Source of the DNA: an uncultured Gemmatimonadaceae bacterium
GTDB lineage: Bacteria > Gemmatimonadota > Gemmatimonadetes > Gemmatimonadales > Gemmatimonadaceae
Assembly (NCBI GenBank): GCA_963822945.1
Contig: CAWGJO010000020.1
Coordinates: forward strand, 672,001-736,000
DNA length: 64,000 nt
Direction: 5' to 3'
Part shown: one piece after another, positions 1 to 64,000 of the stretch
How the letters are laid out: every line of letters starts with the position of its first letter
Numbering within the stretch: the stretch's first letter is position 1
Position numbers and translations under genes: made by a program
The notes under the pieces: generated by a model
Seen by the model: only the letters and a program-made list of their open reading frames with translations
Databases searched by the model: none
What the model was told of the DNA's origin: nothing

Positions 1-1
1 G

Positions 2-1294
2 AACTACCACAAGATGTCTCTGATGGAGCTGGACATGCTGACGCCGCATTTCCATTGGGGACCGTACTTCGCCGCGCAGGGGGCGATGAACGTGCCGGCG
101 ATCGACGTCGGCCAGCCGGAGTTCTTCAAGACGATCGACGCGATGTTCGCATCGGTACCGGTGGCCGATTGGAGGACCTACCTCCGCTGGCGCGCGGTGC
201 ACCGGGCCGCGTTCGCGCTTCCCACCGCGTTCGTCGAAGAGAACTTCAGGTTCAGCCAGGTGTTCAGTGGCGCCAAGGAGAACCTGCCGCGATGGAAGCG
301 GTGCATCAATTCCACCGACGCCCGCCTGGGAGAGTTGCTCGGCCAGGAATACGTGAAGGAGGCCTTTCCGCCTGAAGCCAAGGCGCGTGCCGTGAAGATC
401 GTGGACAATCTCGTTTCGGCCCTGCACGATCGCATCCAACAGCTCAGCTGGATGAGCGATACCACCAAGACGCAGGCGCTGGCCAAACTCGATGCCTACA
501 CCAAGAAGATCGGCTACCCGGACAAGTGGCGCGACTATTCGACGCTCCAGGTGAAGGCGGGCGAGTACCTGCCGAACGTGCGGGCCGGCGATCAGTTCAA
601 CGCCGCGTACGACTGGAACAAGATCGGCAAGCCGGTGGACCGCACCGAGTGGGGCATGACGCCGCCCACCGTCAACGCCTACTACAACCCGCTGATGAAC
701 GAGATCGTGTTCCCGGCGGGGATTCTCCAGCCGCCGTTCTACAACCCGTCGGCCGACGACGCCGTGAACTACGGCGCCATGGGCGCGGTGATCGGGCACG
801 AGATGACACACGGCTTCGACGATGAGGGACGCCAGTACGACAAGGACGGCAACCTCAAGGACTGGTGGACGAAGGACGACGCCACCAAGTACAACGCCGA
901 AGCGGCCAAGGTGGTCAAGCAGTTCGACGGGTACACGGTCATCGATTCGTCGACGCACGTGAACGGGCAGCTCACGCTCGGCGAGAACATCGCGGACTTC
1001 GGGGGACTCACCGTGGCGTACGCCGCCATGGAGAAGGCGCTGGGCAACGGACCGCGCGAGAAGATCGATGGATTCACGCCCGAGCAGCGCTTCTTCCTTG
1101 CCTGGGCCCAGGTCTGGCGAGAGCTGGATCGCCCGCAGTACGCGCGGCTGCTGGTGAATGCCGACGTCCACGCGCCGGCCAAGTGGCGCGTGAACGGACC
1201 GCTGAGCAACATGCCGGAGTTCAAGGCGGCATGGGGTTGCCAGGATTCCGACCCGATGGTGCGGCCGGATAGTCTCCGACCGAAGATCTGGTAG
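2..1294 (+). CDS. M13 family metallopeptidase (neprilysin/PepO-like), 5'-truncated by window edge
   Basis: VNAYY, HEMTH (HExxH) and GENIAD motifs; frame is open from position 2. Confidence 0.93.
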   Translation, partial: NYHKMSLMELDMLTPHFHWGPYFAAQGAMNVPAIDVGQPEFFKTIDAMFASVPVADWRTYLRWRAVHRAAFALPTAFVEENFRFSQVFSGAKENLPRWKRCINSTDARLGELLGQEYVKEAFPPEAKARAVKIVDNLVSALHDRIQQLSWMSDTTKTQALAKLDAYTKKIGYPDKWRDYSTLQVKAGEYLPNVRAGDQFNAAYDWNKIGKPVDRTEWGMTPPTVNAYYNPLMNEIVFPAGILQPPFYNPSADDAVNYGAMGAVIGHEMTHGFDDEGRQYDKDGNLKDWWTKDDATKYNAEAAKVVKQFDGYTVIDSSTHVNGQLTLGENIADFGGLTVAYAAMEKALGNGPREKIDGFTPEQRFFLAWAQVWRELDRPQYARLLVNADVHAPAKWRVNGPLSNMPEFKAAWGCQDSDPMVRPDSLRPKIW

Positions 1295-1348
1295 ATCGGT
1301 AGGTCGGTAGGTCGGCGTTGCTCCGACCTACCGACCTACCGACCTACC
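1290..1348. repeat. Inverted repeat built from tandem 8-mers (GGTAGGTC)x3 / (CCGACCTA)x3; likely bidirectional terminator or REP-like element
   Basis: 26-bp arms 1290-1315 and 1323-1348 with one mismatch and a 7-nt loop, between convergent genes and containing both stop codons. Confidence 0.85.
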
Positions 1349-3443
1349 GGTTCACGGTCAAACCCGGCATGCTGGCCGGAATCCCCACTGAGTCGGCCGG
1401 CGGCAGATGGTGCGTGCGCCCGAGTTCGGCGCGCGCCGCTGAGACCCGGTCGGCCCGCCGGATCCAGAGCTGCGTGGCCATGTCGTACCGCGCCAGCACG
1501 TTGTGCAGCCAGTACGGCCGGTTCTCCCGGAGCCAGGCGGCTTCGTACATGTCCCGAATCAGCGAATAGCCGTCGCGAAGATCCTGCGCCCGGCCGTTGG
1601 TGCTCGAGATGTTGATCAGATCCTGTGCGGGGGAGTTCACGCGCTGATCCGGCGGCGTGGTCGTGTCGGCCGCGTCCGCGTACATCTGCACCATCTCGTC
1701 GGCGAATTCGAACTTCATCCCGATGAAGTCGATCTTGCGCGCCCCCAGTTCCATGGCATCGATCGCATCGAGATTGCGGTGAATGTGCGGCCGTGCCTGG
1801 GCAATGAGCACGAGGGAGGACTCGGCCAGAATCCGCAGTTGGTGGACCACGGGCCGAATGTGCTCCGCGGTGATCTGGCCTTCCGGCGACCAGGGATCCA
1901 CCCAGAAGAGATTGTCGTTGGCGTCCCCCAGCCCGGCACTGTCCAGCAGCGCGTGAGCCTGCGCCAGCTTGATCTGCGCCTCGTCGATCTTGCCGGTCGT
2001 GTCGCCGTGGAACACTCTGCCGTACGCATGCTCGAATGCCGGAATGCTCGACTCGCCCGGCTGCCAGCCCGCCGCCGCGCCGAACAAGACTCCGTACCAC
2101 GTCTGGTTGAAGATCGCCTCGCCGTCGTCGTCCCAACTCGTGTTGAGCACGCCGGTGGCGCCCAGCCGCTGGCCGTCGCGGACGAAGCCCTGGATGTTGC
2201 GCAGCGCGACGTCGTTGTCGGGATACACGCGGCTCCAGTTGCTCACGCCCGGCGCCACCCAGGTTTCCATGCCGGCATCGCGAAACGGTGTGATGGCCCG
2301 ATCGAAGCTCTTCGACGGCCCGTATCCCCAGGCGACGGCGATCATGTCCTTGGGAAGTGTCTTCACCAACTCCGGGCTCCCGCTCGCGATATCGCCCCAG
2401 AACAGCAGACGCTTGTGCAGCGGCTTGAGCGTGGAGTCGATGGACTTGAGGAAGCCCAGGTACACGGGTCCGAGGCCTTCGTCGATCACGCGCTGGCGCG
2501 TTTGTCCCTTGCCCAACTCCACCGTCTCGTCGGCACCGAGATGCATGAACTTGCTGGGAAACAGGGAGTCGATTTCCCAGAACATCTGCTTGATCAGCGC
2601 CATCGAGCCCGGTTGCCCCGGCGCCAGCACGTGGCCGTGCGGCGTCTCGGCCAGGTCGGAGTACAGATCGTACTTCAGGATGTGGTGCAGATGGCCAAAG
2701 GCTTCCTGCTCGGGAATCACATCGATGTGGTATTTGGCGGCGTAGGCCACGAGTTCCTTGACCTGCGCGTGCGTCATCGCGCCGCCGGGCGGCGCGGGCA
2801 CGGGATTGGCGTCGTAGTAGAGCGTGTTCTCGAAGTACGGCGAATACACGTTCACCTTGTACGCCGCCAGCGTGCGGATCTGGTACTTCTGGAATTCCAC
2901 CGTCGGCATCGGGCCGCGCGACAGATCGTCGTGGAACCCGCGGTACCGCATCGCCGGCCAGTCGCTGACGTTCACCAGATGCAGCGTCGCCGTCGAGCCT
3001 TCCCCATCCAGTAGCTGCTTCACGGTCTGCGCGCCGTAGAAGATGCCCGCCGCACTGTGCGCCACCACGTTCAGGTGGGAATCGCCGGACACGATGGCGT
3101 ACCCTTCCGCGTCCATCGCCGGCGTCCACTGGATCTTGGCTTCAGCCAGGAGTGTTCGGGCACGCGCGGTTCCCGTGCGTACGAGCTCGATCCGCGCCGA
3201 CGCGGCGCCACCGTACATCACGCGGACGCGACGCGCTTTGAGTTCGTCGCCGAGATCGCGTGCCGCGAACCGATCCTGGGAATTCGCGGGAAGCACGATC
3301 GACACGCCGCGCCGAAGGGTGACGTCGTGCAACCGGGTGACGTGGCGCGGCTGGGGAATGAGCGCCAACGAGGGAGCGGCGGTCTGGGCGCCGGCGGACG
3401 CGACCGTGGCCGCGAGTACCAATGGAAGGATTGAGAATCGCAT
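1344..3443 (-). CDS. Secreted GH20 beta-N-acetylhexosaminidase-like protein
   Basis: Signal peptide MRFSILPLVLAATVASAGA; DWPAMRYRGFHDDLSRG, IPEQEAFGH and HLGADE (catalytic DE) motifs; start set at ATG 3443. Confidence 0.88.
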   Translation of the reverse strand: MRFSILPLVLAATVASAGAQTAAPSLALIPQPRHVTRLHDVTLRRGVSIVLPANSQDRFAARDLGDELKARRVRVMYGGAASARIELVRTGTARARTLLAEAKIQWTPAMDAEGYAIVSGDSHLNVVAHSAAGIFYGAQTVKQLLDGEGSTATLHLVNVSDWPAMRYRGFHDDLSRGPMPTVEFQKYQIRTLAAYKVNVYSPYFENTLYYDANPVPAPPGGAMTHAQVKELVAYAAKYHIDVIPEQEAFGHLHHILKYDLYSDLAETPHGHVLAPGQPGSMALIKQMFWEIDSLFPSKFMHLGADETVELGKGQTRQRVIDEGLGPVYLGFLKSIDSTLKPLHKRLLFWGDIASGSPELVKTLPKDMIAVAWGYGPSKSFDRAITPFRDAGMETWVAPGVSNWSRVYPDNDVALRNIQGFVRDGQRLGATGVLNTSWDDDGEAIFNQTWYGVLFGAAAGWQPGESSIPAFEHAYGRVFHGDTTGKIDEAQIKLAQAHALLDSAGLGDANDNLFWVDPWSPEGQITAEHIRPVVHQLRILAESSLVLIAQARPHIHRNLDAIDAMELGARKIDFIGMKFEFADEMVQMYADAADTTTPPDQRVNSPAQDLINISSTNGRAQDLRDGYSLIRDMYEAAWLRENRPYWLHNVLARYDMATQLWIRRADRVSAARAELGRTHHLPPADSVGIPASMPGLTVNR

Positions 3444-3571
3444 GGCAGAACGATGCAGGAACGAGGGGCCGGTGGCAATGCGCAGTACCCACCCGTAACT
3501 GTCGCACCGACAGCGCCTTCTGCCCTCCGTATGGGGCCCCTTGCCGGCCGGCCGGCGGGTCGCCAAATTCA

Positions 3572-3587
3572 ATCCGTTAATCCGGAT
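3572..3587. promoter_or_regulatory. Candidate SahR-type operator palindrome ATCCG-N6-CGGAT
   Basis: Dyad ends 6 nt before the ATG of the ArsR-methyltransferase regulator gene, in an AT-richer patch. Confidence 0.45.
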
Positions 3588-3593
3588 ATAGGG

Positions 3594-4538
3594 ATGTCAT
3601 CAACCGCCGTCTTCGACCGCCTCTCCGCCATTGCCGACCCGACGCGCTCGCGGCTCCTCGCCTTGCTTGAGGACCACGAGCTCACCGTGAGCGAGTTGTG
3701 CGCAGTGGTGCAGCTTCCGCAGTCCACGGTAAGCCGGCATCTCAAGGTGTTGAGCGACGAGGGATGGGTGATGGTGCGTGGCGCGGGCACCAGCCGGTTC
3801 TATCGGATGGCCCCCACGCGCCACGATCCCTTCCCGCACCGCCTCTGGAACGTGGTGCGCGCGCAGGTGGAGGAGAGTACGGCGATCCGTCAGGACGCGC
3901 GCCGTCTCGAGAGCGTGCTGCGCGACCGGCGCAACCGCTCCAAGAGCTACTTCACCACGGCGGCCGGCGACTGGAACCAGGTTCGCTCCGATCTCATCGG
4001 CTCGCGAACGGACCTCCTCGCGCTGCTCGACCTGCTCGACCCGTCGCTCATCGTCGGCGACCTGGGTTGCGGCACCGGCCAGGTCACCGAAGCGCTGGCG
4101 CCGTGCGTCCGGCAGGTCGTGGCCGTGGACGAATCGGGGTCCATGCTCAGCGCGGCCCGCCGGCGGTTTGCCCGCACCGAGAATGTCGATGTGCGGGCCG
4201 GCGCCTTGGAGTCGTTGCCGCTGGCCGCCGGAGAACTCGACGTCGCCGTCATGTGCCTCGTCCTCCACTTCGTGGTCGATCCGCCCCGAGCGTTCGCTGA
4301 GGTGCATCGGGTGCTCAAACCGGGCGGCCGATTGCTGATCGTCGATTTCACGCCGCACGAGCGCGAGCACTACACCGTGGAGATGGGACACGTATGGCAG
4401 GGATTCGACGAGTCGCAACTCCGCGCCTGGCTTCACGATGCCGGATTCCCGGACGTCCGCCACCGGCACCTGATCGCCGATCCCGCGGCCAAGGGTCCGA
4501 CGCTGTTCTCGGCCCTCGCCCGTCGCGGGCGAAAATAG
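3594..4538 (+). CDS. sahR: ArsR-HTH + SAM-binding methyltransferase-fold regulator (SahR-like)
   Basis: N-terminal ADPTRSRLL...PQSTVSRHLKVL ArsR HTH, C-terminal DLGCGTG methyltransferase motif; immediately upstream of ahcY. Confidence 0.85.
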   Translation: MSSTAVFDRLSAIADPTRSRLLALLEDHELTVSELCAVVQLPQSTVSRHLKVLSDEGWVMVRGAGTSRFYRMAPTRHDPFPHRLWNVVRAQVEESTAIRQDARRLESVLRDRRNRSKSYFTTAAGDWNQVRSDLIGSRTDLLALLDLLDPSLIVGDLGCGTGQVTEALAPCVRQVVAVDESGSMLSAARRRFARTENVDVRAGALESLPLAAGELDVAVMCLVLHFVVDPPRAFAEVHRVLKPGGRLLIVDFTPHEREHYTVEMGHVWQGFDESQLRAWLHDAGFPDVRHRHLIADPAAKGPTLFSALARRGRK

Positions 4539-4574
4539 CTACTGTCCAATTCTGACCTTTCAGAGGCCCAAATC

Positions 4575-6059
<1,485 letters not shown>

Positions 6060-6071
6060 TCGGAGGCAGTT

Positions 6072-6368
6072 ATGTCGCAGCAGGCGCACCGTTGGGTCAT
6101 CGATTCGATCGCCGATCAGGTGGTGGCGATCGAGGTGGACGGCGAACGGACGGTGCACCTGCCGCGCTGGGTGCTCCCCCGCGCGGCGGTGGAGGGTCAG
6201 GTGCTATCGGTGCAGCACGAGCTCGACGCCGCCGGCCAGCACTCGGTGTTGCGCATCGAGATCGATCGGGCCGCCACCGAGACGGCGCTCCGTGCCTCGC
6301 GGGCTCAGGTGGACGCGATCCGCAAGGCGTCGGGCCACCGGGATCCCGGCGGTAACATCTCGCTCTAG
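6072..6368 (+). CDS. DUF3006-like small protein
   Basis: VIDSIADQVVAIEVDG...LPRWVLP..A.EG pattern followed by a helical tail. Confidence 0.65.
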   Translation: MSQQAHRWVIDSIADQVVAIEVDGERTVHLPRWVLPRAAVEGQVLSVQHELDAAGQHSVLRIEIDRAATETALRASRAQVDAIRKASGHRDPGGNISL

Positions 6369-7357
6369 TTATCCTCGCACCCGCGCGGTGACGCCGCGCG
6401 GTCCGACGGCCCGTCGAGGTCGGTACCCCGCCGCTGCACCGCGATCCGGTAACCGCCGCCGGGACGTCCGGGGGAGTAGATGGTGATCGTCCCGTTCTGA
6501 TCGGTGCGGTACCAAGGAACGCCGGCGGCCTCGTACACCGCTTTCGCCTGGGTGTGCATGTGCCCGTAGTCGTTCGTCGCCCCCAGCGACAACACCGCGG
6601 TATCGGGGCGCAGCGCCTGGAGGTACGCGGCGCTCACCCCGTTGCAGCTGCCGTGGTGATCGCCCTTGAGAATGTTCACGTGCATCCCCGGATCGCTCGC
6701 GTAGCCCGCATCCTCGAGAAACCAGTCGGTGGCAGCGTGTTCCGCGTCGCCCGCCAGCCACATGGTGAACGACGCAGAGTCGGCGCCCACTAGCTTCACC
6801 GCCGCCGAACGATCGTTCACCGTGAGCCGCCCCGGGAAGGGACGCATCAGGTCCAGCCTGGCCCCGCCGCGCAGGGTGACCGTGCATACGGCTCGCCCGT
6901 CGCCGCAGGGATCGTCGGTGTCGCGATAGATCAGCGTTCCCTGCGCCACTCGCGACGCGATGGAGTCGCGCAGTTCGCGCAGTGAGACGGCGGTGGACGG
7001 ATCCTCGTTCTCGAAGAAGTACCGGACGGTGATGTGCCGCGACGTCCGGAAGAGTTCGCGCAGTCCGCTGTAGTGATCGTAGTGTTGATGCGACAGCACC
7101 ACCGCATCCACGGTGTCGTCATGAATCCCGAGCGAGTCGAGCAGATGCCCGAACCGCCGCTCGTCCGGGCCGCCGTCGATGAACACTCGGCTGCCGCCGT
7201 TGGTGATGTAGGTGGCGTCCCCCTGCCCGACGTCCAGCACGCGCACCACGACGCCGTTGGGATTGTGGGCCGCGAGCGTGTCGCCCAGGCTGGGGACGGC
7301 GGGGCGACACCCGGCGACCATGCCCCCCAACAGGACGAGTTCGAGCCATCGTTTCAT
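6365..7357 (-). CDS. ComEC/Rec2-like MBL-fold metallohydrolase, probable lipoprotein
   Basis: LDVGQGDA, SHQHYDHYSG, HHGS, YGH and YRTDQNG motifs; lipobox VAGC; no ComEC membrane domain. Confidence 0.85.
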   Translation of the reverse strand: MKRWLELVLLGGMVAGCRPAVPSLGDTLAAHNPNGVVVRVLDVGQGDATYITNGGSRVFIDGGPDERRFGHLLDSLGIHDDTVDAVVLSHQHYDHYSGLRELFRTSRHITVRYFFENEDPSTAVSLRELRDSIASRVAQGTLIYRDTDDPCGDGRAVCTVTLRGGARLDLMRPFPGRLTVNDRSAAVKLVGADSASFTMWLAGDAEHAATDWFLEDAGYASDPGMHVNILKGDHHGSCNGVSAAYLQALRPDTAVLSLGATNDYGHMHTQAKAVYEAAGVPWYRTDQNGTITIYSPGRPGGGYRIAVQRRGTDLDGPSDRAASPRGCEDN

Positions 7358-7472
7358 GGCCGGAAAGCTACATCGCCGGTCATCGGGTCCCATCCCGTTT
7401 CAGCGCGACAGGGCTCGTATTGTTGCAGATTTCCCGTCCGGTCGTTCGCCGTGAACCCTCTCCCCCCGAGAC

Positions 7473-8201
7473 ATGTCCTTTCTCTTCGACGCCAACGCCT
7501 GGATCGGGCTACTCACGCTCACAGCGCTTGAGATCGTCCTCGGCATCGACAACATCGTGTTCATCACGATCCTCGCCGGCCAGGTGGAGCCCGACCACCG
7601 GGCCCGGGCCCGGCGCCTCGGTCTCATGGGCGCGTTCTTCACCCGGCTGTTGCTGCTCGCCAGCATCGTGTGGATCGTCCGCCTGACACGGCCGTTCTTC
7701 ACCGTGCTCGGCGTCGCAATCAGCGGCCGGAGCCTCATCCTCATCGTCGGCGGGCTGTTCCTCATCGGCAAGGCGACGTACGAGATCCACGACAAGTTGG
7801 AGGAGGCGGCGCGTCCTGAACCGGTGGCCCGCGTCGTGCGCCCTCTGATGACGGTCGTGCTGCAGATCATGGTGGTGGACATCGTGTTCTCGCTCGACTC
7901 CGTGATCACGGCCGTCGGCATGGTGGACAGTCTCGCCATTATGATCGCCGCCGTCGTGATCGCACTCGGGTTCATGCTCTACGCGTCGGGACCGATCGGC
8001 GATTTCGTGGAGCGCCACCCGACGGTCAAGATGCTCGCCCTGTCGTTCCTCGTCCTGATTGGCACCAATCTCGTCGCCGAGGGGCTCGGACAACACATTC
8101 CGAAGGGCTACACCTACTTCGCGATGGCGTTCTCGGTGGGCGTCGAGATGCTGAACCTGCGGCTGCGCAAGGCGCCCGGCGGTGCCCATCACGCGGGCTG
8201 A
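7473..8201 (+). CDS. TerC family membrane protein
   Basis: LEIVLGIDNIVFI and DIVFSLDSVITAVG motifs. Confidence 0.92.
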   Translation: MSFLFDANAWIGLLTLTALEIVLGIDNIVFITILAGQVEPDHRARARRLGLMGAFFTRLLLLASIVWIVRLTRPFFTVLGVAISGRSLILIVGGLFLIGKATYEIHDKLEEAARPEPVARVVRPLMTVVLQIMVVDIVFSLDSVITAVGMVDSLAIMIAAVVIALGFMLYASGPIGDFVERHPTVKMLALSFLVLIGTNLVAEGLGQHIPKGYTYFAMAFSVGVEMLNLRLRKAPGGAHHAG

Positions 8202-8210
8202 TCCCGTCCG

Positions 8211-9560
8211 TCACGCCGCGCGCTGCTTCCAGGTCCAGAAGAAGTACACGGGCACCCCGGCCAGCATGATCAGCAATCCCACGCCCGAGGCGCGGGGAAA
8301 CTGGAGGATCGTGCTCAGGGCCAGTGACCAGAAAGCGATCACGAACGCCAGCGTCGTCCACGGGTGGCCGGGCATGCGCCAGGTGACGGTGCCCATGCCC
8401 GCCTCGCTCGCGCCGCCACGCCGCTCGCGCCGGCGCAGCACCAGCAGCGCCGCGCCCGTGAGGCCGAAGAACACCGCATCCATCGAGACGACGTAGTTCA
8501 GAATCTGCTCGTATTTCCCGGAGAGCGCGATCACGGCCGCCCAGACGCCCTGCAGCACGATGGCCACCGTGGGTACCCGCGAGCGCGGGTCGAGCCATCC
8601 CACCGCCCGAAAGAACACCCCATCGCGCGCCATCGCGTAGTACACGCGCGGCGCGGTGAGCATGCCCTGGCTCAGGAACCCGATCGTCGAGATGACGATC
8701 CCCGCCGCGATCAGCTTGGCCCCGATCGAACCGAGCGCGAGTTGCATCACCGACGATGCCGGTGTCTTCGTTGCCGCGAGGCCGTCGGGGCCGAGCGCGT
8801 GCAGGTAGACGACGTTCACCGCCAGGTAGAGCAGCACCACTCCGATGACTCCGATCACCAGTCCGCGCGGTAGGTCGCGCATGGGATTCTTCAACTCCCC
8901 ACTCACGAAACTCGACGTCTGCCACCCACCGTACGCGAACAGCACGGGCACCATTGCCGCCGCGAACGCGATCGGCGCCGGCTTGGTCGCCGCAGTCACC
9001 GTGCTCGCGGTGTGCACCGCCGCCGGCGCGGCCAACCACCCGATGGTCACCAGTGCGATCACGGCGACAATCTTGGTCACCATGAGTGCACTCTGCACAT
9101 TGCTCCCGGAGCGGACGCCGAAACAGTTCACTGCCGTGAGCACCGCCAGGGCGAGCGCAGCCAGCATGGCCGGCGGCAACCCGGTACCGGTTATCTCGGC
9201 AAAGTAGTGCGCGAAAGTCACCGCCACCGCGGCCATCCCACCAGTCTGCGTCACCAGCAGCAGCCCCCACCCATACAGGAATGCCACCATCGGGTGGAAG
9301 GCGTCGCGCAGATAGGCGTACTGCCCGCCCACCTGCGGCCGGAGCTGTGCCAATTCCGCATACACGAAGGCGCCCACGAGGGCGATCAATCCGCCCGCCG
9401 CCCACGCGCCCAGAATCAGGGTCGTCGAGTGGACCTGCTGCGCCACCACATATGGATTGATGAAGATACCGGCGCCAATGATCCCGCCCATCACGATCAT
9501 CGCCGCGTCGAACACCCCGAGGCGGCGGGCGAGTTGCTGCGGTTCGGCAGGATCTGGCAT
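8211..9560 (-). CDS. APC family amino acid permease
   Basis: GGIIGAGIF, YAEL...GGQYAYL, FAYGGW, PRVYYAMARDG; about 12 TM segments; start at ATG 9560. Confidence 0.92.
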   Translation of the reverse strand: MPDPAEPQQLARRLGVFDAAMIVMGGIIGAGIFINPYVVAQQVHSTTLILGAWAAGGLIALVGAFVYAELAQLRPQVGGQYAYLRDAFHPMVAFLYGWGLLLVTQTGGMAAVAVTFAHYFAEITGTGLPPAMLAALALAVLTAVNCFGVRSGSNVQSALMVTKIVAVIALVTIGWLAAPAAVHTASTVTAATKPAPIAFAAAMVPVLFAYGGWQTSSFVSGELKNPMRDLPRGLVIGVIGVVLLYLAVNVVYLHALGPDGLAATKTPASSVMQLALGSIGAKLIAAGIVISTIGFLSQGMLTAPRVYYAMARDGVFFRAVGWLDPRSRVPTVAIVLQGVWAAVIALSGKYEQILNYVVSMDAVFFGLTGAALLVLRRRERRGGASEAGMGTVTWRMPGHPWTTLAFVIAFWSLALSTILQFPRASGVGLLIMLAGVPVYFFWTWKQRAA

Positions 9561-9568
9561 CGGACGGA

Positions 9569-9632
9569 GGTAGGGGGTAAGTCGGTAGGGTCGGTAGGTC
9601 GGACGCGCGGAAACATGCACCCGACCCGACCC
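9569..9632. repeat. Degenerate second copy of the GGTAGGTC/CCGACC tandem repeat
   Basis: ggtaagtcggtagggtcggtaggtcgg ... ccgacccgacc in the divergent intergenic region. Confidence 0.6.
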
Positions 9633-9656
9633 TCTGTCAGGGTCCGGAGGTCCACC

Positions 9657-9683
9657 GAACGGTTTTTCCGCCCGTGGTGTCTA
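9657..9683 (+). promoter_or_regulatory. Putative ECF-type autoregulatory promoter (GAAC-N18-GTCTA)
   Basis: AAC -35 and GTCTA -10 elements 15 nt upstream of the ECF sigma GTG; spacing about 1 nt longer than typical. Confidence 0.4.
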
Positions 9684-9698
9684 TTGCTACAGCGTCAC

Positions 9699-10295
9699 GT
9701 GACTCTCCCGAAACCGACCGACCCCGCCTCGCTTATCCCTCCCTCGCCGAGCCTCCGGCCGCACGAAGGTGCGCTCATCGACCGGGTGCTCGCGGGAGAC
9801 CGGTCCGCCGCTCGCGCGCTGTACGACGCGCACGTCGACCGGGTGTACCGGCTTGCCTATCGGTTGACCGGCGACGAGGACCAGGCGCGCGAACTGACGC
9901 AGGACGCCTTCATTCGGGCCTTCGGACAGCTCCACAAGTTCCGTGGCGCCTCCGCGTTCGGGACCTGGTTGTATCGCGTCACGGTATCCGTGGCCTCGAA
10001 CGCCCGGCGCAAGCGCCGCCGCCACGAGCACCGGGAAACCGACCTTTCCACGGCAGCCGCCCTGGCCGACGACGGTCCTCCGCGCGCCGAGCCCGATCTC
10101 CGGGAGCGCATGGCCGCCGCCATCGACGGTCTGCCGGAGATCTATCGAACGACTTTCGTGATGCATGACGTCGAAGGGTACACGCACCCCGAGATCGCCG
10201 ATGTGCTGGGCGTCGCCGAGGGCACGTGCAAGAGCCGCTTGTTCATCGCGCGAGGGATGCTCCGCAAGGCCCTCGCCCCGTTCCGGAAGGAGTAG
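9699..10295 (+). CDS. ECF RNA polymerase sigma factor
   Basis: Region 2 (ELTQDAFIRAF..L.KFRG.S.FGTWLYRV) and region 4 (YTHPEIADVLGVAEGTCKSRL); GTG start inferred. Confidence 0.92.
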   Translation: MTLPKPTDPASLIPPSPSLRPHEGALIDRVLAGDRSAARALYDAHVDRVYRLAYRLTGDEDQARELTQDAFIRAFGQLHKFRGASAFGTWLYRVTVSVASNARRKRRRHEHRETDLSTAAALADDGPPRAEPDLRERMAAAIDGLPEIYRTTFVMHDVEGYTHPEIADVLGVAEGTCKSRLFIARGMLRKALAPFRKE

Positions 10296-10298
10296 CAG

Positions 10299-10937
10299 AT
10301 GCAGGACGAACAATTCGACCAGCCATCGCGAGACGCTGCCCGCGCCTACCATGAGCCGCCGGCACTCGACGAGGCGGCGCGCGACGAGATGTGGACCGCG
10401 ATCGAGGCGGAACACTTCGCGCCCCCCGCCGGACGACGGCACTTTGCCGTTCCCCGGTGGGCGGGACTCGCCGCCGCCATCGTGGTCGGGATCGCGCTGG
10501 GGCGTTTCACCCCACTCGACGGGTGGCTGCACCGGGCCCCGGCGAGACCCGTGGCGGCCGCGGCGCCGCCGGCCGCCACGCCGGCCACGCTGCCCGTGCC
10601 CGCCGTCTACGAGCCCACGACGTCGCGGTATCTGGGCCAGACGGCGGCCCTGCTCATCGCGCTGCCCGCCGAAACGAAGGCCGGCCGAGCCGACAACCAG
10701 TTCATCGACCGGGCGCAGAACCTGCTGCTCACCACCCGGCTCCTGCTCGATTCGCCGGCCGCGCACGACGCCAAGCTGCGCGGCCTGCTCGACGATCTCG
10801 AGGTCGTGCTCGCGCAGATCGTGCGGCTTCAATCGGAGCAGAATGCCGCCGATCTCGATCTCATCACCCAGGCCCTGGAGCAGCGCGACGTGTTGCCGCG
10901 CCTGCGCACCGCGGCAGCCGACATCTCCGCTGACTGA
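10299..10937 (+). CDS. Putative anti-sigma factor (single TM)
   Basis: Starts 3 nt after the ECF gene; short cytoplasmic N-terminus, TM WAGLAAAIVVGIALG, helical C-terminal domain. Confidence 0.6.
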   Translation: MQDEQFDQPSRDAARAYHEPPALDEAARDEMWTAIEAEHFAPPAGRRHFAVPRWAGLAAAIVVGIALGRFTPLDGWLHRAPARPVAAAAPPAATPATLPVPAVYEPTTSRYLGQTAALLIALPAETKAGRADNQFIDRAQNLLLTTRLLLDSPAAHDAKLRGLLDDLEVVLAQIVRLQSEQNAADLDLITQALEQRDVLPRLRTAAADISAD

Positions 10938-10947
10938 GGAACCCTCC

Positions 10948-12693
10948 ATGAAATTCCGATTCTCCGTGGCCCTTCTCGTCCTCGCCGCTGCGCCGCTGAG
11001 CGCGCAGCAGAAGAAGCCGCCTACGCGCCCCGTGCCGCCGGCGCGTCCACTGCCGGCACCACGTCCGGTGCCCGAGCCGAACCTCGAGTGGCAGTTGCAG
11101 GCCCAGGCACTCGCCGACCAGGCACGGGAGCAGGCGCGCCAGGCGTTGCAGAATGTCGACGTCCAGCAGTTGCAGGAACAGGCGCAACTGGCCATGCAGA
11201 ACATCGACGTCGACCAGGTCAGGCAGCAGGCCCGTGAAGCGGCCGAGCAGGCGCGGGAGATGTCGTTGGAGAGCTTCGACAGCCGGCAGATGCAGGACCA
11301 GGCTCGCGAGTTGGCGCTTCAGGCCCAGACGAACATCGACTGGACGAGTGTCCAGGACGCCATGCGGCAGGCGAGGATGAATGTCGATCTGTCCGGCCTC
11401 GGGGCTTTCGATGAAGACGAGCATTTCGCGCACTCCCCGCGCGCCCCGTGGGCGCAGGCCGACCCCGCCGACTCGCTGTACCGCATGGCCCGCGAGGCGT
11501 TCAATCGCGGTGACTGGCGCCGCGCCGCCGACGTGTTTCACGAGATCGTGCAGAAGTACCCGAACTCCGCGTACGTGCCCGACTGCGCGTATTACGAAGC
11601 GTTCTCGCGCTACCGGATCGGCACCACCGAAGAGTTGCACCAGGCGCTCGCGCTCCTGTCCGATCAGAAGACGCCCGCCTCCCGCCATCTGCGCCGCGCC
11701 GACGTTGCCGGTCTGGCAGCGCGTATCCGCGGCGCCCTCGCCGCACGCGGCGACAAGCAGGCCGCCGCCCAGATCGCGCAGGACGCCGAGAAGTCCGGCG
11801 GCTGCGACCCTGAGGAGATGAGCGTGCGTGCCGAGGCGCTGAACGCGCTCGGTCAGATGGACCCCGCGACGGCAGTCCCGCTGCTGCGGCGCGTCCTGGC
11901 CCGCACCGACACGTGCTCGCTGGTGCTTCGCCGCTCGGCGCTCTTCATGCTGGTGCGACGTGGCGACACGGTGGCCACCGACGCCCTGGTGGCAGTGGCC
12001 ACCAACGAACACGAAGACACCGAGCTCCGCGCCGATGCGATCAACTATCTGGGTCGCATGCCGGGCCCCAAGGCGCTGAACACGATCGAGGACCTCGTGA
12101 AGACCAGCCACGACGACCAGATCCAGCGGGCAGCGGTGTACGCGCTGGCCAGGAACGACAACCCCTCGGCTCGGACGAGCGTGCGGGGACTCGTCGAACG
12201 CTCCGACCTGTCCGAGGCACTGCGCGCGTCGGCGATCCAGGCACTGGCCAGCCGGGACGCGTCGGACGACGACGCCGCCTACTTGCGGGCCGCCTACGCG
12301 AAGATGCCCAGCGAGCGCCTGAAGCAGACGATCCTGAGCGCACTGGCCCGCATCGGCGGATCTGCGAACGAGCAATTCCTGCTGAGCGTGGCGCGCAATC
12401 CGTCCGAGTCGAGTGCCGTACGCGGCACGGCGATCAGCTACGCCGGCCGCCAACCCACGATCTCGGTCGAGGACCTGTCCAGGCTCTACGACACGTCGGA
12501 GTCGCGGAACCTGCGCGAGCAGATCATCGGCGTACTGGGACGGCGCAGCGAGCCGGCCGCCGCCGACAAGTTGATGGAGATCGCGAAGACGGGCACCGAT
12601 CCCAACACGCGCCGCGCCGCGATCAGCGTGTTGTCGCGCAAGAAGGACGATCCCCGCGTCACGAAGTTCCTGCTCGATCTGGTGGGACGATGA
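10948..12693 (+). CDS. Exported TPR + HEAT-repeat protein
   Basis: RBS GAGGA, signal peptide MKFRFSVALLVLAAAPLSAQ, Q/A-rich coiled repeats, TPR-like ADSLYRMAREAFNRGDW...KYPNS, repeated LR..AI..LG HEAT units. Confidence 0.8.
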   Translation: MKFRFSVALLVLAAAPLSAQQKKPPTRPVPPARPLPAPRPVPEPNLEWQLQAQALADQAREQARQALQNVDVQQLQEQAQLAMQNIDVDQVRQQAREAAEQAREMSLESFDSRQMQDQARELALQAQTNIDWTSVQDAMRQARMNVDLSGLGAFDEDEHFAHSPRAPWAQADPADSLYRMAREAFNRGDWRRAADVFHEIVQKYPNSAYVPDCAYYEAFSRYRIGTTEELHQALALLSDQKTPASRHLRRADVAGLAARIRGALAARGDKQAAAQIAQDAEKSGGCDPEEMSVRAEALNALGQMDPATAVPLLRRVLARTDTCSLVLRRSALFMLVRRGDTVATDALVAVATNEHEDTELRADAINYLGRMPGPKALNTIEDLVKTSHDDQIQRAAVYALARNDNPSARTSVRGLVERSDLSEALRASAIQALASRDASDDDAAYLRAAYAKMPSERLKQTILSALARIGGSANEQFLLSVARNPSESSAVRGTAISYAGRQPTISVEDLSRLYDTSESRNLREQIIGVLGRRSEPAAADKLMEIAKTGTDPNTRRAAISVLSRKKDDPRVTKFLLDLVGR

Positions 12694-13976
12694 GCATGCC
12701 GCGGTGGTCCGCCCTCGCGGCGGCGCTCATCGTGGGCGGCGTGGCGACGGGTCCCGCGTCCGCGCAATCGTTGGCCGACCGTGTAGCCCACGCGCCCGCC
12801 GGACCGGTGCAGTTCGAGTACGCGGTCCGTGCCGGCGTTTGCGGCGACGGGATGTCGTACGTCCATTTCGCCATCGGGAACGGAACTTCGTACTCCGGAT
12901 CGTGGAGTGGCGAGGGCGCCGCACCCTGTGTGGCCGGACCGGCCCGGGTGGTGCTCGCCCGCGCTGACGGAGAGATCGTGGGACTGCGGGTGTACGTCGG
13001 ACCGCCCGCCTCATCCGGCGGCACCGACCTCGGCGCCGTCGCGGCACCGGAGGCCGCCCGCTTCCTGCTGGATCTCGCGGCCAAGGCACAGGGCGCGGTG
13101 GCTCGCGACGCACTGATGCCCGCGATGCTCGCCGACAGCACCGACAGTCAATCGGCGCTCGTGGCTCTCGTGCAGGATCGCACGCGTTCGCGTGAGACGC
13201 GCAGTACGGCGATCGGCTGGTTGGGCCGGACGGCGAGTTCCGCCACCGCCGCCCAGCACGTGCTGGTGCAGGTGGCCACTGATGAAAGCGACAACCAACT
13301 CGTCCGCCAGCGCGCCCTGCGCGCGCTGACTCAACTTCCGGGTGGCATGGGGATTCCGGCGCTCATTGCGATGGCCGGGAATCCGGATGGCGGCTGGGTG
13401 GCGCGGAACGCGCTGACGGTGGTGTCGTCGTCGGGTGACCCGCGGGCGTTGGACTTCCTGCGCGACGTGGTGCGACAGGCAGCGCTCCCCGATCAGGCCC
13501 TGGCGACGGCGGTGCGCAGCTTCGGTCGCCAGTATGCCACCGCCGCCGACATCGCGGTGATCCGCAAGGCATGGCCGCGCTTCACCGGCGAGCGCACGCA
13601 GAGCGCGGCCATCTCGGCGGTGGCGGGGTTCGGCGGGCGGGAAAACGCCGCCTGGCTGCTGTCGCTGGCCGACGACATGAGCGCGACGACGAGCATCCGC
13701 CGCCAGGCGCTCGAGGCGGCCGCGCGCGCCGGCGCCGGTACCGCCGATCTCTCCAAGCTGTACGACCGCACTACCGACCCCCAGACGAAGAGCGCGATCA
13801 TTTCGGCGCTCGGTCAGATCGGCGATCGCGCGGCGATCGACAAGCTGCTCGCCATCGCGCGCGGCGACGAGAGTACGACGGCGCGTCGGCGGGCGATCGC
13901 GGTGTTGGGCCGCAGCGGTGACCCGCGCGTGAAGCAGGCGCTGGAGTCGATGGTGGAGCACGGCGGGTCGCGCTAG
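12690..13976 (+). CDS. Exported HEAT-repeat protein
   Basis: ATGA overlap with the previous gene; signal peptide ending ASAQ; HEAT units ending AIAVLGRSGDPRV, paralogous to the previous C-terminus. Confidence 0.8.
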   Translation: MSMPRWSALAAALIVGGVATGPASAQSLADRVAHAPAGPVQFEYAVRAGVCGDGMSYVHFAIGNGTSYSGSWSGEGAAPCVAGPARVVLARADGEIVGLRVYVGPPASSGGTDLGAVAAPEAARFLLDLAAKAQGAVARDALMPAMLADSTDSQSALVALVQDRTRSRETRSTAIGWLGRTASSATAAQHVLVQVATDESDNQLVRQRALRALTQLPGGMGIPALIAMAGNPDGGWVARNALTVVSSSGDPRALDFLRDVVRQAALPDQALATAVRSFGRQYATAADIAVIRKAWPRFTGERTQSAAISAVAGFGGRENAAWLLSLADDMSATTSIRRQALEAAARAGAGTADLSKLYDRTTDPQTKSAIISALGQIGDRAAIDKLLAIARGDESTTARRRAIAVLGRSGDPRVKQALESMVEHGGSR

Positions 13977-14014
13977 GCCGACCCATTCTCCGGCGAGCGA
14001 TCCGTCATCCGGGT

Positions 14015-14062
14015 CGAGATCCGCAAGCGGTGTGGCGTTAGCGGGGCTGCTTGCGGATCTCG
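14015..14062. terminator. 16-bp stem-loop between convergent genes (bidirectional terminator or REP-like)
   Basis: CGAGATCCGCAAGCGG / CTGCTTGCGGATCTCG arms with a 16-nt loop. Confidence 0.6.
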
Positions 14063-14223
14063 CAGAGTACGAGCCGGCCCCCGCAGCCGATTCGACTCCG
14101 CGCCACGCTCCCGGTAGCGTGACGATCCCATGATGCGGTGCGTCGCCGCGCGCGTCGACACGCGACACGCGCACTACGCAGATAGAACAATTGTGGTTTC
14201 GGCGCTGGAACACAAGATGTTTC

Positions 14224-15141
14224 TTACATCTCGTTCGACGCGTAGTCGCTCGTCGACCATCGATGACGCTCGAATCGGGATGCGCGCGCCGTCTCGATCG
14301 CGGCCGGAAGCGCGCTTGCCGCGAGCAGCAACACGTACGGCCACGATGCGCCAAGCCAGTGATTGCGCGGTGCGATCACGTGTCGCAACAACCATGCGGC
14401 CGCGATGAACAGGACGGGAACCACGGCGTACCGCGTGCGCCGTCGCGCACGCTCGGTGTACGGATTCGGCTGAGCGGCGAACACACCCTTGGCCGGCGGC
14501 GGCGCACCGGGACGGGCGAACGCGTGCCAGATCACGCTCCCCGGCACGTAGGTGCCCAACGCCCAGACGGTGTTGTCGGACGACACCTGTTCGGAGAGCA
14601 GCCGCGGCGGGGCGATGAAGTCGCGCGACGTCATCCGATCGCCGCTGCGCAGTTGCCAGGGAAACTCGCCGAGGATGAACACCGTGGTGACCGTGGTCGT
14701 CCGGAAGTGTCGAAACATGGTGTCCCCGTACCGCACGAATGGCTGCCGACCCGTCACCAGTTCGGAGGGCGCGATGCGCGTGATGTCGAAGTCACACCAA
14801 TGGCCGTCGTACTCGGCGAGGTAGCGGTACCCCTTGTACGGATTCCAGAGCGTGTACTCCCGCCAGAAGTACTCGACGTCGTTCTGCTGCACGCTGCGCA
14901 CCTGGAACCCGCTGACCTCGTACGGGTCCCCCCGCATCACACCGCGCGTGCCGAGCGGGATGTCGGGCTCGAACGTCATCTTCGCCTGGTACTGCTGGAG
15001 GACGCTCAACTCCTGGTCCCGCGAGTCGAGCACCGCGTGGCACGACGGGCACACGACCGTCTGCGTCTGCTGCACGGCGCGAATGGTGATCGCGGCCCCG
15101 CAGTTCGGGCATGCGAGCCCGCTTACCCGGGGAGCGGCCAT
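14224..15141 (-). CDS. DUF4178 domain protein with N-terminal Zn-ribbon and C-terminal TM helices
   Basis: CPNCG...CPSC, IPLGTRG, WREYTLWNPYKGYRYL, GEFPWQ, ends FERHRWSTSDY. Confidence 0.75.
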   Translation of the reverse strand: MAAPRVSGLACPNCGAAITIRAVQQTQTVVCPSCHAVLDSRDQELSVLQQYQAKMTFEPDIPLGTRGVMRGDPYEVSGFQVRSVQQNDVEYFWREYTLWNPYKGYRYLAEYDGHWCDFDITRIAPSELVTGRQPFVRYGDTMFRHFRTTTVTTVFILGEFPWQLRSGDRMTSRDFIAPPRLLSEQVSSDNTVWALGTYVPGSVIWHAFARPGAPPPAKGVFAAQPNPYTERARRRTRYAVVPVLFIAAAWLLRHVIAPRNHWLGASWPYVLLLAASALPAAIETARASRFERHRWSTSDYASNEM

Positions 15142-15767
15142 CCATCGATCTCCCGAAGTTGTGCGAGATGGAGGTCGTCGAATCGGGTCCACTCGCCCAA
15201 CTGGAGCGCCGGCGGATGTTCGCGATAGTCGATGGTCGCGATATGGCCGTCGGTGGCATCCAGGTCGGCCAGCGTCCCCGCGTGCCGATCCCAGGTGGTG
15301 AACGGCAATTCGCCCTCGGCGGCGCGATACCGGACGTTGGTGACCGCCATCAGCTTGTAGATGCGATGGTCCCACACGAAGTTGCCGCCGATGTGGAGTT
15401 GGTCGAGCGACGGAATGTCTCCGCCGCCGCCTTCCACGGAGAAGGAGTACTCTCCTCGTGCGTCGCTGATCCAGCCGGTCGCTCCGTCTTCCAGCCGCAC
15501 ATGCCAGCTGTTCCACGAACCGCGGTCATACTCGTAGACCACGCGCCCGACGACCGCGAACCGGCGATGCTGGAAGCGACCCGTGGTGCCGATCTGGAGA
15601 GGTGAGCTCGTGGCGGGAAAATCGCCGACCGAGCCCACCGTCTTCAGATCCACGTCGCCGCGGACGATTACGGAATGACAGAACGGACAACTGGTCTGCA
15701 CGGCGTGCGACCAGTCGAAGCGGATCGTGCTGCCGCAGTTCGGGCAGGCCGCCGTGGGCTCCGTCAT
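15123..15767 (-). CDS. DUF4178 domain protein with Zn-ribbon
   Basis: CPNCG...CPFC, SPLQIGTTG, WNSWH...GWISDA, GELPF. Confidence 0.75.
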   Translation of the reverse strand: MTEPTAACPNCGSTIRFDWSHAVQTSCPFCHSVIVRGDVDLKTVGSVGDFPATSSPLQIGTTGRFQHRRFAVVGRVVYEYDRGSWNSWHVRLEDGATGWISDARGEYSFSVEGGGGDIPSLDQLHIGGNFVWDHRIYKLMAVTNVRYRAAEGELPFTTWDRHAGTLADLDATDGHIATIDYREHPPALQLGEWTRFDDLHLAQLREIDGWPLPG

Positions 15768-15804
15768 CGGGCGATCGGGCTCGCCGTGGCGCGGCGATCG
15801 TGTG

Positions 15805-16809
15805 TCAGCTCTGGGCTCCTCCGCACTCCGGGCAGAACTTGGAACTCCGCGGAATCGGCTTGCCGCAGGCGATGCAGAATTTGGTCTCGGATGCTGTGCC
15901 GCCCGCGGCCGCAGGCGCAGGCGCGGGCGCACTCGGCGCCGGGGCTGCTCCTCCGGTGACCGCGTCAGCCATCGCCTTCCCCATCGCCATGCCGGCGCCG
16001 AGCCCGGCGCCCATGCCGGCTCCTCCGCCGCCTTCGTTGGCCGCGGCGATCGGCATCGACTGCGCGATCTCGTACTGCGTGTACTGCTGCATGTTGCCGA
16101 TCATGTTCATGCTGATGCGCTCGTCGAGCTTCTTCTGCAGTTCGTCGGGGAGTGACAGACTCTCCACGACGAACGAGTCGAGCGTGAGCCCGTAGTCGGT
16201 GAAGGCCGGAGCCAGCGTCTGCATGAGCTTGGTGGCCAGCGCGCCCTGGTTGGCCGCCATGTCGAGAAACGGCACCCCGCTGTTGGCGAATGCATCTGCG
16301 AATCGACCCAGGATCGTATTACGCAGTTGCCCTTCCAGGTCGTTCACCACGTACAATTCGCGCGTGCCGCTCACCTTCTGGTGGAACTTGAGCGGATCGG
16401 TGAGGTGATAGGTGTAGATGCCGAACCCGCGCAGGCGCACCATGCCGAAGTCCTTGTCGCGAATGGTGATCGGCTGCTGCGTGCCCCACTTCTGGTCCGT
16501 CTGTACCCGCGTGGAGAAGAAATACACGTCCGACTTGAACGGCGACTTGAACAGCTTGTCCCAGTTCATGAGGTTCGTGAGCACCGGCAGGGTCCGCGTC
16601 TCCAGCTTGTACAGTCCCGGCGTGAACGTATCCGCCGCCTTGCCCTCGTTCACGAAGAGCGCCATCTGCGACTCGCGCACGGTGAGCTGCGCGCCGTACT
16701 GGATCTCCATGTCGCGCATCGGATAGCGATAGGCGAGCGTCCCATCGCCGTCCTCCGTCCATTGGATGACGTCGATGAACTGCTTCTTGATGAAGTCGCC
16801 GAGGGACAT
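15805..16809 (-). CDS. SPFH/band-7 (YdjI-like) protein with C-terminal zinc ribbon
   Basis: FIDVIQW, GAQLTVRESQ, SPFKSDVYF, KWGT, GAGMGAGLG linker, C-terminal CIACG...CPECG; RBS GGAGG. Confidence 0.85.
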   Translation of the reverse strand: MSLGDFIKKQFIDVIQWTEDGDGTLAYRYPMRDMEIQYGAQLTVRESQMALFVNEGKAADTFTPGLYKLETRTLPVLTNLMNWDKLFKSPFKSDVYFFSTRVQTDQKWGTQQPITIRDKDFGMVRLRGFGIYTYHLTDPLKFHQKVSGTRELYVVNDLEGQLRNTILGRFADAFANSGVPFLDMAANQGALATKLMQTLAPAFTDYGLTLDSFVVESLSLPDELQKKLDERISMNMIGNMQQYTQYEIAQSMPIAAANEGGGGAGMGAGLGAGMAMGKAMADAVTGGAAPAPSAPAPAPAAAGGTASETKFCIACGKPIPRSSKFCPECGGAQS

Positions 16810-17101
16810 GGCGGAGCCTCCAGCAGGGGGATGGGCCACGGGGTGGCCGGCGCCATGGCATCCGGCGGCCCCACGATAAAGGAATCACAAGGGGCCGGAC
16901 ACCGGCCCTTTGTGATGACGAATGCAACTATAGAGAGGGCACCGAATGGCGACGGGCGCCACCCGGCGCGGCATCGGGAGTCCCCTCAACATTCGCGAAG
17001 CCCATGGCGTATATGGTATTGTCGTCTCAGGCGCTGGCCCTCTCCGGACCGGCGCGGCTCGGTGCCGCCGAGCAGTCCCTCGTACCTTCACGGGAATTCC
17101 C

Positions 17102-20100
17102 ATGCATCGCTACCGGCTCCTCCCCTTCCTCGCCGGAGCCCTGATCGCCGCCGCGCCAACCCTGGCGGCCCAGAGTCTGGACTCCTCAGTCACCGCCGGC
17201 CTGCGCTGGCGCAACCTCGGACCGGCCAATTTCGACGGCCGCGTCAATGCTATTGCCGGCATTGGATTTCCTTCCAAGACGTTCTACGTCGGCGCGGCCG
17301 GCGGCGGCGTCTGGAAGACGACCAACGCCGGCACCACCTTCCGTCCGTTGTTCACCAACGAACCCGTGGCGTCGATCGGCGCCCTCGCGGTCGCGGCCTC
17401 GGACACGAACGTGGTCTGGGTCGGCACCGGTGACCCGAACAGCCGCAACACCATCGAGCCGGGCGACGGCGTCTACAAGTCGACCGACGGTGGCCTCACC
17501 TGGAAGCTCATGGGGCTGAAGGACGGGCAGATGATCGGCAACATCGCCATCGACCCGACCAATGCGAATGTCGTCTACGTGGCCGAACTCGGCCATGCGT
17601 GGGACACGAAGGGCGAACGCGGCCTGTACAAGACCACCGACGGCGGCGAGCACTGGACCCGCATCAAGTACATCAGCGACCGGGCCGGGTTCGTGGACGT
17701 GAAGATCGATCCGTCGAACCCCAACAACATCTTCGCCTCGAGCTGGCAACGCATTCGCGGCCCCTACTTCCTCAAGTCCGGCGGGCCCGGGTCGGGGCTG
17801 TGGCACAGCACCGATGCCGGCGCCACCTGGACCGAGGTGAAGGGCGGCGGCTTCCCGTCCACCGAGAAGGGACGCATCACGACCGCCTTCTCGCGCAGCA
17901 ATCCCAACATCGTGTACGCGCTGGTGGAAGCCGATTCGCTGCGGGGCAAGAACCACGCGGTGCTCGCGCCGGCCAGCGACTCCATCGGCCCCGAGCCGAA
18001 GAAGCCGGAGGCGCAGCGGCTGCTGAGCGGCCTCTACCGTTCCGACGACGGCGGCAAGACCTGGCGCTGGATGAACGACCAGGACACGCGGCCGTTCTAC
18101 TATTCCCGCGTCGACGTCGATCCGGCAAACCCCGATCGCGTCTACTTCTCGTCAACGCCGTTCCTGTTCTCGGACGACGGCGGCAAGACGGCCCGCACCG
18201 CGACCGGCGACGTGCACGTGGACGATCACGCCATCTGGATCGATCCCAACGACGGTCAGCACTGGCTGATCGGCAACGACGGCGGCGTGGCCGAGACCTG
18301 GGACCGCGGTGGCAACTTCGACTATCTGAACATCATTCCGATCGCCCAGTTCTACGACGTGAGCTATGACTTCGCCACGCCGTACAACGTCTGCGCCGGT
18401 GCCCAGGACAACGGCGGCTGGTGCGGGCCGAGCGCGCGGAAGCAGGGCCCGGTGACCAATGCCTACTGGTTCACCATCTCCGGCGGCGACGGCTTCTATA
18501 CCGCCCAGGATCCGACGGACCCCGACATCGTCTGGGGCGAGTCGCAGGAAGGCGGCGTCGTGCGCCGCAACCTGAAGACGGGCGAGACGGGCCGCATGAA
18601 CAAGCCCACGTGGCAGGAGTCGTACCGCATCTACGAGGACTCGATCCTCTCCGTGCGCGGCGACACCACGAAAGCCGAAACGTCGGCGCAGAAGCGCGAG
18701 ATCGCCGCGCTGCGCGCCGCGCAGAAGGCCGACTCGATCGCGCTCGACATGCGCTACAACTGGGAGACGCCGTTCTTCATCTCCAACTTCAACCCGCAAG
18801 TGTTCTACATGGCGGGCAACCGCGTGCTCAAGTCGATGAACCGCGGCGACGATCTCTATCCGATCTCGCCCGACCTCTCGACGGCGGACACGGCCAAGAT
18901 CCACGTCAGCCTCGTCACGACGGGCGGGATCACCAACGACGCCACCGGCGCCGAGAACTACTGCACCATCGTTTCCCTCGCCGAGTCGTACCTGCGGCCG
19001 GGCTGGCTGTACGCCGGCACCGATGACGGCAACGTCTGGATGACGCACAACGACGGCGCCACGTGGGAGAAGCTCAATGGGCGCTTCCCGGGTGTCCCGG
19101 CCGGCACGTACGTCAGCCGCATCGAGCCCTCCCATTTCGACACGAACACCTTCTACGTCTCGTTCGACAACCATCGCAACAACGATTTCGGCGTGTACGT
19201 CTACGCCACGAACGACGGCGGCAAGACCTTCCATTCGATCGCCAGCGATCTGCCGACGGGTGGATCGGACTACGTCCACGTGATCCGCGAGGATCCGTTC
19301 AATCGCGATCTGCTGTTCGTCGGAACGTCGCACGCGGCGTACGCTTCCATCGACCGCGGCGCCCATTGGTCGCGCTTCATGTCGGGGCTGCCGACCGTGC
19401 CCGTGTACGACCTCAAGATCCAGCCACGGGACCACGACCTGATCGCAGCCACCTTCGGCCGCGGCATCTGGATTGCCAGCATCGCGCCGCTCGAACAGTT
19501 GGACGCGAAGGTACTGGCGGCAAAGGTGCACCTGTTCAAGCCGGTCACGGCCTATCAGTACGGGCAGGGCCCGGCCATCGGCGCCTCGGCCAACGGCCAG
19601 GCCCAGAAGGTCTTCGAGGCCCCGAGCCCGGCCTACGGCGCCAACATCAGTTACCGGCTGGCCGACGCCGTGCGCGGCGGGGTACACGTGGTGATCACCG
19701 ACGTGCAGAACGACACGATCGGCAACCTCACCGGCCCGGGTCAGCCCGGTATCCACACGGTGACGTGGAACTACCAGTCGAGCGCACGGGCGGCAGCGCC
19801 CAAGCTCTCGCCGTCCCAACTGCGCGACAGCATTCTGCAGGCCCGGAAGACCGAGCACGTCATCGATTCGCTGTCGAAGGCCGGCATGGATACGGCGGTG
19901 ATCGCCGAGCTGCGCCGTGTCGCCAAGACGGGTGACGTTGCGTCGCTCTTCCGCCGGGGTGGACGTGGGGGCCGGGGTGGTCGGGGCGGTGCCGCGCCGG
20001 CCTGGGTGCCTCGTCCAGCCGAAGGTCCGGTGCCCGGCGGCAACGCACGGGGCGGGCGCGGTGGTGGTCGCGGCGCTGGCGCACCCAATGTCATGGACGC

Positions 20101-20326
20101 GTTCCCGGGCGGGTTCCGGCAGATCGCGGAAGTCTTCGGGATCTCGCGCCGGGGCTTCGGATTCGGCGGCGGCGGTGCCCAGACGGTCGGCGCCGGTGAC
20201 TACATGGTGTCGATCACCGTTGACGGTCAGACACAGCATCAGGTCCTGCGGGTCGAGCGGACCGCGACGGCACCGGAATCCGAAGGCGGGTTCGGTGTCG
20301 ACAACGGGGACCACGACAAGAAGTAG
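17102..20326 (+). CDS. Secreted VPS10/sortilin-like BNR-repeat (beta-propeller) protein
   Basis: Signal peptide; WRNLGP..GR; many S/TxDGGxTW Asp-box repeats; HVDDHAIWIDP; C-terminal RGG-rich segment. Confidence 0.88.
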   Translation: MHRYRLLPFLAGALIAAAPTLAAQSLDSSVTAGLRWRNLGPANFDGRVNAIAGIGFPSKTFYVGAAGGGVWKTTNAGTTFRPLFTNEPVASIGALAVAASDTNVVWVGTGDPNSRNTIEPGDGVYKSTDGGLTWKLMGLKDGQMIGNIAIDPTNANVVYVAELGHAWDTKGERGLYKTTDGGEHWTRIKYISDRAGFVDVKIDPSNPNNIFASSWQRIRGPYFLKSGGPGSGLWHSTDAGATWTEVKGGGFPSTEKGRITTAFSRSNPNIVYALVEADSLRGKNHAVLAPASDSIGPEPKKPEAQRLLSGLYRSDDGGKTWRWMNDQDTRPFYYSRVDVDPANPDRVYFSSTPFLFSDDGGKTARTATGDVHVDDHAIWIDPNDGQHWLIGNDGGVAETWDRGGNFDYLNIIPIAQFYDVSYDFATPYNVCAGAQDNGGWCGPSARKQGPVTNAYWFTISGGDGFYTAQDPTDPDIVWGESQEGGVVRRNLKTGETGRMNKPTWQESYRIYEDSILSVRGDTTKAETSAQKREIAALRAAQKADSIALDMRYNWETPFFISNFNPQVFYMAGNRVLKSMNRGDDLYPISPDLSTADTAKIHVSLVTTGGITNDATGAENYCTIVSLAESYLRPGWLYAGTDDGNVWMTHNDGATWEKLNGRFPGVPAGTYVSRIEPSHFDTNTFYVSFDNHRNNDFGVYVYATNDGGKTFHSIASDLPTGGSDYVHVIREDPFNRDLLFVGTSHAAYASIDRGAHWSRFMSGLPTVPVYDLKIQPRDHDLIAATFGRGIWIASIAPLEQLDAKVLAAKVHLFKPVTAYQYGQGPAIGASANGQAQKVFEAPSPAYGANISYRLADAVRGGVHVVITDVQNDTIGNLTGPGQPGIHTVTWNYQSSARAAAPKLSPSQLRDSILQARKTEHVIDSLSKAGMDTAVIAELRRVAKTGDVASLFRRGGRGGRGGRGGAAPAWVPRPAEGPVPGGNARGGRGGGRGAGAPNVMDAFPGGFRQIAEVFGISRRGFGFGGGGAQTVGAGDYMVSITVDGQTQHQVLRVERTATAPESEGGFGVDNGDHDKK

Positions 20327-20346
20327 TTCGTATCACGGCACGTGAC

Positions 20347-20385
20347 GAAGAGCCCGCCGGTACCGTACGTACCGGCGGGCTCTTC
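20347..20385 (+). terminator. 17-bp perfect hairpin after the VPS10 gene
   Basis: GAAGAGCCCGCCGGTAC-cgtac-GTACCGGCGGGCTCTTC. Confidence 0.7.
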
Positions 20386-20497
20386 CCAACTTGTCGATCA
20401 CCGGGAATCTTGCCCGCGTCATCCGGGCATTGCATCACGCCGCGACGGCCCGCGCTCTCGGCAGACTCCGAATCAATTCCACCATCCGAGGAACGTC

Positions 20498-21112
20498 ATG
20501 CATCGAGTGGTTCGTCTCGCAATTCCGTGCGTGTTACTGGCTGGACTCTCGTGTCGGTCCACGGGGCCGACGCCTGCCCCTGCGCCGGCTCCGACTCCGG
20601 CGGCGGGTGCCGGCGCCGCCGCTCAGCGAGGCGAGGAGGGACCGCCCCGCGGTCGCGGCGAGTTCCCGGGCGGCTTCCGGCGGCGTGTCCCCCTCACCCC
20701 CGAGCAACGTGCCGCGCGACGTGATTCGATCAATGCCGACCGCCAGCGTCTCGCCGATTCATTGATGGCGACCATCGCCGGCCGGGAGAACGAGCCGGCA
20801 GGCAAGGTTTTCAAGAACGTGAAGCTTCTCAAGGACATGCCCGCCGGAAAGTTCATCGAGACGATGAACACCGACTACGCGAAGGCGATCGGTCGGAGCT
20901 GCAACTTCTGCCACGAGCGCGATGATTTCGCCAGCGACGAACGCAAGGAGAAGGCGACCACGCGCATCATGATCGCGATGGAGGACTCGATCAACAATTC
21001 GGCCGCATATCTGCCGCAGCTCAAGAACCGCCGCGGGACCTGGCCGCACATCGAGTGCGTCACCTGTCACCGCGGAATGAACGAGCCCAATCACGCGCTC
21101 CTGCCGCCGTAG
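20498..21112 (+). CDS. Diheme c-type cytochrome lipoprotein (reaction-centre cytochrome c subunit-like fold)
   Basis: Lipobox LAGLSC; FKNVKLLK; two heme motifs CNFCH and CVTCHRG. Confidence 0.8.
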   Translation: MHRVVRLAIPCVLLAGLSCRSTGPTPAPAPAPTPAAGAGAAAQRGEEGPPRGRGEFPGGFRRRVPLTPEQRAARRDSINADRQRLADSLMATIAGRENEPAGKVFKNVKLLKDMPAGKFIETMNTDYAKAIGRSCNFCHERDDFASDERKEKATTRIMIAMEDSINNSAAYLPQLKNRRGTWPHIECVTCHRGMNEPNHALLPP

Positions 21113-21139
21113 CGTCGGGCAGGACGGCATACCGAACGG

Positions 21140-21169
21140 AACCGCCGGACGCGTCTGCGTCCGGCGGTT
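21140..21169. terminator. 13-bp hairpin between convergent genes
   Basis: AACCGCCGGACGC-gtct-GCGTCCGGCGGTT. Confidence 0.75.
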
Positions 21170-21195
21170 TCACGTATCGGCGCTTGTGGAATCGG

Positions 21196-21432
21196 TTACT
21201 CCTCCCGGTCGAGCTCCAGCAGCTCGCGGGCGTCGGCCAGCGCCGCCTCCGGCACCAGCACGTCCACGCCCTTGGCGGTGGCGCCCTGAAAGCCCGGCCC
21301 GAAGATCCCCACGATGTCGTTGCCCCGCGAGACGGCGGGGATCTCCGCGCCCTCGAGCCGCGAAACCACCAGATCCGCCTCCAGCGCCGAGGAGTACGTC
21401 GCCAGCTTCGTCCACGCCGATTCCTTTCCCAT
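21196..21432 (-). CDS. DUF2007-like small protein
   Basis: EADLVVSRLEGAEIPA...VDVLVPE...ARELL pattern; RBS GAGG. Confidence 0.7.
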   Translation of the reverse strand: MGKESAWTKLATYSSALEADLVVSRLEGAEIPAVSRGNDIVGIFGPGFQGATAKGVDVLVPEAALADARELLELDREE

Positions 21433-21568
21433 TCCTCTGGCCCGTGTTGGTCTGTGCGTGCAAGATACGGGGCCGCCTCGCGGGGCGCGATCCCGGCCGG
21501 GGAGGTTTCCTCTTCCCGGCGGCCCCCGCTGACCTCCCCACCCACGTTTCCCGCAGGAGTTCTTCGTG

Positions 21569-22600
21569 ATGCGTTCTCACCTCCGGATCGCCCTGGTATG
21601 CGGTGCCGTCACCCTGGCGGCCGTGCCCTGTTCGGCGCAGACCGGCGCCGGCCGGCTCTATCATCTCATGCCCACGCCCGCCACCGTGGCCTACGGCTAC
21701 TACTGGGCGCAGGCCAAGCCGGTGCTGCACATCAAGTCCGGCGACGAGGTGGAGGTGGGCACACTCATCACCTCCACCCCGCGGCGGCTCGAAGGGGCAG
21801 GCGTCGCGCCGGCCGACGTGCAGCAGTCACTGCGCGATATCGTGGACAGCGTGAAGGACCGTGGCCCCGGCGGACACATTCTCACCGGCCCCATCTACGT
21901 GGAGGGCGCCGACTCGGGGGACGTGCTCGAGGTGCGGATCGAGAAGATCGATCTCTCCATTCCGTACGCCTATAACGCGTTCGGTCCGCGGAGCGGCTAT
22001 CTGCCCGAGGACTTTCACTACTCGCGCATGAAGATCATCCCGCTCGACAAGCAGCGGATGGTGGCTCACTTCGCTCCCGGCATCGACATCCCGCTGCACC
22101 CGTTCTTCGGAAGCATCGGCGACGCCCCCCCGGCCGCGATGGGGCGCGTGAGCAGCGCGCCGCCGGGAATTTTCGCCGGCAACCTCGACAACAAGGAACT
22201 CGTCGCCGGCACCACCCTCTACATCCCCGTGTGGACCAAGGGCGCCCTGCTGGAGATCGGAGACGGGCACGCGGGGCAGGGGAATGGCGAGGTGGACATC
22301 ACCGCACTCGAAACATCGTTGCTCGGACGCTTCCAGATCATCGTTCGCAAGGACCTGCATCTCGATTGGCCGCGCGCCGAAACACCCACGCACTACATCA
22401 CGATGGGCATCGACAGCAACCTCGTCACCGCCACCAAGAACGCGATCCGCCAGGCCATCGATTTCCTCGTGACGCAGAAGGGGCTGTCGCGCGACGACGC
22501 GTACATGCTGGTCAGCGTCTCCTCCGACGTCGACATCACCGAACTCGTGGACGGCACGCTCGGCGTGCACGTCATGATCCCCAAGGACATCTTCAAGTAG
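21569..22600 (+). CDS. Exported acetamidase/formamidase family protein
   Basis: GHILTGPIYVEGA.SGDVLEV, GNLDNKEL, GDGHAGQGNGEV, AYMLVS; signal peptide; RBS AGGAG. Confidence 0.88.
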   Translation: MRSHLRIALVCGAVTLAAVPCSAQTGAGRLYHLMPTPATVAYGYYWAQAKPVLHIKSGDEVEVGTLITSTPRRLEGAGVAPADVQQSLRDIVDSVKDRGPGGHILTGPIYVEGADSGDVLEVRIEKIDLSIPYAYNAFGPRSGYLPEDFHYSRMKIIPLDKQRMVAHFAPGIDIPLHPFFGSIGDAPPAAMGRVSSAPPGIFAGNLDNKELVAGTTLYIPVWTKGALLEIGDGHAGQGNGEVDITALETSLLGRFQIIVRKDLHLDWPRAETPTHYITMGIDSNLVTATKNAIRQAIDFLVTQKGLSRDDAYMLVSVSSDVDITELVDGTLGVHVMIPKDIFK

Positions 22601-22614
22601 CGTCGAGTTTCTCC

Positions 22615-23184
22615 ATGAGAGCGCAATCTCACGTGGCGATCTGGCTGTTCGTCGTTGGCGTCCTCGTCGGCGCGGCGTTGCCGGTCCGCGCGCAGGAGAC
22701 ACGTGACCCACATGCCGCCCAACCCGAACGTCCCACCGTGGCCACCCATGCTGGCACCGTGGCCCCCGGCTGGTTCGAGGTCGAGACCGGTATCGAGCGC
22801 GATCGCGTCGCCCCCGGAGTCTCTTTCGTGAGCACGCCGACCCTTCTCAAATTCGGAGTCGCGCCGCGTGGCCAGTTCGACGTCACGCTCACCACCGTCC
22901 GCCCATCGGGCCGCCAGTCGCTGGGCCTCGGTGATGCCGGCGTTGGTGTCAAATGGCGGCTGGCCGACGACCTGCCCCTGTTGGGCGTGGACGGCGGAGA
23001 TCTTCGGCAACCCGGCGTTCGCCGGCTCCCTGGCTCCCTCGGTTGGGTTCCTGACCGGACCGACCTGGGCGATCCATCCCTGGTTCGTCGCCGATCTCGG
23101 GCTCATCGTCGACGTGGGCGGCCCACAGCCGCCGGCGCTCTACGCGGGGTTGACCTGGAACGCGGGGCGGCTCCCATGGAATGA
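22615..23184 (+). pseudogene. Frameshifted or internally deleted outer-membrane 'transporter'-type beta-barrel gene
   Basis: Frame 1 gives signal peptide + QPERPTVATHAGTVAPGWFEVETG...KWRLADDLPLLG; barrel-like text continues in frame 2 from about 22985 (WTAEIFG...LYAGLTWNAGRL). Confidence 0.6.
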
Positions 23185-23293
23185 GGAAGGTTGCATCGCG
23201 TGCCGAGATGTCTCGGACTCGGCGTCCCCTGTTGCTGAAACGGGGACTCTCCTCCACCATCAATTTTCCGGTCGCTGCCACGGAGGCCGCCGC

Positions 23294-23596
23294 ATGAGCC
23301 CAACGACCAGTACGCCGGACCACGACAACGAAGAACTCGCCAGACTCCGGCTTGAGATCGAGCAGGTTGATCGCGATCTGATCAGGTTGATCGCGAGTCG
23401 CGTCGGACTGGCACGCCGGGTCGGCTTGGTCAAACGCGCCGCCGGGCTTCCGGCACTCGATCCGGATCGCGAGGCCGCCGTGATCCGCCGGGTGAGCACG
23501 GTCGCACGAGAAGAAGGTGCGCCTGAGGATGATGTGCGCTCCCTGTTCCAGCATATCATCGGCATGTCGCGCCGCGTTCAACTCACCGAGGAGTGA
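23294..23596 (+). CDS. Monofunctional chorismate mutase (AroQ-type)
   Basis: LARLRLEIEQVDRDLIRLIASR...K...DPDRE...SRRVQ; RBS GGAGG. Confidence 0.85.
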   Translation: MSPTTSTPDHDNEELARLRLEIEQVDRDLIRLIASRVGLARRVGLVKRAAGLPALDPDREAAVIRRVSTVAREEGAPEDDVRSLFQHIIGMSRRVQLTEE

Positions 23597-23639
23597 TGTC
23601 TGCCGGAAGATCGTCCTGAGGACTCGAGGACCCCACGAC

Positions 23640-26327
23640 CTAGTCCGCCCGCAACACCTGCATCGGATCCACTCGCGTGGCTCGAAGCGCCGGCAGCAGA
23701 CTGGCCGCAGCGGCCGTGAGCAGCACGACCAGCGGCACGACGGTGAACGTCACCGGGTCGGTGGCCGTCACCCCGAACAGCAACGACGACAGCACGCGCG
23801 ACCCCACGAACGCCACCGCGAGTCCGGCCGCCACGCCCACGCCGGCCAGCACCAGGCCCTCGCCGACCACCGTCCGCATCACGCGGTGGCGGCTGGCGCC
23901 CAGCGCCATCCGTATCCCCATTTCGGGCGCCCGCTCGGTGACCGCGTAGCTCAGCACCCCGTGCACGCCGACCACCGCCAACACGATCGCCAGACCGGCG
24001 AACAGCACCAGCAGCATCGCGTTGAAACGCGGCTTGGCGATGCTCGCCGACTCGGTACGCCGCAACGGCTCGACACCGTAGAGCGCGATCTGCGGATCGA
24101 TGGCGCGCACCGCCTGTCGGATGGCACCGGCCACGACCGTGGGATCGGAACCGGTCGTCCGCGCCAGCAACGTCACGGACTGCAGTGGCGCCTGGGCCAT
24201 CGGCGCGTAGGCCGCCGGGTCGGTGGGTGCGTCGATGCCGCGAAACTTCTCGTCGCCGATCACACCGACGATCCGCCGCGTGATCCCCCACCACCGCACT
24301 TCCTGGCCCACCGCCCCATGCGGGAAGTAGCGTTGCGCCGCCGTGTGGTTGATCACCACGACCTGCGGAGCGTGGGCGTCGTCCGCCGCCTCGATGCCGC
24401 GCCCCTCGAGCAACGGCACGCCGAGCGTCTTCAGATAGCCCGGGGTCAGGAACCTCGTCCTGATCTCGGGGAACTTGGCCGACTCCTCCTCACGGCCGAC
24501 GATCTGCCACGAGTTGGTGAACCCCGGATCCAGCGGAGACCCGCCAGCCATTGCCGCCGACTCCACACCCGGAATTCCCCGAACGGCGGCGAGCAACCGG
24601 CTGTTGAACGACTGAATGGCCGGCGCATCCGGATACTTGCGGTAGTCGATCGGATACCGCGTGCCCGGCAACTGATACTGGACCTTCAGCACCCGCGCCG
24701 CGTCGAAGCCGGGATTGACGCTCTGTAGCCGCCACAGACTCCGCACCAGGAGGCCGGCCCCAACCACCAGCAGCACCGCCGCCGCCACCTCGCTCACCAC
24801 CAGCGCCGACCGGAACCGCCGGGTACCGCGGCTTCCCGACACCCGGCCGGCCCCGTGCGCCTTGAGCGTCTGCTGGATGTCGATACGCCGTGTCTGCAGG
24901 GCCGGCAGCATCCCGAATACGAGGGCGACGAGTGCGGCAATGCCGGTGGCGTACGCGAGCACCGTCCCATTCACGGCCACGCCGTCGAGACGCGGAATGT
25001 CGGCCGGCGCCAGTAGTACCAGAGACCGCAGCCCCAGAACGGCGAGCCCCACACCCGCCGCGCTCCCGAGAAGGACGAGCAGCAGCGACTCGGCGAGGAA
25101 CTGCCGGTGCAGCCGGCCCGGCCCGGCGCCGAGCGCCCTCCGCAGGGCTACTTCTCGGGCACGAGTTGCGGTGCGCGCCAGAAGCAGGTTGGCCACGTTG
25201 GCGCAGGTCACCAACAGGACCAGGATGACCGCCCCCAACAACATGAGGAGCGCCGGGCGAATGCCGCCGAACACGACGTCGCTGTAGCCCTCGAGGTTCA
25301 CACCGCGATTCGCGTTCACCTGATATTGATGCTCCAGCTCCGCGCTGATCGATGCGATCTCCTTCTGCGCGGTGCCCAGCGTTGCGCCGGGCGCGAGGCG
25401 GCCGAGGGTGAGGAACGGGTGGGTCTGGCGACCAAAGACCGCCGGCGACGGCTGGAGGGCAACCCAGAGGTCCACGTGCTCGCCGCTGAACGTTGCCGCG
25501 TAGTCGGCCCGTTCGTGCACCTGCCGGATCCCGAGGTCCGCCGACGTCGGAACGACACCGACGATGGTCGTCGGCTTGCCGTCCACGCTGATCGTGCGAC
25601 CGATCACCCCGCGGTCGCCGTTGTAGTGGGATCGCCAGAAGCCCGCGCCCAGAACCGCCACCTGAGGACCGCCCATCGCCCCCTCGTCTGCCCGGAACAG
25701 CCGGCCGGCGACCGGCGCCACGCCCAGCATCGACAGGAGGTTCGGCGTCACGTCGAGCGCGGCGACGCGCAGCGGATCGCCGTCCCCGGTGATCGTGACA
25801 TCGGCGCCCATTACGCTCCCGATCGACGACAGCGTGTGACTGCGCGACCGGAAGTCCGCGACGTCGGGCCACGAGGCCGGCTCGTGCTGTGTCCCGCTTC
25901 CACGGTCGGTTTCCCACACCATTACCAGACGATCGGGATCGTGGAACGGCGACGGCTGAAGCAGCACGGTGTCGACGACGCTGAAGATCGCGGTGTTCGC
26001 CCCGGTGCCCAGGGCCAGCGTCAGAATGGCGGTGGCGGCGAAAACCGGGTGCGAAACGAGTAGCCGCCACCCGTGCCTCACGTCGCTCCGTAACTCGTCC
26101 CACCAGTTGACGCGCCGCTGATCGCGCGCCTCCTCGCGGAATCGTTCCACGCCCCCGAACTGCACGAGCGCGCGACGCCGGGCTTCTTCCGGACTCAGCC
26201 CACGTGCTCTCCCGGCCGCCGCTTCCATCTCCACGTGAAAGCGCAGTTCCTCGGAGAGTTCCTGTTCCGTTCTGCCCCGCCGCCAGAGCGCGCGCAACCG
26301 CATCCACAATCCGCGAATCCTGTCCAT
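23640..26327 (-). CDS. ADOP-type duplicated MacB/FtsX ABC permease
   Basis: N-terminal EELRFHVEME...FGG prefix, TLALGTGANTAIFSVV, CANVANLLLAR, EMGIRMALGA, ends VDPMQVLRAD. Confidence 0.92.
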   Translation of the reverse strand: MDRIRGLWMRLRALWRRGRTEQELSEELRFHVEMEAAAGRARGLSPEEARRRALVQFGGVERFREEARDQRRVNWWDELRSDVRHGWRLLVSHPVFAATAILTLALGTGANTAIFSVVDTVLLQPSPFHDPDRLVMVWETDRGSGTQHEPASWPDVADFRSRSHTLSSIGSVMGADVTITGDGDPLRVAALDVTPNLLSMLGVAPVAGRLFRADEGAMGGPQVAVLGAGFWRSHYNGDRGVIGRTISVDGKPTTIVGVVPTSADLGIRQVHERADYAATFSGEHVDLWVALQPSPAVFGRQTHPFLTLGRLAPGATLGTAQKEIASISAELEHQYQVNANRGVNLEGYSDVVFGGIRPALLMLLGAVILVLLVTCANVANLLLARTATRAREVALRRALGAGPGRLHRQFLAESLLLVLLGSAAGVGLAVLGLRSLVLLAPADIPRLDGVAVNGTVLAYATGIAALVALVFGMLPALQTRRIDIQQTLKAHGAGRVSGSRGTRRFRSALVVSEVAAAVLLVVGAGLLVRSLWRLQSVNPGFDAARVLKVQYQLPGTRYPIDYRKYPDAPAIQSFNSRLLAAVRGIPGVESAAMAGGSPLDPGFTNSWQIVGREEESAKFPEIRTRFLTPGYLKTLGVPLLEGRGIEAADDAHAPQVVVINHTAAQRYFPHGAVGQEVRWWGITRRIVGVIGDEKFRGIDAPTDPAAYAPMAQAPLQSVTLLARTTGSDPTVVAGAIRQAVRAIDPQIALYGVEPLRRTESASIAKPRFNAMLLVLFAGLAIVLAVVGVHGVLSYAVTERAPEMGIRMALGASRHRVMRTVVGEGLVLAGVGVAAGLAVAFVGSRVLSSLLFGVTATDPVTFTVVPLVVLLTAAAASLLPALRATRVDPMQVLRAD

Positions 26328-26339
26328 TGTCCCCTCCGG

Positions 26340-26672
26340 CTACTGAATGGCCAGCACCAACTCGATGGCGGTGGAGAAGCGCCGCCACGTGGCGAGTTCG
26401 GTCTGCAGCTGCTTGCGCCCGGTGGCCGTGAGGCGATAGAACTTGGCCCGGCGATTGTTCTCGCTGGCCCCCCACGACGCGGCAATCCAGCCGCGGTATT
26501 CCAGACGGTGCAGCGCCGGGTACAGGGATCCCTGATTCACCTGCAGCACGTCGCGCGAGATCTGCTGGATGCGCTGGGCCACCCCCCACCCGTGCATCGG
26601 CTCCACCGAGAGCGCCTTCAGAATCAACAGATCGAGCGTCCCTTGCAGGACGTCGGCATTGGACGTTGCCAT
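26340..26672 (-). CDS. PadR family transcriptional regulator (acidobacterial type)
   Basis: [39 protein letters not shown]. Confidence 0.93.
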
Positions 26673-26679
26673 GTTGCGT

Positions 26680-26736
26680 TTCCCCTAGACGGTCGACAGG
26701 GGAACCCTAGGCGCCGCCTTGTAGAACGTCAAGGGG
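26680..26736 (-). promoter_or_regulatory. Sigma70 promoter (TTGACG-N17-TAGGGT) overlapped by two related operator-like sites
   Basis: -35 at 26732-26727, -10 at 26709-26704; sites CCCCTAGACGGTCGACAGGG (+) and CCCCTTGACGTTCTACAAGG (-) match at 16/20. Confidence 0.7.
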
Positions 26737-26841
26737 AGCGGCGCCGGCGGCGCCGGGGCGCACGACGAAACACGGCCGCCCCGTCACGCGAGGCGGCCGT
26801 GCCACGGGGACGCCCGCCCCCGTTCGCCCGGTTCGCACGTC

Positions 26842-27594
26842 TCAGGTGGAGCGCATGTAGTGGCAGCCCGCTTCCTGCGCACGGATCACCGCGAAGATGC
26901 CCGACGGCTGGAGTTGCAGCCCCGGAATCAGGTGACGGCGCAGTTCGTCGAACACGGCGTCCGCATGGTCGTTCGTCTGTCCAGCCAGGATGCCGGCAAA
27001 CCCGCGCGCGGCGAGCGCGCAACCCAGGAGCACCGCCCCGCGCGCCCGGAGCGCGTCCAGGGTGAAGTCGGCGCCTGCCTTGTCGTCGGGCAGGGCTTTC
27101 CAGAACGGATTCCGCGTCACCCAGTTCTCGGAGCCGGGCTCTTTGAGCTTGGTGTACTTGCCGAGCTGGTAGTGCGCCCAGATCGCGTCGTCGAACACCA
27201 TCGGGATGCCCATGTGGCGCATGACGATCACCGCGTTCACGTCGGCGTCCTGCACCTTGTACATGTCCTTGAAGCCCTGCATGTACGTGTACGCGTTGAA
27301 CACGGCCGTCCCGTCTTCGATGGATGGCGAGTCGAACACCGCGCGGTATCGGCCGGTGAGCCGCGAAGCCCACGCATCGTCGAACTCGAGGGCGGGCATC
27401 GGAGGAGCCGGCGGAAGCTTCGGGATGTCCGCCGCCGGGGTGGGGGCGGGACTCGGCGTCGGTGCGGTCGCCCCGATCGCCGCCGTGGCGCTTCCGCTGG
27501 CACACGCCGTCGCCGCAACACCCACGGCCACGGTGGCGAGCTGACCCAGAAATGCGCGGCGCGGCGTGGTGTTGGGGTGGACGGGTTCGGACAC
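26842..27594 (-). CDS. Tat-exported DsrE-like protein
   Basis: Twin-arginine PRRAFLG signal, AVFDSP, VIVMRH, LLGCALA, PSGIFAVIRAQEAGC; GTG start inferred. Confidence 0.65.
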   Translation of the reverse strand: MSEPVHPNTTPRRAFLGQLATVAVGVAATACASGSATAAIGATAPTPSPAPTPAADIPKLPPAPPMPALEFDDAWASRLTGRYRAVFDSPSIEDGTAVFNAYTYMQGFKDMYKVQDADVNAVIVMRHMGIPMVFDDAIWAHYQLGKYTKLKEPGSENWVTRNPFWKALPDDKAGADFTLDALRARGAVLLGCALAARGFAGILAGQTNDHADAVFDELRRHLIPGLQLQPSGIFAVIRAQEAGCHYMRST

Positions 27595-27704
27595 AGTCGA
27601 CTCCGGGCGGGAGGTGGAGGCGCCGCGACGAAAGGAACGACGCCCCACGATCACGGTGGGGCGTCGGTATCGGCAGGGGGACTCTCGTGCGGTGTACGAA
27701 TGAG

Positions 27705-27776
27705 AGGCGCGGGCGGGAATCGAACCCGCGTATAGCGGTTTTGCAGACCGCCGCCTTACCACTTGGCTACCGCGCC
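27705..27776 (-). tRNA. tRNA-Cys (GCA), CCA not encoded
   Basis: Minus strand reads GGCGCGG TAGCCAAGTGGTAAGGC G GCGGT-CTGCAAA-ACCGC TATAC GCGGG-TTCGATT-CCCGC CCGCGCC T: full cloverleaf with U discriminator. Confidence 0.97.
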
Positions 27777-27900
27777 ACAGGCAGTGCAACTTAGCGGCCA
27801 GCCCACACCCCCTCAAGCACGATCCGCCGCCCGGGCGCCCGGAATCGGCACGCCGGATTCCTGTCGTTGCACATCGGCTTCCGTTAATCTCCGCCCGGCC

Positions 27901-29181
27901 ATGCCCGCATTCACCCCACCGCCCGACCCACTGCCCCCGCCCCTGCGGCCACCCTCCCACGATCCGTACGCATCCCTCCGCGTACCCAACTTCCGGTGGT
28001 TCGTCGTGAGCGTGTTCACGATGACCATGGCCACGCAGATCCAGGGCATCGTCGTCGGCTGGCAGATCTACGCGATCACGCATGACCCGCTCTCCCTCGG
28101 CCTCATCGGGCTCGCCGAGGCGCTTCCCTTCCTGAGCATCTCACTACCCGCCGGCCATACGGCCGACCGGCTCAATCGACGCACCATCACGCTCCTCTCG
28201 CTGGCTGCCATGCTCGCCTGCTCGGCGAGCTTCGTCGTCTTCAGCCTCAACCCGTGGATTCTCGCGCTTCCCGGCGCCTGGCCCTTCTATGCCGTGATCT
28301 TCGTCAGCGGCATCGCCCGGGCCTTCCTCAACCCGGCCCGGGCGGCGTTGCTCGCCGAGATCATTCCGCGCTCCTCGTACGCCAACGCCGCCGCTTGGCG
28401 GAGTTCATCCTGGCAGACCGCATCGGTCGCCGGTCCCGCCATCGGCGGGCTGCTCTACGGCTTCTCCACGGCGACCGTGGCGTACGAGGCCGACACGATC
28501 TGCATGCTCGTGGCGTTCATCTGCTTCGCGGCCATTCGCTACACGCCGTCCGTTCCCGGCGCCAACCGTGAACCGCTGGCCCGGAGTCTCCGGACGGGAA
28601 TTCGATTCGTCTTTCGCACGCCCGTCATTCTCGGGGCGCTCACCCTCGACCTGTTCTCCGTCCTCCTCGGGGGCGCCGAAGCGCTGCTGCCCGTGTTCGC
28701 GTCGGACATTCTCCACGTCGGACCGGAAGGCCTGGGTATTCTCCGCGCCGCCCCGGCAGTTGGCGCCGTCCTCATGTCCGTCTACCTGGCGCACCGGCGT
28801 CCCATGGAACGCGCCGGGCGCGCCATGCTGTTCGCGGTGGCGACCTTTGCCATCGCCATCGTGGGATTCGGGCTGTCCCGGAGCGCAGTGCTGTCGTTCG
28901 CCCTGCTCGCCGTGAGCGGCATGGCGGACAACGTGAGCGTCGTCGTGCGGTCCACCCTGATCCAATTGATGTCTCCGCCGGAAATGCTCGGTCGGATATC
29001 CGCCGTGAATGCGATCTTCGTCGGATCATCCAATGAACTCGGTGCCTTCGAATCCGGCGTCACCGCTCGTCTGCTCGGCACCGTAACGGCCGTCATCTTG
29101 GGAGGGTTGGCTTCATTGGGAGTGGTGGGAATCGTCTCGAAGACGGTGCCACAGCTTCGAGACCTGAAGCGACTGGAATAG
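27901..29181 (+). CDS. MFS transporter (EntS/DHA3-like)
   Basis: 12-TM pattern, AGHTADRLNRR, GPAIGGLL, LDLFSVLLGGA, GSSNELGAFESG. Confidence 0.9.
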   Translation: MPAFTPPPDPLPPPLRPPSHDPYASLRVPNFRWFVVSVFTMTMATQIQGIVVGWQIYAITHDPLSLGLIGLAEALPFLSISLPAGHTADRLNRRTITLLSLAAMLACSASFVVFSLNPWILALPGAWPFYAVIFVSGIARAFLNPARAALLAEIIPRSSYANAAAWRSSSWQTASVAGPAIGGLLYGFSTATVAYEADTICMLVAFICFAAIRYTPSVPGANREPLARSLRTGIRFVFRTPVILGALTLDLFSVLLGGAEALLPVFASDILHVGPEGLGILRAAPAVGAVLMSVYLAHRRPMERAGRAMLFAVATFAIAIVGFGLSRSAVLSFALLAVSGMADNVSVVVRSTLIQLMSPPEMLGRISAVNAIFVGSSNELGAFESGVTARLLGTVTAVILGGLASLGVVGIVSKTVPQLRDLKRLE

Positions 29182-29292
29182 CCCTCGACCAGCCGGGATC
29201 GGAATTGTGCGAAGATCCAACAGACAGCGTGCCTGATTGTCTTTATATGGTCAAATGCCTATTATGGCTTTCACTTCCAAAGCATAAATGGC

Positions 29293-29760
29293 ATGGACGC
29301 ACTTGATTACAAGGCACTGTCCAGGCTTCAGCAGTTCGGCCGCGACAGTTGGAAACACCTCGGGGAGATTCTCGGAATCACCGCCCAGGCTGCCGCAGAC
29401 CGAATTCGCCGGCTCGAGGAGCAGGGCGTCGTGCACGGCTACGCGGCCCTGGTCGACCCGGACTCGGTAGGCCTGCACGTCGCGGCCTTCGTGGCGGTAA
29501 GCCTGGAGCGCCCGAAGCACCGGGAACCCTTCCTGGAACACGTGTCCTCACTCTCCGAAGTCCAAGAGTGCCATCACGTTTCAGGCGACGATGACTACCT
29601 ATTGAAGGTCCGTTGCCGGGGCACATCCGACCTGGAGAGGCTGGTCGACGACGAGATCAGGGCGATCCCCGGGGTGGTCAGGACACGCACCACGATCGTG
29701 CTGCGAAGCACCAAGGAGACCGTAGCCCTGCCGTTGGTCACTGGGCCGGTTCAGGGATAG
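29293..29760 (+). CDS. Lrp/AsnC family transcriptional regulator
   Basis: MDALDYKAL..LQ..GR, RIRRLEEQGVV.GY, ECHHVSGDDDYLLKV, RTRTTIVL. Confidence 0.93.
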   Translation: MDALDYKALSRLQQFGRDSWKHLGEILGITAQAAADRIRRLEEQGVVHGYAALVDPDSVGLHVAAFVAVSLERPKHREPFLEHVSSLSEVQECHHVSGDDDYLLKVRCRGTSDLERLVDDEIRAIPGVVRTRTTIVLRSTKETVALPLVTGPVQG

Positions 29761-29799
29761 TGGCCATGGATCGAAGGAAGATGCGTGAACATCAATTCG

Positions 29800-29895
29800 T
29801 GCACCTATTGCACAACCAATAGTGCAATTGGTACATTCTGCGGTCAGAATTGGCGATCACGCCGCCAATATTCTGCAAAATCTGCACAATTCGCG
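29800..29895 (+). promoter_or_regulatory. AT-rich control region with dyads upstream of GSIII
   Basis: ATTGCAC-N8-GTGCAAT (29807-29828) and ATTCTG-N4-CAGAAT (29835-29850). Confidence 0.5.
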
Positions 29896-29934
29896 AAACA
29901 CCAATCAACCTCAGGATTTCCGAGCCGCCCGTCC

Positions 29935-32151
<2,217 letters not shown>

Positions 32152-32174
32152 CGGTTCGGCGCTGGCGGACGCGG

Positions 32175-32208
32175 AACGGGAGGCACATTCTTGTGTGCCT
32201 CCCGTTTT
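32175..32208 (+). terminator. Intrinsic terminator after GSIII
   Basis: AACGGGAGGCACA-loop-TGTGCCTCCCGTT followed by TT. Confidence 0.8.
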
Positions 32209-32260
32209 CATTCCTCCCCACCGGAGCGTCCACGCTCCGACTGCCCCCACAGGAGTCCCC

Positions 32261-33553
32261 ATGAAACGCCGCCATTTCATCGCCACGTCCGCCGGCGCCG
32301 TGGGCGCGCTCGCCATCGGGTGCACGCCAACCGGCGCGGTGGCATCGTCGCAGCGCGATGGCGATGACGGCATGGCTCCGGTGCCGGCGTCCATCCGGGA
32401 TCTCCAGCCCCTGGGGCCAGCGCCGGTGCCGATTGCCAGAGCCGAACGCGAAGCCCGTATCGAGAAGGCCCGGGAGCTCATGGCCGCGAACCATCTCGAC
32501 GCGATCTTCATGGAGGGCGGCACCAGTCTGTTCTACTACACCGGTGTCCGCTGGGGGCTGAGCGAGCGCACCTTCGGCATCGTCATTCCGCGCAAGGGCG
32601 AGATCGCCTGGGTCACGCCCGCGTTCGAGGAGGCGCGGGCCAAGGAGCTCATTCAGTTCGGCACCGACATCCGTACCTGGCAGGAGGACGAGAGCCCCTT
32701 CGCGCTGGTGGCCGGCATTCTCCGGGATCGCGGTGTGGCTACGGGACGCGTGGGAATGGAGGAGCGGGTCCGCTTCTTCGTCGCGGATGGGATTCACCTC
32801 GAGGCCCCGCACCTGCAGGTTGCCAGCGCCACGCCGGTGACTGCCGGGTGCCGCATGATCAAGTCGCCGGCCGAGATTGCGCTCATGCAGCACGCCAACG
32901 ACATCACGATCACCGCCTACAAGGCGGCCTGGCAGACGCTGCGCGAGGGGATGTCACAGGATGAGCTCGCGCGCAACATCACCACGGCATTCAACAAGCT
33001 GGGCGCGGACGGCGACGTGAGCGTGCAGTTCGGCAAGTACACGGCGTTCCCCCACGGCAGCGCGACGCCGCAGCACCTGAAGGAAGGCGACGTGGTGATG
33101 ATCGACGACGGCGTGAAGGTCGAGGGGTACACCTCGGACATCACTCGCACGGGCGTATTCGGCACACCCACGCAGCGACAGCGCGACATCTGGGATCTCG
33201 AACGACACGCTCAGGACGCGGGGTTCAGGGCGGCGCAGGTCGGCGTGCCATGCGAAGACGTGGACGCGGCCGCCCGGAAAGTGATCACCGACGCCGGTTT
33301 CGGGCCCGGCTACAAGGTGCCCGGCCTGCCGCACCGCACGGGCCACGGCATCGGCCTCGACGGGCACGAGTGGACCTACTTCGTGAAGGGCAACAAGACG
33401 GCGATCCAGCCTGGCATGTGCTTCAGCGACGAACCCACGATCGCGATCTACGGCGAATTCGGGATCCGGCTGGAAGACTGCCTCCACATCACGGAAGACG
33501 GCCCCAAGTTCTTCACGGCGCAGGCGCCGTCGCTTGATCAGCTGTTCGTCTGA
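32261..33553 (+). CDS. M24 Xaa-Pro peptidase family protein, Tat lipoprotein
   Basis: MKRRHFI Tat motif + LAIGC lipobox; SDITRT, HRTGHGIGLDGHE, FSDEP, GIRLED; RBS AGGAG. Confidence 0.92.
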   Translation: MKRRHFIATSAGAVGALAIGCTPTGAVASSQRDGDDGMAPVPASIRDLQPLGPAPVPIARAEREARIEKARELMAANHLDAIFMEGGTSLFYYTGVRWGLSERTFGIVIPRKGEIAWVTPAFEEARAKELIQFGTDIRTWQEDESPFALVAGILRDRGVATGRVGMEERVRFFVADGIHLEAPHLQVASATPVTAGCRMIKSPAEIALMQHANDITITAYKAAWQTLREGMSQDELARNITTAFNKLGADGDVSVQFGKYTAFPHGSATPQHLKEGDVVMIDDGVKVEGYTSDITRTGVFGTPTQRQRDIWDLERHAQDAGFRAAQVGVPCEDVDAAARKVITDAGFGPGYKVPGLPHRTGHGIGLDGHEWTYFVKGNKTAIQPGMCFSDEPTIAIYGEFGIRLEDCLHITEDGPKFFTAQAPSLDQLFV

Positions 33554-33649
33554 CCGGGGAGCCGGGCCGATCGGCGCCCCGCGGCACACGCCCGCCTGTC
33601 GCGATACGCCCCGGCATGATAGTTTCGCGATTCCAACCCATATGCGGAG

Positions 33650-34336
33650 TTGAATGTCGTGCACACACGAATCTCTCTCATGCTGGCAACCGTGGCCGGC
33701 GTGGCGGCTCTGGCAGCCTCGCCGGCCCGCGCCACGGCGCAGGGCACGTTCGAAGGCGTCGTGACCTTTCAGATGCACGCTGGGCCGGACGGCCAGCAGA
33801 CCATGCAGTACTCCGTCAAAGGCGACAAGGTGCGGATGGACGTCTCGGCGCGGGGAATGCAGATGTTCGCGCTCTTCGACGGCGCGACGAAGACGATGGA
33901 CATGGTCATCCCCATGCGGCAGATGTACATGGAACGCAGTGCCGCAGACGCCCAGGCGATGGTCGACTCCGCGGTCGCCGCGAGCAAGATCCACTGGACG
34001 GGCCGGAAGGAGACCATTGCCGGCTACGAATGCGAGCACGCCACCTTCACCGACCAGAAGGGTCAGGCCACCGATGTGTGTCTCGCCAAGGGGCTCGGGA
34101 CATTCGTCCCGATGGGTGGAGGCCCCGGCGGACGCGGCCGCGGCGCCATGAGCGGCGGCTGGGAAAGCCGTATCGGTCAGCAGTTTCCGCTCAAGGTCGT
34201 GCAGGACGGCAATGTGGAGCTACTGGTCACGAGCGTCGAGAAGAAGCCGCTCGACGATTCGCTCTTCACCATCCCCGCTGGCTATCAGAAGATGGAGATG
34301 CCGATGGGGGGCCGGCGGGGTCGCGGCGGGCGCTGA
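33650..34336 (+). CDS. DUF4412-like exported protein
   Basis: Signal peptide, FEGVVT, TGRKETIAGYECE, LFTIPAGY; start may be GTG 33659. Confidence 0.7.
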   Translation: MNVVHTRISLMLATVAGVAALAASPARATAQGTFEGVVTFQMHAGPDGQQTMQYSVKGDKVRMDVSARGMQMFALFDGATKTMDMVIPMRQMYMERSAADAQAMVDSAVAASKIHWTGRKETIAGYECEHATFTDQKGQATDVCLAKGLGTFVPMGGGPGGRGRGAMSGGWESRIGQQFPLKVVQDGNVELLVTSVEKKPLDDSLFTIPAGYQKMEMPMGGRRGRGGR

Positions 34337-34432
34337 CCGCCACGACGTCGCGGCAGCCGCCGCGGCCGGTGGGCCCGGCGAGCGTCGCCCCCGCGGCGGC
34401 GCTCGCCCCCCGGGGCCGTCACCGAAACGGGG

Positions 34433-35794
34433 TCAGTACTTGCCGAGGTACTCGTCCACTTCCCAGCGGCTCACCTGCGAGATGTAGTGCCGCCATTCGA
34501 GCCGCTTGGCGGCCAGGAAGTGCTGCGTGACGTGATCGCCGAGCGCATCGCGGATCACCTGACTCTTTTCCAGTTCGTTGCACGCCTCATTGAGATCATG
34601 CGGCAGATCGTCGATCCGCAGACGTCGCTTCTCGCGGTGCGACATCTCCCAGATGTTCTCGTTCACCGGCTCGCGCCAATCCGCCTCGGTCTCGATGCCG
34701 TCCAGCCCGGCGGCGAGCATCGCGGCGAGCGCCAGGTAGGGATTTGCCGACGGATCGGGAACGCGATGTTCCACCCGCGTCCCCGATCCACGACGCTCCG
34801 GAATGCGCAGCATCGGGGAGCGGTTGCGCATCGACCAGGCCACGTTCACCGGAGCCTCGTATCCCGGCACCAGCCGCTTGTAGGAGTTCACCAACGGATT
34901 GGTGATGGCGCAGTACGCGCGTGCGTGCTTCAGCAGTCCGCCGATGTAGTGGAGCCCCGTTTTCGAGAGCTCCCACTCGGCCTTCGGATCCCAGAACGCG
35001 TTGTCGGCGCCCCGGAACAGCGATTGATGCGTATGCATGCCGCTGCCGTTCTGTCCGAAGATCGGCTTCGGCATGAACGACGCGAACAATCCGAACTGCT
35101 GGGCCACGTACTTCACCACGAATCGGAACGTCGCGATGTTGTCGGCCGTCGTCAGCGCGTCGGCATAGCGGAAGTCGATTTCATGTTGGCCGTGCGCTAC
35201 CTCGTGATGCGCCGCCTCGACCTCGAAGCCCATGCGTTCGAGCGTGTCCACGATCGCACGGCGCGCATCCTCGCCCAGATCCACGGGGGCCAGGTCGAAG
35301 TAGCTGCCCACGTCGTGCGTGCGCGTGGTCGCTTCCCCATCGGGGCCCCGCTTGAACATGAAGAACTCGGCCTCCATGCCCGCATTCATCGACAGACCCA
35401 TGTCCGCGGCGCGCGCCAACTGTCGCTTGAGCACGCCGCGGGGATCGCCGGGAAAGGGCGTTCCGTCGGGGCGGTTGATGTCACAGATCACGCGACAGAC
35501 GCGGCTCTCGCCGTCGGTCCACGGGAAGACCACGAACGTGGACAGGTCGGGCGCCAGCAGCATGTCCGATTCCTCGATCCGCACGAATCCCTCGATCGAG
35601 GAGCCGTCGAACATTATGTCGCCCGCCAGAGCCTTCTCGAACTGCGACGACGGGATCTCGACGTTCTTGTTCACCCCCAGAATGTCGGTGAACTGGAGGC
35701 GCATGAACCGTACATTGAGCTTCTCGGCCAGCGCGAGAACGTCCTTCGCGGCAGCACCTGTCAGGTTGGGCGTCAACGAACGGGAAGCGGACAT
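34433..35794 (-). CDS. glnA: Glutamine synthetase type I (GSI-alpha-like)
   Basis: LQFTDILG, FDGSSIEGFVRIEESDM, HHEVAHGQHE, FMPKP..GQNGSGMH, NSYKRLVPGYEAP, PDPSANPYL. Confidence 0.95.
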   Translation of the reverse strand: MSASRSLTPNLTGAAAKDVLALAEKLNVRFMRLQFTDILGVNKNVEIPSSQFEKALAGDIMFDGSSIEGFVRIEESDMLLAPDLSTFVVFPWTDGESRVCRVICDINRPDGTPFPGDPRGVLKRQLARAADMGLSMNAGMEAEFFMFKRGPDGEATTRTHDVGSYFDLAPVDLGEDARRAIVDTLERMGFEVEAAHHEVAHGQHEIDFRYADALTTADNIATFRFVVKYVAQQFGLFASFMPKPIFGQNGSGMHTHQSLFRGADNAFWDPKAEWELSKTGLHYIGGLLKHARAYCAITNPLVNSYKRLVPGYEAPVNVAWSMRNRSPMLRIPERRGSGTRVEHRVPDPSANPYLALAAMLAAGLDGIETEADWREPVNENIWEMSHREKRRLRIDDLPHDLNEACNELEKSQVIRDALGDHVTQHFLAAKRLEWRHYISQVSRWEVDEYLGKY

Positions 35795-35944
35795 GCGAGG
35801 CGATGAGGGTCTGGGTCCGACGCCGGGCCCACACCCGGCGTCTCGTGTGCGCTTGAAGCTCCGTTGCGCACCCCGGAATGTCAAAGGGCGGCCGGCGCAA
35901 AACGACCCTCCCCTCGGCTTCTTCAGTCGCTAACTTTCCACCCC

Positions 35945-36775
35945 ATGAACGAACCTACATCGGCAAAGACCAGCCCTTGTCCGAACTGCGGAGAGCCGGC
36001 CAGCGGTCGGTTCTGTTCCAGTTGTGGCACGCCGCTCGGGGGTGTGGCCTGCGGCGCCTGCGGTGCGGAGCTCGCGGCGGGCGCCAAGTTCTGCCACAAG
36101 TGCGGAACGCCCGTCGCGCTTCCGGGCGCCCCATCCGGCGCCGCGGCAACTCCACCACCTCCCGGCGGCGCCACACCGGGCAAGAGCGGCGGCGACGCAC
36201 TGCCGTGGGCGGTGGCGGCCATCGCATTCCTGGCACTGATCGCCATGTTCGCCGGCCAGCGCTTCGCGCGGGCCGGATCCAATCCCGGTGGAAGCGGGGG
36301 CGGCACCCCTGCTGCAGGCGCCGCGTTGGGCCCCATGGGGCCGGCCCCTGACATCAGCCAGATGACCCCACAAGAACAGGCGAGCCGGCTCTACGACCGC
36401 ATCATCAGCGCCTATGAAGCCGGACACATGGATACCGTCCAGATGTTCGCGCCGATGGCGGTCGGAGCCTATCAGAATCTCGGCCAGTTGACGCTCGACG
36501 AGCGGTACGACCTGGGCCGCGTCGCTGAGGTCACCGGGGCCTATCCCCTCGCCGCAGCCGAGGCCGACACGATTCTCCAGAAGAATCCCAACCACCTGCT
36601 CGGCCTCATCCTCGCCGCTCAGGCCGCGCAGTCGTTGAATCAGCCTGCCGCCGAGAAGAAGTATCTCGATCGACTGGTCAAGGCGGCGCCGGCGGAACAG
36701 GCCAAGAAGCGTCCCGAGTACCAGCAGCACGAAAACGACATCAAGGCCGCACTCGCGCAAGCAAAGAAGCGCTGA
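35945..36775 (+). CDS. Double zinc-ribbon membrane protein with TPR-like C-terminus
   Basis: Four CxxC pairs (CPNC, CSSC, CGAC, CHKC), TM LPWAVAAIAFLALIAMF, helical tail. Confidence 0.75.
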   Translation: MNEPTSAKTSPCPNCGEPASGRFCSSCGTPLGGVACGACGAELAAGAKFCHKCGTPVALPGAPSGAAATPPPPGGATPGKSGGDALPWAVAAIAFLALIAMFAGQRFARAGSNPGGSGGGTPAAGAALGPMGPAPDISQMTPQEQASRLYDRIISAYEAGHMDTVQMFAPMAVGAYQNLGQLTLDERYDLGRVAEVTGAYPLAAAEADTILQKNPNHLLGLILAAQAAQSLNQPAAEKKYLDRLVKAAPAEQAKKRPEYQQHENDIKAALAQAKKR

Positions 36776-36799
36776 TTTCCGGCCACTTCAATCAAGGTG

Positions 36800-37636
36800 A
36801 TGACCCGTACCATTCACGTTGCCCACAGCCCCGACTCGGACGACGCGTTCATGTTCTACGCGCTGGCCGAGGGCAAGATCGATACCGAAGGGCTGCGCTA
36901 CGTCCACGAGCTCCAGGACATCGAGTCGTTGAACCAGCGCGCGCTGAAAGCCGAGCTCGAGGTAACGGCGGTCTCCATCCACGCCTACGCCTATCTCGCC
37001 GATCGCTACGCGCTCCTTCCGCACGGCGCTTCCATTGGTGACCGCTACGGTCCCCGCCTCGTGGCCCGACAGCCGATGACCCGGGACGACCTGCGCGGGA
37101 AGCGCATCGCCATTCCCGGCTACAAGACAACGGCGTATCTCGCACTTCGCCTCTTCCAACCTGAGTTCGAGCCTCTCCCCACGCCGTTCGATCAGATCGA
37201 AGACGTCGTGCTTGAAGGCAAGGCCGATGTGGGGCTGTTGATCCACGAGGGACAGCTCACCTTCGGCGACCGCGGCCTTCATCTGATACAGGACCTCGGA
37301 GAATGGTGGTTCCAGGAGACAGGACTGCCGCTCCCATTGGGCGGAAACGTCGTGAGAAAGGACCTCGGGGATGAACTTATCGCGAAAGTATCGCGACACC
37401 TACGCGCCAGTATAGCCTATGCGCTCGACCATAGAGCCGGAGCGCTGGACCACGCAATGAAATTCGCGCGCGGGCTCGATCGGTCCAAGGCAGATGCCTT
37501 TGTCGGGATGTACGTCAACGATTGGACCCTCGACTATGGAGATCGGGGCCGCGAGGCGGTTCGGCTCCTGCTGGAGCGGGGCGCCGAGGCCGGGGTCATT
37601 CCGCACCGCGTCAACGTCGAGTTCGTCGCCGAATAG
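36800..37636 (+). CDS. mqnD: 1,4-dihydroxy-6-naphthoate synthase (futalosine pathway)
   Basis: HSPDSDDAFMFYAL, DIESLN, YGP, IPG..TTAYL, LIHEGQLT, LPLPLG, MYVN. Confidence 0.88.
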   Translation: MTRTIHVAHSPDSDDAFMFYALAEGKIDTEGLRYVHELQDIESLNQRALKAELEVTAVSIHAYAYLADRYALLPHGASIGDRYGPRLVARQPMTRDDLRGKRIAIPGYKTTAYLALRLFQPEFEPLPTPFDQIEDVVLEGKADVGLLIHEGQLTFGDRGLHLIQDLGEWWFQETGLPLPLGGNVVRKDLGDELIAKVSRHLRASIAYALDHRAGALDHAMKFARGLDRSKADAFVGMYVNDWTLDYGDRGREAVRLLLERGAEAGVIPHRVNVEFVAE

Positions 37637-37761
37637 GAGCGGCCGGACCGCCGTGCCACCTGTTGGCGATCCGGGCGTGGATCCGGTGGCGACCTTGTGG
37701 TCGTCGTCAACGTCCGGGCATTCCAGTTCGTTCAGCTTTCAAGAACCTGATTTGCGGCCGC

Positions 37762-37790
37762 TTGACGGAACGACTCCCGGATTGTACTAG
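37762..37790 (+). promoter_or_regulatory. Putative sigma70 promoter TTGACG-N17-TACTAG
   Basis: Good -35 and 17-nt spacer, imperfect -10; about 135 nt upstream of the histone-like gene. Confidence 0.45.
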
Positions 37791-37925
37791 GGAGTTGTCG
37801 CGCCGGCGGTTGCCGAGCGACTCGGTGCAGGCGCCGGCGCGCAATCGCTCGGTTGTTTGCCGAATCAAACTGAAAACGACTGCGCATGCGCAGGAAATCT
37901 CTAGACCAAACTGAGGAGGCAGGCA

Positions 37926-38588
37926 ATGCCGCGGGGTGACGAGCTGCACGACGGGTTCGGGTTTTCCGACCGCGACGATGATTCGGAAGACCTGGGCTAT
38001 AGCGGTGGAGCGTCGTACGACGACGACGAGGAGGAGGACGGCGGCTGGATGACCCACAAGGACGACAGCGACGATCTGTGGGACAGCACCGAGGACGCCG
38101 AGGAAGAGGAGGAGGAGGCCGAGGTGTTCGCCGAATCCGGTGAGGAAGAGGAAGATGCGTTCGGCAGCCGGTCAGCATCGGCGGTCAAGCCGGCCGCCGC
38201 CGAAGCGCCGGCCAAGTCGGTAGCCCCGCCGGCGAAACCTGCCAAGGCTCCCGCGGCGGTCAAAGCCCCGGCGAAGCCAGCAGTCAAGAAGGCGCCGGTC
38301 AAGAAAGCAGTGAAGAAGGCGGCGAAGAAGAAGGTCGCCAAGAAGCCGGTGAAGAAGAAGCTGGCGAAGAAGGCCGCCAAAAAAGCGGTGAAGCGGAAGC
38401 CGGCGAAGAAGGCCGCCAAAAAGACGGTGAAGCGGAAGGCCCTCCGCAAACCGGCACGCAAGGCACCAAAGAAGAAGGCCGCCAAAAAGACGGCGAAGAA
38501 GAAGGTGGCCCGCAAGCCGGCCAGAAAACCGGCGCGCAAGGCGGCGAAGAAGGCCGCTCGGAAGCCGGCGAAGAAACGCCGCCGTTAG
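37926..38588 (+). CDS. Histone H1-like protein with acidic N-terminal half
   Basis: RBS GAGGAGG; D/E-rich first ~75 aa, then PAK/KKAAKK/ARKP repeats. Confidence 0.8.
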   Translation: MPRGDELHDGFGFSDRDDDSEDLGYSGGASYDDDEEEDGGWMTHKDDSDDLWDSTEDAEEEEEEAEVFAESGEEEEDAFGSRSASAVKPAAAEAPAKSVAPPAKPAKAPAAVKAPAKPAVKKAPVKKAVKKAAKKKVAKKPVKKKLAKKAAKKAVKRKPAKKAAKKTVKRKALRKPARKAPKKKAAKKTAKKKVARKPARKPARKAAKKAARKPAKKRRR

Positions 38589-38620
38589 ACGGCGGTTCGC
38601 CCGCCTCCACGGTGCGAGAG

Positions 38621-38658
38621 AGCAGCAGGAACCCGCCACACTCGGTTCCTGCTGCTTT
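38621..38658 (+). terminator. Intrinsic terminator
   Basis: AGCAGCAGGAACC-N10-GGTTCCTGCTGCT followed by TT. Confidence 0.75.
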
Positions 38659-38794
38659 CCTGTCTCCGCGCCATGGCGCCATACCGCACCGCCCAACGTA
38701 CGGTTGGCGTGGATGACGGCACCCCTCACCGCCACCTTCGGCGCTCGTTATTGTTGTCCCATGCCCACCGTCCGCCGCCCCCCTCGCCCGCTCG

Positions 38795-39343
38795 ATGTCT
38801 GACACCCCGGTGAACATGCTGCGTGCGCACTCTCGCCATGCGCCGTGGAACGCGCGCGGCCTGGCCGCGCACGCCACGGCGCTGGTCGACGCGGCGGGGA
38901 TGCGCCCCACCAACGCATCGGCCCGGGCAGCCCCGAGTGCCCGCGCCATTCGCTTCTACGTCGCGAGCGGCCTGCTCGATCATCCACAGGGCGCGGGCAC
39001 CGCCGCGACCTACGGCTACCGTCACCTGCTGCAACTCCTGGCCATCAAGATCCGGCAGCGCGAGGGGGCGACGCTCGAGACGATCAAGCAGGAAATGCAG
39101 GACGTCACGGGTGATGCCCTCGAGCGTCGCGTCGCCGCGTCGTTGGCGCCGGCGCTCGCCGTCGGGGCCGATGCGGCCGCGCAGACGCACGACGACGCGC
39201 CTGCCGCGGCCTGGCATCGCGTCGTGGTCGGCGACGGCATCGAGTTGCACGTCCGCGGAGACTCGCCCGCCGCCGATGCCGACGCACTCGTCGCGATGCG
39301 CGAGGCGGTGCGGGCTGCGCTGGGACGCGAGGAGTTCCGGTAG
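38795..39343 (+). CDS. MerR-like HTH regulator
   Basis: RAIRFYVASGLLDHP...ATYGYRHLLQLLAIK...G.TLETIK; C-terminal WHRVVVGDGIELHV. Confidence 0.75.
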   Translation: MSDTPVNMLRAHSRHAPWNARGLAAHATALVDAAGMRPTNASARAAPSARAIRFYVASGLLDHPQGAGTAATYGYRHLLQLLAIKIRQREGATLETIKQEMQDVTGDALERRVAASLAPALAVGADAAAQTHDDAPAAAWHRVVVGDGIELHVRGDSPAADADALVAMREAVRAALGREEFR

Positions 39344-39344
39344 G

Positions 39345-40049
39345 ATGCCCGAGGGCCTGACGCTGATCACCGGTGTCGGTCGCGCGGGACAGGTGGGAGA
39401 GGTGGTGGCCCGCACCTTCGCCGCCCGCGGGCATCACGTGCTGTTGGTGAGCCGCAAGGCCGACGAGGTCGAGGCGCGCGCCGACGCGATTCGCGCCGAG
39501 GGATTCGCCGCCAGTGCGTACGCCTGCGACCTCGCCGATGCCGCACAGGTGGACACGCTCACCCAACGCGTGGCCGCGGAGCACGGCCCCCGGCTCGACG
39601 CGCTCGTGAATCTCGCGGGAGGGTTCGCCAGTTCCGGGCCGGTTGCCGACAGCACGCCCGAGACGTGGGACCACCTCAGCCGGATCAATCTGCTCACCGC
39701 GTACACCACAACGCGCGCCTGCCTGCCGCTCCTCCGCCGCGGCCGGGGATCCGTCGTCTTCTTCGCCTCCGAAGCAGTGCTTCCCGGCGCAAAGGTGTCG
39801 GGCGTCTGGGCGTACGCCGCGGCGAAGACGGCCGTGGTCACCCTCATGCGGGCCGTGGCGCGCGAGGAGCAGGGAACCGGTGTTCGCGCCAATGCCGTGG
39901 CGCCGGCCGCCATTCGCACCGCTTCCAACCTCGACAGCATGGGCGACGCTGCTCGCTACGTCGAACGCGAGGACGTCGCCGACGCCGTCTGGTTCCTCTG
40001 CTCCGATGCGGCCCGGGCCGTCACCGGTCAGGTGATTCGGCTTGCCTGA
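39345..40049 (+). CDS. SDR family oxidoreductase
   Basis: ITGVGRAGQVG, NLAGG, YAAAK catalytic motif, RANAVAP, VTGQVI. Confidence 0.9.
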   Translation: MPEGLTLITGVGRAGQVGEVVARTFAARGHHVLLVSRKADEVEARADAIRAEGFAASAYACDLADAAQVDTLTQRVAAEHGPRLDALVNLAGGFASSGPVADSTPETWDHLSRINLLTAYTTTRACLPLLRRGRGSVVFFASEAVLPGAKVSGVWAYAAAKTAVVTLMRAVAREEQGTGVRANAVAPAAIRTASNLDSMGDAARYVEREDVADAVWFLCSDAARAVTGQVIRLA

Positions 40050-40094
40050 CCGCAAGCGCCCCCGGGTCGCTCCGCACCGGCCTCACCCCGTGCC

Positions 40095-40991
40095 ATGACC
40101 CCTCAGCCGCGTCGCCGTATCGCCCCCCGCAAGGTGACGCTCGACCGGTCGCTCGAAGAGATCCCGCTCTTCCGGCTCAGCGACACGCCGGAGGACGCGC
40201 CCGTGGTGTTCACCAGCCAGACCGGCGGGCGGTGGCGCGTGCTGCCCAATCCCGGAGACCGGCTGCCCGGCACGTTCGATCAGGACGTGTATATCGAGAT
40301 CATGCGTCGCTACCAGGAGGCGGGAAGCCCCGCTGACGGCGCCATCGGCTTCACGCTTCATGCGTTTCTGCACTCCATGGGACGCCAGGTGGATGGCCGT
40401 ACGTACGAACAACTTCGCTCGGCGCTCGTACGCCTCGAACGCACCATCCTCGAATCCACCTCGGCCTACTGGTTGGCAGCACGTGGCGCGACGCTCGACG
40501 GACAGTTCACCCTTCTGAGTTCGGTGTCCATCGAGCGCCGGCGGGCTGCGGATCGAAGCCAGTTGGCGCTCTTCGACACGATGATGGCGCCGGAGCCCGG
40601 CGAAGCCCGGGCGGTGATCGCTCCGGCGATCCGGGAGAATCTGGCCGCCCACCACACGGTGACGCTGTCGCTTCCCCGATATCTGGCCCTGAGATCCCCG
40701 GTGGCCCGCCGGCTATACCGGCTGCTGGAGCTGGCCCGCTCTGAGGGGCGCCTGGCGTGGCGGGTTTCGTTGGAGCGGCTCAAGGAACTGCTGCCGCTCG
40801 TCCAACGCTACCCGTCCCATCTGCAACGAGTGCTGCAGCCGGCCCACGACCTGCTGCTGGAATCCGGGGTTCTCCGGAGCGCCACCATTCAGCAGGAACA
40901 TCGGACCTGGTACGTGGGGTATGTACTCGGAAGCCGGATGCCGGCCCACGGGCCGGGGGACCGGGAGCAGCCCCCGGAAGCGCCAAAATGA
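40095..40991 (+). CDS. Replication initiator protein A-like (plasmid Rep-type winged helix) protein
   Basis: LEEIPLFRLS, LPGTFDQDVY, GRTYEQLRSALVRL, YLALRSPVARRLYRLL, LQPAHDLL pattern resembles RPA/TrfA-like initiators; recognised by pattern only. Confidence 0.65.
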   Translation: MTPQPRRRIAPRKVTLDRSLEEIPLFRLSDTPEDAPVVFTSQTGGRWRVLPNPGDRLPGTFDQDVYIEIMRRYQEAGSPADGAIGFTLHAFLHSMGRQVDGRTYEQLRSALVRLERTILESTSAYWLAARGATLDGQFTLLSSVSIERRRAADRSQLALFDTMMAPEPGEARAVIAPAIRENLAAHHTVTLSLPRYLALRSPVARRLYRLLELARSEGRLAWRVSLERLKELLPLVQRYPSHLQRVLQPAHDLLLESGVLRSATIQQEHRTWYVGYVLGSRMPAHGPGDREQPPEAPK

Positions 40992-41022
40992 ACGCCGGGG
41001 CGGGATCGGAGTACAACACGAC

Positions 41023-41244
41023 ATGGCTACCAAACTCACCCACGAAATCCGCCGCGAAATCACCATCGGCGACGAACCGTTCACTGTCGTCATCTCGCCG
41101 CAGGGCTTGCGGTTATCGCGCAAACGTTTCCGCTCCGGGCGCCAGCTGAGTTGGGAGGCGCTCTGGCGCGAGGGGACCCTGGAAGAAAGCAACGGATCGC
41201 AACCGGCGGACGCACCCGTGCCGGGAGGCGCCTCAACGGTATAG
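41023..41244 (+). CDS. Small hypothetical protein (73 aa)
   Basis: GGAG upstream; MATKLTHEIRREITIGDEPFTVVISPQGLRLSRKRFRSGRQLSWEALW looks like a folded beta-rich domain. Confidence 0.65.
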   Translation: MATKLTHEIRREITIGDEPFTVVISPQGLRLSRKRFRSGRQLSWEALWREGTLEESNGSQPADAPVPGGASTV

Positions 41245-41277
41245 TTTTCGAGAGCTTTCTTCACGGATCTACCGTTC

Positions 41278-42873
41278 ATGAGCCGCTCCCGAAAATTCGC
41301 CGTCGCAGCCGCCCTCCTCATTCCGGCCCTCGCCGGGGGATTCGTTCTGGAATCCCACGCCAAAGGCGGCGGTGCGCTGTTACTGGACCAGGTGCTCTCA
41401 CTGGTTTCGGACCGCTACGTGGATTCGCTCCCCCCGGGGAACGTCTACGAGAAGGCGGCCACGGGCCTCGTGCGTGAGCTGAACGATCCATACAGCCAGC
41501 TCTTCACGCCCGAAGAGATGAAGAACTTCACCACCAATACCAGCGGCCACTACGGTGGTATTGGGATGCAGATCGAGAGCCAGAACGGGATCGTCACCGT
41601 CAGCAAGGTTTTCCCCAACACCCCCGCCGAGGCCGCCGGTGTGATCGAGGGCGATCAGATTCTCGGCGTGGACACGCTGTCCGCGCGCGGCTGGTCGCTC
41701 ACCCAGACCTCGGACTACCTCACCGGCACACCGGGCACCAAGGTGAAGGTCCGGTTCGGACGTCCCGGGGTGTCGCAGCCGATCACGATCGAATTCACCC
41801 GCGCAGTGATTCACGTGCCGGCCGTGCCGTACTCGCTCATGCTGGCCGGCAACATCGGGTACATCCCACTCCAACAGTTCAATGAGACGGCGGCCCGCGA
41901 CGTGGCCGAGGCCGCGCGCGCGCTGAAGAAGCAGGGTGCGCGCGGCATCATCCTCGACGAGCGCGGCAATCCCGGCGGGTACGTGGACCAGAGTCTCCAT
42001 CTGAGCGAGCTCTTCCTGAAGCCCGGCAAGGAGATTCTTTCCGTGCGGACTCGCACAGGGCCGCCGCAGGTGGACTCGACAGAGGGCACGCCCGAGTTCG
42101 GCTCGGTGCCACTGATCGTGCTCACCGACGGGTCCACCGCGTCCGCTGCGGAGATCGTCGCCGGCGCGTTGCAGGACCACGATCGCGCGCTGATCGTCGG
42201 ACAGACCTCGTTCGGCAAGGGACTGGTGCAGTCGGTGTTCCCGCTGGACGACGGGTACGCGCTCAAGCTGACGACCGGCAAATGGTACACGCCGAGCGGT
42301 CGTTCCATTCAGCGGGAGCGGAAGTTCGTGAACGGGCACTTCGTCCCGACTCCACCGGATTCGGCGGAGAGCGACCAGTCCAAGAAGAAGCGCCCGGCGT
42401 TCAAGTCGGACGATGGGCGCGTCGTCTACGGAGGCGGCGGGATCACGCCCGACGTCATCGTGCCCGACGACACACTGACCACGCCGGAGCAGCGGCTTGC
42501 CCGGGCGCTGGCGCCGAAGTCACAGGTCGTCTACGTCACCCTGTATGCGTTCGCGCTCGACCTGTCGCACCACCTGGAGCGCGGCTTCACGTACCAGCCG
42601 GCGTGGCGCGCCGATTTCATCAAGCGGCTGACCGCCAAGGGAGTGGACGTCGACCCCAAGCTGTACGCCGCCGCCCCGCAGTACCTGGACCGGCTGATCG
42701 AAGATCGCGTATCGCGATTCGTGGAAGGCGATTCCACGGCGAAGCGGCGCGAACTGCGGTACGACGCACCGCTCGAACGTGCCATTCAGTTGATGGAGAA
42801 GGCCCGGAACCAGCAGGATCTGTTCAGAGTCGCCGACGTGTTGCCGCCGGCGGCGCCCCCCAAGAAACCCTGA
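41278..42873 (+). CDS. S41 C-terminal processing peptidase (CtpA/Prc-like) with PDZ
   Basis: LNDPYS, GGIG PDZ, DERGNPGG, TASAAEIVAGALQD, SFGKGLVQ, WYTPSGRSIQ, GGITPD. Confidence 0.93.
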   Translation: MSRSRKFAVAAALLIPALAGGFVLESHAKGGGALLLDQVLSLVSDRYVDSLPPGNVYEKAATGLVRELNDPYSQLFTPEEMKNFTTNTSGHYGGIGMQIESQNGIVTVSKVFPNTPAEAAGVIEGDQILGVDTLSARGWSLTQTSDYLTGTPGTKVKVRFGRPGVSQPITIEFTRAVIHVPAVPYSLMLAGNIGYIPLQQFNETAARDVAEAARALKKQGARGIILDERGNPGGYVDQSLHLSELFLKPGKEILSVRTRTGPPQVDSTEGTPEFGSVPLIVLTDGSTASAAEIVAGALQDHDRALIVGQTSFGKGLVQSVFPLDDGYALKLTTGKWYTPSGRSIQRERKFVNGHFVPTPPDSAESDQSKKKRPAFKSDDGRVVYGGGGITPDVIVPDDTLTTPEQRLARALAPKSQVVYVTLYAFALDLSHHLERGFTYQPAWRADFIKRLTAKGVDVDPKLYAAAPQYLDRLIEDRVSRFVEGDSTAKRRELRYDAPLERAIQLMEKARNQQDLFRVADVLPPAAPPKKP

Positions 42874-42881
42874 GGTCCCCC

Positions 42882-43925
42882 ATGCGGCCGTCCCGGATTG
42901 CCGCCGTCGCGTTGGCGACGGCGGCCCTTGCCTGTGCCCACCAGAACTCAGTCGTCACCGTGGCCCCGTTCCCGGGCGAGCACCACCTGACCAACATCCG
43001 CCAACTCACGTTCGGCGGCGAGAACGCCGAGGCGTATTTCAGCAGCGACGGCCAGCGCCTCATCTTCCAGTCCACGCGCGACGGGCGGACCTGCGACCAG
43101 CAGTTCGTCATGAACGTCGACGGCTCCAACGTCCACCGCGTGTCCACCGGCACCGGCAAGACCACGTGCGGCTACTTCTTCGGTAACGACCGGAAGATCT
43201 TCTTCGCGTCCACCCATGCCGTCGACACGACCTGCCCGCCGCGTCCCGATCCGTCCAAGGGATACGTCTGGCGCCTCGACCCATTCGACATCTACACGGC
43301 CAATGCCGACGGCAGCGGCCTCGAGCGGCTCACCAAGTACGGCGTGTACACCGCCGAGGGGACGCTCTCGCCCGATGGGCAGTCCATCGTCTTCACGTCG
43401 CTCAAGGACGGCGACCTCGATATCTACACGATGAAGATCGACGGGAGCGACGTGAAACGGTTGACGGATACGCCGGGCTATGACGGCGGCCCCTTCTATT
43501 CCCCCGATGGCACCAAGATCGTCTACCGGGCCTGGCATCCGGCGGACACGGCGCTCACCAACTATCAGAAGTTGCTCCACGAAGGTCTGGTGCGGCCCAA
43601 CCGGATGGAGATCTGGGTGATGAACGCCGACGGCAGTGACCAGCACCAGGTGACCTCGCTGGGCGGTGCCAACTTCGCGCCGTACTTCACGCCCGACGGC
43701 AAGCGGATCATCTTCGCGTCGAACTACAAGAACCCGCACAGCCGGAACTTCGATCTATATCTCGTGAACCTCGACGGCTCCGGGCTCGAGCAGGTGACGA
43801 CGCATCCGGAGTTCGACGGTTTTCCGATGTTCAGCCCCGACGGCAGGCAGCTCGTCTGGGCCTCGGACCGGCACGGCGAGAACCTCGGCGAGACCGACAT
43901 CTTCGTCGCCGACTGGGTGCCCTGA
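42882..43925 (+). CDS. TolB-like PD40 beta-propeller lipoprotein
   Basis: Lipobox ALAC; QLTFGGENAEAYFS, repeated (F/Y)SPDG units, YDGGPF. Confidence 0.88.
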   Translation: MRPSRIAAVALATAALACAHQNSVVTVAPFPGEHHLTNIRQLTFGGENAEAYFSSDGQRLIFQSTRDGRTCDQQFVMNVDGSNVHRVSTGTGKTTCGYFFGNDRKIFFASTHAVDTTCPPRPDPSKGYVWRLDPFDIYTANADGSGLERLTKYGVYTAEGTLSPDGQSIVFTSLKDGDLDIYTMKIDGSDVKRLTDTPGYDGGPFYSPDGTKIVYRAWHPADTALTNYQKLLHEGLVRPNRMEIWVMNADGSDQHQVTSLGGANFAPYFTPDGKRIIFASNYKNPHSRNFDLYLVNLDGSGLEQVTTHPEFDGFPMFSPDGRQLVWASDRHGENLGETDIFVADWVP

Positions 43926-44183
43926 ACGGCCGTCGGGATCCGGAGCGGCCGCCGCCGACTCGTCGGCACCGTTCCGGGACTGTGACGATCCGAACCCGCG
44001 GCGTGTTGGTCGCGCTGAACGGATCGCAAAAACCGGACGGAACGAGACCGCGTGTCGCGTATCTGAACGTTGCCTATAAACTAGACACGCGTCACCTTGT
44101 TGGCTGCCGTTCGACGGATTGCTGAGTCGGCGGCTCGCTCGGTGCGACGCGGCGCCGAGCCTCTTCACACAAGTCCGGCACCG

Positions 44184-45707
44184 ATGGTCTTCGGCATCAG
44201 CGTCGTCGCGGCAATCGTCGCACTTCTCGCCACGCGCTGGCTAGCGCGCATCGCGCCGAGTCAGCGCGAGCCGAGTGTCGTCCCGATCACGTATCGCCCC
44301 GGCTCCGCCCCCCCGGTTCCTCGGGTGGGCGGTGTCGCCGTCTTCGTGGCCGCGCTCGTAGCCCTGGGCATTGCGGCCGCAGTTGGCGTTCCGGGAACGG
44401 GGGCGATACTTCGGCAGCCCGGCCTGTACGGTGGGATATTCGGTGGCGTCTCGCTGTTGCTCGCGGTGGGGCTCGCGGACGATTTCCTCGACCTCTCTCC
44501 CGCCATCAAGCTGCTCGCGCAGGGTCTGGCGGCGATGTTCGCGATTTCGGGCGGCCTCACGCTGCCGTTCGTGCAACTCGGCCCCCACACGACGATCACG
44601 CTCGGATGGGTGGGCATCCCGGTCACGCTGTTCTGGATCATCGCCGTTACCAACGCGTTCAACTTCATCGACGGGCTCGACGGCCTCGCGACGAGCATCG
44701 GCGTCGTCGGGTTCGGCGCGACCCTCGTCTCGGCGGCGATCCTCGGGCACTCGGATATCGTCATTCTCACCGCGGTGCTCATCGGCGCATTGCTGGGGTT
44801 CCTGCGGTACAATTTCGCGCCGGCCCGGATCTACCTGGGTGATTGCGGCAGTCTCCTCATCGGTTATCTGCTCGCCACGCTGTCGGTGGTCGGGGCGACC
44901 TCGAGCGCGAATACCGTGCTCGTTTACGCGCCCCTGTTCACCCTCGCGCTACCGCTCCTCGACGGCACCGTGGCCATCGTCCGCCGCTGGCTGCGGCACA
45001 TGCCCGTCTGGAAGGGCGACCATCGCCATATTCACCACCGTGTGCAGGCGCTGGGGTTGAGCCGCCGGCAGACGGTGGGCGTGCTGGCCGGGACGGCAGT
45101 CATGTTTGCACTCGCCGGGTTGCTCACGTCCTTCGCGGCACCGAAGCTGTTCGAGACGACGGTTCTGCTCACGGTGCTGGTGACCGCCGGCGTCGCGGTG
45201 CTTGGACTCCGCCGGCTCGACTACTACGAATTCCGCGCCGTGCGCACGGCGTGGCGTCACCGGCCCAATTCCTGGCGGCGCTTCGTGCGCGAGGAGATCC
45301 GCATGCGGGACGCCGAACGCGAGTTGGCGACGGCGCGGGATCTGAACGAACTGCGCACCGGTCTCGATCGCTGCGCGCTGGCGTTCGGGCTCGATCGCAT
45401 CGAGATTTCACGACAACGTCCCCGACCTCGCCGGTCCTGGCGAGGGGAGCACCTCGATGTTCCGGCGGGCGTTTTCGATTCCAGTGGCACCGACCCGTGG
45501 ATCCTTCGCGTCTGGCATGGCGAGTATGATTCCCCGCGACCCGACCTCGTACAGCGCGTCGCCCACGTGCTGGCCGGCGCCTGCGGCCTCTGGTTGCGAG
45601 ACTATGGCCTCGCGGGCACGCCGGCGTGGACCGTGGCCGCCGCCCGCCATCCGTCGCACGAGGGGCCGACGCTCCCGCGGGGACGTCGCCAACTCGCCAA
45701 GGCATAA
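44184..45707 (+). CDS. WecA/TagO-like undecaprenyl-phosphate HexNAc-1-P transferase (MraY-like) with C-terminal extension
   Basis: PRVGG, GLADD, NAFNFIDGLDGLA, YNFAPARIYLGDCGS, DHRHIHH. Confidence 0.9.
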   Translation: MVFGISVVAAIVALLATRWLARIAPSQREPSVVPITYRPGSAPPVPRVGGVAVFVAALVALGIAAAVGVPGTGAILRQPGLYGGIFGGVSLLLAVGLADDFLDLSPAIKLLAQGLAAMFAISGGLTLPFVQLGPHTTITLGWVGIPVTLFWIIAVTNAFNFIDGLDGLATSIGVVGFGATLVSAAILGHSDIVILTAVLIGALLGFLRYNFAPARIYLGDCGSLLIGYLLATLSVVGATSSANTVLVYAPLFTLALPLLDGTVAIVRRWLRHMPVWKGDHRHIHHRVQALGLSRRQTVGVLAGTAVMFALAGLLTSFAAPKLFETTVLLTVLVTAGVAVLGLRRLDYYEFRAVRTAWRHRPNSWRRFVREEIRMRDAERELATARDLNELRTGLDRCALAFGLDRIEISRQRPRPRRSWRGEHLDVPAGVFDSSGTDPWILRVWHGEYDSPRPDLVQRVAHVLAGACGLWLRDYGLAGTPAWTVAAARHPSHEGPTLPRGRRQLAKA

Positions 45708-45713
45708 TCCGCC

Positions 45714-46025
45714 ATGTCGCGGGAGCCGGACGTGATCCCGCTCACGCTCGCGTCGCGAGTCTCGGCGGCGCCCGACCTGATGGCCAGTGATCTGGCCGGC
45801 GAAATGGTGCTGCTGAATCTCGCCGACGGCGTATACTACGGTCTGGATGCGGTGGGGGCACACGTCTGGCGATTGCTCGACCAGCCCCGTACCGTGCGCG
45901 CAGTCGTGGACGACGTCGTCGCGCTGTATCACGTGGACCGGACTCGGTGCGAGAATGACGTACTCACATTTCTCGAGGACCTCAGCGCGCACGGTCTGGT
46001 GGTCGTCGCGGCCGACGAGCCGTGA
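45714..46025 (+). CDS. PqqD-family RiPP recognition element (lasso B1)
   Basis: DLAGEMVLLNL..GVYYGLDAVGAHVWRLL...YHVDRTRCENDVLTFLEDL..HGLV. Confidence 0.9.
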   Translation: MSREPDVIPLTLASRVSAAPDLMASDLAGEMVLLNLADGVYYGLDAVGAHVWRLLDQPRTVRAVVDDVVALYHVDRTRCENDVLTFLEDLSAHGLVVVAADEP

Positions 46026-46052
46026 CGCGACCGCACTCGCGGTGAGTCCGCG

Positions 46053-47942
46053 GTGAGCGGATTCGTCGGACTCCTGGCCGGCGAGGGCGACGCCGTCGAT
46101 CCGCTCCTGCTGCACCGCCTCACCGACGGACTCTCGTACTTCGCGCCGGACGGCACCGCCGCGCGCACCAGCGGTCGCATCGGCCTCGGCTTTGCCGAGA
46201 GCCGGCACACGCCCGCGCACGCCGGCCAGCGTCCCCCACCGGTCTCGATGCCGGCCACCGACGACCGGGGCACGTGGGCCGTGGCCGATGCGAGCTTCAC
46301 CCAGCGCGACCGACTGGTGCGCGAACTCGGTGCCGTAGGACTCCGCCTCGACTCCGATGCCGGTGAGGCACAGCTCCTCCTCGCGGCTTATCGAGCCTGG
46401 GGAACGCGATGCGTCGAACACCTGCACGGCGACTTCGCCTTCGCCCTGTGGGACGACGTCCGCCACCGCCTCGTGCTCGGCCGCGATCGATTCGGCGTCG
46501 CACCGCTCTACTACGCGCACGCCGGCAGCACGCTCCTGTTCTCCAATTCGCTCGACCTCGTCCGCGCGCACCCGCTCGTCTCGTCCGCGTTGGACCCGGC
46601 CGCGATCGGGGACTTTCTCCGCATGGGCTCGAACACCGACCTCGCGACCACGGTCTTCAGCGCCGTCCGCTGCGTGCCGCCGGCCCACGTGCTCGTCGTC
46701 ACCGACGCCGCCACCCGGCTGACCCGCTACTGGGACCTGCCGACCGGTACCGCACTCGCCAACGCGCGCGTGGAGGAGTACGCCGAGCAGTTCTTCACCG
46801 TGCTTCAGGACGCCGTGGCCGATCGGCTTCTCGGACTCGACGATGCCGTGTTGTTCATGAGCGGCGGGCGTGACTCGACCGCCATCGCCGCCGCGGCGCG
46901 GTCGATCGTTCGCGGCCACCCCCCCGAACTGCACGCGGTGACGGCCGTATTCGACTATGCCCTGCCGGATCAGGAGCGGGAATACGCCGCCCTCGCCGCC
47001 GGTGCGCTGGACCTTCCGGTGGAGTTCGTGGCCCAGGATGAGTACCGGTGGTTCGAGGAGTGGGAGCGCGACGACCTCTGGCGTCCGGAACCGGTCGAGG
47101 CCCCGCTCCTGGCAGCCGAAACCGATTTCACCGCGCTCGCCGCGACCCGCGCCCGGGTGGCGCTCACGGGAGAAGGTGGCGACGCGGTGCTTCGCGAGCG
47201 GGAGTCGCATCTCGCGCGTCTGCTCATGGCGGGACGGTGGATCCGGGCCGGCATGGAGTCGCTGACGTACGTGCGCTGGCACCGTCGATTCCCACGGCCA
47301 GGATTCCGGCGGTTGCGCGCCCGCCGGCTGGGACTGGCATCGGTGCACCCCCCCGTTCCGCCCTGGTTGCGCCGGGACCTGATCGCGAGCGCCGGCCTGC
47401 AAGAGCGGTGGGCTGCTCTCGAATTCGAGGAGCGTCGCATCCCCGAGCCCGGCGCGTTGCGACCGGAGGCCTACACCAGACTCCGCTCCGGATTCTGGCC
47501 GCGGGGGTTCGAGGCGGAGCATCCGGCAGCCACCGGAATTCCACTGACCACGCGCCACCCCTATTTCGACGAGCGCGTGGTGGAATTCCTGCTCTCGCTG
47601 CCACCGGTGCAATGGGCCAACGACAAGGGAATTCTCGTGGCCGCGATGCGTGGCCGCCTGCCCGATCGTGTGCGGCTCCGGGGAAAGACACCGCTCGTCG
47701 GCGACGGCTACGAGATCGCGTTTGCTGCCGCCGGTCATGTGCGGCCGACACGTGAGGATTTTTGTGAGGAAGCCCTCGAGTACATCGATCCGGACGCACT
47801 TTTCGATCGGACGGCGGAGATGGACGCGTCCGATTCGTGGGATTGGACTCGGGCCTACAGCCTCTCGCTCTGGCTGTCGCGACGGACCGCGGGACGCGGG
47901 CTTCAACGCGCCGTCGCCGCGGCCCAACCCGATGCCCCGTGA
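46053..47942 (+). CDS. Lasso peptide cyclase (asparagine synthetase-like, C protein)
   Basis: N-terminus MSGFVG (no Cys1), GDFAFALWD, RDRFGVAPLYY, MSGGRDS ATP loop, LTGEGGD, HPYFDERVVEF; lies between the RRE and a lasso precursor. Confidence 0.85.
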   Translation: MSGFVGLLAGEGDAVDPLLLHRLTDGLSYFAPDGTAARTSGRIGLGFAESRHTPAHAGQRPPPVSMPATDDRGTWAVADASFTQRDRLVRELGAVGLRLDSDAGEAQLLLAAYRAWGTRCVEHLHGDFAFALWDDVRHRLVLGRDRFGVAPLYYAHAGSTLLFSNSLDLVRAHPLVSSALDPAAIGDFLRMGSNTDLATTVFSAVRCVPPAHVLVVTDAATRLTRYWDLPTGTALANARVEEYAEQFFTVLQDAVADRLLGLDDAVLFMSGGRDSTAIAAAARSIVRGHPPELHAVTAVFDYALPDQEREYAALAAGALDLPVEFVAQDEYRWFEEWERDDLWRPEPVEAPLLAAETDFTALAATRARVALTGEGGDAVLRERESHLARLLMAGRWIRAGMESLTYVRWHRRFPRPGFRRLRARRLGLASVHPPVPPWLRRDLIASAGLQERWAALEFEERRIPEPGALRPEAYTRLRSGFWPRGFEAEHPAATGIPLTTRHPYFDERVVEFLLSLPPVQWANDKGILVAAMRGRLPDRVRLRGKTPLVGDGYEIAFAAAGHVRPTREDFCEEALEYIDPDALFDRTAEMDASDSWDWTRAYSLSLWLSRRTAGRGLQRAVAAAQPDAP

Positions 47943-47983
47943 CCAGGAGCGCGGCATGTGACACCCGTCATGGCACGTATAGG

Positions 47984-48012
47984 GTGCAAAAGTCTATTGG
48001 CATTCATATACT
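47984..48012 (+). promoter_or_regulatory. Internal sigma70-like promoter for the precursor (GTGCAA-N17-TATACT)
   Basis: AT-rich patch in the 130-nt gap between cyclase and precursor; near-consensus -10 with 17-nt spacer. Confidence 0.55.
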
Positions 48013-48072
48013 TGCGCCGTGGCGACCGCACGCCGCCCCCAAGGCCTTCCGCGCTTCTCGATGAGACGCACC

Positions 48073-48279
48073 ATGAAACCGAGTACTGACGATTCGATCA
48101 AACACGCGAATGCGACACAGGCGTCATCACCCGTCGGTCGTCATTCCGTGAGCCCGGACGCCGACACCTATGTGCCGCCGCGTCTGCTCGTCTACGGGGT
48201 GGTCCGCGACCTCACGGCCTCGGGAGGCCGCGTGGGCAAGCACGACAAGGCGGTCAAGCACTCGCGGACCGGCTTCTAG
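48073..48279 (+). CDS. Lasso peptide precursor (A); predicted core SGGRVGKHDKAVKHSRTGF at 48220-48276
   Basis: Leader YVPPRLLVYGVVRDLTA places Y-17, P-14, L-12, G-8, T-2; core starts with Ser and has Asp9; start could also be 48061 or GTG 48148. Confidence 0.88.
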   Translation: MKPSTDDSIKHANATQASSPVGRHSVSPDADTYVPPRLLVYGVVRDLTASGGRVGKHDKAVKHSRTGF

Positions 48280-48364
48280 CCTGAGCGTCGAACGCGCCGT
48301 CGCGTTCGCCGGCCCCGGTGCCCTGTCGGGGAAGGAGCACGCAGCGTATCGTGCGCGCATCACC

Positions 48365-49348
48365 ATGGCGTCCTTCCATTCCCGCGCGTTCGGACTGCGC
48401 ATCGAATCCGATGCCCGCATTGCGGGCCTGCCGGCCGCGGCCGATGAAGCGCCGGCTGAGCTCCGGATTCACATGGGATCGTTGCCCGATACCTTCGATC
48501 CGGCCGACCCCGCAATTCGAGAAGTCTGGCATTCGGAGCCGAACGCCGGCGACGACGCGGATGCCGTCGCGCTGTTCGCCACGGACGACGGCGAGTGGCT
48601 GGTCCTGCTGTATGCCGACGGCACGCGTTTCGTGCTCGGGCACGCGGGCACCGAGATCTGGGCGACCTGGCCCGCCACGAGCTCCGAGGCGTCGACGGCG
48701 ACCTACCTGCTCGGGCCCGTCATCGGATTCGTACTCCGGCTGCGCGGACTCACCTGCTTCCACGCCAGCAGTGTCGTCATCGCCGGCCGGGCGATTCTCA
48801 TGCTCGGACCCGCCGGCATCGGCAAGTCGTCGATAGCGGCCGCGCTCGCACTGCGCGGGCATCGCGTGATCGGCGACGACATCGCCGTCGTGCGCCGGCA
48901 GAACGATCAGTGGGTCGTTGCCGCGGCGGTTCCCGGTGTGCGGCTGTGGGACGACATGGTGGAAACACTGCTCGGGCGGGCGGATGCTCTCCCGCTCCTG
49001 ACGCCCGGATGGGAGAAGCGCCAGCTGGACCTTCGCGATGCGCCGGCCGGGTTTGCGTCCGACGCCGCGGTTCCCCTCGGGGCCATCTACGCCCTCTCCA
49101 CGTCCGGCCCGGACGCGGAGCGCCTGCGCGGCCGGGAGGCGCTCCTCGCGCTGGTCGCGAACACGTACGCGAACGTACTGCTGACGCCGCAGATGCGTCG
49201 TGCGGAGTTCGCCGAACTCTCGTCGCTCGTTCAACGGGTGCCGGTGTGGCGGGTCGGCGTTCCCGACAGGTCGCAGGGGCTCGACGCATTCTGTGCATGC
49301 ATCGAGGCCGCGGGCGAGTCCTCGGACTACGGTCCCGGACTGCCATGA
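48365..49348 (+). CDS. HPr kinase-like P-loop kinase (lasso tailoring kinase type)
   Basis: YLLGPVIG, FHAS, Walker A GPAGIGKS, GDD motif, RLW. Confidence 0.82.
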   Translation: MASFHSRAFGLRIESDARIAGLPAAADEAPAELRIHMGSLPDTFDPADPAIREVWHSEPNAGDDADAVALFATDDGEWLVLLYADGTRFVLGHAGTEIWATWPATSSEASTATYLLGPVIGFVLRLRGLTCFHASSVVIAGRAILMLGPAGIGKSSIAAALALRGHRVIGDDIAVVRRQNDQWVVAAAVPGVRLWDDMVETLLGRADALPLLTPGWEKRQLDLRDAPAGFASDAAVPLGAIYALSTSGPDAERLRGREALLALVANTYANVLLTPQMRRAEFAELSSLVQRVPVWRVGVPDRSQGLDAFCACIEAAGESSDYGPGLP

Positions 49349-49385
49349 CGCACCCACGGGTCATCGTCTCGGGGTTCGAGAGCAC

Positions 49386-50609
49386 GTGAGCACCGCGCTC
49401 GTCGAGCCTGCCGGCAGGGTGGTGAACCTCTCCGCCACCCACCGCCTGCTTTGCGCGTGCGCGCGTCGCGCCGACGATGCGGACTTCCCACTTCTTGTGG
49501 CGGAAGACTCCTGGGAGTCGGTCGACTGGGGATCGTTCCCGGCGCTCCTCATCCGCCACGGCCTGCAGGCTCTGGCCGGCGCCCATCTGGCCGGCGCGCG
49601 TGACCGCATGCCCGAGTCGGTGTGGCGGGACATTCACGCCAGCGCGATGGCGGCCCGTGCGGAGGCGCTCGCTCTTGCATCCGAGCTGTTCAGAATCCTG
49701 GACTGCCTGGCCGCAGCCGGGGTGGACACGTTGCCTTACAAGGGGCCCCTGCTGGGATGGGAGGCATACGGCGACCTCGGCGCACGGCCATCGGTCGATC
49801 TCGATCTCCTGATATGTCCCGCCGACCTCGAGACCGCGACCGCTGCACTCCACGAGCTCGGCTACCAGCCCGAATATCACTTCTCACCCGCCGAGGAGCG
49901 CTGGTTTCGCCGAGTCGACGGTGACTACCCGTTCGATCACGGCGTCACCGGCCGTCTCGTCGAGCTTCACGTCCGCGCCCTGTCGCGACGGTTCGGGCCC
50001 GGGCCAACGACGCCGGAACTCCTTGCGCGCCGTCGCGTCCTGCCGGTGTCGGGTCTGCCCGTCGCCGTGCCCGACGTGGATGATCTCTTCTACCTGCAGG
50101 TCGTGCACGGCGCCAAGCACCGATGGGAGCGGCTGGAGTGGGTGGCCGCCACCGCCGGACTTCTGCGGCTCCGCGACGGCGACGTATCCGCGCTCCATGG
50201 CAGCCGTTACCCAAACGCGCGCGCCGTGTTGCTCGGATGCCGGCTGGCCCGTGATCTCCTGGGCGCGCCGGTCGACGCCGAAACCCTGGCGCGAATGGGC
50301 AACGACCCTATGATCGAACGACTCGCGGGCGACGCCGTCCGGCGCCTGTTCGACGATGCCCGAACGGCCGACGATGGGCCCGACACCACGGCCGCCAAGC
50401 TGTGGTTCAACTTCCGGCTGCAGCGCGGGGTGGTAGCACGAATCCGGTTCCTGTATCGCTGGGTCTTCTGGCCGTCTCCGGAAGACTGGGAGCGATTCCG
50501 GCTGCCGGACCCCATGTTCTTCGCGTACCGCCTGACACGCCCCCTCCGACTGTTCTGGCGATACGCGCGGCGGATTCCCCGTCACGAGACCCGGACGCGC
50601 CATGTCTGA
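49386..50609 (+). CDS. Nucleotidyltransferase family protein (NTP_transf_5-like)
   Basis: LPYKGP, YGDLGARPSVDLDLLI (DxD), VELH, HGAKHRWERLEW; GTG start inferred. Confidence 0.82.
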   Translation: MSTALVEPAGRVVNLSATHRLLCACARRADDADFPLLVAEDSWESVDWGSFPALLIRHGLQALAGAHLAGARDRMPESVWRDIHASAMAARAEALALASELFRILDCLAAAGVDTLPYKGPLLGWEAYGDLGARPSVDLDLLICPADLETATAALHELGYQPEYHFSPAEERWFRRVDGDYPFDHGVTGRLVELHVRALSRRFGPGPTTPELLARRRVLPVSGLPVAVPDVDDLFYLQVVHGAKHRWERLEWVAATAGLLRLRDGDVSALHGSRYPNARAVLLGCRLARDLLGAPVDAETLARMGNDPMIERLAGDAVRRLFDDARTADDGPDTTAAKLWFNFRLQRGVVARIRFLYRWVFWPSPEDWERFRLPDPMFFAYRLTRPLRLFWRYARRIPRHETRTRHV

Positions 50610-52341
50610 ACGACTCATGCACGACCTCCGGACGCTGGGACGACGGCTGGTGCGCGTACAGGGCGCGCGCACGGCCGGGGTTCTGGCGCTCACCGTCGTC
50701 AACATGGCGGCGCAGGGCGCCACGGTCGCGTTGCTCGTCCCCTTGCTGCGGGTCGCGGGCGTGCCCACGGGAGGCGGCGTCGTGGGCGCGATCGACCGCG
50801 GCATCCAATCGGCCTTCCACCTCGTGGGGCTCACGCCCACGCTGCCCGCGGTCCTGGTGCTCTTCATCGCGATGGCGTGGGCCCAGGCGATGCTCGAGCA
50901 CCTGGAACTGGTCCAGACCACGCGTCTGGAGCAGGCGCTCGTGCGGGAGTTGCGGGAGACGTTGTATCGTCAGCTGTTGGCCGCGCGCTGGCAGTTCTTC
51001 ACCGACCGCCGCGGTTCCGATCTCACCCACGCCGTCACGCGGGATGCCGACCGGGCAGGAGCGGCCGTCGGCTTCCTCTTCCGAGCGGTGGCGCAGTTCG
51101 CGAGCGTGATCATCTACGGTGTGCTCGCGATCGCCATCTCGCCGGCGGCCTCGGGCGTCGCGCTCGCGGGCGGTCTCCTGCTCGCGCTGCTGCTCCGGCC
51201 CGCCTTGCGGAGCGCGCATGCCACCGGCGAGGCCTTGAGTTCGATCTCCGCCGACGCACTGGCGCTGGTCACGCAGCACGTGGACGCGATCAAGCTCGTG
51301 AAGAGCTATGGCGCCGAGTCGCGCACGCTCGCCGCGTTTCAGGCGGTGGCCGCGCAGTCGGCGGGTTCGGCGGTGGACGCCACGCGCGCCCATGCCCGCG
51401 CGCACGTCGCCACGATCGCGGGCTCGGCCACGCTGTTGGGCGCCATTCTGTTCGTGGCGATCGAGACGTTGCACCTCGATGCCGCGACGACGCTGGTGCT
51501 CGCCTTTCTGTTCTGGCGTCTGGTGCCACGGCTGATGGACGTACAGCAGAGCTTGCGGTACGCGGTGCACGAACTTCCGGGATTCCAGGTCGTGCGAAGG
51601 CTGCTCGAGGCATCGGCGGATGCCCGCGAGGTCGGGGCATCCGAACCCACGGCCGCGCCGATGACGGTCCATACCGGAATCGCGTTCGAGAGCGTGTCGT
51701 TCGCGTACGACACCGTGCCCGTGCTGCACCAGGTGTCGTGCGTCATTCCGGCCGGACGCATCACGGCCTTCGCCGGTCCATCCGGTTCAGGAAAGACGAC
51801 GCTCGTCGATCTGGTGTTGGGCCTGGTCACGCCCAGCGCCGGCACCATCCGCATCGACGGCGCGCCATTGACGGCCGAGCAACTCCCGGCGTGGCGTGCC
51901 GCGGTGGCGTACGTCCCGCAGGAATCGCTGCTCTTTCACGACACGATTCTCGCCAACTTGCAGTGGGCCAATCCGCGCGCTGCGGCCTCGGACGTCTGGG
52001 AAGCCCTGCGTGGGGCGGCGGCCGATGACTTCGTTCGCCGGCTGCCGGCCGGGCTCGATACGGTGGTCGGTGATCGCGGCGTGCGTCTCTCGGGGGGAGA
52101 ACGCCAGCGGCTGGCGCTCGCGCGCGCCCTCCTGCGGCGGCCGGCGCTCCTCGTGCTGGACGAGGCGACGAGCGCCGTCGACGCGGAGAGCGAGGGGCGC
52201 ATTCTCGACGCGATCGAGGTGCTTCGCGGATCGATCACGACCATTCTGGTGAGCCACCGTGCGGCCCCGTTGCGGCGGGCCGAGATCGTCTACCAGCTCA
52301 GCGACGGGACGATCGCGCCTCAGCTCTCCGCCGCGGAGTAG
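50602..52341 (+). CDS. ABC exporter, fused TMD-NBD, no peptidase domain
   Basis: About 6 TM segments, GPSGSGKT, YVPQE, LSGGERQR, LDEATS, SH. Confidence 0.93.
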   Translation: MSERLMHDLRTLGRRLVRVQGARTAGVLALTVVNMAAQGATVALLVPLLRVAGVPTGGGVVGAIDRGIQSAFHLVGLTPTLPAVLVLFIAMAWAQAMLEHLELVQTTRLEQALVRELRETLYRQLLAARWQFFTDRRGSDLTHAVTRDADRAGAAVGFLFRAVAQFASVIIYGVLAIAISPAASGVALAGGLLLALLLRPALRSAHATGEALSSISADALALVTQHVDAIKLVKSYGAESRTLAAFQAVAAQSAGSAVDATRAHARAHVATIAGSATLLGAILFVAIETLHLDAATTLVLAFLFWRLVPRLMDVQQSLRYAVHELPGFQVVRRLLEASADAREVGASEPTAAPMTVHTGIAFESVSFAYDTVPVLHQVSCVIPAGRITAFAGPSGSGKTTLVDLVLGLVTPSAGTIRIDGAPLTAEQLPAWRAAVAYVPQESLLFHDTILANLQWANPRAAASDVWEALRGAAADDFVRRLPAGLDTVVGDRGVRLSGGERQRLALARALLRRPALLVLDEATSAVDAESEGRILDAIEVLRGSITTILVSHRAAPLRRAEIVYQLSDGTIAPQLSAAE

Positions 52342-54788
52342 CCATAGCCGTAGTAGGAGTCGCCGTAGCGCCCGTACCGCGGGGTACGGGCGTCGGGATC
52401 GTTGAGCACCGCGCCGAGCATTCGGCCTCCGAGGTGCACGATCTGTTGCACGGCGTGCCGGGCCGCGACGCGCTCCGACTTGCCGGCCCGCACCACGAGC
52501 ACCACGCCATCCGCCTGGACCCCCATCAGCGCGGCATCGGCCGTCACGAGCACCGGCGGTGTGTCGATGAGGACCACGTCGAACTGTTCACGCAGCGTGC
52601 CCAGCAGATCGTGCATCCGTTCGCCGCCCAGGAACTCCAGCGGATTCGGTGGCAGCGTGCCGGCGGGAATAATGCTCAACCCGGCGATGCCCGAAGCCCG
52701 AACCGCCTGCTCGATCGTGGCGTTCCCGACCAGGAGATCGGTGAGCCCGGGTTCGAGTCCCAGGCCGAACACGTCGTGCACGCGGGCACGGCGCAGGTCG
52801 GCATCGACGAGCGCCACCCGGCGTCCCTGCTGCGCGAACGCGACGGCCAGATTCGCGGTGGTGGTGGTCTTCCCCTCTCCGGCCGACGCGCTGGTGACGA
52901 CGACGACGCGCAGTCCCGGCCGCGACGCGGAGTACATCAGGTTCGTCATCAGCTTGCGGTACGACTCGGCGCTGGCGGAGCGCACGTCGTTCACCATCAC
53001 CAGTTCGCTGCCCACTTCATCGCTGATGAGTCCGCGCTGTGGCACCAGACTCGGCAGCAGCCGATGGGCCGTCCCGCGCACCCGGGCCTGCCAGCCATCG
53101 CCTCCGTCGCCGGCGATCTGCGGGATCAGGGCCAGCCCGGGCACGTGCATGATGCTCTCCAGATCCTCCCAGCGGCGCACACTGCTATTCAGACGGTCGA
53201 TCAGCACGGCGAGGCCGAGGCCGAACAACAGGCCGAGGAATGCACCATAGAGCACCTTGCGACGCCGACCGGCGCCGATCGAGCCGTCGGGGTACCGGGC
53301 CAGGTCCACGATATCCACGTCGCCGGCTTCCACGGCTTCGGCGATCTTGGCCAGTTGCAGCTCGTCGTTGAGCTTGTCCGACATCTTGAGAATGTTGTCG
53401 GCATCCCGCTGCAGGCGCTGCTCGGTCTCCTCCACCCCCGGGATGGCCGCGATCTGCCGCAGACGCTCGTCGCGGAGGCTGTCCACCGCCGCGATCTGCC
53501 CGTCGAGCACCGTGATCTGATTCTGCACCGCCGCGCGGAGCTGCGGCTCCGTGCTGGCGATGAGCGCATCCACGCGCTCCACGGCAGGATGTTCCGCAGT
53601 ATGGGCAAATGCACCCGTGGTGAGTGAGTCACGCGCCTGCGCGTACCGGCTCAATTCGCTGAACAGCATGTTGATCGAGGCGTTCCCGGAGGGATCGACC
53701 ACGAACGCGAGCGTGCGCAGCACCGACACGTCCCCATGTTCGTATCGCTGGAGCGCGGTGATGAGGGACTGGTAGCTCGCCCGCGTGTTCCGGAGCGTCT
53801 CGGCTCGCTTGTTGAGGCTCGTCAACTCGGCTTGTTCGGCGTTGTACTTGTCCTGGGCGCTGAACGCCATCGTGTTCTTGCGATACGCCGCGATCTTCGC
53901 CTGCGCCAGCGCCAGCGCGGAGTCGGTGGTCCGCAACTGGCTCTCGATGAACACTCGCCGGCGGTGTGATTCCTGTCGCGCCGATTCGGCATTCTGCGCC
54001 TTGAACACCCGGGCCACCTCGCTCGCCACGTCCTGCGCTCGATACGGATCGAACGACGTGTAGGAGATGTCGATCACCGATGTCATGTCGCGCGGCTTGA
54101 CCACGAGCCCGCCGAGCACCTGATCCACGGCCTGGTCGTGGGCGAGGACGGCGAGCGTCGCCGACGCAAATCCGGGCGGTTGTGGGATCGTGAAGGTGAC
54201 CCCGCCGATGCTCACCGGGCTCCCATACTCACCAACGATGGTATCGTGAACGCCGAAGACCGTGAAGTGCGACTTGGTGAAACGGAACTCCAGCTTCGTG
54301 GGAGGCGCCGTCCGGTCGACGTGCACGTTCGTGAAGAATCCCATGTAGAAGCCGCGAGTCTGGCTCTGCAACTGAAGGCCGAGTGAATCCACCACCTGTT
54401 CGGCAACGATGCGGCTCTTGATGACCTGCACCTGGGTGAGGATCGGGTCCGTGTACCCGCCGAATCCACTGCCGTAATCCTGCACGAGATTCCCGCTCAT
54501 CGTCGCGCCCTGGTCGGTAAGCCGCACGGCACTGGACGAGCGGAACATCGGCAGGTCGTTGCGCGTCACGTATCCCTGGTAGGCGATTCCAATGACCGTC
54601 GTGAGTCCGAGAATCCACCAGAAGCGCCGGAGCACTGACAGGTACTGGCGCAGCGGATTCTGGTCGCCGACCGCCGCCTCCGAACCGAACCCCGGACCAA
54701 ACCCGCCCGGTTGCGGATACGGGATCGCCGGCAGCATTCCGCTTCGGATCTGCCGATTTGCCTCGGCCGGTGTTTTACGTTCCGACAC
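52320..54788 (-). CDS. wzc: Polysaccharide co-polymerase / tyrosine autokinase (Wzc/GumC)
   Basis: Two TMs flanking a coiled-coil periplasmic region, AESYRKL, SASAGEGKTT, VDADLRR, IDTPP, Tyr-rich tail YGRYGDSYYGYGY. Confidence 0.93.
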   Translation of the reverse strand: MSERKTPAEANRQIRSGMLPAIPYPQPGGFGPGFGSEAAVGDQNPLRQYLSVLRRFWWILGLTTVIGIAYQGYVTRNDLPMFRSSSAVRLTDQGATMSGNLVQDYGSGFGGYTDPILTQVQVIKSRIVAEQVVDSLGLQLQSQTRGFYMGFFTNVHVDRTAPPTKLEFRFTKSHFTVFGVHDTIVGEYGSPVSIGGVTFTIPQPPGFASATLAVLAHDQAVDQVLGGLVVKPRDMTSVIDISYTSFDPYRAQDVASEVARVFKAQNAESARQESHRRRVFIESQLRTTDSALALAQAKIAAYRKNTMAFSAQDKYNAEQAELTSLNKRAETLRNTRASYQSLITALQRYEHGDVSVLRTLAFVVDPSGNASINMLFSELSRYAQARDSLTTGAFAHTAEHPAVERVDALIASTEPQLRAAVQNQITVLDGQIAAVDSLRDERLRQIAAIPGVEETEQRLQRDADNILKMSDKLNDELQLAKIAEAVEAGDVDIVDLARYPDGSIGAGRRRKVLYGAFLGLLFGLGLAVLIDRLNSSVRRWEDLESIMHVPGLALIPQIAGDGGDGWQARVRGTAHRLLPSLVPQRGLISDEVGSELVMVNDVRSASAESYRKLMTNLMYSASRPGLRVVVVTSASAGEGKTTTTANLAVAFAQQGRRVALVDADLRRARVHDVFGLGLEPGLTDLLVGNATIEQAVRASGIAGLSIIPAGTLPPNPLEFLGGERMHDLLGTLREQFDVVLIDTPPVLVTADAALMGVQADGVVLVVRAGKSERVAARHAVQQIVHLGGRMLGAVLNDPDARTPRYGRYGDSYYGYGYSAAES

Positions 54789-55920
54789 GAATCCTCCCTC
54801 GAACGCGCCGACCGCCTTCCGTCATCACGCGGGCGTACACGGCGAGCGTACGCTCGGTCATGCCGCCCAGGCTGTACCGCTCCGCAACCCGGCGCCGCCC
54901 GGCCGCGCCCAGGCGCGCCGCAAGTGCCGGATCGTCCAGCAGGCGATTCACGGCGTCCGCCAGCACCGTCGGATCGCCCGGCGGCACCGTGAGGCCCGTG
55001 ACCCCGTCAACCGACACCCCCGGCACTCCCGACGGAATCCGCATGTTGACCACCGGCAGGCCGGCAGCCATGGCTTCGAGCTGCACGATGCCGAACGCCT
55101 CGCTGCGCAGATGGGAGGGCAGCGCGAAAACGCGCGCCGCATGATAGTACGGCCGCGTGTCGGGCACGTGCCCGAGCAGCGTTATCCGGTCGGAGACCCC
55201 GAGGGCCTCTGCTTCCGCGGCGAGCCGCTCCCGTTCGGGTCCCTGACCGACGATGAGCGCGTGCCCCTGGATCCGCTGCATGGCGCGAATCAGGAATTCG
55301 AGCCCCTTGTAGTACACCAGCCGCCCCACGGCGAGGACGATGCGGTCACCAAAGCGGTTGCGAATCGCCGCCACGGCAACAGCATCGGCGGCGGTGTATC
55401 CGTCGGGATCGATGGCCATCGGAATGACCACGCACCGGTCGCGGTATCGTTCGAGCATGGTCGAGGTGTCGAGATATTCCTGAGAACTGACGATGATGGC
55501 ATCGGCGCGCCGCAGCACGGCGCGTACGATGGGGTCGTACACGATGTTGAGCAGCCGCTGCTGCACGACGTCACTGTGATATGTGACGACCAACCGCCCC
55601 CGATGGCCACTGGCCAGATAGCTCAGGAAGGCCGAAGGATTGGGGTGGTGCAGATGAACCACGTCGGCCTGGCTGTCGCGGATCAGCCGCCGGAGGTCCG
55701 GACACAGCGGTGCACTCCGGACCGTGGCCCAGGTACCCACCCGCGTGACGGAAACACCGTCGACCACTTCGTGTGCGGTTCGCCGCGAACGGGCAGCCAC
55801 CAGCACCTCCACGTGGGCCCGGTCACGCATGTGCCGGCACAGCCCCTCGAGGTGGGTCTCCATGCCGCCCTCCTCGGGCGGGTAGAACTTGCCGACCTGC
55901 AGAACCCGCAGTTCAGGCAC
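54775..55920 (-). CDS. GT4 glycosyltransferase
   Basis: GKFYPP..GGME, GRLVYYKG, SEAFGIVQLEAMAAGLPVV. Confidence 0.92.
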   Translation of the reverse strand: MPELRVLQVGKFYPPEEGGMETHLEGLCRHMRDRAHVEVLVAARSRRTAHEVVDGVSVTRVGTWATVRSAPLCPDLRRLIRDSQADVVHLHHPNPSAFLSYLASGHRGRLVVTYHSDVVQQRLLNIVYDPIVRAVLRRADAIIVSSQEYLDTSTMLERYRDRCVVIPMAIDPDGYTAADAVAVAAIRNRFGDRIVLAVGRLVYYKGLEFLIRAMQRIQGHALIVGQGPERERLAAEAEALGVSDRITLLGHVPDTRPYYHAARVFALPSHLRSEAFGIVQLEAMAAGLPVVNMRIPSGVPGVSVDGVTGLTVPPGDPTVLADAVNRLLDDPALAARLGAAGRRRVAERYSLGGMTERTLAVYARVMTEGGRRVRGRIRVGT

Positions 55921-57058
55921 GGGCCACCTCGGCGTAGAGGGCGGCCATGCGCCGTGCGCATTCCTCCCACGTAAACCGGCCGGCCTGGGCCGCCGCCGCC
56001 CGGCGACGCTGCTGCCAACGATCGGGGGCCGTCGCCCGCTCGACCAGCAGGCCCCCGATCACCGAGGCCCAGCGGTCCACATCCGCCACCGCCGCGTAGC
56101 TCGCTGCCGTTCCCCCCACCTCCCGGAGCACCGGCAGGTCGCTGGCCACCACCGGCGTGCCGCATGCCATTGCTTCCACCACGGGCAACCCGAATCCCTC
56201 GGCTTCGGACGGCAGGAGCACCAGCGCTGCCCGGCGATAGGCGTCGGCCAGAACCTCCCGCTCTACCCGCGGCATCACCGTGATCGCTCCGTCGACGCCC
56301 AGCCGGCGGGCGAGCGCCCCCTGCGGGGCCGTGAACGCCCCGCCGATTCGGACCAGGCGCGCGTCCGGCACGGCATCGCGCACACGCGCGAACACGGTGA
56401 GCAGCACGTCGATCCGCTTGCGCGGAATCGTGCTGCCAACGTGCAGCAGCATCGGGGCGACGGTGCCGGCGGCCGCGGCTCCACTGATGGCCGGCGTGAA
56501 GGCGGGGTGGACCCCCAGCGGCACCACTTCGAGCCGCGTCGTGCGCAGCCCATGTTGCACCAGGGCGTCGCGTGTCGCCACGCTGTCGCAGGTCACCACG
56601 GCCGCGCGGCGCAGCCCGTCGAGCACGCGCTGTGTCATGCGGCGGAACATGGCGCCACGAGACTCGGTGGCTGGATCGAACAGCGACCGGAACGCGTCCA
56701 CGTCATGACACGTGACGATGGTGTGCGCGGCGGGAAGTTCGTGTACCAGGTGCGCATAGGTATGGTCCACGACGTGATACGCGTCGTGTCGGCCGCGGTG
56801 CCGGCGCAGCCATCGCGGATACCGGCGGTGACGGTCCAGATAGCGATTGGCGTTCACCACGGCCTGCACGTGCGTCATCCGGGCAGTGGTCGCCGGCCAG
56901 CGCGGCATCGCCGGACGGATCCGCACCGGATCGACTGCTGGCGCGGGCACGGCCGGCAGTGTGCGAAGCAACTCGTCGGCCACGAGATCCATGCTCGGCC
57001 AGTGCTCCTCGAGCAGGTCGCAGACGATTCCCACACCCAGCGGCGCGCCGGCGGTCAT
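55913..57058 (-). CDS. GT4 glycosyltransferase
   Basis: VTCHD, VGSTIPRKR, EGFGLPVVEAMACGTPVV; ATGA-coupled start. Confidence 0.9.
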   Translation of the reverse strand: MTAGAPLGVGIVCDLLEEHWPSMDLVADELLRTLPAVPAPAVDPVRIRPAMPRWPATTARMTHVQAVVNANRYLDRHRRYPRWLRRHRGRHDAYHVVDHTYAHLVHELPAAHTIVTCHDVDAFRSLFDPATESRGAMFRRMTQRVLDGLRRAAVVTCDSVATRDALVQHGLRTTRLEVVPLGVHPAFTPAISGAAAAGTVAPMLLHVGSTIPRKRIDVLLTVFARVRDAVPDARLVRIGGAFTAPQGALARRLGVDGAITVMPRVEREVLADAYRRAALVLLPSEAEGFGLPVVEAMACGTPVVASDLPVLREVGGTAASYAAVADVDRWASVIGGLLVERATAPDRWQQRRRAAAAQAGRFTWEECARRMAALYAEVARA

Positions 57059-57834
57059 CGGGGCCGGCAGACGAACCACGCCTGGCTGGCGAACTGGGGG
57101 CCGAGCCAACTCAGCGGCGAAAATCTGGTATCGATCACGCGAAAGGTTTCGCTCACCCGCTTGCGCATGGCCCGCCAATTGAAGCCTTTGTGTCCGTGAT
57201 ACCGATTCGGGATTCCGCTCTCGAACTCGGTCTCGTATACCGGTCGCTCGACCACGACCCGGTCACCCGGCGCGAGCATGCGGACGAATTCCCGCGTTCG
57301 ATACGTCTCCCGATGTCGATAGTCGCTCGATACACGCCGCGCGGCCACCGCCCGTGCGGCTTGCTTCACGACCAAGGGAAGGCCGGTCTCCACCGGAACG
57401 CTGATGATCACGCGTCCATCGTCCGCGACGAGCCGGCGCATGCGCGCCAGCGCGACATCCACGGCATCGGGCGGGCAGTGCTCCAGCACCTCGGTGCACA
57501 GCACGACGCCGAAGTTCCCCGGCGGAAGGGCGTCGCTCTCCTGGGCGAGCATGAACCGCAGGTCCCCCAGTTGCCCGAACCGTTCCGTGCAGACGCGCAC
57601 GAGCCCCGGGTCCACCTCCAGTCCCACCGATCCGGGAAACCGCTCGTGCGCCAGGGCGAGAAACGTCCCGTCGCCGCACCCGTAATCCACCAGCGGCCGT
57701 CCGCTGCCGGGCGCCACGAGGCTGAGCGCCGTCTCGAATCGACGACGGTGGCTCCACGACAGGATCGAGCACCCGCCGAACAGCTGCTTTCGGGCGTAGG
57801 TCCCTGCCGCGAGTTGTTGATCGTCGGAACGCAT
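57055..57834 (-). CDS. Class I SAM-dependent methyltransferase
   Basis: VDYGCGDG, CTEVLEH, IISVP. Confidence 0.88.
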   Translation of the reverse strand: MRSDDQQLAAGTYARKQLFGGCSILSWSHRRRFETALSLVAPGSGRPLVDYGCGDGTFLALAHERFPGSVGLEVDPGLVRVCTERFGQLGDLRFMLAQESDALPPGNFGVVLCTEVLEHCPPDAVDVALARMRRLVADDGRVIISVPVETGLPLVVKQAARAVAARRVSSDYRHRETYRTREFVRMLAPGDRVVVERPVYETEFESGIPNRYHGHKGFNWRAMRKRVSETFRVIDTRFSPLSWLGPQFASQAWFVCRPR

Positions 57835-58985
57835 CAGGATGCCACCAGTTGCTGGAAGAACGTCAGGTGTTGTCGTGCGACCACGGACCAGGCGAAGTCG
57901 TGTTCGGCGCGTGCGCGGCCACGGGTACCCAAGTCGCGGCGGAGGCCGGCGTCGCTCAATACGGTTTCCAGCGCCGCGATCCAGCCGTCGCGATCACCCT
58001 CTCCCACGACGAGTCCCGCGTCGCCGATGACATATGGAATCTCGCCGCTGTCACTCCCCACCACGGGCACCGCGCAGGCGAACGCTTCAACGATCATGCG
58101 GCCGAACTGTTCGCGCCAGCCGGGCGTGGTCTGGCTCGGCGCCGCCAGGACGTCCATCGCTTGCAGATACGGCGGCACGTCGTCGTGCGAGATGCCGGTG
58201 GCAATCCGGACCCGGCCATCGTGACGCGTGGCGAACTCGCGCAGCCGGTCCTCCCATGGCCCGCCGCCCACGAACAACGCGCGCCACGCGACCCCGCGAC
58301 GGTGCAACGCCCCCAACGCGTCCAGCAGCATCGGCAGTCCCTTGCTCTCCACGAACCGTCCCAGATACCCGACGACGGGAATACCGTCGGGGTCCCACCC
58401 GAGCTTGTCGAGCAGCGCCGTCCGCGCGGCCGCATCCGGCGCGAACCGGGCCAGGTCCACGCCAAATGGAATCACCGCGTGCGGGCGGGCCGCATACATC
58501 GGCCGGTGCGCCAGCGTTGCCTCGATCGACCTGCCGAACGCGATCCATCCCCGTGCGCGACGCATGCTGTAACGCTCGATCGCGCCGAACGGCGGCGGGT
58601 ACCGCTTCTCGATGTTCTGAAAGCTGGCGAACACCAGTGCGCCCCGGGACCGGTTCGCCCGCGCCACCTGCGCCGCCGACAGCACGTACGGCTCCTCCCA
58701 GCAGTGGATCACGTCCCACGGTTCGTCCATTACGGCTCCCAGCCCCCCATAGGTCATCACGTGCACCTGCGACGCGAGCCTGACCGGAAGCCTCCGGAGG
58801 TCGCATCGTTCGTCCGGATCGTGCGTCGTGACGATCGGTGCGAGGTCACCGGGATAGCGGTTCGGCGCCGCCACCGTGACCGCCCAGCTCCCGCCCGCTT
58901 CCCGGCCAATGGCTTCCGCCAGTTCTCGGTTGCGGCGTACGCAGTACGAGTGACCGATCGTCAGCAGCCGCCGGGGTCCGCTCAT
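57834..58985 (-). CDS. GT4 glycosyltransferase
   Basis: WEEPY, YLGRFVESKG, PSQTTPGWREQFGRMIVEAFAC. Confidence 0.9.
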   Translation of the reverse strand: MSGPRRLLTIGHSYCVRRNRELAEAIGREAGGSWAVTVAAPNRYPGDLAPIVTTHDPDERCDLRRLPVRLASQVHVMTYGGLGAVMDEPWDVIHCWEEPYVLSAAQVARANRSRGALVFASFQNIEKRYPPPFGAIERYSMRRARGWIAFGRSIEATLAHRPMYAARPHAVIPFGVDLARFAPDAAARTALLDKLGWDPDGIPVVGYLGRFVESKGLPMLLDALGALHRRGVAWRALFVGGGPWEDRLREFATRHDGRVRIATGISHDDVPPYLQAMDVLAAPSQTTPGWREQFGRMIVEAFACAVPVVGSDSGEIPYVIGDAGLVVGEGDRDGWIAALETVLSDAGLRRDLGTRGRARAEHDFAWSVVARQHLTFFQQLVAS

Positions 58986-59902
58986 GCCGGTCCCCGGTAG
59001 TGCGGCGACTCCTGCGTCAGCCGGCGCCATTCGCGAATCGTCGCCCAGCGAACGGCGTGACGCTGCGCCAGTGCCTCGCGCAGATCACGCCCGATCCACC
59101 CGAGAATCAGCCGGAAGCCGCCCGGATCGTGCACCTTCCAGCCTCGCCGCATCTGGAAGTATGCGCGCAGTCGCATCGGCACGCGCACCGCGAGCAGGAG
59201 CAGCGGATCGTTGTAGATGGAGGCGAGCACGCCGTTCCGTACGGTGAGGTGCAGGTAGCGGCGGGCGTCGCGTCCCGCCGGGTCGGTCAGGTGGGCGATC
59301 CGCGCCTCGGGCAGATACACCACGTGCCAGCCCGCATCCAGTGCGCGCAGACACAACTCCCGTTCTTCGCCGTTGATGTTCAACTGTCGCCGGAATCCGC
59401 CGAGCGCGATGAACGCCTCCCGCCGCACCAGGTGCGCGAACCCGATGAACGAGGCCACGTAGCAGGAATGAGCCACCGGCGCCGGTTGGGCGCCCGCGGG
59501 CCATGGCTTCCCGTCGGCTTCCGCCTGCGCGAACGCGACGGCCAGGAGCGCCGGATCTCCATCCATCGTCTGCCGGGCACGTCGGATCGCATCGCCGGAC
59601 AGCAAGACGGTATCGTCGTCGAGATTCAGCACGAACGGCGACCGGGCCTGGAACACGGCTTCGGACCGCGCCGCGGCGAGCCCCTGCCCGGAATCGAAGC
59701 GCAGGACGCGCAGCTTCGCCTGTTCGCGCGGACTCAACGCGCTCCGTACGCGCGGTTCCAGCGGCTCCGGGGAGCCATCATCCACGATGATGACTTCGTC
59801 GAGGATATCGTCGATCGCGGCCAGCGACGCGACACACCGTGCAAGCGACTCCGGCCGCCCGCGGCTCGCGATACCGACCGACACCCGGTTCGCTTCGCTC
59901 AT
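58982..59902 (-). CDS. GT2 glycosyltransferase
   Basis: IIVDDGS, NLDDD (DxD), GEERELCLR. Confidence 0.9.
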   Translation of the reverse strand: MSEANRVSVGIASRGRPESLARCVASLAAIDDILDEVIIVDDGSPEPLEPRVRSALSPREQAKLRVLRFDSGQGLAAARSEAVFQARSPFVLNLDDDTVLLSGDAIRRARQTMDGDPALLAVAFAQAEADGKPWPAGAQPAPVAHSCYVASFIGFAHLVRREAFIALGGFRRQLNINGEERELCLRALDAGWHVVYLPEARIAHLTDPAGRDARRYLHLTVRNGVLASIYNDPLLLLAVRVPMRLRAYFQMRRGWKVHDPGGFRLILGWIGRDLREALAQRHAVRWATIREWRRLTQESPHYRGPA

Positions 59903-61050
59903 GCCGTCCCCCGCCGTACGGCGATCGCCGCCCGATACGACTCCACCGTCCGCTCGGCGGTCCGCGCCCAGCTGTGCGCAGCGGCCAGGGGATACGCCGC
60001 GGCGGCCAGCCGTTCGCGCAGCGCCGGATCGCGCAGCAACCGGCGCATCGCGGCAGCCAGGTCTTGCGACGTGCGCGGCGCCACCAGCAGGCCGGTTTCC
60101 CCGTCACGAATCAGCGCGGGCGCGCATCCGACCGGCGTCGAGACGACCGGCAGCCGCTGGCTCATCGCCTCGACGATCACCATGCCGAACCCTTCATAGG
60201 TGGACGGCAGCACCAGCAGATCGTGCGAGCGATACTGCCGCATGACCTCTTCCTCGCTCACCCGCTGCAGCACCGTCACGGCGCCGCGTGCGTGTGGCGC
60301 GAACTGCGACAGCACGGCCGCTTCCGGCCTCCCGGCGCCGACGATCGTGAGCCGGGCATCCGGCATCGCCGCCGCGACGTCGGAGAACGCCGCGGCCAGG
60401 TAGCGCACGCCCTTCACGTCGTCCCAGGTGCCGCAGAACAGGATGCCCCGGCCCCGCGGCGCGCCGGGCGGTGGCGCGCTGTCGAGGAACCGCGCCGACA
60501 CACCGTGGGGAACGACGTCGATGGCATCGCGCGACTTCCACCGTCGAGTGGCCGCGAAATCGGCATCGGCCGCGTTGAGCACGATCATCCGGTCGGCCAG
60601 CCGCGCCGCCAGCGCCACCTGGGAGAGTCGCGCCGCGGGATACCACCACCGGCGGTACCACCCCTTGCGGGTCAGGCCGGCGGCATCGTCGTCCAGCAGG
60701 CGCTGGTAGTTGCGGTGCTCCAGTCCGTGCGATCGGCTCACCAGGGCCACTCGGGACGACGGGGAGAGCGCCCGCCGGAGCCCCAGCATGCTGCCTTCCG
60801 CGCTCGCCACGTCGATGACGTCGTACGGTGCGGTCGCGCGCGCCACGGCTCGCGCCGCGAGCGCCGGCGCCACCGCCCAGCGGATCTTCGCCTGACCCGG
60901 CCGCACACCGAGTTCCGGGGCCAGCATCAGGTCGCATCGATGACCGAGTTGCTGCAGCTCTTCCTGCAATTTGTAGTACACCTTGCTCGAGCCGAGCCGC
61001 GAGTCGGCGGCATAGTCGCCGAGCAGGAGAATGCGCAGCGGCTCCGTCAC
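59899..61050 (-). CDS. GT4 glycosyltransferase
   Basis: VVPHGV, KG, PSTYEGFGMVIVEAMS; GTGA-coupled start. Confidence 0.9.
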   Translation of the reverse strand: MTEPLRILLLGDYAADSRLGSSKVYYKLQEELQQLGHRCDLMLAPELGVRPGQAKIRWAVAPALAARAVARATAPYDVIDVASAEGSMLGLRRALSPSSRVALVSRSHGLEHRNYQRLLDDDAAGLTRKGWYRRWWYPAARLSQVALAARLADRMIVLNAADADFAATRRWKSRDAIDVVPHGVSARFLDSAPPPGAPRGRGILFCGTWDDVKGVRYLAAAFSDVAAAMPDARLTIVGAGRPEAAVLSQFAPHARGAVTVLQRVSEEEVMRQYRSHDLLVLPSTYEGFGMVIVEAMSQRLPVVSTPVGCAPALIRDGETGLLVAPRTSQDLAAAMRRLLRDPALRERLAAAAYPLAAAHSWARTAERTVESYRAAIAVRRGTA

Positions 61051-62219
61051 GGCGCCTGCGACCTGCCGCGGGACGACAGCAACACCTCCACACTGCGTGT
61101 GATGTCGAACCGCCGTGCATAGAGTTCGGCAGCGGCCTCTCCGATGCGCCGACATCGTTCACCGTCCGCCAGTAGCCGCACGACGGCGTCGCTCATGGCG
61201 TCCGGCAGGGCGCGATCCGCGAACACCACCGCCCGGCTCATCTCCCACTCCGCCTCGGTAGCCGAACCACGGTTCGTCACCACCGGCATGCCGTTCACGA
61301 GCGCTGCCATGAGCGTGGTGCGCCGTCCACTCGCCCCATCCGCGTACGGCTGAAGCATGACGTCGCAGGCCCGGATGCACGCCGCCACGTCATCGGCGGG
61401 CAGCGTCTCCGTCACCGTCACCCGGGCCCTCCAGTCGGCAGTGTTCGCGCACAGGTGGCTCGCCAGCGCCTCACCACCGGCGCCGATGAGGCACACCCGC
61501 ACGTGGCGTTGCTCCGCGAGCAGGCGCGCAAGGGTCGGTTCGAGCAGTTGCGTGACCAGCGCACCGTAGGTCCCGAAATGCCCGACGACGCGCGTGTCGG
61601 GCGCCGGCGCGAGCCAGTCCCGCCATTCGGCGATTCTCGTCTCGTCCACGGCCTTCGGCACCGACGATGCGATCGGCAACCACACGAACCGCCGCGCCCG
61701 CGGTGCATACCGCCGCAGGCGGCGCTGCCATGCCTCGGTGGAGACGTACGCCACGCGGATGTCCGACAGCAACAGTACCGCCATCATCCGGTTCACCACG
61801 GCGAGCACGTTACGGTGCAGGGGCCAGGCCGCGAACGGGTAGAAGGGTTCGTGAAACATCACGCGCACGTCGTCGCGATGCTCGCGCGCCCGGTGCTGCA
61901 CCCAGCGGCAGAAGCCCACGTTCATGCCGCGCGCCCCGAACGCCTGGGCTACGTACTGGACGAGGATCGTGTGCGGTCCCGGCAGCTGGTCCAACTCCGC
62001 CGTCAGATATTGCAGCCCCGCATCGCCGAACCCGCCGGCGAGGCGATGGACCTGAACACGGGAGCCGCCGGTCTCCCCACCCTCGACCGCCGGCGCCCAG
62101 ACGTGCACCTCGCATCCGGCGGCCGCGAGCGCACGCGCCAGCACGGCCGTGTAGTCGCTCACCCCGCCGGACTGCGGCGGATATTCGCCGGTGATGAGAT
62201 GCCACGGGCGTTCCGTCAT
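61047..62219 (-). CDS. GT4-like glycosyltransferase
   Basis: GEYPPQSGGVSDYT, MFHE, HFG, PYADGASGRRTTLMAAL. Confidence 0.85.
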   Translation of the reverse strand: MTERPWHLITGEYPPQSGGVSDYTAVLARALAAAGCEVHVWAPAVEGGETGGSRVQVHRLAGGFGDAGLQYLTAELDQLPGPHTILVQYVAQAFGARGMNVGFCRWVQHRAREHRDDVRVMFHEPFYPFAAWPLHRNVLAVVNRMMAVLLLSDIRVAYVSTEAWQRRLRRYAPRARRFVWLPIASSVPKAVDETRIAEWRDWLAPAPDTRVVGHFGTYGALVTQLLEPTLARLLAEQRHVRVCLIGAGGEALASHLCANTADWRARVTVTETLPADDVAACIRACDVMLQPYADGASGRRTTLMAALVNGMPVVTNRGSATEAEWEMSRAVVFADRALPDAMSDAVVRLLADGERCRRIGEAAAELYARRFDITRSVEVLLSSRGRSQAP

Positions 62220-63400
62220 GCAGGTCCCTGTGATCGTGCGTCCGACAGCACGCGCTCCAGCACGTCCACGTGGCGGGAGAGGTTGAGGCGCTCGGCCATG
62301 CGCCGCGCGCCGACGCGCAGCGCGCGCAGTGTGGCGTCGTGGGCCCGCGCCTCCGCGAGCGCACGGGCCAGTCCGGCCACGCCCTCGTTCGCCTTCACCA
62401 GCCACCCGTTCTCGCCGTCGCGCAGCCAACTCTCGATCCCGCCCACGTTGAATCCGATGGCTGCGGCGCCATAAGCGCCGCCCTCGAGCCCCGTGAGCCC
62501 GAACGGTTCGGGCCATACACTCGGTACGACGACAACGGACGCCGAGCGGAACAACTCCGCGCGCCGCGCACCGTCCACCCATCCGGGGAACTCGGCCGGA
62601 ACATCCAGCGACTCGGCGAGCGATTCCCAGTCCTGACGGGCCGGTCCGTCCCCGGCCAGGGTGAGCGGAATCTTCACCCCGAGCTGGGTCGCCGCCTGCG
62701 CGGCCGCCCGGATCAGGACGTCACCGCCCTTCAGGGACGTCATCCGGCCCACGAACAGTGCGCGAAACTCGCTCGGAAGCGGCGCCGGCCGCACCGGCAT
62801 CTCGGCCGCGAACAGCGGGTTCGCCGTCACGCGCGACGCGGGCACTCCATTGGCCACGTATTCTCGCCGCATGTGTTCGCTCGGCGCCACGATCGCGACA
62901 TACCGGCCAAGAAGCGCGTGCTGCGACCGGGCCCATGTGTACTGCGTCGCCAGCGCCCGCACACTCCACTGGCAGCAGTGCCGGGGCAGGTACAGCGCGG
63001 CGCACGCCACACCGAACCGCCGGCCGCACACCACCGGCTGGGGAAAGGCGTGCATCTTGAACCCGCCGATGCACGTCCCGACGTATCCGTGGACCATTTT
63101 CGCCACCGGCATCCGATCCAGCAGCTTCTTGTCCACGGACAGGGCGCGCATGTTGTGCGAGAACGCGATGTCCGGACGCCACGCCGAGGCGGCGCGGACG
63201 GCCGCGGATACCCCCGCCTCGTCCACGCAGAAATGGGGCGCGGTGGCCCCCGCCGGCGAATCCGATGGCGTGCGCAGCCGGTCGACGTGCAGGAGCGCCA
63301 GCTCGTGGCCCCGTCCGCGGAGCCGGCGCGCGATGGCTGTCAGATACGTCTGCACTCCACCGGCGTCGCCCACGCCATCATTGACCAGAAGAATGCGCAT
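62216..63400 (-). CDS. GT4 glycosyltransferase with Cys-rich insert
   Basis: GGVQTY, FVGRMTSLKG, PSVWPEPFGLTGLE. Confidence 0.9.
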   Translation of the reverse strand: MRILLVNDGVGDAGGVQTYLTAIARRLRGRGHELALLHVDRLRTPSDSPAGATAPHFCVDEAGVSAAVRAASAWRPDIAFSHNMRALSVDKKLLDRMPVAKMVHGYVGTCIGGFKMHAFPQPVVCGRRFGVACAALYLPRHCCQWSVRALATQYTWARSQHALLGRYVAIVAPSEHMRREYVANGVPASRVTANPLFAAEMPVRPAPLPSEFRALFVGRMTSLKGGDVLIRAAAQAATQLGVKIPLTLAGDGPARQDWESLAESLDVPAEFPGWVDGARRAELFRSASVVVVPSVWPEPFGLTGLEGGAYGAAAIGFNVGGIESWLRDGENGWLVKANEGVAGLARALAEARAHDATLRALRVGARRMAERLNLSRHVDVLERVLSDARSQGPA

Positions 63401-63403
63401 CGT

Positions 63404-64000
63404 TCAGTCGCGCTCCCGCCGGGCGTGAGCCCCCGACCGTGTGACCGTGCGCACCGCTGCCGTCAGCGTTCCGGCCGCCGCCGCGACACTCATGCGGCGG
63501 CGCCAGGTCTGCAGGCGTCGCGCATCCTGGTTCGCGATGGTCGAATCCCAGCGTTCGTGGAACACCATGGCGTTGCGGAGTGCCGCCGCCTGACGCCGCT
63601 CCGACGGCGTCCGGCTGTACGTGGTGCTCAGGAGATGTTCGTACGCGCCGTCGCGTTCGAACCCGTGCGTCGCCACCTTCCATCCCGCCGCCCGAATGCG
63701 AAAACAGAAGTCCGCTTCGTCCCATTCGGTGGGCCGGAACACCTCGTCCAGCGGCCCCACACGATCGATGCATGCCCGCCGCACCGCCCACGGCCGCATC
63801 ACCGCGTCCACCTCGGTCAGCCGCAGCCAGTTGAACGGCCCGCTCCCGATGGTGCTCTCCAGCCGTCGCCAGTCGACCGAGTCGTCGAACGTCCTGATCG
63901 GTTCGTCCACCGGGTGGCAGCGCAGGCCCCGGCTGAGGCTCAGCAGCCCGATGTCGGGGTACGCGTCGAACGTGGCGAGCAACTCCGGCACGAACCACCC
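63404..64000 (-). CDS. GT2-like glycosyltransferase, 5'-truncated by window edge
   Basis: VGPLDEVF.PTEWDEADFCFRIRAAGWKV; frame open to the window end. Confidence 0.78.
   Translation of the reverse strand, partial: GWFVPELLATFDAYPDIGLLSLSRGLRCHPVDEPIRTFDDSVDWRRLESTIGSGPFNWLRLTEVDAVMRPWAVRRACIDRVGPLDEVFRPTEWDEADFCFRIRAAGWKVATHGFERDGAYEHLLSTTYSRTPSERRQAAALRNAMVFHERWDSTIANQDARRLQTWRRRMSVAAAAGTLTAAVRTVTRSGAHARRERD

Follow-up and report, generated by a model that had tools for sequence, protein, structure and literature searches.

A predicted tailored lasso peptide cassette conserved with, but separable from, a surface-polysaccharide gene island in a genus of Gemmatimonadaceae

Does a lasso peptide cassette that lies inside a surface-polysaccharide island supply a peptide to be joined to the polysaccharide, or is the island only the place where it is housed? 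The question is raised by a Gemmatimonadaceae bacterium in which genes from an RRE to an ABC exporter stand within such an island. The window (the whole stretch of DNA analysed, 64,000 nucleotides) holds the genes collected in Table 1. Profile searches rendered all seven co-oriented genes of the original prediction, wecA-like to ABC, with the families stated for them, and the ABC gene does end overlapping a convergent wzc operon, by 22 nt. That operon had been described as wzc, five GT4, two GT2 and a methyltransferase; six GT4 genes are found in the window and the rest is as described. The RRE ATG was said to lie 6 nt after the wecA stop, which is correct here, but this ATG is missing in the 95%-identical genome G012, and a comparison of starts in relatives mostly favours a GTG ca. 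21-27 nt past the stop; judged from these sequences, the gap is short, not unusually so.

Table 1. Features of the lasso cassette and the adjoining polysaccharide genes in the window
Feature	Position	Strand	Profile match (bits) or remark
WecA/MraY-family polyprenyl-phosphate sugar-1-phosphate transferase; the island begins with this gene	44184..45707	+	PF00953 128.5, cut-off 27; TIGR02380 123.6, below cut-off 326
RRE/B1, PqqD fold	45714..46025	+	PF05402 72.7 vs 23.4; NF033536 77.2 vs cut-off 80; may start at alternative conserved GTG 45732
Lasso macrolactam cyclase (C)	46053..47942	+	PF00733 and GATase_7; best NCBIfam NF033535 255.5, below cut-off 525
Lasso precursor, 68 aa	48073..48279	+	NF033521 16.3 vs cut-off 19
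HPr-kinase-like peptide kinase	48365..49348	+	PF07475 40.4; aligns to HprK 1jb1, E 8e-8
PsmN-like nucleotidyltransferase (NTP_transf_5)	49386..50609	+	PF14907 138.5
MsbA/HepA-like ABC exporter	50602..52341	+	ABC_membrane and ABC_tran; best NF045513 HepA 271.8, below cut-off
Wzc polysaccharide co-polymerase/tyrosine autokinase	52320..54788	-	TIGR01007 184.1; TIGR01005 also matches
GT4 glycosyltransferase a	54775..55920	-	PF00534
GT4 glycosyltransferase b	55913..57058	-	PF00534
SAM-dependent methyltransferase	57055..57834	-	PF13489/PF08241
GT4 glycosyltransferase c, HpsO-like	57834..58985	-	PF00534; NF038298 179.3, below cut-off
GT2 glycosyltransferase a	58982..59902	-	PF00535
GT4 glycosyltransferase d	59899..61050	-	PF00534
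GT4 glycosyltransferase e	61047..62219	-	PF00534/PF13692
GT4 glycosyltransferase f	62216..63400	-	PF00534
GT2 glycosyltransferase b, 3' part; gene and operon extend past the window	63404..64000	-	PF00535 on whole gene

Beyond the window the wzc-side operon reaches a total of 9 GT4, 2 GT2, 3 methyltransferase genes and a Wzy-like gene, followed by wza (G000:C20:745213), where the 29-kb island ends. The parts of a Wzx/Wzy-type locus are thus present as initiating transferase, glycosyltransferases, Wzy (Wzy_C 28.6, below the cut-off of 31.7), Wzc and Wza, while a Wzx flippase is not in the locus, the PF01943 profile matching in the genome only at C21:133589 and C20:898918. A scan of positions 43800-53000 rendered 0 promoters and two terminator-like sites, both intragenic and fewer than in shuffles. 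A sediment metatranscriptome shared 7% of words, its contigs on the region being shallow and mostly <95% alike, and among the 8 listed out of 77 pieces there was none across the wecA-RRE junction.

The RRE, cyclase, kinase and nucleotidyltransferase of the cassette all have intact motifs, and the cyclase gene is full-length and open in 12/12 relatives. Glutamine amidotransferases require an N-terminal Cys1. In the cyclase this residue is replaced by Ser, with the SGGxDS motif retained, and the N-terminal Cys is missing in 12/12 relatives; the amidotransferase of the G155 island begins Met-Cys. Moreover, NF033535 (255.5) scores above TIGR03108 (151.7). A role as an EPS amidotransferase was ruled out, given the missing Cys1 and the adjoining RRE and precursor. 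The kinase carries the His, the Walker-A Lys and the Asp-Asp motif of the paeninodin/pseudomycoidin type. In the nucleotidyltransferase, K119, G120, R134, D138 and D140, including the DxD, are invariant in an alignment of 56 sequences, and its predicted model (pLDDT 92) has a nucleotidyltransferase fold that matches MenT1 (Z 12.8), ANT(2'') (Z 12.1) and, in 14th place, FKRP (Z 7.5); a sequence search found no solved structure related to it. The modelled fold is a generic one, and the fold search does not tell apart transfer of an NMP and of a phospho-ligand. The substrate of the ABC exporter may be the peptide or a lipid-linked glycan.

The precursor encoded in the window has a 49-aa leader of the YxxPxL type (Tyr-17, Pro-14, Leu-12, Thr-2) and a predicted core of 19 aa (48220-48276), with the ring acceptor Asp9 at 48244-48246 and a tail Thr17 at 48268-48270. 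For this core the calculated monoisotopic mass is 2005.07 Da once cyclised, 2085.04 Da with a phosphate and 2247.09 Da with a phosphate and a hexose. The precursor motif has two matches in the genome, one in the cassette and a stand-alone one on C22, compared with 0 in the reversed genome, and is not a chance match. In the genus, 34 of the 48 precursors found are stand-alone, distributed over 15 of 17 genomes, and no RRE, B2, kinase or nucleotidyltransferase gene was detected within ~2.8 kb of them in the 27 regions examined. Net charge ranges from +3 to +9 in 46 cores; Asp9 and Thr-2 are retained in essentially all precursors, and Gly3, Gly6, Asp9 and a terminal [RK]TG[FY] in all 34 stand-alone cores, the in-cassette ones also ending in [RK]TG[FY].

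These cores restrict where a phosphate could be placed. None of the 34 stand-alone cores, and no in-cassette core, has a C-terminal Ser acceptor as in paeninodin and pseudomycoidin. A Ser/Thr at position 3, as in Bsf and LPP, is missing from the 34 stand-alone cores and the window core, which have Gly3; therefore, neither characterised site is available in the window precursor. Since the Thr of the tail [RK]TG[FY] is the sole invariant core hydroxyl, the phosphate is predicted to go on this residue; the characterised systems use a C-terminal Ser or Ser3 instead. In the bsf system of Bradymonas sediminis, the RRE stimulates phosphorylation at a non-terminal residue and an S3T variant is accepted, so that Thr can serve as substrate (PMC10368454). 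In the group to which the window kinase belongs (support 81%, which is weak), 25/27 kinases stand behind cores with the tail Thr, core classes having been set after the sequences were seen; as group members are related, this correlation does not count as an independent line of evidence.

The leader peptidase B2 is not in the cluster, PF13471 matching only elsewhere in the genome, and the RRE-cyclase gap measures just 16-28 nt in 12/12 relatives. This absence had escaped the original prediction. An orphan B2 is located at G000:C35:67535-67939 (NF033537 50.7 vs a cut-off of 33), with Cys and His kept. It is found in all 12 cyclase-bearing relatives of the genus, in three as contig-end fragments, and, in a 150-genome family sample, in 4/5 genus members vs 1/145 others; G015 and G016 are missing cyclase, orphan B2 and precursors together. 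The four genomes outside the genus with the same cyclase all have B2 in cis. Because the orphan tracks cyclase-positive genomes, and those outside the genus have B2 in cis, action of B2 in trans is the reading that we favour. In G008, whose assembly is 80% complete, the cassette is present and no orphan B2 was found; this genome was first scored cyclase-negative, its cyclase gene being cut by a contig end. G004 has the orphan and two precursors but no island, and the flanking housekeeping orthologues are also missing from its assembly. In a quick tree of B2 (69 rows), whose backbone is unresolved, no grouping joins the orphan with the B2 that G035, of the sister genus, carries in cis, though the two may be orthologous; the sequences closest to the orphan come from cassettes of RRE, B2 and kinase. 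A second B2 of the host, on C1 in a cyclase-free cassette, could serve instead, but it is a second choice, since the C1 cassette occurs in 7/17 genus genomes and the orphan in all 12 cyclase-positive ones.

It is improbable, on our estimate, that the product is not a threaded lasso or does not depend on B2, being instead an unthreaded branched cycle, a linear phosphopeptide or a peptide trimmed by some general protease, for example the S41 peptidase encoded nearby. The missing in-cis B2, the cyclase-free C1 cassette in the same genome and the scores of cyclase, RRE and leader, each under its NCBIfam lasso cut-off, would fit such a product, as would unmodified pseudomycoidin, which is unthreaded and was made in E. 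coli without B proteins, a result that counts against dependence on B2 (PMC6993621). It is opposed by the retention of Asp9 and Thr-2, by the uniformly open cyclase and by the orphan B2 that tracks the cassette; moreover, S41 is found in G015, which has no island.

With regard to the polysaccharide genes, the expected co-conservation was borne out within the genus: wecA-RRE-cyclase is intact in 12/12 cyclase-positive relatives and continuous to wzc in 10/12. The link is not obligatory, however, and the 'wired' arrangement originally proposed does not stand in that sense. G016 retains wecA and ABC facing wzc and the glycosyltransferases, with RRE to nucleotidyltransferase deleted; G155 has an orthologous glycan operon, the RiPP genes missing in ~78 kb; and in G083 and G178 the lasso cassette lies among housekeeping genes, with no glycan genes. 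Since each module is found without the other in relatives, a covalent link between peptide and polysaccharide is to be regarded as possible. Such a conjugate, for which we see perhaps one chance in a handful, would arise if the nucleotidyltransferase activated the phospho-Thr peptide for phosphodiester transfer to a lipid-linked repeat or the finished polysaccharide, exported by Wzc/Wza, the glycan also being made undecorated. It would accord with wecA being co-oriented and a few bases upstream of RRE in 12/12 relatives, G008 and G035, and with the orthologous glycosyltransferases beside the cassette outside the genus as well, in G035 and, after rearrangement of the order, in G018, each from another genus. 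The cassette adjoins wza in two Longimicrobium genomes, L049 and L053, and in the former it follows homologues of a barrel-like gene of the island. Among distant loci, 15/36 have polysaccharide neighbours (10/36 when scored with the same local profiles), compared with 5.7% of background windows, an enrichment of ca. five- to seven-fold across phyla; 'Wzc' matches in L057 and L080, which adjoin ParB, were taken as ParA and left out of this count. This co-location, together with its survival in G018, suggests a link tighter than plain co-housing. FKRP transfers a phospho-ligand to a glycan. Its presence among the fold matches would also agree with a conjugate, but it ranks below the ordinary NMP transferases MenT1 and ANT(2''). 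The glycan operons kept in G016 and G155 without peptide genes speak against a conjugate, as do G083, G178 and the 16/36 distant loci without any nearby glycan gene. As to chemistry, a conjugate would accord with the known addition of hexose to phosphate (PMC6993621) and with LppN being inactive away from its locus (PMC13381572); the activity of PsmN in E. coli, where the capsule genes that go with it are missing (PMC6993621), speaks against one.

In another reading, the cassette would sit in a mobile envelope island by chance and make free cationic antibiotics, their charge masked by the phosphate/sugar cap for self-protection until export. Methyltransferase, ABC and B2 are rapidly gained or lost, the whole 29-kb island is missing from G015, and several diverged precursors would fit a role in conflict; the charge of the cores recalls lariocidin, a highly cationic lasso antibiotic (PMC11451635). 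We nevertheless consider such hitch-hiking unlikely, in view of the glycan-gene enrichment across phyla, of the same co-location in Bacilli (PMC13381572), and of a 1-9 ring and tailoring unlike lariocidin (Ser1-Asp8). Moreover, the exporter, kept in the RiPP-less G016, is broken in G010 and not present at the locus in G007 or G035; these three relatives have retained the other genes.

The reading that we prefer, at about even odds, is that the cassette is a single maturation hub for genome-dispersed cationic lasso peptides, phosphorylated and then sugar-capped, and that it is housed in the Wzc/Wzy island without feeding it covalently. Hub and dispersal are proposed because 34 precursors stand alone, with a shared core pattern and no maturation genes close by in the 27 regions examined, and separability because of G016, G155, G083, G178 and the 16/36 distant loci. 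In such a hub, the RRE would bind the YxxPxL leader and the kinase would phosphorylate the tail Thr of the linear precursor; the orphan B2 would cut off the leader in trans, and the cyclase would link residue 1 to Asp9, as lasso chemistry leads one to expect. By analogy with PsmN, on which hexose addition to phosphorylated pseudomycoidin depends in E. coli, with no capsule locus next to it (PMC6993621), the nucleotidyltransferase would be needed to attach a hexose, or two, to the phosphate. More speculatively, the exported product could act on the cell surface or within the matrix, bound non-covalently and co-expressed with the polysaccharide. A bolder version, in which the dispersed library matured by one hub is grafted through the tail-Thr phosphate onto the polysaccharide by a PsmN-like phosphodiester reaction, giving a capsule decorated with RiPPs, for which G016 would be the naturally undecorated counterpart, appears doubtful to us.

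The lasso pathway appears here to be split over at least three loci, so that mining by gene cluster would overlook the protease and the majority of precursors. The genus offers a precise new candidate phospho-site and natural comparisons (G016, glycan genes alone; G083 and G178, cassette alone). In the literature searched, with most subscription papers outside it, no report was found of a gemmatimonad lasso peptide, an in-trans leader peptidase or scattered precursors. The architecture itself had been thought to be without precedent, a claim now outdated: clusters of lasso, kinase, NTP transferase and MsbA-like transporter genes in capsular loci are known from Bacilli, where their role is stated as an open question (PMC13381572, Discussion), and to these the genus adds variant features.

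The Bacilli case, pba/lpp of Paenibacillus alginolyticus, published in 2026, has this gene set within a capsular polysaccharide locus, and joint up-regulation with an EPS gene has been reported, function being left open; it differs in that B2 is encoded in cis, as is a signal peptidase, and that paper deals with Bacillota only, gemmatimonads being unmentioned there (PMC13381572). Its product LPP is linear and Ser3-phosphorylated (PMC13381572), whereas the cassette described here includes a cyclase, and no signal peptidase is found among its genes. The psm and pade clusters of Bacillota share with the window a split RRE, cyclase, HprK-like kinase, NTP_transf_5 protein with DxD and ABC exporter (PMC6993621, PMC9266682); in the window, unlike these, there is no C-terminal Ser (a tail Thr being predicted), B2 is outside the cluster, precursors are dispersed, the host is diderm and the cores are strongly cationic. 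The bsf cluster also belongs to a Gram-negative host and has A, B1, C, D, kinase and nucleotidyltransferase, but its phosphate goes on Ser3 of the ring, where the window core has Gly3, its leader has Ile-2 in place of Thr-2, B2 is in cis and polysaccharide genes do not border it (PMC10368454). Lariocidin and triculamin resemble the cores described here in being short, Gly-rich and highly positive, a likeness by description; they have an 8-residue ring, and neither a kinase/nucleotidyltransferase pair nor a polysaccharide island is described for them in the accessible part of the source (PMC11451635).

By family matches, the seven co-oriented genes originally predicted, from a wecA-like gene to an ABC exporter, are found on the + strand (see the table), facing a wzc and glycosyltransferase (GT) operon. 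Within the window the opposite genes are wzc, six GT4 (five had been counted at first), a methyltransferase and two GT2; past the window end the operon totals 9 GT4, 2 GT2, 3 methyltransferases and a Wzy-like gene, and is followed by two unknown genes and then by a 206-aa Wza. The wecA-to-wza block comprises 29,030 bp and, because it is cleanly absent in the relative G015 (Gnnn, genomes; Cnn, their contigs; Lnnn, loci; G000, the window's own genome), it behaves as an island. Two Wzx genes are located elsewhere in the genome, and none was found in the island. The genome has 3.97 Mb, is 88% complete and bears the window on a 958-kb contig; among named organisms, its closest relatives are Gemmatimonadaceae (cyclase identity 57-95%). 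The 312-aa protein, the first of the two unknown ones, gave a weak lead to a YjbH-type barrel (PF06082 on 32% of one atlas cluster), and short OPX proteins that pair with beta-barrels have been described. In Longimicrobium (L049), a lasso operon oriented away from wza begins with a homologue of this protein and a second secreted-type gene, and there are no GTs in the 10 kb around it. A chromosomal gene at window positions 40095-40991 (+) encodes a replication initiator domain of plasmid type (PF10134, 72.5 bits) and lies upstream of an S41 peptidase gene genus-wide, even in genomes without the island.

Features of the island and of related loci in the window's own genome
Feature	Location	Strand	Basis
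WecA/MraY-family transferase	44184-45707	+	family match
RRE	45714-46025	+	family match
Lasso-type cyclase	46053-47942	+	family match
Precursor	48073-48279	+	
HPr-like kinase	48365-49348	+	family match
NTP_transf_5 enzyme (NTase)	49386-50609	+	family match
ABC exporter	50602-52341	+	family match
Two Pfam-less proteins (312 and 200 aa), signal-peptide-like N-termini, convergent on short Wza	G000:C20:743026-745213 (L004:9027-11214)		
Stand-alone precursor, [RK]TG[FY] family	G000:C22:25318-25518	-	
Second RiPP cassette: RRE, B2, His-rich precursor with Ser as last residue, kinase, ABC transporter in two parts, NTase	G000:C1:26155-31284 (L001)		

The 6-nt gap reported between wecA and the RRE gene holds if the ATG start is used; the closest relative lacks that ATG, and in a comparison of starts most relatives fit a GTG 21-27 nt downstream. 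A 14-codon frame (window 49345-49389) begins within the stop codon of the kinase gene, overlaps the GTG start of the NTase gene at its end, and is a possible translational-coupling bridge.

The idea that the lasso cassette is wired into the polysaccharide locus stands as to co-conservation. The wecA-RRE-cyclase order is present in 12/12 cyclase-positive relatives and runs unbroken to wzc in 10, the other two reaching contig ends; the wecA-to-wzc arrangement was found in pieces in G008, the sister genus (G035) has its gene order in common with the genus, and in G018 the orthologous GTs, wecA, wzc and wza are divergent from the cassette. From the best 80 of 562 loci, 36 distant ones were kept (18 kb or longer, not from the genus, near-duplicates L052, L072 and L087 dropped) and scored for glycan neighbours within 10 kb with local profiles and, for 267 further proteins, with Pfam. 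Fifteen of the 36 qualified by a wzc, wza, wecA or Wzy_C gene or by two or more glycan genes (two by wza alone, two by Wzy_C alone), 5 have one glycan gene and 16 none; with local profiles only, the figure is 10/36 versus 177/3100 windows of the own genome (5.7%). The two parts are, however, separable. In G016, wecA is joined to the ABC gene, the GT operon being intact as far as seen, and 13 bases at the junction match the start of the G010 RRE exactly, which points to a secondary deletion. No RRE, kinase or NTase was found in ca. 78 kb around the orthologous glycan operon of G155, and G083 and G178 bear complete cassettes amid housekeeping genes. Among 145 genomes outside the genus, the cyclase was found in 4, the marker GT in 5 and both in 2. 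The ABC exporter is kept with wecA in G016, broken in G010 and not present at the locus of either G007 or G035, so that it is not assignable to either module. Judged by gene content, the link is real, recurrent and optional in both directions. A covalent peptide-polysaccharide conjugate, weighed against both the co-conserved and the separated arrangements, seems improbable.

A PF13471 search for the leader peptidase (B2) rendered no match in the window's cluster, nor at the cassette in any genus genome, and only two above cut-off in the whole genome (C1:26553 and C35:67610). In 12/12 relatives, 16-28 nt separate the RRE and cyclase genes; since G035 has the identical order but with B2 between both genes, the window's genus has likely lost B2 from its cassette. 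The C35 gene (G000:C35:67535-67939, L002) stands alone, reaches 50.7 bits with NF033537 (cut-off 33) and has the invariant Cys and His. It adjoins genes that we take to be queC/queE-like, and its most usual neighbours are presumably a DUF3311-like gene and a transporter. This orphan B2 is present in 12/12 cyclase-positive relatives (as contig-end fragments in G003, G007 and G013) and was not found in G015, G016 and G008 (98, 80 and 80% complete); among 150 family genomes, 4/5 genus members have it versus 1/145 others. All four outside-genus genomes with a window-type cyclase have B2 in cis, and the nearest outside relatives of the orphan belong to cassettes with RRE, B2 and kinase in Longimicrobium and G193. 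By our own profile, 15/36 distant loci have no B2 within 10 kb, and B2 was located elsewhere in 5/5 genomes checked of those 15. A non-lasso or B2-independent product is very unlikely.

A profile built from 24 precursors rendered 50 matches in 15/17 genus genomes (none in G015 and G016), 34 of them stand-alone, 14 in the cassette and 2 in the second cassette. All 34 stand-alone precursors have Gly3, Gly6, Asp9 and a C-terminal [RK]TG[FY]; RiPP or glycan profile matches were absent nearby in 26/27 regions examined, the remaining one having an Asn-synthetase-like match. The gene near the C22 precursor is, we assume, elongation-factor-P-like, and its homologues adjoin stand-alone precursors in several relatives. 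In G010 the cassette precursor is degraded and five stand-alone ones are intact; a sequencing error is possible, because the island has further broken frames in that assembly. The 46 cores measured have 17-24 residues and a net charge of +3 to +9. A cationic antibiotic hitch-hiking with the island, an alternative that this charge would suit, seems improbable. A SAM methyltransferase of ca. 385 aa is encoded between kinase and NTase at L117, L121, L124 and L125 (G011, G013, G018, G035); it occurs in some relatives' cassettes and many distant loci, is absent from the window, and might have the Arg/Lys-rich cores as its target.

Characterised lasso kinases, in the parts of the sources bearing on them, phosphorylate a C-terminal Ser (PMC9266682) or Ser3 (PMC10368454, PMC13381572). 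The cores here have neither, the tail Thr being their sole invariant hydroxyl. Among 62 kinases that have a precursor upstream, a FastTree places the window kinase in a weak 27-row group (support 81) in which 25/27 cores have Thr in the last five residues, and all 20 Ser-ended cores lie outside it. The tail Thr as phospho-site stays a prediction, because the kin are not independent and the core classes were defined after the data were seen. The NTase keeps its DxD pair, and its model (pLDDT 92) has NMP transferases as best fold matches: MenT1 (Z 12.8, rmsd 3.3, 179 aligned) and ANT(2'') (Z 12.1, rmsd 3.1, 164 aligned), with FKRP weaker (Z 7.5, rmsd 4.0, 151 aligned). These modelled matches do not fix the reaction. 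PsmN is needed to put one or two hexoses on phosphorylated pseudomycoidin, by a mechanism left open in the part of PMC6993621 concerned.

The second cassette has no cyclase in G000, and G006 is alike; it has one in G001, G009, G010 and a G005 fragment, and G012 has both forms in tandem. Its product is possibly a linear metal-binding phosphopeptide that arose by duplication and cyclase loss. Unrelated RRE-kinase-NTase cassettes, in which the NTase carries a long fused C-terminal part and both cyclase and B2 are absent, were observed at L241:6677-10081 (G016:C41) and L242:3752-7478 (G008:C137). The tailoring pair also recurs on its own beside polysaccharide export genes, since at L197-L199 (G171:C1:1729000-1734000) and L167 (G035:C24) kinase and NTase (plus an RRE-like gene) adjoin wza/wzc and the lasso cyclase is absent.

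The reading that we prefer, at roughly even chances, is that one cassette would serve as a hub maturing its own and the dispersed precursors, the putative B2 and further precursors being supplied in trans; the tail Thr would be phosphorylated and then sugar-capped, and the peptide system would be co-housed with the polysaccharide island in the absence of covalent coupling.

[quoted passage not shown] Gemmatimonadota lasso clusters are counted, not described, in the relevant section of PMC11316326, and PMC11912497 reports a dedicated GT that glycosylates a mature lasso. Further clusters in the supplements of PMC13381572 and PMC10368454 could include the window's group. The system described here is predicted to follow the overall mode of biosynthesis of pseudomycoidin and paeninodin, but it lacks two of the features that define their type, a C-terminal Ser and a B2 in the cluster.
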